Shown here one piece after another: positions 1 through 64,000 of a stretch of DNA of 64,000 nt. This DNA comes from Paraspadella gotoi (taxonomy: Eukaryota; Animalia; Chaetognatha): positions 2,060,677 to 2,124,676 of the forward strand of contig CM119271.1 of NCBI GenBank assembly GCA_051294375.1. The letters are read 5' to 3'. The first letter of the stretch is position 1. Each line of letters opens with the position of its first letter. The position numbers were made by a program, and so were the translations under genes. Under the pieces are notes generated by a model. It was not told the origin of the DNA. It made no database searches and saw nothing but the letters and a program-made list of their open reading frames with translations.

Positions 1-208
1 TTTTTTTCTTATTTTGATCGCTATAAAAATTTCTCAAAATTATTTGGTTTGAGTTTGAACCATTTATCAATTAAATTCTGACCGCTGACATGTTTTCTTT
101 TCTCCCAAAAAAAAAAACAGCTTCCAACCAGTCAAACGCGCCTCAAAAAAATTCTACAAACTTCATTTAACTCAACCAAAAAATATTTTCTCTTTTTTTT
201 TCTGTCAG

Positions 209-7109
<6,901 letters not shown>

Positions 7110-7114
<5 letters not shown>

Positions 7115-7408
7115 TAAAGGGGATCAGGGATATGATAAGCAGGTCGCGGATGTGATAAAAAGGGAATCAGGCATGTGGTAAGAAGGTATTCAGGGATGTG
7201 ATAAGAACAGGATCAGGGATGTGATAAAAAGTTAAACAGGGATGTGGTAAGAAGGGAATCAGGGATGTGATAAAAAGGGAATCAGGGATGTGGTAAGAAG
7301 GGATTCAGGGACGTGATAAGAACAGGATCAGGGATGTGATAAGACGGGAATCAGGGATGTGCAAAGAAGGGAATCAGGGATGTGATAAGAAAGGGATCAG
7401 GGATGTGA
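7110..7408. repeat. ~23-25 bp minisatellite (gggaatcagggatgtgataagaa) at the 3' end of the GPCR gene
   Basis: About 12 degenerate tandem units are visible. Confidence 0.9.
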
Positions 7409-8679
7409 AATAAAGGCGGAATCGGATTAAATTTAGTTCAATCGAAATCATTGAGAGAAATAGCATACGACAGAACAAAAAATCAACTGTTATATAAAAA
7501 TGTTTCTATTACTTTATTATATACTTCATTTTATAAATAAAAAAATGCTGTGAATAAAACATTGCGCTGTATCGACTACATTAAGATGAGATTCTACTCG
7601 TTCCCGATATCATTCCAAATTATTTTTGTGTCGAATAAAAGAATTTGTTAAAACGTCTGAAAATTTATTGTAATAATGGTTAGTCTTAGCGTTTAATGAT
7701 TAAGCCCAAATTTCATATTTTTTCGTTGATTCAAATAATTTCAAAAATCTGATTTGACGACTGTTCTTCCGCCAGAAGTGTAGACAACTGTACTCATAAG
7801 ACATAACAAACTTGAATGCATATATTAGTGGTCCATTTCCTGCGATGATATATACATATTAAAAAAAAATAATTTGAACTACCACCAACAGTGTGATAAG
7901 ATGTAGATTTGTTTTTGTTTTCAAATCTGACGGAGAGAGGGAGCTTGAGAGCGCTTTTTTTCGGGACAGAACAAAAAGTCAAAACCTTCCAAATCCTTCA
8001 AAGAACAAAAATTAATCATAAAGTTAACGAACGTGTTGACTGATGAATTACATTTGTAAGTGAGGAAATTATAATACTAGAAGTTTACCCATACCCCATG
8101 TATGTCATGGTCTTCAACGATATTTCGATACTGTCCCTGAGGCTGAACTCAGAACTGACAGTCAGGGGATGACAGGTGAGTACCTAGTATTTTATAAATT
8201 ATATTGTAGTATTATAAATAATATTATTGTATTATAAATTTAAATATATTTTTTTATAAAATATGTATAACACAAAACTGTATATTTTAATTAATAAGTT
8301 AAGGATTTTGCTATGTTATCGGCCATAGACATAGCTCACATAACTAATCGAGAGCAGAATGAAATTTGCGCAAACAAAATGCTCAAGTCTCAATTATTTG
8401 TTTTCGATTTTAGGTTTTCAAATGACAATTTATTTCTAGGATCATTTTGTCTCAGTCTACAACGAAAAAGAGGAGCCCATATTTTCTCAAACTTCATTTG
8501 TTTACCATTTTAAATTGTAAAACTAAAACAATCCATTTATTTTTCAAGTTCAATAGTCCATAATAGACACGATTTTCTTTAAAGGTTGAACTTTGATATT
8601 AAAAGTTTTAACACATTCTGACAATAACTTCATACAACCTTTCAGCCGAATCGCACGCAAATCAAGTTGACCAACGAAT

Positions 8680-11198
8680 ATGAAAAATATCAAATGTATC
8701 TCTTTATATTTAATTTTGAGTCTTGTCATTTTGTTGGTCTTTCAACTTCTATCGCGGATGACCAACCCCTTTCACGGCGCAATATGGGGCGTGACGGAAC
8801 GTGCTCGTCCCAAGCTCATCCTGGTTTGGGAGCCCAACTTTGCCAAGGAGCCCTATGGGTTGAGGATGGGCACGCGAACTTTTGTCGACGCCGGATGCTC
8901 AATCCTCAACTGCGAGACGACGACGGACCGGAGCCGATTCCACGAGGTCGACGCCGTCTGGTTTCACATGTATCGACGTCTGGGAAAAATACATTAGTCT
9001 AGGGGTCCGATAACTCCTGCGTCATGATTAAAAATGAGCTTAAAATGCCCGTGAAAGATGGAGCACAGGTAGGTTTGTTGCCCATAAGGTTTTGGAGTAC
9101 TTCCAGGATAAAAGAGTTAAATATCAACTTTGATCAAACATTGCCGGATCTGCCCACGATCATTAGCGGTAACTAATAAATTAATTAACTAATTATTTAT
9201 TCAAAAATTAATTATTTGAATATTTAATAAAATAATTAATTAGTTTCGGCATTGTTTGCTCGGACTTGTTTTCAGGTATTTTCGTCACAGACCACAACAA
9301 AAGCGAAGACGACGATGATGACAAAAACACCAACGACAATTGATTGATTGATTTATTGATGTATTAACTGATTAATTGATTAATATATTGTTTGCTTGAT
9401 TGAGAGACGGATTGATTGATTTATTGATAAATTAATTTATTGATTATTTGAATGATTAATTAATTAATTCAGCTTGCATTTACATTTAATATCAAAAGAA
9501 AAAAGCATAACCAATTATTGTATAGGTTTTTTTGTTTTTTTCCATTTAAACTTATTTTCACCCGGAGGATTCCATCGAAACTTGGTTTTCAGTTTATTCA
9601 CACACTTTTCTACCAACATACAAAATTTCAAGTCAATCGCCCCATCCACAGTAATTAGCCTTCAAAGCTAAGGGGGGACGGACGGATGGACAGACAGACA
9701 GACAGATGGATGGACGGACATAATTTTATTGAATGATTTATCATAATTTAACGTTCTCACATGATTTAAGTGTTAAAAGTTAAAAAGTTAAAAACTGAGA
9801 AATTAACAAAGAATTATATTAAGAAAAATCTAATTATATCAAATATTAAAGTAAGAGATTAAGTAAAAGAGAACTAAAGTTAAATTTTAAGAAATAAAGA
9901 ACTCAAAATTAGAGCTCTTTCTTTATATTAAAATTTCACTTTATTTATCTTTTACTTAATTCTCTTACCCATATTTCCATTTAAATTTCATTGTTTTTAA
10001 CTTTTAAAATTTTAAATGTTATTTGCAATTGTTAATTGCAAAATGTAATTCTTTGACCTAAAATTGTTATTTTTACTCTTTTCACCAAGTTATTTAAAAA
10101 AAAAAAATATTGCGGGGTAACAATTTTGAACCCGCCGCTTAAAAAAGTTGCCATTTGCAAACCCGTAAACGCTGATGAAGGCTCTAATTTGAGAGTCGAA
10201 ACATGTCGGACAAAAACTGTCTAATAAAATCCTTGTTCGTCCCAAATAAAAACTGTTTTTCCTATGGGCAACAAACCTTCCTGTGTTCCATCATCTTAAG
10301 TCATTATGTTTAAATACACTCATTTCGCATCATGACGCAAGAGCTATCAGACCCCTCCACTAACGTAGCTTTTCCCAGGCGCCACCTCTACAACAGCCGG
10401 GGATTTAAAAACGGTTCTATCGTCGAAGGCTACGACATGCCAACTACCAAGCCGCTCCACCAACGATGGGTCTATTACATGCAGGAGTCGCCAATTTACA
10501 CAAACCCGCCGATGCATCTTTTTAGCAATATCTTCAATTGGACCATGACTTACAAAAAGGGCAGCGATTTTTGGGTTCCTCACGGAATTAGCGTCTTGAA
10601 GACTGATAGCGAACGCCTCAAATCACGTCAAACGGAGATCAACTACGCGGCGAAGAAGACCAAACTTGTGGCGTGGTTCGTCTCTCATTGCCATCCTCAT
10701 AGTCAACGAGAAAATTACGTGGTTCGGCTTCGTCGTTACATCAAGGTCGATATTTACGGCTTCTGCGGACGCCTGAAATGTCCGAAGACGATTCAATACG
10801 GGTCCGACGCCTGTTACGAAATGCTCACCAGAGACTACAAGTTTTATCTGGCCTTTGAAAACGCCATCTGTCGCGACTACGCCTCCTGCAAATACTGGAC
10901 GATGCTGCAGAACTCGACGGCTGTGCCCGTGGTGAGAGGCGGGGCTGACTACGATACCGACGGGCCGCCGAAATCTTTCATCGATGCCAACGCTCTTACT
11001 CCGAAGGAATTGGCGCAGAAGCTTAAGACGATCGCTGCCAACGACGCTCTCTATAATTCGTACCACGCGTGGAGAAAGGACTACCATGTTTACGGGAGTT
11101 GGAGCTGGAACGTGGGCCAAGGATTTTGTCAAATGTGCGCCGCGTTGAACGACGAAAGTCTCCCGAGAAAGACTTATCCTGACTTGGGGAAGTTTTAG
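8680..11198 (+). CDS. Alpha-1,3-fucosyltransferase (GT10), 2 exons (8680-8969, 10379-11198); may be degenerate
   Basis: N-terminal TM anchor, C-x4-C-x-TT-DR and DAVWFH; splice CACAT|gt...ag|GCGC gives WFHMRHL; QESP, FNWTMTY, KLVAWFVSHC, VDIYGFCG, YKFYLAFENAICRDY. Confidence 0.9.
8992..10365. mobile_element. Non-autonomous TA-flanked DNA transposon (Tc1/mariner-like) with ~100-bp imperfect TIRs, filling the FUT intron
   Basis: ta|cattagtctaggggtccgataactcctgcgtcatgat...caggtaggtttgttgccca (8990-9085) is the reverse complement of tgggcaacaaaccttcctg...atcatgacgcaagagctatcagacccctccactaacg|ta (10264-10367). No transposase ORF seen. Confidence 0.8.
10165..10215 (+). ncRNA. Penelope-type minimal type I hammerhead ribozyme motif, probably decayed
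   Basis: CTGATGA (10172) A GGCTCT-aatttg-AGAGTC GAAAC AT GTC (cleavage triplet 10205-10207); palindromic stem III ACATGT; AATAAA at 10223. Stem I pairing is poor. Confidence 0.65.
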
Positions 11199-11764
11199 TC
11201 GAGACAAGAGGATTGCTTGCTGAGCATAAGGCCTCAGTTGGACTGATATTTTTTCTTTGTAACTTACTTGATGTAAGTGATACGTAAATGATACGTCGTA
11301 AATTGTCCCCAGATTTAAAAAAAAAAAAAATAACCCTTTCATTTATCTCTGATTAACGAATATTAAAAAATACTTACGTATAAATACATAAATTATAATT
11401 ACAACGAAACTTGACAGTTTTACTGTGCTTTAAGGTATACTGGCAGTATCTAGCATTTTAAAACTAAGTTTATGCTTGTAAATTTTTTAAAAACGGCTTT
11501 TTTGATGTAATATCCAGTCAGCGGGAAAGTTTTCCCAAATTCATGATCATCGTAAATAAGTATATTACATTTCTTGTTCAATAATAATAATTCAATTTCT
11601 AATTACTAATTGAAGTAAATAAATTTCATAAAATTACAACAAATAGTAGCTAGTAAGGCCGACCGAAAAAGAAATTTAAGCGATTAATACTAGCTCGTGT
11701 CGCGATTACTATTTAAACTTATTCAGCAAATTAACGAATTGGAATTACATGCACTAGTAGAATG

Positions 11765-11908
11765 CTTAGTTAAATACTTATTTTCACTATGGAGAGACAG
11801 TGCATAAGAAACGAAATTTTTTTTAAATTTTTGCCATATATTTCGACTTAATTCGACTTTGTTTCTTATACACTGTCTCTCCATAGTGAAAATAAGTATT
11901 TAACTAAG
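11765..11908. mobile_element. Hairpin MITE with ~45-bp terminal inverted repeats
   Basis: cttagttaaatacttattttcactatggagagacagtgcataagaaac versus gtttcttatacactgtctctccatagtgaaaataagtatttaactaag (1 mismatch). Confidence 0.8.
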
Positions 11909-12796
11909 TGGACATTTAATTTTACGACATCAAACCCAGACATCCTTATAATTATGATTATAATGATGACGATGACGATAAGGACGATGATAATGATGAT
12001 TAGACGTTCGATGATACATATCTCTCCTCGCGCGGGTCTCAATCCGCGATCGAATTTCCTTGGGATCTGGGATCGCGCGCCGACGCCGCCGACGCACGCG
12101 AGAGACTGGGAGAAAAGATAAAAACGCCCAGGGGAAGAAGTTTTAACTTTAATTTTAAGTAAGAAAAACTGAGATAACAAAATGAAAATTTCATTGCGTT
12201 CTTCGCACGTCCTTCTTAAAAGTTATATATGCCAAGCTTAAAAATTTTGACGATCATAAAATAAATTTTTATTATTCGAGATGACTGGGTAATGGAAGGT
12301 CGTGGTAGTATTTTTTAAAAAATTAAGCAATTTTTAATCGTCTCTTGAAAAGACTTGAATTTGCGTTAAAATTCATTATCGACTCGGAAAAACTTTTTTT
12401 TCCCATTAAAACGACCGACTGGACCGTCGTAAAATCGAGAGGAAAAACTATTCATTTTAACGACATTCGGCAGAAATCATGAAAAAGTAAGCAACGATTT
12501 AACAAATAAGTAAACTAAAGAATTTTATTGTAAAATAATCAAAGGGGTTAAAGCCAAAACTTTTGAAACGCATCAATTTTGAATTAAAATTAGTACGTCA
12601 TTCAACGAGCGCGAGCTAAACCGAGAATAGCTTCAAACGGCCAGTCCGACTCCCACCCATGTCTTAATTTGACCCAATATGAATAATTAAGAATATCCAT
12701 TATCCATGAACTTCTCAGACAATCGATTGGAATAAAATAATTTTCCATATTTTTTTCGGCGCCCTTGAACCTTTTATGGTATAACGCCCTGGACAC

Positions 12797-12818
12797 GAGG
12801 AGAGAGAGAGGAGAGAGA

Positions 12819-12893
<75 letters not shown>
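12797..12893. repeat. (GA)n microsatellite
   Basis: Directly visible. Confidence 0.95.
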
Positions 12894-12896
<3 letters not shown>

Positions 12897-13339
12897 CAAT
12901 CTAATTAAATTTCCAGGCGACCTTTCCGGCTGTTGATGTTTTTATATTATTTATTCGTATTCTCTCTGGGCATCATGAAACAAAAAAAAAAAAAAAAAAA
13001 GAAAAGCTGACAACGAAATATCAAACCAAATTAATAATAATTAATAATTAATACGTGAAACTTAATGAAATAAATATATATACGTTCGAACTCTTCGACG
13101 CCAGGGCGTTCGTCCAATCGACGTTCGCGCCACTCTTCATCGGCGCTCAATTCGGCGGAACAGGGGCAGGGCAGGAACGCCGCACGACGCTCGAACCGCC
13201 CCAACGAGGTTCGCCCCGATCGTCGCCGAGGGGAACCCCCAAGGGCACGCCCAAGGGGAGCCCTAAAGGAACGCCGAAATCTTCGCCACGCCTCTTCCGC
13301 TTTCGATTGACGCCGGGCAAAGATAAGGAGAAGGATAAG

Positions 13340-16300
13340 ATGGGCTCGGCGTCGTCGTCTTCGTCCTCGACGACTCATAAGACGGGAGACGTCCGGACCA
13401 AAACTTTCGGTAGAGATAGAATACATAGACTTAGAGATAGTCTTTAAATAGAGAAATTAAGGGGAAAATAGATGCAAGTATGGTCACAATCAGGACTAAA
13501 GAATGAAGACCTGTACAGCTATCTAAATTAATATTTTCAGAAACTTAGTAATTGATAAATCACAACAGCAACTGATCTCTCCTCGTAAAATTTTTTACGT
13601 AAGTAGCAAAATGTAAAAAAAGATATAGCTTCCTCCATCACTCTATAAAATGTTTACATTTTGACCAGCTGCGGGTCAGAGACAGCCTGCGTCGGGAAAA
13701 GCATCTCCTTTCCGCACGACGGACAAAGGCTCTCGGACGGCGTCGGCGGCAAGTTCTAGAAAAAGAGGAGATGGCGCTTCGACGCCCGAGAAGGTGAGTT
13801 CCGAAAAAGGAGGTGAAACAAAAGGCCATCGATTAATCTGAACAGAGAGAAAACCAGTTTCAGTTTTTTTAAGTTCTGGAGTCGAAATTTCAGAATTTGC
13901 GAAAATTGAAGAACAACCGGAACAATTTTTTGAGGGTGTTCACTGGACACTGTCCAGTTAAACTTATGGTCTTTAATAAAATCAAAAGCATATCTTTCCT
14001 TATTTTTTCTTTTGCTTCCGTTATCTCATACTCACTTTCTCCTCTCATTCTAGTGCGCTACCATCCTTTTTTAATTTGCATCCGTTAAACGCCCGTGCTT
14101 TCCCGCTCACACCCCTACTTTCGTTTTCCGATACTGGCTCCTTCTTTCTTTTTATCTCCTTTTTCCATCAAAGCTGGCTACTTTGTCGCCCTTATGTGCG
14201 TTAGTTGAAATTGAAAGCCGATTGGACGCGCGGAATTTAAGGCTTGAGCGTTTTATCTAATAGAGTTCGGCAAGCCACGGACCGTCACGTGATCCGGCTC
14301 GCCCAAGTACTCAATTGGCGCTGGCTATGTAACAGCATTTATCGAACTATTATTTCCTAGTTATTATTAACAAAAAAAGGCAAGGCTTAATTGGATGCTG
14401 TACCGCGTTTTAATATCAACCAACTCAAATATTAGCCAGAAAATCGTCCGGCAACTCGTCCCGGCAAATCGCCCATGTCTACCCCGGCCATCGTCATTAA
14501 CGAAGTCGGGAAATCCGCGGAGAATGGAAGAGACGTTGGTGACGAGATGAAGGAGTTGGCGTTGGATGGAACGCAGCAGGTAGAGGGAGGGAGAGAGGGA
14601 GAGAGGGAGAGAGAAAAATAATTAAATCCTACTCGTTTGTATGCAGGATTCGTCCCGTTTTGACCCAATTGTCTACGGAAAGGATCGTACGAAAGAACTT
14701 GACTTTTACGCCGTCAACGTAAGATCAAATCTAAAAACCAAACGGTTTGAGTTAACTCAAAAAGGTCCAACCCCTCCAACCTCCAACCTCAGGCGCCAGC
14801 TTCTTGCCAAGATTCGGTCGAGTCACTAGCCACACATCTTTCGAAATGCCCGTCAAAGGGCGGATTGTCCGACCAAGACAAAGTCCGACTCATTTTCAGG
14901 TCGGCGCTTTTCGAAAAAAAAAATTTGCGATAAGGATTTGATTTTGAGATTGACCGGGGGTGGTCGTTTACAATTCGAAATGAGAATTGAGTAAACCATT
15001 GGATGAGCTAATTTTTTTTTAGAAAAACAATTTATTAATTATAAAAAACCTCACCCCAAATAAAACAATTCTATTGGTTAGGTCTAATCGGCTGACTTTT
15101 TAATTATTATTTGGGTTACTTTTAATAATACTTTTACTTTCGCCGACCGGAGTTAAGCAGGGGTTAGGGTTAAGGGTGGTTTCAATTTCCCCACTGGATT
15201 TAAATTTCAACTCTCAGGTGGATAACGAACAATATTTCCTACGCCGCCGAAGAAGTTTACGGCGGCGGCGGAGAGGACACCAAACCCCTCTCAACAGATC
15301 CTTCAGAGATTCTTCGGACGGGACGGAGCGCCTGTACTGGATATGCGGGCCTCTTCGATCAATTGGCAAAGTATAAATAACTAATATTGTACTTAGTAGA
15401 ATACAACATCTTACAACATGTGCTTAACCGGCAAACCCGAAGGCTGGGAAACGGGTTTTCACTGACAAAAAAAAAGGTGACGATAAAATCGTCCATCAAC
15501 CTTCAATCTCGTTTAATCTTTTTCAAATAAAGTTTATAAACCCCCTCGTTTCCGTGGGTCGAGATCTGTTTATATTTCAATGCCTTGGGGGGGGAAAAAA
15601 AAACGAGCGGAGAGCGATAGAGAGCGAGAAAACGATACTGAGAGAGATGATCGGACTCATCTCTCTGCTTGAGAGAAAATTGTAATCAAATCCTGAAACA
15701 ACAAAAAACCCGACCCGCGAGAAAACAAGGAATCCGTGAGGTGTTAATTTAAAAATTTGGAGGTGATTGAAAGGAATTAGTAAAATAAACAGTGGATGAT
15801 ATATATCTTCACTATCAATTCATCAATATTCATCAATACTTTTTATAAAATTAGGTTGATGGGCATCGAATCTCTTTCCGTTTCCGGCTACGCCAAAGGT
15901 TTTTCCTGGAAACCAGAAACAGTCTTCGTGCCCGGGGAAAAGACGGACCACGCATGGAACGCCGTCAAGCTCAAAGGAAATTGGTCAGCGGTTATTGTTT
16001 ATAGGGCGTGGTTTTAGTTGATAAAAAAATAAGCCTCTTGAAATAAAAAGGTATCTACTCGACGTGACCTGGGCCACTGGATACATCAATAAGGAGCTTA
16101 AGTTCAATTGGTTCCTCGACGAACATTATTTCTTGACGGACCCGAAAAAGTTCGTCTTTGATCATTTCCCCGTCGACGAATACAAGGAGGATTCGAGATG
16201 GTCGACCTGGCAACTCCTCGAAAGCCCCGTCTCGTTGGCGGAATACAATAAGCTACCGAAAGGTCATTAAGGTTATTGTTGTTAGCTCAGTTACCCTCTG

Positions 16301-17870
16301 AAACAACAGCTCGTTTTCTTTGACAGTAACATCGACTTTTTTCAAACTGGGCATTTCTTTGAGCGAGCTCGTCTCCAAACTGCTCGTCGAGGAAGAGGGA
16401 GCCTTCATCGTAAAATCCACTGAGCCGCTGGAATTGACGGCCCGTTTCTACGAGAAGTCATCGGAAAAAACTCACCCGAATTGCCTCTTCATGGAGCTGA
16501 AGAAGGGATACAAGTAGGGAGGTTGTTGTAGTTAACATTCTAGCTGTTCATTGTTCAGTTAACAAAATTTTTACCGAAAATTCCTCAAACTCTCAGATAC
16601 AACTGCAATTTGAGAAATCGAAATCCAGAAATAATTTCAGAAACCCGATCTTCGGCCCCTTCTCTCCACGCCCCCACTCCGCGCCCCACAGAGAAGCCCA
16701 CTTCCACGTACTCGCTCCCCACAACGGCGACTTCCTTCTCCGCATCTACGGCAAGCGACGCGGCGACGTCCTCACCAAGGACCCCGTCAACTTGCTTACT
16801 TACCTCCTACGCTGCGTCCGCTCCGCCGAAGAATCTAAGGAAGTTTCCCCGCGCCGCGTCTTTCCGACGCTCAGCGGAGCGTGGGGCGCCACGCCGGCCT
16901 TCGACGCTCTAGGACTGACGATGATCGACGACTCGGCCTGCGCGGAGACGAGAGCCGCGTCAGGTGCGGCGGAGGTGCGGCTTCGGTTGAGGCGCGACGT
17001 TGTCTTCACGCACTCGCTCGAAGCTGCCGAGGGAGTGGAGCTTCCGCCGGGGGCGGATCTGACACGGCAAGTCTTTCAACAATATGTCGACAAGGACGTG
17101 GTCGCCTTTGTCGTGCGGCCACCAGTAAGAGGATACTACAAACTCGGGATATTTGGACAAACACCGGAAAATACGAATCCCAAGTTTCCACAACTGTTGT
17201 CTGTGATGGTGAACGCGAAAGAGGTGCTGGAAAGGCACGGTGAGTCTCGCTTACTAAAAATTAAATACTCGTCAATTTTCTTTTAATTGCAATTCTTCCC
17301 TTTTAAGCATTTGATGATTTATAGATTAAAATAAAATCGAGTGCTTTTGTATGTGTGGAAAAATATCCGAGAAAAAATTTTAAAACTCCTTTTTCAGATC
17401 TAAGACCTTTTCCCGCCATCTATCAAGGATGGACAAGAGGTTGTAGACTTTTAAACCCACTAGAGGGAGTTTTGGGCTCCAAAGCCAAATATGATTGTTC
17501 CCTGATTTGTCCAGATGTTTGCGCCATCATGATTGCGACGGGTAAGTAACATTTACCAACCAAAGAAATGAAGGCAACGCTGAATGAGACAAAATTTTTC
17601 CGGTTTAGAAAATGACACTTACCTGATGGAGAGCCTCGAAGAGTCCAATTTGCCCGGCAACTACCAGGTTTGAAATAAATAGGGGGCACGGCTATTTTTA
17701 TGATTTCATGACGAGTTTAACTACCTTAGATCTCAAATCGGCGCATCGTTCAAGACATGTGGCATTGCAAATTTAAGACAGGAAGATCGGGCAGCGTCGT
17801 CGGGATCTTTGTTCAAAGAAACCCGGAAAAAGACGATTTCGTTGGTTTCTTAGAGTATAGCGTAGAGTGA
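13340..17870 (+). CDS. Kyphoscoliosis peptidase / hillarin-like transglutaminase-fold protein with C-terminal Ig-like repeats, multi-exon; start uncertain
   Basis: ILRTGRSACTGYAGLF (Cys), GYAKG, DHAWNAVKL (His), YLLDVTWATG (Asp), EHYFLTDPKKFVFDHFP, WQLLESP; Ig-like repeats VRPPVRGYYKLGIFG; ends LEYSVE-stop at 17870. Candidate start MGSASSS at 13340. Confidence 0.85.
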
Positions 17871-19684
17871 TAATAATATTAATAATAATAAATATCAAAA
17901 CTTATAAAGTTTTTTAAATAATTTTCTTTTTTTAATGATGTAAAAGTACACATATCTATATTGCTTTCGGGCCGAAAGTCTTACCCAGAAATTACTCTAA
18001 ATCAATAACATTGTATAATAAATATTTCCCTCAGGCTAAATAGTTCAAGGCAACGAATTTCTTAGTGAAGGTGAAATTATACTTGATACTTAATAGTTTA
18101 GCCACTCTTTATATGTATTATTTGATACTTTGTCAAATTGAGCTGACTTTAAAGCTATGTGAAATTGTGAATGAAATAATATTTCGCTGCATACAATCGT
18201 GATTCCAAAAAACTGAACAGTAAATTGGCAGTACATTTAAATTTTTTATTTCATTTAAAAATATTTCAACCAATTTGCGTTTGATTGGTTTTCAACGAAA
18301 TAAAATACTATTACAATCTCATATTTGCTTGGCGCGGTGCTGCTTTCATCAGTAAAGAGTTATGAGTTCAGGTATCAGTCCGCATATCTAATATTAGGAT
18401 ATGCAATTTTTTATTTGTTATTCAGGAAGGGGGAACCTGAAAAATTCTGTAACAAAAAGAAAACTAGAAAATGAGGGGTTCAATTAACTAAAAGTAGAAA
18501 ATTATAAAAAAGAATGAAAGAATCAACTATGAACTAATGCGAAAGTGTGAGATAACAAAATCATGGTTATAGCGAATAAGTCGGTAACTCATTTCAAAAT
18601 AAGAGCTGAAAAATTATGTTCATTACGATCAATTTCATTACCATGTTTTAAACTCTCCAGAAAAAAAAAATCGTGCGTTTGAAGTTCATGAAAAAATTCG
18701 GCGACGACACCAAAAAACCGTCAAAAATGGCAGTTTTTTGTTTATTACAAATACTTATATGCTATGTATATACAAATTGAAAAATATTCCATAAAATTGG
18801 CACGTATCACGAGGAACATCAAAATGGAAAAGGGATCAAAAAAGGCCAATCATGTATATAATTATACTTAAATATACTACTAAAAATATACAGAAGCAAT
18901 TAAACACATACAAGATAAGTTAAAAAATCGATTTGTCTATTACAAAAAATATTAATGAGAGCGCTTTTAAAATATAAAAACAAAATACGCAAAAACATTG
19001 GTAACAAGAGATAATACTAACTCAATACAAAAATGTTCCGTCCTAAATTTAAAAAACAGCTGTCTAAATTTTAGACAAATTCAAAGAACTTTATAGTTAA
19101 AATGAAGTATTTTTAAAATATTTTATGTTATTTTACGTAAAAAAACTGAAAAATTATTAGGGAAAAGAAAACAATTCTTAACCTTAAAAAGACTAAATGT
19201 TACATCTTAATTTTTTTCTTTGAATTGCAATATCAAGCGGGCAGGAATGCATTGAGAACCATTGAGACATCCGAGCGGGTAAAATTTAGTTTAACATTAT
19301 CGTTACCTTATAAGCTCCACCCCACATAAAAACCATTTAGTTAAATACGAAACGAGTGCTGAGTTTAATCGTTGCGAACAAGTGATTGTGAAGGCAGATG
19401 ACGAACTAACACTACGACAACATTAAATCTGACACGATTCTCCAAAGAGGGGTCGGGTCTGGGTGTGAGGGGTTTAGAGAAAGTCTAAAAACAACAGAAA
19501 GAAACTGCGTATGACTAGGAAAGATAAAAGGAGAAAATAAGGCGTCGGAACCGGTAAAAAGGGCGTAACGGAAAAGAAGTGGGCCTCAACCGGATCCCAA
19601 ATCGTGTATCTACGTGCGTATCCTGTGCACACTACTGTGGATGAACACGTGACAATAATTCCTCGCGCGAGAAGCGACGGCGCG

Positions 19685-22600
19685 TTAATCGTTACCCAAT
19701 TTTTTGTCGTCTCCTTGAAGGTGAAGAGAAGTCGTTGAGGAAAGGGAAAACTTCATGGATCCTCCAGCGAGGCCGCTCGAGAGGCCGGCGGTCATTACGC
19801 CGCTAAATCCCGACGCCGTGGAATAGAGGGAAGACGTTTCCGCCTTTAACAAAATAGCATCTTTCTGGGCGGAGATGAGTTGCGAAAAGTTTCTCTGCGA
19901 GGGAGTCAGCACCTTTTTTGAAAATAAAGATCGGGGTGGAAGTGGGAGAATAAACTTTAATTTAACTTGCAAATATATTTTTTGGAATAATTAATTTGCA
20001 ATATATAGCTAATTTGTACCAACGATGGATCTGATTGTCTCGCTCAATTATTATTATCTCCTTGTTTATTTGTGTTAATATAAAACCCCTCTAATTTCTC
20101 CGTAATAAACTATTTTAAACGATCGTATAAACTTATAAACTCACCATGCGAATTCCGTCGACGGCGCGAAAAAGTGCGTCGGGGTCGACCGACTCTGGCA
20201 ACTTGGAGAGAAACTGACCCAAGAGGATGAAGTCGAGAACGAGGAGGTCGTCTTCGAAGAGCGAGAGGATCCCCAGCGCAGCGCGGAAGAGAAACTCGTC
20301 TCCGTCGCGGAGGAACACATCCCACACGCGACACGCTACGTCCAGGGGAAGTGCCTGGGGTGGAAAGTGGGTTAAGTTATGAATGGGTAACATCACTCAT
20401 CAGTTTTTAAAAAGAAAACTTACCTTGCAGTAGAGCGTGAATATCCACTCGAGGAGGTACATTTCCGGCGTGAACGTCAACTCGGAAAAGTGATTCCAGA
20501 GAAGGGGGAGGTTTTCCTTGAAAAACTCGTCGTAGGTGGAAAAGTAAATCTTCATCAAGGGTTCGTCCATGCGGAAAAATGCCAACTGGAATGGAGAGAT
20601 AAACGTTTGAGCGGTGAAGAGAACGAAATGGTCGTCGAAAGTGGAAAGTCACCTGACAGGGTCGGTTTAGTAAGTTGGCGAAGGATATAAACGCCTCGGC
20701 GACGTCCATGTTGAGAAGGAGAAACGCTGGGGGAAAAAAATACATTAAAATAAATAAATCAATAACAATAAACATTTTTTTAAAAAATTTCAGCTGTATT
20801 ATGTAATTTAGTACGATCAATTCCAAATCTAGATTAAAATTTGAATTACCCGCCAGAAAAGACATCCCTTGGACGTATCCGACGTCGGGACGGTAAGTCG
20901 CGTAGGCGCCCAACAAGCTGTGCAGGATGTCGTAGTAGGGGCCGCCTTGTTGAAATATGCACAAGTGGGGAAAGGTTCTGGAAGTGAAAAGAAAAGCAGG
21001 GAAATATGGTTTAGATCTATCGTGACGCAAGTTTATCTTCAATTTGAACTTTTTATGACTCAAAGCGTCGAACCGAGAGACGTCGAGGCGGATCAAGTCG
21101 ACGGTTCCCTCCCGATCGAAGGGCGAAGCGAAGGAGGAAAGACCCGAGAGCGAAGATCCGTCGGGAGAGTCGGATCCATCTGGCGGAGAAAGGAAGAACG
21201 AGGGACAGGACGGCGAGACCTGAGAAAAAAAAAGTGTAATGGATTATTCGATACCTTACCCTTTCAGCATTCAAATCGTCTTACGTGAATTCCGGCGGGA
21301 GATTCGTCCAGGTTTTGACAGGAGCTGGACGTCACCAATGACGCCGAGGTAGATGGACGTTGCAGGTGAACGGCGGCGGCGACGACGGGACAGCATGACG
21401 GGGCGACGGGCGGGACGTCGGCTTCGTCGACGATCGCTTCGTTATCGGCGGGTAGGTTCGCTTCGAGCGGGTGGGGATTCCGCGGATGGGAAGGGGACGA
21501 GTTGGAGGAGACGGCCGCTGGTATCGACTGAGGAAAGAAGCAAGCGAGAAGTAGGAAACGTGAAATCTTCGGGTGATCCTTTATCGAACAAAAATACGAA
21601 ACGCGCTTGGATGGGGAAAAAAATCTCACCGTCTGACTCTGAGCCAAGGAGCGCGGAGTTCCGCCCGTGAGACTTTGGTGAAAGGCTTCTCGGTTCTCCC
21701 TCCGTTTCGCCTCGTGCATCGCCATCAGTTTTAAAGCGCGAAGAGCGCAGATTTCGTAGAGCTGACCCGTGATGTTCAAGTCGTTTCCTGGGGGGTGGAT
21801 GGGATGAATTAAATAATATTTATAAAAGTGATTGCTCTAGATGAGATGATGACGTTTAAAACCCAACCCACCGATGGCCAAGCGCCAGACTTTGCCGCGG
21901 ACGGCGGACGGGAGACCGTTCCACCACAAATCCCTCGTTCTTCTGAGGCCCTTCTCCCGATCCCAGTTGGGCAGAATCTCGATGAGCCAGATCTTGGACG
22001 CCTCCACCCGGGCGTCCTCAGCCTTGAGCCTCTCCGCCACCTGTTTCCGCTTGATCTTGGCCTCTTTCATCTCTCGCTTCTTGGCCTCTTGCACCATCTC
22101 CTCGTAAAGTTGTCGGTGTTTCTGTTCCTCCTCGAAAGACTTGGGCGGAAGGTTCGCCGGACGCGGCTGAGGAAAAATAGAGTAGGTTGGTGATAAAAAA
22201 CGTTCCTGAAATTTCTCGAATTTCATTATTTCATAACAATCGTTATCGATGTATCAATGACACAGAGAAGTCAAACACACAATGAGTTAATAAACTAGAC
22301 TATGAGAGGTATTTACCAACATAGCCTGTCCAAAGTCGGGGGCAATAAAGCTAGTTCATTGATTGAATGAACAATTCATTCGGTTAAATCACCTGAAGAA
22401 TAAGCGCCGTCGTGGAACTCGGGACGACCTCTTCTCCGGTCAACGAGGACGTGGATCCGATGACGGAATCTCTCAACGACCCCAGGACCTTTTTGGGCGA
22501 GGCAATCGTAATGGCCGCCGGCGAGAGGGGCGGCGCCGACGCCGCCACCGTCGACTCTTCCTTCCCTTCATCCTTGGATCGTGGGGAATCGCTAGGGGTC

Positions 22601-25141
22601 GAGTCGGATTCCGAAGTTGGGGGCGTATAACTGAGCGGCGACGCTGCTCTGGAGGAAGTGATACTGCGCGGAAGCAGCCGCCAACCGGAGTGCTGCTGCT
22701 GCTGCGTCGACGGGGACTGCTTTGGTTGATCGGGTTGGGAATTATGCTGCGGCAAGTGTCTAGATTGAAGCGGGGGCTTTTTGCGCGAGAAGAAACCTCG
22801 GGATAGGAATCCTGTGATGCGGGGCGAGACGAGGTTGAAGAGAAAAATAAAGGCTTTTTGGTTAATTTTAGGACGAATATAGTTTTCTTTACCAGTGATT
22901 CCAGTCTTTTTGGTGTGACCAGAAGAGGAAGACACGGCGGGGCCGGCGCCATCCTCGCAAGAGTCTTTGTTAGCACCGGAAGTGAGCGTGAGTTCGAACG
23001 AGGCCTCGACGGCGTCGTTCGAAGATTCCCGCGGAGGAAGACGAGCGTCGCTTTCGTCTCGGCGTTCCGGGACGGCGGCGACGAAGATGTCGATCGGGGG
23101 CGCCGGCGAGACGGCGTGCGTCATGGTGGGCGTGGAGGACGGCGTCAACGACGGCGTCGCAAGCGGCGCCTGATCCAACGAATTTCGAAGCGATGAAAAG
23201 TTGGAATCGTCCGTTTGAAACGCCGAATCGGTGTCCGACCTTGAAAAATGAAAGGTTTTACGCACTTAAAAATTTTTATATGTGGGGTAAAAATCAATAA
23301 TTTCTTTTAATAATGGCCAAACCAAATACCTCAATGGTACAATGACTAAATGTTTTAATGTTACAATGATCAAGACATTACATTTTATTACAATATAGAG
23401 AGGGAACTCGCCTATTCTCGGTGTCATTTCCGAAAGCGTCGCCCGCGAGGTTGAAGACCGCAGATTCGCCGGAGACGGAACTGAAGCAAGAGCTCACTGA
23501 CGACGCCTCGTTGTCGGTCATCGTGCGGCCAGGCTGCTGCTGCTGCTGCTGCGAGAGATGGCGCTGCGAGTGAGGCGAAGGACGCGGCGCTAAAAGTTGC
23601 TGCTTTGGAAGTTGTTGTTGCTGTGGTTCAGGTGATTGTTGTTGCTGCGAGTCCGGGAGGGAACGAACGGAATGAGAGACGAACGAACGAGGAGCGACAT
23701 CCCTCGAAAAGCCTGTTTAAAGAGAAATACGAGAATTTTATTTTTTTTTAATTTGTCGGATTATTGAACGAAAACAAAAGCACAAAAATAAAGAAGGGTA
23801 CTACTAGTAATAATTTTTTTTTTTTATTAGAAGAGAGCGAGAATGGTCCCCCAGGGTCACGTGACGAAAATGCACAAAAGAAAAAAAAAAGATTTTGAAG
23901 TATCTCTTTGATAGTTTTCCTTTCGCTTGATCTCTTGAAAAATAATACAAAGATGCAAATCGAATCTTAAAAAGGATTTTATAACGTGACCAGCGATTCG
24001 ACATTGAAAACAAACCGCTCCAGAATACATAAACCGCAAAAATTACGCCTTAAAACTCACCTGGCATTTTCTCCATCTCCGAAACCACTTCGTCTTCCGA
24101 ACCCCTAGGGCATCCTCCTCCTCTTCCACTTCCTCCTCCTTCGATCTTCGCAGGGGAATCGCATTCTCGTTCCGACGGACTCTTTTCCCACGAACCCTCT
24201 TCCTCTTCTTCAGCCTCCTCCTCCTCCTCCAAACATTTACGGTTCGACGACGACGGTGATGACTCATCGGTTCCGACGGTTCTTCCCGATTCATCCTCGT
24301 TTCCTTCATCGTCTCCTTTCCTATTCGAGGGGAGGATTCCGAAGTCGGAATCTTCCGACGGCCGAGAGAGGTCGCTTTCCGGCGACGAACCCGGTGGAGC
24401 CAATTCCGACGCGCCGAAACACTCCGGCGCGGCGTCAAAGTTGGTATCACAGGCGGCGTTATGAGCGGTACGAAGCGATTCGTCCGCGGGTTGACTAGCG
24501 TGAGAGTTCATTTGCGATTGTTGTTGCTGTTGCTGCTGGTTTTGTTGTTGTTGTTGTTTTTCCGGCTGTTTTTGAGGCAGAAGCTGGAGTTGTTTCGAGA
24601 CGGGGTTGTAACAGAGCTGGATGGATTCCAAAACGCGCGTCATGTTGTTCTGCCCTTCGGCGTAAGAGACGGCCACGCCGAGGCCCTCGTTGAAGACGGC
24701 CCGAGGTTTGCCCGGCGGCGAACACGGCCAAGACGAGGGCTCCGCCGCGCCGCAACGATGCGCATCTTCCAGTGACGCTCGACACGATTCGCCGGCGTCG
24801 GCGACCGACCCTTTGCACGCAAGATGCTTACCGACGGCGCCGAGCGACGGCGGCCACGAGAGAGAGCGCGCCTCGGCGCTGGCGGCGGCTCGACCGACGC
24901 GGCCAGAAACGAGAAGTGAGGGGCGCGAGTCGTCGATCTTGGCGAAGGCGCTTAGCGGAGGTGGCGCCGCCGAATCCGTCGAAGCCGCGGCCTCTAATGA
25001 CGCTTTTCCGACGCGGAAGAAAGTCTCGTCGTCGACGATCCGAGTCTCCAGTTTCGATGATTCGGCGGTTTTCGGTCGTCGTCGGCCTCGTGTCTCCGAC
25101 GCGGAGTTGGCGCGACGAAACGACAACGACATTCTCGCCAC
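19685..25141 (-). CDS. TBC1D12/TBC1D14-like Rab-GAP, multi-exon; start approximate
   Basis: [44 protein letters not shown]|[33 protein letters not shown]; the N-terminal [13 protein letters not shown] segment is typical of invertebrate TBC1D12/14. Confidence 0.9.
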
Positions 25142-25578
25142 ATCGACGACGACGAGGATCGACCTTTAGAGACTTTTTTCTTCTTTTTTTTCAAGTCGAC
25201 ATTTTTTTAATTTTTTCTCGTTTTTGAACGGTGAGCGCGAGATTTGGGGGATCAAGGGAAATAAAATTTCGGCCTTAAAATTATAAAAATACATTTAACA
25301 AAATAAGCATGCGCTAAAAGCGGCAAAATGTATGTGAATACATTTTTTGGTGAAAAAATGAAAATAGATAATCGAGAAAATTAGTTTTAATTTAAGAATA
25401 ATAACGTAATTTCAATGCACGATTTAATGAATAAACTAGAAGAATGGCAACAAAACAGTTTTCATCACGAAAACCCCTCTTAAATTATAATCCTCATCTA
25501 TCCCCTTCTTCCTATACTGTGGGCAACATTGTGGTCGACCGTGCCGCCGTGTGGTTAACTGACATTGTGGTTCATACG

Positions 25579-27056
25579 TTAGAGGGTCTCGTGCTTCTCA
25601 AGCCCGGCCGGCGTCCGCCGGCATCGCCCACAACAATCACCCTCTAACACCGGCTCCCGCCCGAGGCTCGACTTGGCCACCCTCTTTAAGTGCTTCAGTC
25701 CCGATTGATGCTGGGTCAATTGCGTCAACGACGTCATGGTGACGCGGCAGACGTCACAACGGAAGGCGGGCACGGTGGGACGGAATTTGACGGGCGGAGG
25801 ACGAGGAATCGAGGGGCAGTAATCCCGAGGGCGGGAGTCTGTGGGATCTAGTCGTGATTCCGGGGATCGACGGGAGGGATCGAGGGCACGGACGACGGTG
25901 ACTTGAGAACCGGCGCCGCCTGAGGGGTTGGGAGATGTGGGGGAGAATTACGGTAAGAGCTTTGAAGAGGGAGGTGTCGCGGGAGTGTTAAGTTTGATAA
26001 ACTAGAAATTTGACAGATTTAAGAGAGGATTTCGATGTGCGATGGAATCGTTGTACCATTTCCATTTGCCTGTGGATGGTAGGCCGTGGTGGGAGCCATT
26101 TTGAAACCAACCGTTTCTGACAGTTGGCGCCACACAACTTCATATCAAGTCTACTGATTTATCACCTCAGAGAACTCGGGATATAAAACATACTCAATTC
26201 CCTCCCAACCTGGTCTAGTGACGTCAGCGGAAGCGGCCTCCAGCGTCTCGTCGAGCTTAACGGCGCCCTCTTTGAGCGCCTCTAACTTCTTTCGATGCTT
26301 CTTTCCGCCAAAGTGAGTCTGCGCCACTTGGGCGCTCGGCATCGTCACGCTGCAAAGGTCACAACGAAGTTTTCCGTTTTCTCCGCGAGGAGCGTTGGCG
26401 TCGATCAACCGCCTTACCAAGATGTCTAACATTTTGTAAAAGGGAATAATGGTAAATATTAAAATTATAATCGGTATTTATTGGGCGTTAATCTTCTACA
26501 AAACTTTAAATTGAGCAGACCTGCCGGAACGGGAGAAACGTCGACGTCGCCGAGCTCTTCCTCGGCGGAGGACCGAATGAGTTCGTCGGAGCCTCGAAGA
26601 GCCACCTTCAAACGTTTAGCGTGACTCTTTCCTAAAATTATTTTAGGGATCAAATAATAACAGTTTGAAACAAGAGCTTCGGAAGGAGGATAGTAATATT
26701 AGTTTGAATAGCCCACCCGCGAAGTGTTGCTCCATCTGCAGAGAGGCGTTGAGAGAGATCTTGCAAATGTCACACCATTGAGTCGGCGTCGACGCCGGCT
26801 GATCCCATTTTTTGACGTTCTGTATTCCGCCGCGTCTTTTCTTGACTCCCACCTTCTCTACTAATACTTCAGATTTATCGGTACAAAAGGATTTAAATCC
26901 TGACAAAAGCGACGACGATTTTTTGACGAGGGGCAGTGGATGCGTGGGAGGAGCGAGAGGAGCAAGCGGCAGGGAGCGGGAAGAGGCGAGGGGAGCGGCA
27001 AGCGTCGCGGCGAAAGAGTCAAGGAATCGAGCGGCGAGAGTTTCCGCCGTCGCCAT
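25579..27056 (-). CDS. ZNF385/ZMAT (JAZ/Wig-1-like) matrin-type zinc-finger protein, probably dsRNA-binding
   Basis: Three C-x2-C-x12-H-x5-H fingers: WCDICKISLNASLQMEQHFAG|KSHAKR, RCDLCSVTMPSAQVAQTHFGGKKHRKK, RCDVCRVTMTSLTQLTQHQSGLKHLKR. Confidence 0.85.
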
Positions 27057-28551
27057 ACTGTAGATGATCATAATATTTAAAAGATATCGCAGTAATGAAA
27101 ATACTAAGGCACCAATATATAAAAAATATATAAAAACAGTCAATTTTCCTTTTAATAACTTAATAACAAGTCAATCAAAAAAAATGAGCTATAGTAATCA
27201 AACCTAAACAATCAGGTAAAAGGTTGTAAAATCAGTTTTTTATTTAGTCGATGAGTTTAACGAACCAACAATACTAGCAAATATTGTAATAGTATCACAG
27301 TCAGAAAACATTAAAAAAAGATAGCGCTAATATATTGGAAGCTGGACGGCTGATTTGAATATAAAACCATAAGTAGTGTAGTCTGGTGATTTTTTATTTT
27401 TATTAAGAAAATTTTTTTTCACGTGCTGTCATGTAACAGACATCGTTAGCTTTCGTATGATACCTCACATGATGCATTAAAATTATTTTATGATAGCATT
27501 ATGACATAAAATAAAAAAAAATTGTGATAATTTTTTTCTGCCAGGCCTCGTAGACACAGCTAAATCTTAAAATTTTAAAATCTGATAATACAGTCTTTTA
27601 GCCCTATGTCAGTAGTTTTTAAATCAGGGGAACAAAGTTTAAACTCCTAAATTATCATATTTAAATCATATGTTTTTTAAGGTTCCTACATGAATTTTTT
27701 AAATTTTTTTGTTTTCAACAAAATGATAATCATTATCCTTAGTAATTATATAAACATTTGAGGTATAGAAAATTTTTGTTTATATCAGAAATATAATTAA
27801 ATTTTTTCTCTTTCAGAATCTATATTTATTTATTTTTTAAAATGTGGCCAAGTGTGTTTAATTTAATTTCAAAAGTTGTTATACTTTTGACTAAGATTCC
27901 GATCAAGAATTTTAAAAAATCCTTTGAAACATTTAAAAAAAAATTATATGGAAAAGATGCCCCATAATTATGGCTTTAATATGATACCAGTCTCATCGTT
28001 CTATCATTTTTGGTTCAAAAGATATCAAAGAAAATCAATTTTTTTATTACCAATTGACTCGGCCGAAGCTAAAAATTTAGGTGGAACCAAACCAAACAAC
28101 TTGCTTTCAAGTCATATCGCGTCTATGCGCGTCTACATAGGTCAATTTTAAAAACAGATTTGGAATCCTCAAACGCATATTTACTAGTAACCTAACGACA
28201 TCAAGTGACGGAAGTATGGTTCTCTTATTATATAAAAAAGAAAAATTAATTCTAATATATTAAGTTAATATCTATCGATTTCAATGAAAAAAAAGGCACT
28301 AGATATAGTGCATGTGATTGAACAATGTTTTCGCAATAATAATTTTATCAATTTTATGTATTTTGTAAGTATTTTAAGTATTTTTATTCAGTGAGTAAAA
28401 TAACAACTTTTTTATTCGCTAATTTTTATCTCGGACGCTTAACGCCAGACGTCCCTACCATAAGGCCAATTTAATAGATTAAACCAAAATTATTATTAAA
28501 AATACGCTCATGGCGAAATGTCGTCTTCTCCAAAACATCTTTATTCTTTAA

Positions 28552-31500
28552 TCAAAAGGAAAACATGTTGTCATCATCATCATCATCATCGAAATCATCG
28601 TAAACGTCGAATTGGAAAGACTCGCATTTAATTTTAAAGGGGGCGTTTTTCCAGGAAAACTTATACGGCGGCTGCGGTTTACGAGTCTTTCGGTCCGCGT
28701 ATTTCACCGACTCGGCCTTCAACGTGATTTGGGGTCCGCGGTAAGAAGTTCCCCTGCGAAAGGTGATCTCGACGCCGATCTTGTTATCGATGCAATGACC
28801 GCACAATATCCTTGGGTGTGAGAGTAAAACCGAAACTGTGAGAGTGAAACAAAAACGTAAATGATCGCAAAAGAGTCCATTTCATCCCCTTACTGATTTA
28901 ATCTATCCACTTCTCCGCCGTGGTCGCGGAAATTCGTCAGGTCTCTTCGCGCGATCCTATCCTCGACGCTGTGGTCAGTAACCAAATGATGGTTGGTTTC
29001 TTTGATCTTGACAATTTTATCGGCCGGGCAGATGAGCTTAAAGCATTTGGCGCAAACGATATCGTAATCCACCGCCATTTCCACATACTTTTTCCGATTC
29101 TCGCGCTCGGCTCTTTTCGTCTTGTAAATTTTATCTTGGGTCGCGCGGATTTTTTTCGTCCAGCGAGCCGGGTCCTCTCTGAACACTTGAGCGTAGCGAT
29201 CCAAGGCGTCGTTCATAGCTTTAATGAGGTTTTTATTCCGGATTTCGCGCTGATGCTCCGGTGAATCTGAAAACGGGCGACAAATCTTCAGAGTAAGAAG
29301 AGAGCTCGACTAAGAACGACGCTCTCGTCTAACATCTTAGCTCACCGCCAATGACTATGAGGTAACACTGCGAGCCTTCCTTTCTCGCTCTGCCGACGGC
29401 CTGCGTCGCACCGATCTCGTTACTGACGAAGTGATATCGAATGACGACGTTGCACTGCGGGATGTCGATTCCTTCCTGAGCAATATCCGTCGCGACCAGG
29501 AGATTGTCGTAGCCGTTTCGAAAGCGATTCAAATTTTTTTCCACCTCGAGGTCGGACATCTCGTCTTGACCGACAAGGCGGACGGGACGGATGACTGAAA
29601 TTTCGAGAATGTGTAAACAAAGCTATTATCCAATACAGAAGGCTTCATATTATAAAATGTAGTACCCTTTTTTGTGACCAGAATCTGTTCCCACCAAACT
29701 ACCCAATCGAATTTAATGATATTTTACATTTAGAGTGCTAATGACTAATGACGCAGTCCCTGAGAAAAAAAACCAAAAAAACCCGATGTTGCGATAGCAA
29801 AATGATAACATGCACGAATGCGATGCTAAATTTTACGAGTTCAATCCTAATTCAATTTTTTTTTCTAATAAAGTGAGAGAGAGAGAGAGAAAAAAAGAAA
29901 GAAATCAAAAGGCAGCAGCAGAAGCAGCAGGAGAAAAGAGAGAGCCCTTGCAGAGCCAGCTGCATACTCGTTTTTTTCCCTACGAATCAGTGACTAGGGA
30001 AAAGAGAGAGGGAGAGAGACATATAATTAAAAGAGAAAAGAGAGAGAGAAAGAAATATAAAAATAAAAGAGAAAATTTGTTTGTTTTGATAAAAAGTAAA
30101 CAAAACATATTTAATAACTGTCCTGACTCAATTTTAAGCACATCGATGATGAGAAGCTGTATATAAATTTTCAGCTTCATAAACCCAAATTTAATCATAA
30201 AAAAGCGATCTATAATTTGGAACGCCGCCGACGACAACGACGCTAAGCGATTGCGACGATAAAAATCCATTCGTATGATACATACCCTTGGATAGGGCCT
30301 CATCGGACTTGATGATATCGATGGCGGCCACGGTGGAAAACTTATGTTGAACTAACAAAATCCCCCGCGCGTCGGGCGAAGAAAAGAGATTCAATAATTT
30401 TTCTTTGAGCTTATCGAGAATTGGATTCGCTTTCTCATCGACGTCCACGGAGAACTTTTCTAAATCCTTCACCCTCTGTAGATTAATTGATTGATTGATT
30501 GATTGATTTACGGACGATATGAATCCGCGGCTAAAAACTCCCCTTCCCCAAAACTCACCTCCCGCCAGAGATTTTTAACTTGATTGATAAACTTCATTTC
30601 GGATTCGTCCTCGAGCGCGAGAAACGGAAGACGCTCGTTTGTGTTAAGAAAGGTGACAACGTCCCGACAACGGAGAATTTTGAGAAAAGAAAACGCCTAG
30701 GGAAATAGATGATTTCTCCTAAATATACTAGATATACTACTACTATCCCTCCAAGACATTTGAAAGACTCACCTTGCTAAACTCTTTCAAATATCCCGCA
30801 GCCACGTTCCTCTCCTTATCGTTCTCCTCGCACTCTCTCATGATTTTATCGATTTTCGTCAAAGCCTCTTGCTCCCCGAGCGTCATGTCCCGCAAGTCGA
30901 TGGGCTTGTCGAGGAAACCAACGGCGTCTTTGACGAATCGAAAGAGGAAATCGGAGAAGCCCGAATCGAACCTTCTCCTCACCGGGAGAATCTCCTCCTT
31001 GCTCGGATCTGGACATTGTCGTCTCAGATCGTTGACTTCCGCCTGGGTTCGGGGAAATCGGACCTCAGAAGAGTCCAGGCTAGCGCACATGTCGCCCAAC
31101 TGTTTAAGGGCCTGCTTGGTAAGATCGCTTGGTTTGTTCGATTTGGTTTTTTCTCCTATAAAAAAAAAAAACAAAAAGAAAATTTTTGATTATCCTCATG
31201 ACTATTTCGATGAAGGCAATTCTCGACAGGAAGAAATTACCTGCACCCAAGGAAGCAGACAAACCGATTATTTGGGGAAGGCCTCCGTTGCTCGGTTGGT
31301 ATACAAAATCTTTAGCCTATACCCATATGTATGTAAGGATATATTAATGCTTGGTAAGAATTGGCAAACAGCACATCAGATTACCTCTTCAGTCGGTTCA
31401 AACTTAGTTATTATATATTGTTGCATGACTTTATTATTAGGGTGTTTTCCGGATGTATGATGGCATTCATCCATAATAATCAAAGATACTTGATCCAATT

Positions 31501-33260
31501 TAAAATTGTAGTTTTTTATCAGGAGCGCATTGACTAGAATCTGATTTAAATAATCCACAAAAACTCATGGCATCACAGGACGACATTGTTACTAAAAAAA
31601 AAAATACTTCATAAACTATTACCTGGGCTGTACAACAAACAACTTCCTTATTCCTGACACAGTCGATAAATTCGCTTGTATCTTTTGCGTTTCCGATGCG
31701 GAGATTTTGTGAGTTGAGACATTCAAACGTATCTGAGAATGATTATTGAAAATTACAAAACACTAACGATCTTCTTTATTAAAAACAAGATGAAATTCGG
31801 CACAAAAAAAAAAAAAAAAAAAAACTAAAATACAAAAAAGTTCAAGGAAATAACCAAATCTCGTTACACAAAAATCACAAAACAACGCAAAATAAAATCA
31901 CCGTCGTAAAGTTTCTTCTGCTGGTCGGCCAGATGACGAATAGGCACTAAAAATAAGCAGAGGAATTTTTTTCCCTCAATGGCAGCTTTCATGCAGTGGT
32001 ACTTGGTGATATATGCGGCAATGTGCGTCTTGCCTCCTCCTACGAAGAAACGCGTCGTATTTACAAGGATGATCTTTAGAAACCTAATTCACTTCTCTGT
32101 CGACCGACCTGTTTGTAAAACTATAATCGAGTTCTCTCCTCTAAGACCCGCTTCGGCCATGGACTTTTGGTAATATCTCAAACTCGTGAAAAGCTTGAGC
32201 TGTTCCTCGATCTTGTCGTGATCAATGTTACCGTCCTCCGTGGTGGGAAGTCGGCGAAAGACATCCTCGTCGATCTTTTCGCAAACAAATGACGATTCGT
32301 CTGACGTTGCTTCTTCCATCGTCGTCGACTCTTTCGAATCGACGATCAATTCCGAGACTTTCCCGTCCTTTAAAAAATAAGGGGGCGATTAGTATAACTA
32401 AAAATAATGGTCAATGAAAAATTGATTAAAACCTGGAAAAATGACGTCTCCTCGTCGGAGATTTTCTCGACATCATGATCTTCATCCGTCAAGTTGATCT
32501 CTTCGCCTTTGATGGAATCCGAAAGAGCCGCAACAGATAAGGAAGGATGCTCAAAGCTCCCGTCCGAACGAAGAATTTCCGGGTTGGCGACGGCGCCGTC
32601 CGCGTGTAGCTCATCGGCGGACATTTCCTCGTCGTCATAATCCTCTAAATGGGAAACGACGGTCGGTCGATTCCCCGCATTTTCCACGACGGTTTTCACT
32701 TCCGTTTCGTTTAAAGAAAAGTCAAGAGGCTTGAGAGTTTCTAATCGCTCGATATGATTAACTACCTCGCCAATTTCGGTGGCTTGAGAAGCCTGGATCG
32801 TCCCGAACGCTTGGCTCGAGGAAGGCGCGCGCGAGACGGACGACTCGTCATCCGATTCTGCGAAATGACTCGTCTGGGCGAGCGAAATATCGGAAGGCGC
32901 TGGGTTTTCAAATATATTCAAGTCTCGACCTCCCTGGGCCGTATATAAAGGCCACGTATCCACGGGATCCGCGTCGCCGGAAAAGGGCTCATTCCGTAAT
33001 CGAAGTCGATCCCCGTCGAAAAATTTGTCGATCAAATCGTTTCGGTGAACGTTTTCTAGAAAGTTTCCGAGGGAAGAGCAATCGTTCTCCGAGATAGAAC
33101 CGGTCTTGATGAGAAAGTCAAAAAATTGAAATGGCCTTTCGCATTGTTCCAAAACTCCTTTGGGAACTTTTGATGTAAATTTGATTTTTTCAAACTCTTC
33201 CTGTTTCAATTCCTCAGAGAGTTTTAACAGCGTGACTTTAAAATTGTCGTCTAAAGCCAT
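28552..33260 (-). CDS. DED-containing RIG-I-like receptor, copy 1 (DED - linker - DExH helicase - Zn-binding CTD - acidic tail)
   Basis: N-terminal DED with HRNDL; LRYYQ, VLQT|GGGKT, IIMDECHHT, LPQIIGLSASLG, RGILLV, LLVATDIAQEGIDIPQCNVVIRY, QAVGRAR; CTD CAKC...CGHC; tail DDFDDDDDDD. Confidence 0.92.
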
Positions 33261-34345
33261 GAGCGTCTAAATCACTCGCATCACAACCTATTGCAAAATA
33301 TCACAATCGACGAAAAATCTGAAAAATAAAAAAATATTTCTTTCTGCCTACATAAATTATAATACTACCTTAGGATAAGGTTATGCGTTAGGGGACAAAT
33401 TCCAGATTCACTTGAGTCGTCATCACGACGGAATGCTATTCAAAGAAACTTGGCAAAATTGAGATTGTTCAAAATAAACTCCACTAATAATAAGCGGGAA
33501 AGTTTGTGTAAAAAAAGGCGACGCCAATTGGAGACCATAGCGGTCCATTACTTGATTACGAGAATAAAAGAAAATGTCATCCCTCAAAGAAAATTAAATT
33601 TAAGATGACAAGACTAGAAATCTCCTATGAAATTAAATTCAATAGGGGCGGGGGTTCAAAACTTTAGTCTTGAAGTCTACTTTCAGGTAAAAAAGTTCGA
33701 TTTTAATGCTTTTATTGTAGCTATCAAAATTACAATATTACTATATAATTATATATATTTTTTTAATCAATCTTAACTTTTTTTGATAGATTCTGAAAAA
33801 GCATAAAAAGGTAAATAAAAAATGTAACTACAACTTTCAAAAATTCTTCTTTTCTTGGTAAAAATTAAGAAAAAGTAATAAAATTATCAAAATATAATAA
33901 TGATGATGATTATTAATAATAGTTTTTCATATTTTTCACCCACTTATGATCAAAATATCGAAAAAAGAATTATACTTTGTGAAGACAACTTTTTGCAAGC
34001 TACCTGAATCTGATTTTTAAAATAATAAAATAATAATAATAAAAACAATTTTTAGCCATTCCGATTTATAAATAAATTTTAAAAAAATAATATATAGGGT
34101 AAGGAGTAATATTAATATTTTTTGTCTTTTCAATTTTTTTAAAAAAATGGCTCAATTTTCGTTTGAGCAGTTGCTAAATTCAAATTTCATAACCACCTTA
34201 TTGAGTTAGGCTACCCCTAACAAGACGCAAGAGCCACTAAATAAACAAATGACCTCAGACCCAAACTGGAACTACCGACATTCGAATTAAAAATCCGCAA
34301 AGCGCATCAAAGGATCCCTAAATACAAAAGGGGCCAACGGAATCA

Positions 34346-37300
34346 TCAGAAAATGTCGTCGCCGTCTTCGTCGGAATCGAAATCGTCGTAGAGCTGACAT
34401 TTGTAGGATTCCGTCTTTACTTTAAAAGGCGCATGTTTCCACATGAACCTCGTTCTCGGAAGCGATCGTTTGCTTCTCCGATCAAAGTACTTGACGGCCG
34501 AAGCCTTGATGGATATTTGGGGGCCGCGGTACAAGAGACCCTTTTTGAATGTGATCTCGACCCCGATCTTGTTGTCCTTGCAAGAGTTGCAAAAGACCCT
34601 GGCTATTCTGTCGACTTCGCCGCCGTGATCGTCGTCGGACAAATCGTCAAACTCTTTTCTGTAAATCTTTTCCTCGAAATCATCGCCGACGAGCAGATGA
34701 TGATTGGTCTCGTTAATTTTAACGACCTCGACGGCGGGACAAATCGGCTCCTTGCAATGAGCGCAGACGATGTCGTAATCGGCCGCTTTTTCCAACCGCT
34801 TTTTCTTCTCTTCTCGCTTCTTCCTCTTCGTCACGTAGGCCTTTCTCTGTCGCTTCTCCATACTCAGCGTCCAATCGGAGAATTTCGGGCCGGAAGTTTT
34901 TTCCGCAAAAAGGGAGAGGGCATCATTCATGGCTTTGATGAGGTTTTGGTTCCGTAGCTCCCGTTGTTCTTCGGGGGATCCTTTAAATTTTTTTTTTAAT
35001 CATTATATTATGGCAACGGGGGACATGTTTGATGCCTGGGGTGTGAGGCATCTCCCGACAGCTGGCGCTCAGGGCTTTGGACCTGCAGTGACCACCCCAT
35101 GTCACTGGCGTGTTTATGCCGACACCATCACACTTTAACCAGCGTGACCGTGAGGGGATTGAACCCGGAACTCACGGTTGGTGAACGAGTACTTAGCAGT
35201 CCAAGCCAATGGGACGAGCTGAGTTTCACCAAGCTATACGGGGGGCGAATTTAGGATTCGCCACAATATCTGAAAAAATAACAGGATTTTTCATTTAGCG
35301 AACTTCCCCAAAATCTTACCGCTGATAACGAAAAGATAACACTGAGATCCTTCCCTCCGAGCTCGGCCCACTGCCTGCGTGGCGCCAATCTCGTCGCTCA
35401 CGTAGTGATATCTTATGACGACGTTGCATTGCGGGATGTCGATGCCTTCCTGGGCGATGTTGGTCGCGACCAGGAGATTGGCATCGCCACTGCGAAAACG
35501 GTCCAAGTGGGTCGTGACTTCGTGGTCGGACATCTCGGTCTTGCCGACCAAACGAACCGGATTGAGGACTGGAAAAAAAAATGTTAAACAATAAACATGA
35601 ACTAAAAATCTAAATTGTCATCCCAATGAAGTTGACATTTTTTCCACCTTCAGACAACTCCACGTCCGATTCGATGAAATCCATAATGGCCTTCGTCGTG
35701 AAACGTCGCTCCACGAGAAGAATCCCCCTCGTGTCGGGTTCGCGAAAAAGCTCCAGCAATTTTTCTTTCAGTTTCGCCAGAATCGGAGTCGGCTTTTCGT
35801 CGATTGACTGGGAAAAACTTTCGAATTTCCCTACATTCTGAAACGTAAATTTTGAAAATAGATGAAAGTTAAAACATGTAGCGGTAGTATTTCATACCCC
35901 GCTACTCGTCCGAAAATCAGCAGCGCCTATGGCGCCGGATGTAGCACGAGCTCCTCGCAACCCAAAGGACTCGGGCTCGCGGCCTGCTGATTCACAAAAG
36001 TAAAAGTGGGACGGGACGTGACGTCTAACCCACCTGTAGTGACGGACCACACACGGGAAGTTTTGGACCTTGTGTGCAACGACAGTGAACTGCTCGTGAC
36101 ATCGTCTTCCACAAACCCACATATGAGCAAAAGGCATTCTCTCATCGCCTCACCTGTCGCCAGAGGTCCTTGACGCGATTGATGTACTCAACGCTCGATT
36201 TCTCGTCCATCGCGTGAAACGGAAGTTTCTCGTTGACTTTAAGAAACTCGACGACGTCTCGACAGCGGAGAATTTTTAACAAAGAGAACGCCTTCGTAAA
36301 CAAAAGAAAGAAAAAAACTAAAAATAGTCATCGGCGCGGATAACAAATCGAGCAATTTACAACGAGTTTTACTCACCTTGCTAAACTCCATCAAGTAGCG
36401 AGCGGCTATATGTTTGTTTTGATCCGGATTCTCGGTCTCCTTCTCGACCATTCCGCCGATAGTGAGCAACGTTTCGTGCTCCCCGAGCTTAAGGTTCCGA
36501 ATATCGATGGGATCGTCGAGAAAGGACATCGCGTCCTCGACGAATCCGCGAAGGAGATTGTCGAAGAGGGCGTCGAATCTTTTTCCAACCCTAACGATCT
36601 CCTCCACACCCGGATCCGGACAATGATCTCGAAGATCCTCCCGCTCGGCCGCCGATCGAGGAAAAACGACCCTCGAGGCGTCGAGATTGTAGCACATGAG
36701 GCTCAATTGATTTAGGGCCTCAGTCGCTAAAGCTTTTCGTTCGTCGGATTTTGATTTGTCGCCTGGAAATGAGAAAAAATAGTATAAACATTAAGAGCAT
36801 GAATTTATTTTTCATCTACTAAAACGTACTACCTGCTCCTAAAGAAGCGGAGAGGCCAACGATTTGAGGAAGCCGTTGATTGTTAGGTCGATAAATGTCG
36901 TCGTTCACCTGAGAAAACAAGTTATATTTCGCGTCGGTATGTCCGTTTTTAGCATTTATAATTTTTCGAAAATCTTGCCTCTTCTTCGTTATCGAATTTC
37001 TTTAGGAGATATTGCTCCATGACTTTATTGTTCGGGTGTCCCCCGGAGGTATGGTGGCATTCATCCATGATAATTATGGAAACGTTGCGTAAATTAAAAT
37101 TGTAATCTTTGATTCGTAGAGCGTTGGCAAAAATCTGAATGTAAATTTGTAATAAATATTATGAAATTGGTGCAACCAAAACAAAAATTATCCGTTCATT
37201 TGATTAGAAGCTATTAATAAGCTATCTTGCCCCGGACTTTAGATAGGCTATGGTGGGTTAAGGCAACCTGCAATCGGCCAGTTAGTAAATATAAAAAAAA

Positions 37301-38650
37301 AAGAAAAAAGAAAAAAGTACTTGGGCTGTGCAGAAAACAACTTCGTTTTTTCTGACATTGTCCATAAATTCATCCGTGTCTTTAGCGATCCCGGTTCCCA
37401 GATTATGGGAGCTGAGACTTTGAAACGCATCTGCAAAAAAAAAAAAAAATATTAAAAAAGGGTCATGAGAAGATAATCGTGGAACCCCTACCATTCCAGT
37501 TTAATTTACCGTCATAAACCCTAAGCTGTTGCTCGGCCAAATGACGAATGGGCACCAAAAACAAGCAAAGAAACTTCTTTCCTTCCAAGGCTGCCTTAAC
37601 GCTGTGATACTTGGTAATGTACCCCGCGACGTGAGTTTTTCCTCCGCCTTATTAAAACCAAAATATATTTTATTTAATATTTTTAATATTAATCATCCCA
37701 CCGACCAACCTCGATCCTACAACACCTGTTTGTAATACGACGATACTATTCTCTCCTCTCAACCCTGGTTCCGCCAACAACTTCTGATAGTTCCGCAGGT
37801 TCGTGTTCAGTCTCAGCTGATTCAGAATTCGGTCGTGGTCGATCCCGAGGGTCGGAAGTTGTCGGAACACTTCCTCGTCGAAAACGCCGGGCGGAGCCGC
37901 GATTCGATTCGAGGAGCGGCGAAGGAGGGACACGTCGGGCCCGGCGCTCGAACGGTTCGACGAGGAGGATTCGGACGAAGCGCCGTCGACCTTCAGCGAG
38001 GACAACTCGACGGATAGTTCGAGGCGAACATCGATCGCCGGCGTCGGAGGATGAACCCAATCGACGCCTCTGTCCGATCTAACGACAGCGCCGTCCGATC
38101 TAACGGTGGCGCCGTCTGATCGAAACTCCTCGGAAGCGGTAGATGTTTCTCGCGTATCTACAATCCGTTTGATCTCTGTTTCGTCGGACTCGTCATAATC
38201 AAATTGCAGGCGATGACTAGAAACATCGCCAAGCGACAGAGAGGCCTGCGAAACCGACGAAGCGAGGGGGACATCTCGGGAAGGAGACCCCGTTTGTCCG
38301 GCAAGAGGGTCGGAAGGTGCGGGGTTTTCAAATACATCAAAGCCTTGATATAATAACGCGCCAGCGCAGGGAGGTTCATTGTTGAGACGGAGTTTGTCCC
38401 CTTCGAAAAATCTGTCGACCAAATCGAGTCGGTGAACGTTATTGAGCGCTTGGCGAATGACGGAGCAATCGTGCTCAGTGATGGAGCCATCCTTGATAAG
38501 AAAATTAAATAATTCGAAAGGCTTTTTGAATTGTTCCAACTTTCCAGTGGGAACATGTTTTTGAATCAAAAACTTGATTTCTTTAAACTGTTCATCAGTC
38601 AACTCCTCTGATATTTTGAGCAAAGTTACGAAAATTCCATCCAGAGCCAT
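34346..38650 (-). CDS. DED-containing RIG-I-like receptor, copy 2
   Basis: DED with HRLDL; LRNYQ, GGGKT, MDECHHT, LPQIVGLSASLG, LLVATNIAQEGIDIPQC, QAVGRAR; CTD CAHC...CNSC; acidic tail DDFDSDEDGDD. Confidence 0.92.
35009..35265 (-). mobile_element. Solo LTR (257 bp) of a tRNA-headed, twister-containing TRIM family, inside RLR2 intron 34981-35319
   Basis: The - strand starts TGTGGCGAATcctaaATTCGCC and ends GTTGCCATA; 4-bp TSD ATAT (35005-35008, 35266-35269); A-box-like TGGCTTGGACTG and B-box GGTTCAATCCC; module order matches the LTRs at 54942 and 55436. Confidence 0.85.
35061..35143 (-). ncRNA. Twister ribozyme, P5-type permutation with P3
   Basis: GCUGGU uaaa GUGU GA UGG UGUCGGCA UAA ACAC GCC AGUGAC-augggguG-GUCACU g CAGG UCCAAAGC CCUG agc GCCAGC. 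P5, P2 (ACAC/GUGU), P3, P4 (CAGG/CCUG) and pseudoknot T1 (CCA/UGG) all pair; predicted cleavage U35116|A35115. Confidence 0.88.
35877..36121 (+). mobile_element. Degenerate or related LTR-like insertion in an RLR2 intron
   Basis: Starts TGTAGCGG...CCGCTAC hairpin then cgtccg, like the TRIM LTR; tRNA-like segment sharing caacccaaagg with the 60.5-kb element; partial twister-like core GUGG GA CGG GACG-UGA-CGUC UAA CCCAC. 3' end and TSD unclear. Confidence 0.5.
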
Positions 38651-38913
38651 GAGCTACTAAATTCATCCCTTCAAAGCCATAAATATTTACAGCCGAAAAC
38701 GAAGCTGTGAATACTGATCAACAAACAAAAAAAAAGAATTTGTTTCACCCAGTAAATAGCAGTAAAAACTCTTTAGACAAGGAAATAATCCCTGCAAATT
38801 ATCACACTGAACATCACAGAAAGATGTCCCAAAGACGTTTATATTTAAAAAAAAGTACATTAATACTAATTAATATAACCAAACTTTACAAGTTTCAAAA
38901 GGCGAAGAAAACA

Positions 38914-41900
38914 CTAATCCTCATCGGAATCGCTAAGTTCCGGCGGTTTGATCCTGAAAGACTCCGTCTCGATTCGAAACGGGGCTTTGTCCCACGCGAA
39001 ATAGGACTTGGGTTCGGCACGACCTCCTTCCTTTCTGTACTTGACGCTTCTGGCCGCGATACAAATCTGAGGTCCTCGGAATCTGATGCCTTTGTTGTAT
39101 GCAATTTCGACTCCGACTTTCTTCGTCTTGCATTCGCCGCAATAAATTCTGATGAAGAATGATTGTATAGTTTAAAATTCTACAAGAATCCAGGTCCACA
39201 AAAAACTTTCCTAACGCGTACCCTTCGTCTCCCGGTGGCCTGTAAATCCTATCTTCAATCGCTTCTTTGTCCCTGACAAGATGGTTGCTGGTCTCCTCGA
39301 TCTTGACTATCTCATCCGCGCCGCACAATGGATGGTGACACCCGGCGCAGACAATCCAGTAATCGTCAGGGTCGTTTTTTGCTCTCGAGCTCTTGCATTT
39401 CTTTTTGCCAGACGCGTGTTCTTGTGTCTCTAAAACCTTCTTCTTCCATTTCGTAGTGTCGTCGTTTTTACATATTTTGGCGTATTGAACCAAAGCGTCC
39501 TTCATAGCCACTATTAATCGACGATTGTGTTCTTCGTGTTTTTGCTCGGGAGATCCTGAAAGAGTGTAACCAAGGATTACAAATCATGTCAATTCTCTAA
39601 CAGATTAAACCACAAACCCCTCGTTCACCTTGAATAACCAGTAAATAACACTGAGAATCTTCCTTCCTCGCTCTACCGACCGCCTGCGTGGCTCCAATCT
39701 CGTTGCTGACGAAATGATAACGAATGACGAAGTTGCATTGCGGAATGTCGATTCCTTCTTGAGCAATGTCCGTCGCCACCAACAAATTGCATTCTCCTCT
39801 ACGGAATCGTTCCAGGTTTGTCAGTCCAACGTGATCCGACATTTCCGTTTGACCCACGAAACGACAGGGGCGAATCACTGAGAGAAATGTTTCGTATTTG
39901 GCATCGAATAATAACGTCGTCCGCGCCGAACCAAAACTAGAATCTAGAACCTTTGGACAATTCCTCATCTCGCGCCACAAATTCTTCGATAGCTTCGGTA
40001 GAGAAGCGTTGTTGAATGAGAATAATCCCGCGGGATTCCGGAAGAGAGAATAAATGTATCAATAGCTCTTTAAGCTTCTTCAATATGGGATTTAAAGTTG
40101 CATCCACAGACTTGGCATTTGTCCGCAAATCCGGAAGATTCTGTGAAAAAAAAAATATTACGCTTAAAACTATTTATATTTTCCAAAGCTAGTAACGGAA
40201 TAAGCTGTCGTAAAACCAGGAAACGCGTTAAAAGTAATTATTTTAACCTTTTCCCATAGGCCTTTCACGTGATTAATATACTCTTTGTTCGATATCGTCT
40301 CTTGATGATTGGGAGAAAAAGGAAGATCTTTGTTGTTTTCCAGAAACTGAACCACGTCCCAGCATCGCAGAATTTTTAAATGCGAAAAAGCCTGTTCGAA
40401 TCGATAAGGAATAACATAAATAAATTAAATTGTATTCATCGGTAATTTTGACAAAGTTGCCTTGCCTTGCTAAACTCCTTGAGATAGTCGGCGGCGATTT
40501 TTCTCTGCTTATCATCGGCTTCAATTTCTCTCTCGATAATTTTGTCGATCTGCTTCAAGCCTTCGTCGTCGCCGAGGGAGATCGTCTTCACGTCGACGAC
40601 GGGCTCTTCGAAAAATCCCAGGGCCTCCGTGACGAAGCGATGCAGGCATCGGTAGAAATCCTGGTTGGGTCTCGTTATGACGGGAATGATTTCCTCCTCG
40701 GCCTGATCGTGACAGTGTTTACTGAGGCTGGCTTTTTCCGCCTCCGTTCGCGGGAAGACCACGATGGAACTGTCCAGATTTGCGCAAATGAGCAGCAGCT
40801 GTTGGAAAGCTTGTTTCGACAAGTCTTCTCGTTCTTCCGACTTGGTTTTGTCGCCTGGATGGAGAATGTCAATTTTTTTTCTCCTTGTAATTCGCTTTTT
40901 TAAAAATTCTTTTATTTACAAATCATACCAGCTCCTAACGAGGCAGAAAGTCCAATTATCTGAGGAAGATCCCGAACTCTTTTTCCACCCTGGACATAGA
41001 CGGGACTGATTGAAAAATTGGGAGGACTTTTCTGGGATCGCGGCCAATCTCGAAAATTTTACCTTTTTGTCATTCATATAATGGGCCATGGCCCGCTGGT
41101 TGGGATGCCCTCCTGAAGTGTGATGACATTCATCCATGATAATCAAAGACAGTTTGCTCATGTCAATCCTTTTATCATTGAGAGCATTAACCAAAATCTA
41201 ATTAAGTTATTCGCAAAATAATTAATCAGAATTGAATCTAAAGACGCAAAAAACTTTAAAATACCTGCGCCGTGCAAAATACCACTTCTTTGTTTCTCCC
41301 TTCCTTTTGTATATTCATTAATTCATCAGTATCTTTCGCAATACTAGTCCCAAAGCCTTGAAACGCTTCTGAGTAAACAAACGGCACAATGTTCATTGTT
41401 CAAAACAGGATAATTGGTTTCTTTCTACGATCAAGCATTACTCTAAAATGTACCTTGGTAAACCCTCTGCTGTTGTCCGGCCAAATGACGAATGGGAACC
41501 AAAAAAAGGCACAGAAATGATTTCCTATCAACAACTGCCTTCATGCTGTGATACCTCGTGATGTAGGCGGCAATGTGAGTCTTTCCCCCACCTAATATTC
41601 AATATATTAAGTTTAAGATTTATTCCCAAATTAAAAAAACAAAAACAATAACCAACCACAACGTCGCTACCGGTTTGCAAGACGACGATGCTATTCTCCC
41701 CTCTGAGACCCGGCTCCGCCATTGACTTTTGGTAATCCCTCATTTCCGCCGAAAACTTCAATTGCTTGAGAATTCGATCGTGATCGATCCGGCCGTCGTC
41801 GAGCGTCGGCAGTTTTCGAAACACGTTTTCGTCGATGGCGAAGTCAGGACTGCTTGGGTCGGCGTCGGAAGCTGCGTCGGACTCATATTTTTTCGTTCCA

Positions 41901-42809
41901 GTGATCTCAAATTCACTCGGCCCTGCATTCGTAAAAACCGCTGAATCCTGAAGCAGATTAACAGAGTTTTAATACTTTCGACATTTCTTAAAACGTCTTT
42001 AAAAAAAACCGCACCCGAGGGCAGGCTCCGAGATTATCCAAAGAGACTTCAACCGCGTTGGCCAAGACGACCCCGCCGTCCGCTTTAACCTCTTCGGCGG
42101 CTGGAGGGACTCTTCGCGGTCCCGCGCTGTCAGAAAAGACCTCTCTTCCGGCATCAATGTCCGAAAGGATAGCCGGTCGAGCGTCCGCGGAATCCGCGAC
42201 ACGTTTGACCTCCGTGTCCGACGATTCAAAGTCGATCGGCTTCAGAGTTTCCATTCGCAGATCATAAGGAAGCTCGTCGACGGAATTCGGCGGAGCGCTT
42301 CCCTCGGAGACGCTCGTCGCGGCATGAGAGATAGAAGATGCCAGTGGAGCGGTTGAAGATGCCGCTCGCGAGACGGACGAACCCGCTCGAGAGACGGTCG
42401 ACGCTGGCTGCGTGGGTTCGGTGGAGGGAAAGACTCGTACGGGGCTTTGAAACATGTCGCATGGTTCTTCAGTGGGATAGAAGTCTCCGCAATCCTGCGG
42501 CATCGTCTCGCCGAAAGAGCAGTCGTCGTTGAGTCTCAACCTGTTGCCGTTGAAGAATTTCGAGACCAAATCGTTTCGACCCACGTGACGGAGAGCATCA
42601 CGCAACGCCGAATAGTCTTCATATTTAATTACTTCGTTCTCCTTTAACAACTTAAACAATGCTTTCGCGTCTAAACATTTTTCCATCTGACGATCCCCAA
42701 GTTGATCTTGGAACAAAAACTTTACGCCTTCGAAATCTTCTTGAGTTACCTCCTTGGAAAGGCTATACAATTTAACTAAGTTAGGGTTTAGGTTGAAGGA
42801 AGCAGCCAT
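38914..42809 (-). CDS. DED-containing RIG-I-like receptor, copy 3
   Basis: DED with GRNDL; MRDYQ, GGGKT, IIMDECHHT, LPQIIGLSASLG, LLVATDIAQEGIDIPQC, QAVGRAR; CTD CAGC...CGEC; ends ELSDSDED-stop at 38914. Confidence 0.92.
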
Positions 42810-43303
42810 GCTTTTTTCCGATTTCCGTTTTACATTATTAATAAAATTATCACATATGACATTTCTGAAAAGTACCGTGAATTAAGGTAAAATAACAGAA
42901 AAAAATTAAAACAATATTTAAAAAAAAATCTTTTGTCAAAGTACAAAAATAATACATGTGTAAATAAATAAATATGACAATAAGATTATTTAAAGAACAC
43001 AATATAGAAAAACATGAGTGCAGTTAGTATAATAAATTTTTAAAATCATATTAATTAGACAATTGCTGGATCGTTAAAAAAAAGAACTTTGTTTGGATCT
43101 AATAAATTCCCCTTTTCCCTACGAAGAAAAAATTCTAAGTCCCGTTATCAAAAAATCCAATCCCATTTCCATTGAGTAAAATTTTAAATTGGAGTATGTA
43201 TGTAACTTTCTGAAGTAAAAATGACTTTTCTTTTTAAAACTAAATATCTATTAATACATGCATACCATCTATTGTTAGGAAATCAGCACAAAATATATTA
43301 CTA

Positions 43304-43329
43304 TGTGGCGGTATATTCACACCGCCTCA
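43304..43329 (+). mobile_element. 26-bp 5' stub of the TRIM LTR
   Basis: tgtggcggtatattcacaccgcctca matches LTR positions 1-26 at 54942 with one difference. Confidence 0.7.
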
Positions 43330-43603
43330 ACTAGCTAAATATATATGTTCAATGTGATAACTTAAACCATAATTTTTAAATTTAATGTTAAGATCATTAA
43401 CACGACTTCCTAATTTTATTTCCAAATTTTTTTTTTTTTTTTTTTTCTGAAAAGAAAACAGAGCAAACAAATAATTGCGGGAATGGTTGCAAAAATATCT
43501 TATGTCAACAATAAACGAGAACAAATAAGGGGAAGATAAAAATGAAAAAGAAGAAGAGATCGGGAGACAAAGTCAAGCAACTCCGTCCACATGAGACGGC
43601 AAC

Positions 43604-44011
43604 TCAATCACGGGACTTCGGGAAGCGAGCAGGTCCCCGTTCTCGCGCTGAAGGCAGACAAAGTCTCTCAAAAAAGTGCTTAGACGTTTTGCCGATATCT
43701 AAGCCTGCATTCGTTGCTAGGAGTTTGGCGAAATCTTTTAAGTTTGAGAAAGCATCCAGGTCCCATGCCCCGAAGGTAGTAACAACCAGAGGGATGAAGC
43801 CAACGTCGGCCGGCAGTTTGCCTTCGTACTTAGCATGTTTGGCCTGGCGAGCTCGTTCCAGGGCATAGGTGGGGTTGAGGACGGTATGACCAAAACAGTC
43901 CTGGCGAAGGGGAGAGGTGACAGTAACATCAAAGGCTGTGGTGGTCTTGTTCCGACATCTTTTCCAACCACGGATTGTGAAATCCCCAGGTCTAGAGGCA
44001 TCATCCGCCAT
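43604..44011 (-). mobile_element. 3' fragment of a CRE-like non-LTR retrotransposon (restriction-like endonuclease domain)
   Basis: RPGD...AFDVTVTSPL...AKHAKY...FIPLVVTTFGAW matches the RPxD...DxT...K..KY...FxPLxxETxGxW pattern of CRE/R2-group REL endonucleases. Confidence 0.75.
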
Positions 44012-44014
44012 CCA

Positions 44015-44440
44015 TCATCCAAAAATGGACGAACCCACTTGGGAGTCGGTCGACGGATTTGAAACAAGTAGCGTGGATTTGGAGGAAGGAAAAGCTTGTA
44101 CTGGGCTTTGAAACATTTCGCATTCTTCCTGCGGATAATTGGGCAGCGCTGTCTTGCCAAAAAAGCTGTCGTCATTGAGTTTCAGAATAAAGAATTTCGA
44201 CACTAAATCGTTTCTAACCAGGTGACTGAGAGCATCGCGCAGTGCAAAATAGTCATCATCCTTAATTACTTCATTCATTTTTAACAACTTAAACAATGCT
44301 GCAGCGTCGGAACATTTTTCCATTGGACGCACCGGAAGTTGATCTTGAAACATAAATTTTAAGTCCCCAAATTCTTCTAGCGTCAACTCCTTGGAAAGTA
44401 GCAACAACTACACAAAGCTAGGATTTATCACAGAAGCCAT
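44015..44440 (-). pseudogene. Truncated fourth DED-RLR copy (DED plus start of linker), paralogue of copy 3
   Basis: MASVINPSFV-TAG-LLLLSKELTLEEFGDLKFMFQDQL...VRNDLVSKFF is close to the copy 3 DED; in-frame stop at codon 11; breaks off at the CRE-like fragment; upstream flank resembles 42810-43010. Confidence 0.85.
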
Positions 44441-44650
44441 GTTTCTTTCTGTAGGACTTATGTTTCACATCGTCTGTAAAGTCATTATAGTTCTGTAAAG
44501 TAACGAGAGTAGATCAAGAGAAAACGAATCAAAAATTTAAAAAAAAACCAAAAAAAACGCAAAAAAATCCATTGTCAACGTACAAAAAAAAATACGTGTA
44601 TAAATAAAGTGAAAATATTAACTGTAGAAGACATGAAGAAAGACGATCCC

Positions 44651-47340
44651 TTAAGTCTCCCCTCTTTCAACGACGTCGTCCATCAACAACAGCCTGTCGA
44701 CTTCCTTCATTTCCGCCCAACCATTTTCAGAAATCCTTAAACCCACCCCGGAATTCACGTCGGAACCGGTCGAGCCAACTCCCGATTCAATTTCCGAACC
44801 CCAGAGACACAACCCGGAATCAACGTCAGAACCTTTCGAGGCCTCCGTCCCGTCATCTAACTTCAAAAGCGGCAATTCCTTATCCAGACTCTGGACCGTT
44901 CTCTCCATCAAGTTTAACCCCAAACGCGTCTTGACTCCGTCGTCGTCTCGGCCTTTTTCCTCTTCGTTGTCGAAGAGGCCGCCTTTCTCCAGCAGGTTTA
45001 AATAAAAAGAATCCACTTGCTGCTTGGCGTACTCGACCACTTCGGACACCAGGGGGCAGTAGTTACTGGCATTACGTCGAAAGTAGACGCGTCCCATCTC
45101 GTCCTCGTGCGTTGGAGCGATGTTGGGGCACCTAGGACCTGGCCACCGGATTGGTTAAACAAGGAGAGAGCGATAAGTTTAACGGAAATAACAACAAACA
45201 AACCATTATTGCGTCGATTAATTTAGCAATTCACCCACCAAAAGGATTAACGTTTCTCGGATCGTCGGGATTCCACGCGAAAATCTCCACCTCGACGATA
45301 TATTGGCTAGGGAGGCGTCCAAACTCCAGCAGGGCTACGGCGTCTTTGTCGCACCAGCAATAATGGGGCGTCCTGAATAATGATGAGATTTGAAAAGTGG
45401 GTAGACGCTACTAATTTGCAATCATCTTTTCATTCTCCCCGTCAACGAGGACTTGCCTAAATTTGTGCCGCTTCTTGGCGCCAGTCTCGAGGTGAGACTC
45501 TTTTTCGAAAGATCCGAGCGAGGCGATCTCCGCCTCCAGATCGATCCCTTCCAAAACTGGATGGAGCACGAGGGGAGGGTTTAAGAAACGGGTTAAGTTA
45601 TTAGAGGGCGAATTGCTACATGATGCGAAAAAAAATAGAAAAAGAAAAGCAAGACCATAGTTTCCCACCCCATCACCTGGAACAAACGACAATTGATAGC
45701 GGTGAGGCAAAACTGGAGGATTGTAACGCGTGAACAAGTCTTGCAATTGTCCTCGAACGTGGTCTGACGGATGTAAGTCGTTTCGATAACAATTCAAAAA
45801 TGCTCAAAATTTCCTTTTTTTTTTAATTTCTCTCACCAATTTGATACTGAGTCAGAATAAAACCCTTTATGGCTCCCGTATCTAGCACTCCCAAATATAT
45901 TGTTCCTCCTCGCTAAAAGAAGAAAAAAGGGAATAGACTAATCAAGAAATAACAAAAAATCCTAATTTCTTGAAAGCAACTTTGCCAGGTCATGGACGTT
46001 AGACCTGACTGTTAAGAAAAGCGTTGAGGGCAGAGGACACTGGCTTACGACTTCCGCCACGCCCTTGTTTCCCGCGACTTCTCTCGGGCATCTCGTCGTC
46101 GGCAAACGAACGGTGACCTGAGAAACGTTTTCCATGGTTACGTTTTTTAGGTTGTAAACATTTTAAACATACTAAACAACCTTTGCAGTTTTAGCGTCAC
46201 GAATAAATAGAGCGAACATACGGCAACATTACCCGTTCATAACAAGGGGTCATCCCCCACCCTGCCTCCTACCGCCCCCTTCCACCCCCTATCCACTCTA
46301 GAACCTTTGAACTCGTGACACTGATCCTCGTCGATAGGTAAGATTTCGTCCTTGACGTAGTACTGTCGCCCGTGCTCGTCCTCGCGTTTCGCTTTGGACG
46401 ATAACGCCACTATGAGAGATTCTAGGGTTCTTCCGCCATCTATCGGATCGTACTTCTTGTGGGCGGTACCAACATGGCGGCGCCCGGGGCGAACCGGGGC
46501 GGCGTCGGCGGATTCGGGGTCTCGACGTAGCGTCGTCACGTCCTGCGCTCGTCGTATGTCCGTGTTGAGAGAGTACGTAACTTGGCCGGCGCAGAAAGGC
46601 ACAGGCGAGCCGTAAGTGGCGCTCAAGGGCGCCGGCGACGACGTCTCGTTCCGATGGATTCTACTCGGCGTCGGATTTTCATCCAATCCCAACCCACGAT
46701 TGGACGACGCCGAAGCGACGGACGGTGCCGGACTGAAACGACCGACGCTGTCTTCGTTCGTCGCTCGAACGCCTATGCCGCGACCCCTGCCGATCGAACG
46801 CGCCTCGCCGCCGAGAGGTTTGCCCATTTCCTTGGCGCGCTCCTGAGAGTTGGCGTAACGGAAGCCTTCGGTGCGGTAAAAGGCGTCGGTGGAGGCGACG
46901 GAGGCGTCGGAAAACTCAGAGTCGCTAAACTCGTGACGCTGAGAGGAAGACGACGTCCGCCACTCGATGCGGTTGGCGGCGACGCGATCGCGGAGGCGGC
47001 GACGGGAGTCGGGGCCTTCGTAAGGATCGGAGACGGAAAGAGAGACGACGGTCGAGACGTCGGGTGCGACTTGGAGGGACGGATCCTGGGGAACCAGGTT
47101 TGTTTTTGTTTAATTTCTAACTTTTATATAACTAAGTGATGGTATAAATCGTGGCACTAAATACTGTAGCTAACATCTCAGACGATTTCTTTACAAACGT
47201 TTAGTCTTTACTTCAACTAACTTTATCCCAATCCGAAGAGCGTGGATTAAATCCCGGCGGCGGACGATGAAAAGAAGCCGGGAATCCCGGCGGAGGCGTC
47301 TCGAAACGCGGAGGAAATCCGGCCGGAAAATTCATCGTTC
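44651..47340 (-). CDS. Schlafen-like AlbA_2-domain protein, multi-exon; start approximate
   Basis: YYVKDEILPIDEDQCHEFKG|HRSF, AFLNS, IYLGVLDTG, HVRGQLQDLFTRYNPPV...LSFVP, HYCWCD, IVEVEI, GRVYFRRNASN; long low-complexity N-terminus. Confidence 0.75.
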
Positions 47341-48823
47341 CTTTTCTCGTGCTTCGTATTCAAGAAAAAGTCAAACACGCTTCCAGATTTGGGTCATAGT
47401 TTTTTTCTTCAGGACCGATTCTATTAATTGAAGCCAAAACAGAATTCAAGAAAAAAAAAAAAGTTTCTCTCTAAATATTGCCAAGACAGAAGCTTACAGT
47501 TTCACGATGTGCAAAAAAAAAAAAAAGGTGTGGTTCTCTGAATTTTCTGTTTTTAATTTTACTACTCGGGATAGAATACAGAGCATAAAATAAGGCGTAA
47601 TATTCCTCTCCAATAAGCGGTGACCGAAAAAAAAAAACTTTGCGGGGAAAAAATGAAAATACCGCGACAAAAATTTTTTTTAAAAAAAGTTACCGATTAT
47701 AATAAATGCGATGACTTCATGGTATGTAAGATACATAACATTTATATACTTTGAAAGTTAATATAGTTACACTGTCACAAAAAAAAACAAAAAAAAACTA
47801 AAATGATCATGCTGACACATTCAAGGAGGGGGGAGGAAAATTTATAACCGAACCAAAAAAAAAAATTATCCAGCGATAAATGGACGAGAGAGAGTATTGA
47901 TTAAGATGAAACAGAAACCTCCACAAACTATATATATATATATCCAGAGGGTCTTTGTTTAATTACAAAAATTAAAATTTTCATGCGTATGAGGGATTAA
48001 CACATATTTTTTTTAAACTATTGAATTTGTCGTTTCACATAAAAATGACGAAAAGAGGCTAAAAAAAGAACCGAGTAAACGCAGGAATTGAGAAAAAAAT
48101 AACCGAGAGTGAGGACGGGGAAAGAAATGTTTCTTTTTCGCCCCCAATCCCTCACAATCGACGTCAATTCTAAACCTAGCGAATACAAGGAATTATTAGT
48201 ATAAAAATACGTTCTATACTAGTACATAAAATTCAAAACGGAATGAACTTGACACTGAAAGAGTATTTATCGTAACGTAAAACAAACCAAAAATAATTTT
48301 TTCTTTAATTTTTTTTTTTTCAGAATAAAAGTGGAATGCTTGGAACTAACGCACGCACACGATCGCGATTTTTCGCATTTAAACATGAAAACTCGGTCCT
48401 TTTTTTTTCTTTTTTAAACTGAATGAATTTGATTATCTCTCAGTGTAATACATTTTTTTAACTTTACGAGTTCGCTTGCGTCAAAACCTCGAATCGCGAA
48501 CGTGGAATAAAATTTATACGTCGTCTTTTCGATTTAAAAGAGAGAGAGTGAGAGAAGATAAAAATAAGTTGTCAAGAAGCAAAATTCGTTAAGGTTTTTG
48601 TTTTTCTTTTTCTGTGAAATTCACGACGTCTCCTATTGAGAATGGTGAAGACCAGGAGTTGTCGGAATTCCGTCCCCTCCCCCCTCTGCCTTAGGCCTCC
48701 TCCCCGAATATCGAACAGTATTTATTTTGTCCCCCCGACTCACCCCCCCCTCTCCCCCGTCTCGGTTCCACTCTCTCGTTTTTTCCAACTCTCTCTTTCT
48801 GTGTCGCGAAGGAAGTCGTCTTC

Positions 48824-50382
48824 TTATTGGCCCTCCTGATCCTCTTGGCCGTCTTCGGCGCCGCCGGCCGCGTCCGACGTCCACAGCGTCAGGTTGTCCC
48901 GGAGCAGTTGCATGATCAACGTGCTGTCCTTGTAGGAATCCTCGTTCAGGGTGTCCAACTCGGCGATCGCATCGTCGAAGGCCTGGAAGCGGAGGGGAGT
49001 TGAGAGGTAACGATTAGCAAAGCATGAAAATAAAATAAAGAAAAGGAGAAAAAGGAATATACAAGTCAAGAGATATTAAGTAGATTAACGACGAACGAAA
49101 ACCAAAAAAGACACGAAAAAAATAACGTTTTATAATATTCAAATCAGATCGTGAAGAACTCATTTGAAATAAACCACAAAATACAAACGCTATTTAAGTT
49201 CTTCAATCTTATCTTGAAATAATTTGAAAAAACTTTTGGACTGCTTGACATTAGTACTTACATCCTTAGCCAGTTTGCATGCTTGATCGGGTGCGTTTAT
49301 AATTTCGTAATAGAAGACGGAAAAATTGAGAGCCAGACCGAGCCTGAAAGGTTTTTATTTGGGGGGGGAGGGGGAGAGGAGGCGAAAGTTTATGTCCAAC
49401 AGGGGAAATACGGTTGCAACCTGAAACTTGATAGATTCTCCAATGACCACAACTCGTCTCTCACCTGATTGGGTGAGTTGTGGTCATGTTTTCCTTGGCC
49501 GACGTCATTGCCACTTCGTAGGCGCAGCGGGATTTCTCGGTGACGTCGGTCCGGTCGCTCCCGGGTCCCGCCACTTCGGCCAGGTAACGGAAGTAGTCGC
49601 CCTTCATCTTCTGGTAGAAGACTTTGCTCTCGCTGTTGCTCGCCTAACAAAGGAAAATAAAGATACCAATTTTATATAAGTTAATTCACAAACAATAATA
49701 ATAATTGTAATAATTAAATTTAATATTAATTTAACACTATTCTTAATAAAAATATAATATAATAATTTTAATAATCAATACAACACGATTCATTCACGAA
49801 GTTAAAGGCAAGTAGTTTTGATATTTGATATTTAACACCACTATCTACAATCTACTAAAAAAACGTTTTTCCCCTCTAAAAAGCAAAGAGAACCCTAGCG
49901 GTCAAACCTCCCAAACCACCCCACACCCCGTTCCCACGGTACGGACATCTTTAATGAGGTGATCGTCGAGAAGGGACAAGACGTCTTGGCAAATCTTCTT
50001 GAGTTCCTCCTCGATCTTTTCCCTGTATTCCTTGGCCATGGCCTGTTTCTTCTCGCTCCCTTCAGTCTTCTGCTCGATGGAGTGAATGACGCGCCAGGAG
50101 GAGCGACGGGCGCCGACCACGTTCTTGTAGGCGACGGAGAGGAGGTTGCGCTCCTCGTTGGACAACTCTCCGCCCTGTTTCGTCACCTCCTTCATGGCGG
50201 CCGCCATGTCGTCGTACCTGTGGGGAAAGAGTGAAACGTTTTAGTTTAAGATTCAATAATTCTAAGGAAAAAACATATAACGATGAATCCAAAAGTCATT
50301 CGTTTCCCCACACACCCACTCACCTTTCGGCTTGTTCGGCCAATTTCGCCCGCGCGACATTGTCTTCCTTCGAGGTCGACAT
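48824..50382 (-). CDS. 14-3-3 protein (zeta-like)
   Basis: AKLAEQAER|[97 protein letters not shown]. Confidence 0.97.
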
Positions 50383-51249
50383 TTTTTTCGGGAAAATTTA
50401 AAAAGAGGAAAGAAGAGAAAAAAAATGTCCTATGGAGCCGAAAATAAAGGCAAATCGCCGAAAATCTGTCCAAAAAACCTGAAAAAGAAAATAGGAAAAA
50501 TAAAAAAAATAAAAAAAAACGGATCGTCGTTTATCAATAAAAGAATGGACAAAATTTTTCACATCCAATAACGGGAGTACAAACTCGTTTATTACGAATT
50601 GTTTAAAATTTAAATTATCATAACAAACAAACAAGCTTCGCGGGAGTGAAACTAACGAGCCGAGGGAAACTCGCGGTCTATTTTTCAAATGAGTCAAAAT
50701 AACATATGCTAAATCGTCTTATCTGTGAATTAGCCGAGCGTTCTGACACCAGAGTATAAATTACGTACAAAAATTTATAAATAATCAAAAACTATTTTTG
50801 ACGGGCGAGCACAGACTTAGTTAGTTTCATTTAACATAAAACGTACCCGTTAGCTTTAATATAAAAACTGTATAGACCTCAAGAATCAAGTGAAGGCAGA
50901 TATGGTACATGTTGCAGTATGACTAGGAATAAAAACAAAGCGTTTAAATTATCATTCCACGAAATGACAGCGCGGCGGAAAAAAAAAGGCACTTCGGTAA
51001 TTGTTTGTTTTTCATGGTGAGAGAGAGTAGTAAAGAAACTTGATAAATTACTACAAAAAAAGTCGTCAAGCCAAAAGTGAAAACACTACTGATTCTAATT
51101 GTGCTTATTTTTTTCAAAATATCGTTAGATTTCGGCACGTTTGCGATATCCCCTTGGCCGCCCAGAAAGATCGAGGATCAGGCAACAAAGTCAAAACATC
51201 TAACATCCGGGGGTCCGCTGGTCCCTCCCTCGATAGCGGGGTGGAGAAA

Positions 51250-54213
51250 CTAAGCGGGTCCCACTTTGTTGATGAGTTCGTCGCAAATTGCCGTCAACTC
51301 CTCGTTCTCCCTCGTCTTGGACTGAAGGCTGCGCTCGAGCATGCCGCACTTGAGCTCCACCTTTCGAAGGGCGGCCTAAATAAAAGGATTAAAGACTAAA
51401 GTCTAAATAAATAGATATTCTATAGATGTTGTAAATGGATAGATAATCTTTCATAACATTTTTCTTCCTTGAAAAGCCGAACTCCTTCCCACTCTTCCGA
51501 ACCTGCAACTTTGCAATCTCAGCAGCGGAGCGTTTCTTCTCGGCGTCGATCTCTTGATTAGCGGCTTCCAACTTGTCCTCGGCGTGATTCTTTAACACTT
51601 GATAACGCTCCTGCTCCTTGAGGAGACGCTGTCGCCAATCTTCGGCGCACGCCTGGAAAAGAGATGGATCGCCGACATCAAACACATCACAAAGCAGAAA
51701 CTTCGCTCAATGACAGGATACGAACTTACCTTCAAAGCCTCTTCGTTGTGCTGATAGCCCTCGATCAACGTCTTCATTTTGTCATAGCGACGGTGAAGGT
51801 CGGAGAAAGACCTCTCCACCGAATTCAACTCCTCCAGAGTCGCGTCGCGTTCTTTGATGGCGAAAGCCAAAGAGTTGCTGGAAATTAAAGAAACAATTTG
51901 CTTCATAAATTTACAAGTCATGACGACCCAGACTTCCGCAGTAACTCACCTGTAGCCATCGGCCGTGCTTTCCCTGTCGGCGATGAGTTGCTGGATCGTC
52001 TTCTCGTATTCTTCGAGGCACTGGGCCATCTCTTCCTGTTGAGGGGCAAGGGCGTCGTACTCCGTCTGCTGCGATTCCAACCGCTGCAGCAACTCGTCCT
52101 CGCGCTGCTTGAAAAGACGCTTCTCCTCTTCGAAGGCCTTTTCTCGCTCGAGGAGTTTGGCCTCGTGAAGGAGACGCATTTCTTGAAGGCGCATCTTGTT
52201 GGCGTCGGCGGAGGACGATTTCGTAGATGCGACCGGACCATCCTTTGCGCGACGATCCACGACGGCCGGGCTTCCGGTCAGCAGATCGACGCCTTGCCCG
52301 GCAACCGTATGCTCTTCCTTCGTAGGCGACTCCCTGGCTGAACCGGAATAACGAAGCTCCAAATCATCGAGCAGGGACTCTTTGTCTCCAACGAAGTGAT
52401 CGAGAGCGGGTTTGAAGTCCTCGTCGGAGAGTTCTTCGGAAATCTGAGGTTTCCCAGTAACGATGAGATCTGGGGCGACTGTCGAGGAGCGTCCATTACG
52501 ACTTAAGGGTGGAGATGGGGCCGAAGAGGTCGGGGGGCTATTGTCTTCGAGGTTCTGCGGAGAGTCGGGCAGAGAAGAAGGATCATCATCGGCGCTGACT
52601 GTCTCCTCTCCTTTAGACTTCAGTGCGGCCTTTTTCACCGCCATCATTTCCCGTATTTTCGTGGAAGGTTTTTTAGGCCCGCGCTTCGTTTCTTTTATAG
52701 ACTTCGGTTTCTCGGCTACCGAATCCTCGTCGGTCTCTTTCCCGACGGCTTTGAATGGAGTTTCCGTTTTGTCCGGCGTTTCCGGAGGATGAGACTCAAT
52801 AAGTTTGGGCTCTACCTGTTTCTTTACTTCAAGATTTTTCGCTTTTAACTCGCCAACCTCGTCCGAGGGTTGATGAGCTTTCGACGCTGGTTTAGTTTCG
52901 TGTTCAGTTTCAGCAACAGATTTCTCCGAAGCGTCGTCATCAATCATCAAGGATTTTTTCGGTTTGAAAGGATCTTCGATGGAATCGTAATCAATCTCCA
53001 CGACCTTCGCTTCTTTTTCTCGTTTCGCGGAGACCGCGTTGGCGGAACCACTTCCGCCGTCGTCCATCAAACATTTTTTCGACTTGAACGGATCCTCTAT
53101 CGAATCGTAGTTAATTTCGGGAGGAGAGTTTGTAGCACCGTCGTCCATCATCAGGGATTTTTTGGCTTTGAAAGGATCCTCGATGGAATCAAAGTCCATC
53201 TCGGGCGGAGGCGGCGACGCCGGGGTCTTGGGTTTCTTTTTCTTCTTCCGAACGAAAGTCGCCGACGCGGGTTTGTTCCGTTCAAACTCGGGCGCAGCGA
53301 TTGGAGGGGAACTTGTTTCGCTATCTACTTTTTTCGCGTCCGCGTCGGTGATTTCGCGAGTGTCGTTCGTATTTTGGGTCGGCGAATCAAGGGTCACGGC
53401 TTCCGGTTTTGAGTCTTTCTCTTCAGTCTTAGAAAATCCGTTGCTGACCTTATGTACGTCCTCTGTACCGTCGATCGGCGCATCTGCCGCCGAGGCGTCT
53501 CGCGGCGATGAAGGACCCTTCGTGTCGACTTCGATCGCATCGATCGCCGGCGTAGCGTCGTCGTCCATCTTCAGCGCCCTCTTCGGTTTAAAAGGATCTT
53601 CGATGGCGTCAAAATCTATTTTCGACGCCGGCGGCGGTGCGGCGCCATCGTCGTCCATCCTCAGCGCTTTTTTGGGTTTAAACGGATCGTCGATGGCGTC
53701 GAAATCTATTTCCGGAGGCGGTGGTCGCGTCTCGGCGTCGACATCGCGGGCTGGAGGCTTCTTCTTCTTCTTCTTGGTAAAAGTGGAAGTTTTGAGCGGC
53801 TTCGAGGCGGAAGTCGCGGCAGAGGAAGAGGGAGAAGCGTCCCTGATTCGTGAAGGAGATTCGGACTCTCTCGGCGCTGACGGCATCGACGCGGCCGGGG
53901 CGTAGTTCCGATTAACGTCGGCGTCGTTATCAAGAACTTCCGGCCCGGCCGCAGCGTTAATGGCGGCGTGTTTTTCGGCGACGACGTCGCGCGAACGAGT
54001 TCCCGCCTTGGATTTTTTCGTCGCCGACGACGTTGGGTTCTTCGGCGCTTGTGGTTGTTCGCGCGAGACGACGAATGTGGTTGGTTTCGACGGCGGCGAA
54101 TTGGACATGAGCGACTTCCGCGGTTGGAAGGGATCCATGCTCTCGTCAAAATCGTCCCAGTTGAAGGTGTAGCTTCCCCGAGGGAGAGGAGCTTCCTGCG
54201 GATCGTCCGCCAT
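51250..54213 (-). CDS. TACC: Transforming acidic coiled-coil (TACC) protein
   Basis: PRGSYTFNWDDFD, about six FDxIxDPFKPKK repeats; TACC domain LEEYEKTIQQLI, LNSVERSFSDLHRRYDKMK, EQERYQVLKNHAEDKL, ENEELTAICDELI. Confidence 0.92.
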
Positions 54214-54372
54214 GACGCGGCTAAAGATTTTGCGGGGAGGAAAAAGGCAATCAACGACATGGTAAATAACTAAAAAGTCGAGCATCAACGACGATTAACA
54301 AGAACGAAATATAAATTAACAATTTTTTTTTCTTTCTAGATCGAGTTCAGTAATAAAAAGTTGATGTCATCT

Positions 54373-59446
<5,074 letters not shown>

Positions 59447-60061
59447 TTCTTATTTTATTATGAAAAAAAAAGGAGCACAATCGGAAGGTAGGGTGTGTAA
59501 AGAGAGCGTTAACGATTTAATAATATACTTGAAAATATCGAAAATAATTCTAGGCTTCAAAACAAATAAATAAGCTATGAATCTACCATCGATCATCAGA
59601 AGGAAATATAAGCACAATGAATCAGAAGCAACAAAAGAAACCTTTGTTCGATTAAGTTGTAAAAAATAGATCGAAAAACACAGGAGCCTTTCTGGCAAAA
59701 TCGACTAGTACAGTAGAAAAGAACTTTAAATTACTTTTTTTCTTTCTTTGCAACACAAATCCTGCAAGTGAAAAGAAAATCGGGACATTCGAAAGTTCTT
59801 TAATTAGATCACAAAATGACGAAGAGAGAAACAAAGACGTGGAAATACGTAAATTTTTCCCCAAATACTTTTTGCTATCGTTTTCAATTTAACGATTTTT
59901 ATACTTATTGTTACAAAAAATATTTTAAAACGCTTTAAATATTAGCTCAGAGGCTTAAATCCTTTTCATTTTTACCTAGTCAATTAGACATTAAACGACT
60001 ACTATTTTAGTTAACCACTAATAAAAATCACTTCCTCTCCTCTTAAGCAACTTACAAAGAA

Positions 60062-62978
60062 CTACTCTTCGACGAATAGCGGCAAATCGCCGACATCGCG
60101 AGAGACGGAAAAGTTTTCCAACTCATTTCGACTCTCCTTCCACATTCGATCAGCGTGAGCCAAATCCGCGAGTTCCGCGCGGCGAAAGAAGCTGCGTCGC
60201 AGATCGGCCGCCACTGCGTCGCCGCGCCAGGCGCCGTCGCGGCGCGGACGCCCGAGGCTCCGCCAAGCGTTTCGCTTGGCCTCTTCGAAGGCATCAGTTT
60301 TTAAGGCAAGAGCGGCGTTTGTGGGAGCGGAGGCGCGAGTCGCGGCGGCGCGAGTCGAGGAGGCGCGGCTTTTGATGAGAGACTCGGGAGAGTAAAATTC
60401 TTGTCGCCAAAAGTACAATTGCAACATGTTGGCGGCGACGGAAGGCGAAACACGTGAGGAGGGGTTCCTAAAAATAATGTAAGAAATTAACATAGTATGC
60501 TGGACTAAAATCCACCAACCGTTCATCAGCGGCCATTGGTGCCGGAGGCAAGTCATTCGCCTCCCAACCCAAAGGTCCGGGGTTCTAGCCCGGTGGTCGC
60601 CTAGCAGTTTAGAGGGACGGGGCGCTTAACCCGCCTGTAACTCGGTGTTACAGCCTGATCCGAAGCTCAGGGACTGCTTAGTGCTTATATTGAACGGTTC
60701 TATCACTAACTCATAATAATAATTACCGTCTCTTCAATAGAATTATAAACTCCTGTAAGCCTGTAATCGGTACAAACCTCATCAACAAATGAACGAGAAT
60801 GTCCATCTCCAATGGCGCGCCTCCTTGGAGCACCGGAAGATCGAGAAGGCTGCTGCCATGTTGGTCCTCCAACTCGTCCTCGACGTCATTGTCAAAAAGT
60901 TGCAGAGCCAAACGACCCAAGTCCCAAGAGTCTTTGTCGACGGCGACTTTGGTCGAAGGCGAAATCTGAAGAGATACCAAAACAAAGTGACATTATTGAG
61001 ATCTTATCTCGTCGAAGCTAATGATTTCGACCACCTCTTTAAAGTTAGATAACAGCAGTCGATGATGACGCCCCTCTCCTCCGTTGAGATCGACGAAAAA
61101 ACTGGACGGAGAGATGGCGCCGTGAGCGATTCCGTTCGCGTGAAGATTCGCCACAGCCTCAAGACTTTGAAGAAACATCGAGACCCTTAAATCGGCCCCG
61201 GCGTCGCCCGTCTGCAGCAGAAACTCTTCCAACGTCAGATCAAACTTGGGCGTGACCACGAATTCTCGCGGGACGATCCTCCCGGCGCCGGAGGGCTCGG
61301 TCGTCGCTCCTTCCCTAAGGCTAACGATCCGACCTTCGCAGACGAAAGGGTGACCGGCGAGAGCGCCCGAAGAAAAACGTTTCGGCTCCTCGATCAATTC
61401 CTCCACGAGCGCCAACTCGAAAATTTTTTTCCGTCTCCCGACGGCGTCGCCGGCCAATCGATCCAAAGGCAAGGCGCAGAACTGAGTCTTGGGCGGTCGG
61501 CGTCGAGTCGAGGTCTTTCCTTCGCGAAGATTTATCATCGCTCGACGAACCCATCGCGAGACGCGGAGGGAAAAAGAGGATTGGTGAGAAGAGAAACGCG
61601 AAGACAAATCTATTTCCATGTCGTCCGTCTTTTCGCTGCGCCACTCGAGGGCGCTCAGAGATTTTGCGCTACGTCTATCGTTTTCGCTTTCTCCGCACAG
61701 TTCGTCGTCGCCGCGAGATTCGTCTTCTCCTTTCGACATCCGCTCGAAAGACGCCGAACCTTCGACTAACGGAAAACCCCCTGCAACGGACACGCCCACC
61801 GGGGAAGGCGAAAAGGGGATCTTGAGGTCGAAGGGGTTTATATCCGGGTGGACGGAGGGGAAAATGTTTTCTTCGTAGAGGTCGGACAAGGAGCCAAAGC
61901 TGATAAGTTAATTGTAACAACATTAAAATTAGTTTGTTCTACTAGTATTACATTAGGCAAAGTATTAAAATATGCTTAAAATTCAGACGACTGATTCATT
62001 TTCCAACGTAGTACGAGTTCATATTACATCTTGAAGGGTATATTACCTTTCGCGAATAATGTCAAAGCTTGAGGCGGCGGAGGCGGCGTCGTCAGCCGAA
62101 ACCCGCGGAGGAGCTCTCGCCTCCTCATCTTTTTCTTCTTCGGACTCCTCAACTACACCGATTTCAACGGCTTCGCCGACCGAACTCCTCGTCCACGCCA
62201 ATTTGGCGCCTTGGGCGAGGACATTCAAGCGTGATTCAGCGACGTCCGCGGCGTCTCCTCCAACGACAAAGTCCTTGAGCGTCTCAAAGTCGACGAAGTG
62301 ACGACGTTTTAAGTGCGGGAAGCTAGGATGGGCGAGAGGCTCATCGGGGGCGGTGAGTCGAGTGAATTGAGCGGCGGCGACGCGGCGGCAGAAGGGATTG
62401 CGGATCCAACGGGAGAGGAGTCTGGATCAAAATCAAACATTTACCCAGCTGGTTTTACATAGATCAAGTCAGTAACATGTTTTACAGCATTTGAATTAAA
62501 TATAATTTAATTCAACAATTTCATTTACATAAAGTAGTGTAGAGTAGTGTAGAGTTGACAAAAATTCAGGACCTGTGTCACTTCTTGGTATTAAATTGTA
62601 AATTCACTGTTATCATTAGTATAATAATTGATAATAATTGGTTGGTTTGGGACACTTAGCAATATTGTTTAATACTAATTCGGTATTATTATAGGAACCA
62701 TTCCTAGAACAATCCACACCTTACCACTTTTTTTGAAAACTACATCCAAAACCAAATCACATCCTCATTCCTCACCTGACGATGAATGCCTCTCGCGGTC
62801 GCGAGTAATCGACGACACGCTCGGCCAAACTCTTCATCGTCTCCAGCTTCCTCTCCACCGCCTTCCTCCTCTCCGCCTCCTCCTCCGCTCTCTTCCTCTT
62901 CTTCCTCGGGTGATCATTGACGCAGCGGAGGGAGGCGTCAACGACGCGGCGTTGCGCGCCCGCCGAGTGGAACGCCAT
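60062..62978 (-). CDS. PEAK/PINK1-related pseudokinase, multi-exon; linkage of the 5' exons is tentative
   Basis: LQSLEAVANLHANGIAHGAISPSSFFV (HRD replaced by HGA), RLLLSNFK (DFG replaced by NFK), DSWDLGRLALQL, LL...NPSSRVSPSVAANMLQLYFW followed by a C-terminal helical extension. Confidence 0.65.
60496..60715 (+). mobile_element. tRNA-headed, twister-containing element (divergent solo LTR or SINE-like) in a pseudokinase intron, antisense to the host
   Basis: TATG...CATA ends, flanks atag/ataa; tRNA-like acceptor stem GCGGCCAT/GTGGTCGC (60529-60600), A-box-like TGGTGCCGGAGG, B-box-like GGTTCTAGCCC; enclosing stem aaccgttca/tgaacggtt. Confidence 0.7.
60603..60678 (+). ncRNA. Twister ribozyme (P5-type), P2 imperfect
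   Basis: AGCAGUU ua GAGG GA CGG GGCGCU UAA CCC GCC UGUAAC-ucggu-GUUACA g CCUGA UCCGAAGC UCAGG GACUGCU; T1 CCG/CGG; predicted cleavage U60627|A60628. Confidence 0.75.
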
Positions 62979-63504
62979 CTTCCGGCGTCGAGGATGGTTG
63001 TTGGAGGAAAGGCGGGGGGGGGGTTGTTTATTAGTTTGTTTACATGATAAAGCCTGAAAAAACAAAGAATAAACGAATTTCATGAGATTCCGAAGGATAA
63101 AATCACAGTAATATTTTTTTTTATCACAGGTGTGAATAAATATCACATGTTTTAAGAGGTAGAATATGTTTTAAATCGCTAAAGATTAGTTTTCGAAATA
63201 AAATAAAATGGGAACGGGCCCATTTTAACGTTTCAATACAATTTAATACAAAAAGTATTTTGGCCACGAAAAAAAATTCAGCGGATGAAAACAGGAAAAT
63301 TCCGAATGAAAAAGAAAGGAAAATTCCATATCTAACAGTAAAAGAAAATAAAATACCCGACGCTCTAAAATCGCTAAAGGGCGACTTCCTTAAATCGTGT
63401 AACCAACTAAATGTATCTAAACAAACATAAAAAACACGACTGGCTGTAACTAAAGTACTTAAAAATAAAAAAAACGAACGCAGTTATCTTCTTTTCTCCC
63501 AACT

Positions 63505-64000
63505 TCAGTAAGGAATCTGGCGATAAAGCTGACAATCGCGACGAGTCTCCGTACGACAAGAGTAACTCCTGCAGTGCAAGCGATCGTCGCGAAACTGACC
63601 CGGACGAAGACTGAACGAGTGGCGGCGATTCGGTCCCCAGTGAGGATTAAGGATTTTCAAATTTCGCTTCCAGTCGACGGAATCCCGCTTGATCTGTTCG
63701 AAGCCGCGATCGCCGGAAACGATGGTAAAGTTGATCTCAGGGTGCAGGAGATGGTGGAGCAGGCCGATGCGGAGCACCTGCGCCGATTCGTGAGATCGTC
63801 GAATCATCGATTAATATTACTTAATTGTAACGATCGAATAATATTTAATATTACATAATTGTAACGATCGATATACCAGGGCAAAATCGGCGGCGTCCTT
63901 CTTGGTCCCAGCGATGGTTTCTTCGAAACGCTTCGTCCGAACCAAATCGTCGAAGAAACAGTTTCCCACCGGACGATACCAATCCGTCTTGGCGCCCCAA
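63505..64000 (-). CDS. 3' part of a gene with a PIN/NYN-like domain (ZNF451 C-terminal PIN-like type); continues beyond the window
   Basis: TIAGTKKDAADFAL|...IGLLHHLLHPEINFTIVSGDRGFEQI fits the KDAAD...SGDxGF motifs of PIN/NYN-like folds. Confidence 0.65.

Follow-up and report, generated by a model that had tools for sequence, protein, structure and literature searches.

The 64-kb window (the whole stretch of DNA that was analysed) is occupied by compact, intron-rich genes, including a fucosyltransferase gene, a TBC-domain gene and three DED-bearing RIG-I-like genes, and carries repeats that are the LTRs of miniature non-coding LTR retrotransposons (TRIMs). Ten LTR copies or remnants were counted in five groups (A, B, C, D and E), where a preliminary description of the same DNA had listed six to seven in the 64 kb. 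The sole complete element in the window belongs to family B, the other families being without a complete copy there. Family B is represented by the following features:

54942..55690, +: complete TRIM of 749 bp (LTR, 239-bp interior, LTR), antisense in an intron of a DEAD-box-helicase-like gene
54938-54941 and 55691-55694: target-site duplication CCAT, 4 bp
54942..55196, +: 5' LTR (B1), 255 bp
54945-54961, +: 5' hairpin of B1
54995-55005, +: box-A-like motif of B1
55030-55039, +: degenerate box-B-like motif of B1
55064..55144, +: type-P5 twister fold of B1, predicted cut between U55090 and A55091
55082-55089, +: palindromic P1 segment of B1
55150-55172, +: 3' hairpin of B1
55199..55211, +: TGG-led sequence resembling a primer binding site (PBS), 2 nt past the 5' LTR, position from sequence
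55234..55330, +: three identical 28-nt hairpin repeats of the internal region, starting at 55234, 55272 and 55303
55421..55435, +: expected position of the polypurine tract (PPT), weak
55436..55690, +: 3' LTR (B2), 255 bp, 100% identical to B1, predicted cut U55584/A55585
55091..55584, +: predicted 494-nt unit-length RNA between the cut sites
54647..54890, +: B0, an older, 5'-truncated LTR, 92% identical to B1, with P2 and P4 altered
43304..43329, +: F, the first 26 nt of a family-B LTR, with ACTA flanking either side

The complete element has the dimensions of a TRIM, with less than 1 kb, two direct repeats and no overlapping open reading frame of at least 150 amino acids. The 15 bases at the PPT position number 7 purines and contain a GGGGA run. 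The LTRs of A and B begin with TG and end with TA, those of C run from TA to CA, and both the absence of the TG..CA ends known from TRIMs and the weak PPT are departures from the textbook TRIM. Target-site duplications were found in all three intact elements checked (CCAT for B, ATAT for A and ATAG for C). No reverse-transcriptase family was detected in the 23 scanned of the window's 40 long open reading frames, nor in a six-frame motif check for such a helper enzyme. The remaining families contribute solo LTRs and decayed copies:

35009..35265, -: A, a solo LTR with an ATAT duplication, intronic in a RIG-I-like gene, sense
35197-35208, -: box-A-like motif of A
35155-35165, -: exact box B of A, about 44 nt after the box-A-like motif
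35061-35143, -: twister of A, predicted cut U35116/A35115
35117-35124, -: palindromic P1 of A
60496..60736, +: solo LTR C, duplication ATAG, in an intron, antisense
60501-60514, +: 5' hairpin of C
60517-60525/60691-60699, +: enclosing helix of C
60529..60601, +: tRNA-like sequence of C, degenerate but full-length (10.6 bits and E=8.7 over positions 1-71 of the Rfam tRNA model, under its gathering score of 29)
60603-60678, +: twister of C, predicted cut U60627/A60628
60621-60626, +: palindromic P1 of C
55733..55983, +: D1, decayed LTR of a fourth family
55868-55930, +: twister of D1, a triloop replacing the long P3, T2 being A-U/C-G
55887-55892, +: palindromic P1 of D1
37155..37264, -: D2, a 3' family-D remnant
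22284..22379, +: D3, a family-D remnant
35877..36113, +: E, decayed C-related LTR, intronic, with 5' hairpin and damaged L4, 3' end tentative
36015-36025, +: near-palindromic P1 of E

Several of these copies are decayed (B0, D1-D3 and E). Among the intronic ones, B0, B, D1, C, E and D3 lie antisense to the host gene and A and D2 sense, copies too few for an orientation bias to be read. That the families barely align overall, as noted earlier, agrees with a BLASTN alignment of A with B covering 45 bp and with nhmmer E-values of 5e-7 for A-B and 0.04-0.3 for A-C.

The spread of the repeats was judged from assembled contigs of sequencing runs (X1, X4, X5, X9 and X10; 5 of 14 runs). Contigs matching positions 54300-56000 numbered 19,191 (X1), 24,721 (X4), 7,335 (X5) and 1,506 (X9), and those matching C numbered 7,027 (X1), 2,280 (X5), 886 (X9) and 2 (X10), contig depth giving no copy number. 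At the B LTR end (55197), unrelated AT-rich flanks were present in 97, 107 and 76 contigs of X1, X4 and X5, respectively. The ends of C at 60496/60736 are set by unrelated flanks in 76/58 (X1), 66/34 (X5) and 21/11 (X9) contigs; the loose contig ends, together with the ATAG duplication, extend C to 60736, whereas it had previously been taken to stop at 60715. The thousands of matching contigs and the unrelated flanks indicate large dispersed families, and the large, diversified superfamily proposed at the outset thus holds, with dozens to hundreds of unrelated flanks and with families D and E added to it. None of the listed runs is recorded as RNA; in run X9, guessed to be RNA, a spliced contig spans the intron that contains C, the contigs showing neither ends, strand nor level, and in such contigs a circle junction would look the same as a genomic LTR. 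Of 12 variants of family C, none fell in the invariant core or the palindrome and one in T1, about one being expected anyway.

Within the LTRs the structural elements follow the order of a type-P5 twister, namely P5, P2, GA, T1, P1, UAA, P2, T2, P3, P4, L4, P4, P5, and in family B this fold sits in both LTRs, at 55064 and 55558. P5 comprises 6-7 bp, P2, P4, T1 and T2 are present in A, B, C and D1, and so are the conserved L1/L4 nucleotides (UAA, GA, U..AAG), which are seen also in Rfam consensus alignments. The pairings first read from the sequence were recovered exactly, for T1 as CCA/UGG (A), CGG/CCG (B) and CCG/CGG (C), for P4 as CAGG/CCUG (A), GGG/CCC (B) and CCUGA/UCAGG (C), and for P5 as GCUGGU/GCCAGC (A), GUUGGC/GCCAAC (B) and AGCAGUU/GACUGCU (C); UAA, GCC, GA and AAGC, described as invariant, all occur in A, B and C. 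A pairing descriptor, written after the elements were seen, matched four times in the window (A, B1, B2 and C) compared with 30 matches in 1,267 dinucleotide shuffles (500-nt blocks), a rate of 0.024 per shuffled window. At gathering thresholds Rfam gave no match in the window. Below threshold, the Twister-P5 model (RF02684; gathering score 37.6) scored 22.2 bits on A (E=0.012) and 22.7 bits on D1, B gave a partial twister-P1 match of 15.2 bits, and Rfam found no twister match in C. Hammerhead families were without a match in Rfam scans of the window and the elements, and the fold is that of a twister. Folding z-scores of the LTRs were -3.7 for A, -3.1 for B and -1.6 for C.

For the analysis of base-pair changes, the pair table was built from a regex-based alignment, because MAFFT failed to bring the twister helices into register. 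Every one of the 12 T1 pairs and 8 T2 pairs in A, B, C and D1 is Watson-Crick. Both partners have changed at two positions of T1 and at one of T2, the T2 change stemming from family D (A-U for G-C). The statement in the preliminary description that every twister helix covaries was somewhat too strong: A and B do not differ in T2 or in the P3 stem, mismatches occur in P2 (C.A) and P4 (A.C) of family B, and P2 of C is 3 nt with a bulge. In no family does P1 form a stable hairpin. The compensatory changes across four families nevertheless support the earlier view that the twister fold is under selection, and from its fixed place in both LTRs we infer that the ribozyme would serve transposition.

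The 5' half of the LTRs is less uniform. A, B, C and E all begin with a hairpin; in the first three, the tRNA-like arm and the twister lie together within an enclosing helix. The architecture of 5' and 3' hairpins said to be common to three families was recovered in part, A and B having in common the GATGCC..GGCATC hairpin and the GTTGCCATA end while the GATGCC 3' hairpin is absent from C. The CCATTGG-led motif was found in A, B and C as reported; alternatively, this motif could be a CCAAT box in inverted orientation, belonging to a Pol II promoter. With relaxed ARAGORN settings the tRNA-like sequence of C appears as Gly-CCC-like, a call reached by 7 of 300 shuffles; default settings returned no tRNA, and A and B gave no tRNA match. 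Box B is exact in family A; in B, box A is good but box B poor, and neither appears in D1. The combined box A and B score was reached in 200 shuffles by 3 for A, 3 for B1, 2 for B0, 25 for C, 151 for E and 131 for D1, the best combined match in B1 being misplaced on the twister. Of the tRNA-like promoter claimed for three families there remain a weak full-length tRNA match in C and box motifs in A and B, and nothing in D. No run of four T occurs inside B, which was also the case for 78% of 500 shuffles. On these sequence features a Pol III promoter in the LTR is plausible.

How such elements might propagate is suggested by their layout. We consider it likely, with a probability of about 0.6, that they act as animal LTR retrozymes whose transcript is cut at both twisters, circularised as a unit and copied by a helper. 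Transcription would start upstream of the first twister, with somewhat better than even odds from the tRNA-derived Pol III promoter, and the twisters would very probably cut at U/A 55090/1 and 55584/5. By analogy with animal hammerhead retrozymes, an RtcB-type ligase of the host would quite probably join the 5'-OH and cyclic-phosphate ends of the resulting 494-nt product. From a primer at the PBS, a reverse transcriptase of Ty3/gypsy type would then read across the circle junction, which would replace the usual terminal redundancy, and the helper integrase would make the 4-bp duplication; it is this duplication that suggests a Ty3/gypsy helper, as is argued for animal Helenus elements (PMC10886601). 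The predicted 494-nt unit of B holds one LTR's worth of sequence plus the PBS-like site and the PPT position. It would have no terminal redundancy as a linear RNA and would, following the plant-retrozyme model (PMC4918200), be a full template for tRNA-primed reverse transcription as a circle. The predicted circle is 58% paired (z=-1.6, with 3 of 60 shuffles as good), compared with more than 70% reported for retrozyme RNAs (PMC4918200). This moderate pairing, the weak PPT, the sub-gathering Rfam scores, the atypical LTR ends, the missing reverse-transcriptase match in the frames scanned and the presence of a single complete element count against the retrozyme reading. The twister-bearing LTRs are a real feature, best explained as a probable twister-type LTR retrozyme in an animal.

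A property of every family that the preliminary structural description had missed is the palindromic P1. The segment from T1 to UAA is fully self-complementary (G-U allowed) in four of four families, with centres (UCGG, CUAG, GCGC and GGCC) that are all different. None of the four palindromes is predicted to form a hairpin, homodimers are predicted at -8 to -11 kcal/mol, and P1 would have 1-2 bp as a hairpin and 6-8 bp as a dimer. Self-complementary centres occurred by chance in 12 of 68 linkers (bare motif matches in viral and metagenome loci), so that four of four would be expected with a frequency of about 0.001 if the families were independent; since they share ancestry, the four palindromes are not fully independent evidence. 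If the palindromes of a two-LTR transcript pair, the fold is nested and its two active sites are swapped, and when the helices are enforced this swapped fold beats two monomers by 8.9 kcal/mol. In the unconstrained ensemble, from whose model pseudoknots are left out, the palindromes pair at a probability of 0.01 and the within-LTR P5 dominates (0.6). The presence of palindromic P1 in all four families points us to a 'double twister' that two copies, one per LTR, would build together, much as in dimeric hammerheads; we give it about an even chance. In that event the palindromes would pair between the LTRs, and each active site would combine one LTR's 5' half with the 3' half of its partner. Full-length transcripts would then cut well, whereas cleavage would be poor in the finished circle and in solo LTRs within host introns. 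Rather more tentative is an obligate double twister, in which a tRNA-derived promoter and palindromic pairing would restrict cutting and circularisation to full-length elements and leave solo LTRs and circles intact. If true, it would be the first animal LTR retrozyme and the first to use a twister, and twisters would have a dimeric mode in nature.

Retroviral dimer-initiation sites provide a precedent for a palindrome that pairs RNAs for packaging, and the best-surviving alternative builds on such a role: the twisters would cut as monomers, and the palindrome would act in kissing or dimerisation, joining two RNAs that are packaged into helper particles, with a circle still possible. P1 is dispensable for twister cleavage (PMC5408937), in A and B it could form a 2-bp stem capped by a tetraloop, in E it folds as a 4-bp hairpin, and the free ensemble does not favour inter-LTR palindrome pairing, all of which fits monomer cutting. 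However, the palindrome lies exactly in the P1 slot beside the cut site in every family and in a metagenome match (L156, see below), just where dimer-dependent hammerheads have their palindromic loop (PMC7229834), and solo LTR A keeps an intact fold in sense orientation within a host intron. We regard this alternative as unlikely.

Improbable, and less credible than monomer cutting, is that the ribozymes trim a linear RNA, removing a leader or a read-through tail, with an ordinary linear LTR route and no circle. Twisters do trim the 5' end of Perere-3 RNA (PMC8501958), a read-through transcript already carries a long terminal redundancy, and the predicted circle is only moderately structured; yet identical ribozymes would cut both LTRs and leave a product without the terminal redundancy needed for strand transfer, and plant retrozymes of the same layout accumulate as circles (PMC4918200). 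A still poorer account has a tRNA-headed, twister-bearing SINE landing in an ancestral LTR, the fold being a passenger and its cleavage not needed. Helenus is proposed to have arisen when a SINE inserted into an LTR (PMC10886601), and the decay of B0, D1-D3 and E would suit a passenger, but core residues and helices are kept across four barely alignable families with both-sided changes in two pseudoknots, and the youngest element, with its identical LTRs, keeps the fold, which makes this account very improbable. Chance folding in GC-rich repeats, for which one might cite the lack of a gathering-level Rfam match and a descriptor made after the elements had been seen, is hardly tenable given the four descriptor matches against 0.024 per shuffled window and the independent placement of the Rfam P5 model on A and D1.

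The reading as animal LTR retrozymes can be set beside several known systems. Like the plant LTR retrozymes (PMC4918200), the present elements are non-coding, have a putative self-cleaving ribozyme in each of two LTRs, a PBS-like site, 4-bp duplications and solo LTRs, and two predicted cut sites delimit a unit-length RNA, for which a model of a tRNA-primed circle template has been published; a PPT likewise belongs to the plant elements. They differ in the animal host, in the type-P5 twister that takes the place of the type III hammerhead, and in size (241-257-bp LTRs and a 494-nt unit versus 300-400 bp and 600-1000 nt in plants), and furthermore in a PBS that by eye is not tRNA-Met-like, a weak PPT and a tRNA-like 5' half. 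Judged from sequence, they have the ribozyme fold in both LTRs of a non-autonomous element that defines LTR retrozymes, without the hammerhead. With the Helenus TRIMs (TRIMp3; PMC10886601) they have in common a length below 1 kb, a weakly tRNA-like LTR sequence, the 4-bp duplication as in animals and a PBS-like site after the 5' LTR. The animal Helenus LTRs examined, in contrast, have TG..CA ends and the tRNA part near the 3' end, whereas here the tRNA-like part is more decayed and followed by the ribozyme; a few fungal Helenus LTRs also end in TA. The idea that Helenus elements themselves hold twisters found no support, the word 'twister' having no occurrence in PMC10886601 and its sequence file either lacking twister L4 motifs or showing them outside their context, though line breaks could hide some.

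Type-P5 twisters (RF02684, clan CL00120; PMC5408937) resemble the fold described here in P2, P4, T1, T2, the U/A site, the conserved G and A before T1 and an open P5. The present fold departs from them in its sub-gathering score, in a P1 that is a loopless palindrome of 6-8 nt, in T1 sequences other than CCC/GGG and in a P2 of 3 nt with a bulge in C, D and E. Metazoan non-LTR retrozymes (PMC7229834) are likewise of animals, non-coding and endowed with a weak helix with a palindromic loop by the cut site and two copies per transcript, but they are tandem repeats with type I hammerheads and without LTR, PBS or PPT; the same paper states that amphibian hammerheads with a palindromic tetraloop need dimers and that RtcB closes retrozyme RNAs. 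The T-variants of Perere-3, an RTE element of Schistosoma mansoni (PMC8501958), also tie a twister to a retroelement, but there a type-P1 twister sits at the 5' terminus of an element that is autonomous and non-LTR, with one cut, no LTR and no circle. Twisters in retroelements are reported for non-LTR RTE elements (PMC8501958, PMC7761336, PMC9695139). The literature searched, with most subscription papers, Repbase and Dfam outside its scope, contained neither a twister-bearing LTR element nor a natural dimeric twister, and the combination of TRIM, tRNA-like head and twister that the element joins was not found in it.

With this element the twister class gains a concrete candidate role, and a circular RNA of 494 nt is predicted. 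Dimeric cutting would explain how animals tolerate very many intronic ribozyme copies, and the palindromic P1 would make a cheap and sharp test of natural dimeric twisters. As the standard Rfam thresholds miss every copy here, elements of this kind may be overlooked elsewhere. In viral loci, 2 of 119 matches to the bare motif pattern passed a relaxed pairing filter, and in metagenomes 7 of 78 pattern matches passed for P2 and P4, six of them type-P1 twister-like by eye; such generic twister patterns mostly return chance matches. A metagenome scan with the 3'-end pattern common to A and B gave no match. Four further viral matches included one with a palindromic linker, which failed P2. Among the 78 metagenome matches, the only P5-type fold is L156, in a repeat-rich contig, and its linker is also the only one that is fully palindromic.

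A single intron of about 1.5 kb holds B0, the older 5'-truncated LTR of family B, together with the complete B element and D1, the decayed LTR of family D (window 54647-55983), and the crowding of these three copies suggests an insertion hotspot. At the 5' end of the solo LTR C, 76 contigs of sequencing run X1 stopped at the LTR boundary, whereas 27 matched the four bases beyond it (60492-60495), and these numbers hint at a target preference for ATAG-like sites. Across the copies in the window, the duplications read CCAT, ATAT, ATAG and ACTA. The last of these lies on either side of F (43304-43329), which consists of 26 nt from the 5' end of a family-B LTR and closes with CA, and this pair resembles a full duplication enclosing a fragment.

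Further features of the window and of one metagenome contig (L156) are as follows:
55234-55330, TRIM interior, a 28-nt hairpin in three identical copies, with a CT microsatellite
5022-5721, minisatellite with a 64-nt period
7125-7446, minisatellite with a 23-nt period
56284-56451, minisatellite with a 34-nt period
11770-11903, AT-rich hairpin with well-paired arms
about 29000-42900, minus strand, three RIG-I-like helicase genes in tandem
L156:922-990, minus strand, type-P5 twister fold whose P1, the segment next to the predicted cut site, is a perfect palindrome of 6 nt

The hairpins and microsatellite within the complete B element are a possible packaging signal. The AT-rich hairpin, which gave a weak match to a miRNA family (E=0.8), could be a small inverted-repeat element. 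Each of the three helicase genes has ahead of it an exon that encodes a death effector domain and not CARDs.

The contig L156 is repeat-rich and eukaryote-like, and its sequence upstream of the twister fold ends after 75 nt. In other metagenome and viral contigs (L125, L130, L172, L199 and L200), twister-like units were arranged in tandem with short spacing.

Follow-up and report, generated by a model that had tools for sequence, protein, structure and literature searches.

The insert in the last intron of the RNA-sensor gene RLR2 is best explained, with a probability of roughly 0.6, as a recently inserted solo LTR from a non-coding LTR retroelement of high copy number. Its predicted ribozyme likely serves the copying of the element, and RLR2 likely tolerates the insert as a passenger of small effect. 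The element family seems to combine two known kinds in a way not described before, and is a more interesting result than any effect on RLR2.

On its minus strand, the 64-kb stretch of DNA analysed here (the window) carries RLR genes in a tandem array of three (28552-33260, 34346-38650 and 38914-42809), each modelled from sequence alone as a single open frame of 1000-1052 aa with a DED, helicase motifs and a CTD. RLR2, its last intron and the insert comprise the following features:

34346..38650, minus strand: coding region of RLR2, 1000 aa in 10 predicted exons, with DED, DExD/H helicase, pincer and RIG-I CTD (sequence-only model)
35319 (GT) to 34981 (AG), minus strand: last intron of RLR2, 339 nt, with a weak, A-rich acceptor
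35266..35269, minus strand: upstream copy of the target-site duplication ATAT
35009..35265, minus strand: solo LTR of subfamily A, 257 nt, TGTGG...CCATA, sense to RLR2
35155..35208, minus strand: tRNA-like stretch, with a box A-like element and a box B at tRNA spacing (4 of 1000 shuffles match the pattern)
35005..35008, minus strand: downstream copy of the target-site duplication ATAT

Pfam matched a DED (E 5e-17), Helicase_C and RIG-I_C-RD in RLR2, and the features of RLR membership were present, namely DExD/H helicase motifs, a helicase C domain and a zinc-binding CTD. Vertebrate-type N-terminal CARDs were absent from the Pfam matches, with the DED in their place. DED-bearing RLRs are a recognised invertebrate type as described in PMC8998645; RLR2 shares with them the N-terminal DED, the DExD/H helicase and the RIG-I CTD, the difference being the three tandem paralogs in this window. 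Both paralogs of RLR2 are intact (44% and 53% identical to it). The 10-exon model retains its frame and motifs and contains a single, terminal stop, ruling out that RLR2 is a pseudogene. GC donors were modelled at 36978 (RLR2 intron 4) and 40465 (one RLR1 intron), both on the minus strand. Upstream of RLR1, an orphan fourth DED exon (43604-44407, minus strand; E 4e-12) ends in a stop and is followed by a fragment resembling the 3' end of a non-LTR retroelement, with a poly(A) run near 43430; the exon is likely a partial RLR duplicate broken up by insertion.

Joining the exons that flank 35319-34981 yields one open frame down to the natural stop. The intron is made up of 78 nt, the 257-nt insert and one copy of ATAT, and its pre-insertion length of 78 nt agrees with that of the paralogous introns (73 and 79 nt). 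A previous sequence-only reading had described a solo LTR with ATAT duplications filling most of the 339-nt intron and lying, together with its twister, sense to the pre-mRNA in the last intron of an RLR gene. This anatomy is right, with the LTR accounting for 76% of the intron, and so is the statement that the other well-formed twisters (55064, 55558, 54757 and 60604) are antisense to their hosts, as they sit on the plus strand within minus-strand introns. Overall, of the five insertions that lie in introns of the window, one has the sense orientation (P 0.19), a bias in the direction that harm from sense copies would produce. The introns of RLR2 carry two further repeat insertions. The tRNA-like stretch is likely an internal Pol III promoter.

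Downstream of this stretch, the LTR contains the ribozyme candidate:

35061..35143, minus strand: type-P5 twister ribozyme including P5 (core 35133-35070), from Rfam, pairing and covariation
35115..35116, minus strand: predicted self-cleavage site U^A, from its position in the Twister-P5 alignment

Along the minus strand of the insert, the order of elements is P5, P2', GAUGG, a short P1, U^AA, P2, GC, P3 (7 bp), P4 with an 8-nt loop, and P5'. The marks of the P5 type were found in the RLR2 copy (the U^AA site, the GA-NN-G strand, and P1, P2 and P4 paired in P5 order), and the two pseudoknots with the L4 loop, T1 and T2, both pair. The match to the Rfam family Twister-P5 (RF02684) scored 22.2 bits (E 0.021) and did not reach the gathering score of 37.6, the P3 insertion being counted as a gap in this scoring; no Rfam match anywhere in the 64-kb window attained its gathering score. 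A twister descriptor pattern, in turn, matched three times in the window versus not once in 100 shuffles. Comparison with the copies near 55 kb revealed five of 22 pairs to be altered on both sides, including both T1 pairs, in a covariation test that covers three sequences from two subfamilies with a structure set by the analyst; two of 500 shuffles did equally well and slid partners gave none. More specifically, both T1 pairs differ on both sides between subfamilies A and B and T1 assumes a third state in subfamily E, while T2 is invariant. We take the twister fold of the RLR2 copy as real and its cleavage activity as predicted. Compared with RF02684, the likeness extends to the permutation, the U^AA site, P1, P2, P4, the 8-nt L4 loop, T1 and T2, and the differences are the added 7-bp P3, the very short P1, the T1 pairs UG/CA and the sub-gathering score. 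A type-P1 topology (Rfam 21.4 bits) was rejected, as half of P2 would be mismatched and T1 left partnerless, and the ARAGORN matches that overlie the twister when thresholds are relaxed are artefacts caused by its many helices.

The alignment predicts the cut at U35116^A35115, the very position given in the sequence-only reading, which had further called the ribozyme free of broken helices. As to pairing, this holds for P1 (short, a G.U plus 2 bp), P2, P3, P4, P5, T1 and T2. The intact helices do not, however, single out the RLR2 copy functionally, because twisters tolerate flaws in P1, P2 and P4, and natural twisters assayed without flanks are reported to be active in about 94% of cases (both in the part of PMC11662667 consulted).

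The LTR belongs to a family that is represented by four subfamilies in the window, further members being:

54942..55690, plus strand: two-LTR element of subfamily B, 749 nt, non-coding, with CCAT duplications
54647..54890, plus strand: solo or 5'-eroded LTR of subfamily B, 92% to the two-LTR element, its twister with extra mismatches
60478..60715, plus strand: solo LTR of subfamily E, 238 nt, with ATAA duplications and a tRNA-Gly-like cloverleaf followed by a P5-type twister (60604-60681)
35877..36123, plus strand: LTR-like insert of subfamily C in RLR2 intron 7, antisense, with a degenerate twister and no matching duplication

Subfamilies A, B, C and E are mutually 49-62% alike and follow a common plan of TGT...CATA ends and a tRNA-like stretch followed by a twister fold. 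Duplications of 4 bp flank three of the five insertions checked, in A (ATAT), the B element (CCAT) and E (ATAA), and were not found at the other two (the C insert and the B solo). The subfamily E twister is more distant and was found by a model built from the three A/B copies (E 7.8e-5), and that of subfamily C was missed by model R1. In E (60620-60635) and C (36020-36050), both on the plus strand, the 5' strand of P2 is one base short, leaving three pairs and a bulge, possibly a natural twister variant. The pattern of boxes A and B was matched in A (4 of 1000 shuffles) and E (2 of 1000), not in B or C; with its threshold relaxed, ARAGORN recovered the tRNA-Gly cloverleaf of E (3 of 500 shuffles), and neither Rfam nor ARAGORN at its default threshold called a tRNA in these LTRs. 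A fragment of 26 nt at 43304-43329 (plus strand) matches the 5' end of the subfamily B LTR.

In the two-LTR element, LTRs of 255 nt each (54942-55196 and 55436-55690) are identical and enclose a non-coding interior of 239 nt. One twister per LTR, with predicted cuts after 55090 and 55584, would release a unit of 494 nt. A primer-site-like TGG is located at 55199, two bases past the 5' LTR; no coding frame of note was seen in the element and no clean polypurine tract before its 3' LTR, as the sequence before 55436 is G/C-rich and mixed. The interior also contains, at 55234-55330 (plus strand), a 28-nt hairpin-forming repeat in three copies and a CT microsatellite. No two-LTR copy of subfamily A was seen in the window.

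A pattern scan for relatives yielded none in viral contigs or prokaryote genomes; its eight metagenome loci are chance matches, with neither the remaining twister parts nor LTR likeness. Another high-copy repeat, distinct from the LTRs, resembles a twister in its 3' half and occurs at 55811-55990 (plus), 37155-37264 (minus) and 22286-22376 (plus), in copies 76-77% alike and with no LTR ends seen (Rfam Twister-P5 22.7 bits at 55822-55921). Its copy in RLR2 intron 3 (37155-37264) is sense and lacks the 5' half; the repeat is perhaps a SINE or the 5' end of a non-LTR element. Minisatellite arrays were noted at 5022-5721 (period 64 nt), 7125-7446 (23 nt) and 56284-56451 (34 nt).

In all four public DNA runs, the ribozyme reached ~1,600-2,900 times the depth of its flanks at 98% likeness; as summed contig depth is no copy number, we read this abundance as hundreds to thousands. 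The LTR ends join many dissimilar flanks in these runs, and across ribozyme and competing hairpin (see below) no position varied at 5% of depth or more in three DNA runs. LTR position 35198 is private to the RLR2 copy, whose ribozyme has the sequence that prevails in its family, a young one of very high copy number. The absence of broken helices hence reflects youth, and the intact helices of a young copy from such a mass family need no selection by the host gene.

The filled junction 35008|35009 was bridged by at least 31 letters on each side in five of five samples from two studies, the other LTR junction in three of five. No empty site was found in the five samples among the junction joints listed (four in one comparison, 15 of 87 in the other), in contigs that lose rare alleles. 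One of the samples may be the source of the window itself, and four come from a single study, so that they may be related. A further run, X9 (guessed to be RNA), covers repeats only and none of the RLR2 exons. Of the RLR2 exon differences between samples, three of four are silent. Within the CTD exon, three linked differences at 34664-34672 occur in samples X6 and X8, two of them silent and one changing Glu to Lys. The homopolymer before the real acceptor (34987-34997) is two bases longer in three of five samples (X6, X7 and X8), probably by chance slippage.

How far the twister would act on RLR2 may depend on its folding in the intron, where a competing structure is predicted:

35127..35148, minus strand: competing hairpin, 35148-35142 with 35133-35127, 7 bp, sequestering the 3' strand of P2 and the T1/general-base strand

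The hairpin has a predicted pair probability of ~0.77 at all nine transcript lengths and -10.5 kcal/mol alone, and would be fully formed by the time transcription reaches the 3' half of the ribozyme. A folding model that leaves out both pseudoknots predicts that the LTR, in its context, prefers structures other than the twister, the active fold costing 11-13 kcal/mol in the intron versus ~3 for the bare ribozyme. Yet the hairpin may silence nothing, because it is also predicted in the element's own transcript, because 20 of 100 shuffles of the upstream sequence carry as high a penalty (A), and because the model omits the pseudoknots and puts the local barrier out of the hairpin at a low ~11 kcal/mol. 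An evolved, family-wide blocker is likewise unproven, as the penalty does not exceed that of shuffles (20 of 100 in A, 87 of 100 in B). In plants, a retrozyme family folds with its hammerhead 'blocked' (PMC4918200), and a retrozyme of that family is described as fully cut under a Pol II promoter (PMC9695139).

According to the passenger reading, the predicted twister likely serves the element's own copying, and in RLR2 pre-mRNA the upstream hairpin may delay or reduce ribozyme folding. The 3' splice site follows only 80-89 nt after the finished ribozyme, and most RLR2 transcripts would thus commit to splicing first; under this order of events, the cut would land mainly in the excised intron.

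The sequence-only reading had instead suggested that cleavage could compete with splicing, lowering RLR2 output or yielding a CTD-less transcript. As a side effect of the insertion, the twister might indeed cut much of the RLR2 pre-mRNA ahead of commitment of the last intron to splicing, in which case full-length RLR2 would be lowered and the 5' piece, devoid of pincer, CTD and poly(A) tail, probably degraded. We consider this unlikely. Splicing can be blocked by fast intronic ribozymes (Fong 2009 and Cpeb3, as described in PMC10919898), and the sense orientation and complete helix pairing of the RLR2 copy speak for such an effect. With the intronic HDV-like ribozyme of Cpeb3 it shares being a sense intronic, potentially splicing-competing RNA with self-cleavage (predicted here); in Cpeb3, however, the effect is measured and the next exon lies 9.9 kb away (PMC10919898), whereas the RLR2 twister is a young repeat copy 135 nt from its acceptor. 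The race window of 80-89 nt is short next to those 9.9 kb, and the predicted competing hairpin also counts against the effect. The real acceptor, at -1.9 bits lower than all but 2 of 30 others, may slow commitment; sense copies are the rarer ones in the window (1 of 5), and the two intact paralogs could buffer a weakened RLR2. Against heavy cutting speak the presence of the insertion in all five samples and the intact RLR2 frame. Cut transcripts could, moreover, be rescued through exon tethering or by RtcB, which re-ligates ends of this kind. A stable CTD-less RLR2 protein is unlikely, because the cut 5' piece would have no poly(A) tail.

Harm might also arise from splicing signals rather than catalysis, as acceptors in and ahead of the LTR score higher than the real one in a matrix built from 30 predicted introns only:

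35270..35284, minus strand: cryptic acceptor ahead of the insertion, 8.9 bits, 50 nt from the donor
35036..35050, minus strand: cryptic acceptor within the LTR, 5.7 bits
35219, minus strand: cryptic acceptor within the LTR, 4.7 bits

Because the LTR acceptors outscore the weak real one, any effect of the insertion on RLR2 could be independent of catalysis. If the acceptor at 35219 or 35036, or the older one at 35270, outcompeted the real site, a stop would follow 4-17 residues past the helicase exon, and acceptors upstream of the cut would place the twister in the terminal exon; all five alternative acceptors lead to early stops in the window's allele. The longer-homopolymer allele is different, in that acceptor 35036 would there add 19 residues in frame and keep the full CTD. 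Besides the small matrix, the intron lengths weaken this explanation, which we hold to be improbable: acceptor 35270 implies an intron of 50 nt, below all 31 modelled introns (shortest, 65 nt), and the pre-insertion length agrees with the paralogs. Intron length and reading frame also rule out 35270 as the true acceptor.

The suggestion that cleavage products act as RLR ligands gives the RLR2 copy no special role, because the other copies, whose number runs to some thousands, would supply most of the ligand. Ends with a 5'-OH are, in addition, poor ligands of RIG-I, which prefers 5'-triphosphate. That selection kept the insertion, be it for a role as regulated switch or for a supply of ligands tuning antiviral tone, is highly improbable, even though the insertion is found in five of five samples on haplotypes that differ at up to four sites in the next exon (four of these samples stemming from one study and perhaps being related) and hairpin versus P5 could work as a switch. 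The copy has almost the family majority sequence with no host-specific change visible, and two other repeat insertions sit in RLR2 introns as well.

As for the copying that the passenger reading assigns to the ribozyme, we put at about even odds that the elements are the first known LTR retrozymes outside plants and the first with a twister, that is, Pol III-driven, tRNA-headed TRIMs that copy via circular RNA. The absence of any run of three T from the sense strand of A and B (2% of shuffles alike in B) would suit transcription by Pol III. Alternatively, and on the unlikely side, the element might be a linear TRIM of the ordinary sort that forms no circle. The twister of the 5' LTR alone would then act, to trim off the tRNA head, and the RNA would continue beyond the 3' LTR as far as the first T-run and be copied through normal strand transfer. 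The first four-T run past element B indeed lies just 22 nt beyond its end (55712), the circle of B is modestly stable as modelled (z -2.4, 58% paired), and twisters and HDV-like ribozymes trim the 5' ends of non-LTR elements according to PMC7761336. Yet both LTRs bear the same ribozyme, with the same upstream sequence if Pol III starts within the LTR head, so both should be cut alike, and no terminal repeat would be left for strand transfer. That circular-copying twister LTR retrozymes, thousands of solo LTRs acting as self-cutting silencers in sense introns, and RLR2 as a dampened allele should all hold jointly is distinctly unlikely; if true, a retroelement would be turning down a host RNA sensor.

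Judged by its parts, the element resembles a TRIM of the Helenus type to which a ribozyme has been added, which would make it an LTR retrozyme of animals with a twister for the hammerhead. With the Helenus TRIMs, or TRIMp3 (Kojima 2024, PMC10886601), it shares the short, non-coding two-LTR organization, the solo LTRs, an LTR that contains a tRNA-like stretch and its boxes A and B (here a pattern match in A and E only) and 4-bp duplications, as in the animal families; some genomes there hold thousands of LTR copies, and the 749 nt of element B fall within the reported range of 311-1263 bp. In contrast, no ribozyme is described in the portion of that source consulted, where 'twister' is absent and 'ribozyme' occurs once, in a reference. 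Helenus consensus LTRs, in the part of the supplement covered, usually place the tRNA towards their 3' end, ahead of a T-rich stretch, and almost all of them terminate in CA, whereas here the tRNA-like stretch lies in the 5' half, followed by twister and hairpins, the LTR ends in CATA, and a clear polypurine tract is absent. Five twister-loop 8-mers gave six exact matches in this supplement (PMC10886601), none seen in an LTR twister context, in a text whose line breaks can hide matches.

Plant LTR retrozymes (Cervera et al. 2016, PMC4918200; PMC9695139), as far as described in these sources, likewise combine one self-cleaving ribozyme per LTR (predicted here) with a non-coding centre, 4-bp duplications, solo LTRs and a long-arm LTR fold in which the ribozyme is blocked. 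They differ in being plant elements with a hammerhead instead of an animal element with a twister, in LTRs of 300-400 nt versus about 250 nt and a tRNA-like head here, and in a circular RNA that is demonstrated there, while here we infer one. Rfam matched no hammerhead in the window, and the published retrozyme definition, with a hammerhead per LTR, does not cover the element. Since neither hammerhead nor polypurine tract was found on testing, we file it under neither Helenus nor retrozymes; by analogy, it seems to work like an LTR retrozyme with a Helenus-type promoter, with predicted cleavage and a presumptive circle. Known animal retrozymes are described as devoid of LTRs, PBS and PPT (PMC7761336), and the twister is already on record in non-LTR elements (PMC8501958; PMC6765202). 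In the literature searched, subscription journals and Repbase aside, no description was found of a twister in an LTR or of a ribozyme in a tRNA-headed TRIM.

For the RLR2 gene the insertion probably means little, barring a real drop in RLR2. A tRNA-derived promoter, as in Helenus, and a self-cleaving ribozyme, as in retrozymes, united in one LTR would extend LTR retrozymes to animals and assign a definite function to the twister, about whose roles in nature little is known. Where one genome holds near-identical, intact twisters by the thousand, many of them in short introns, it would become directly countable whether sense intronic ribozymes are purged and how much they cost host splicing.
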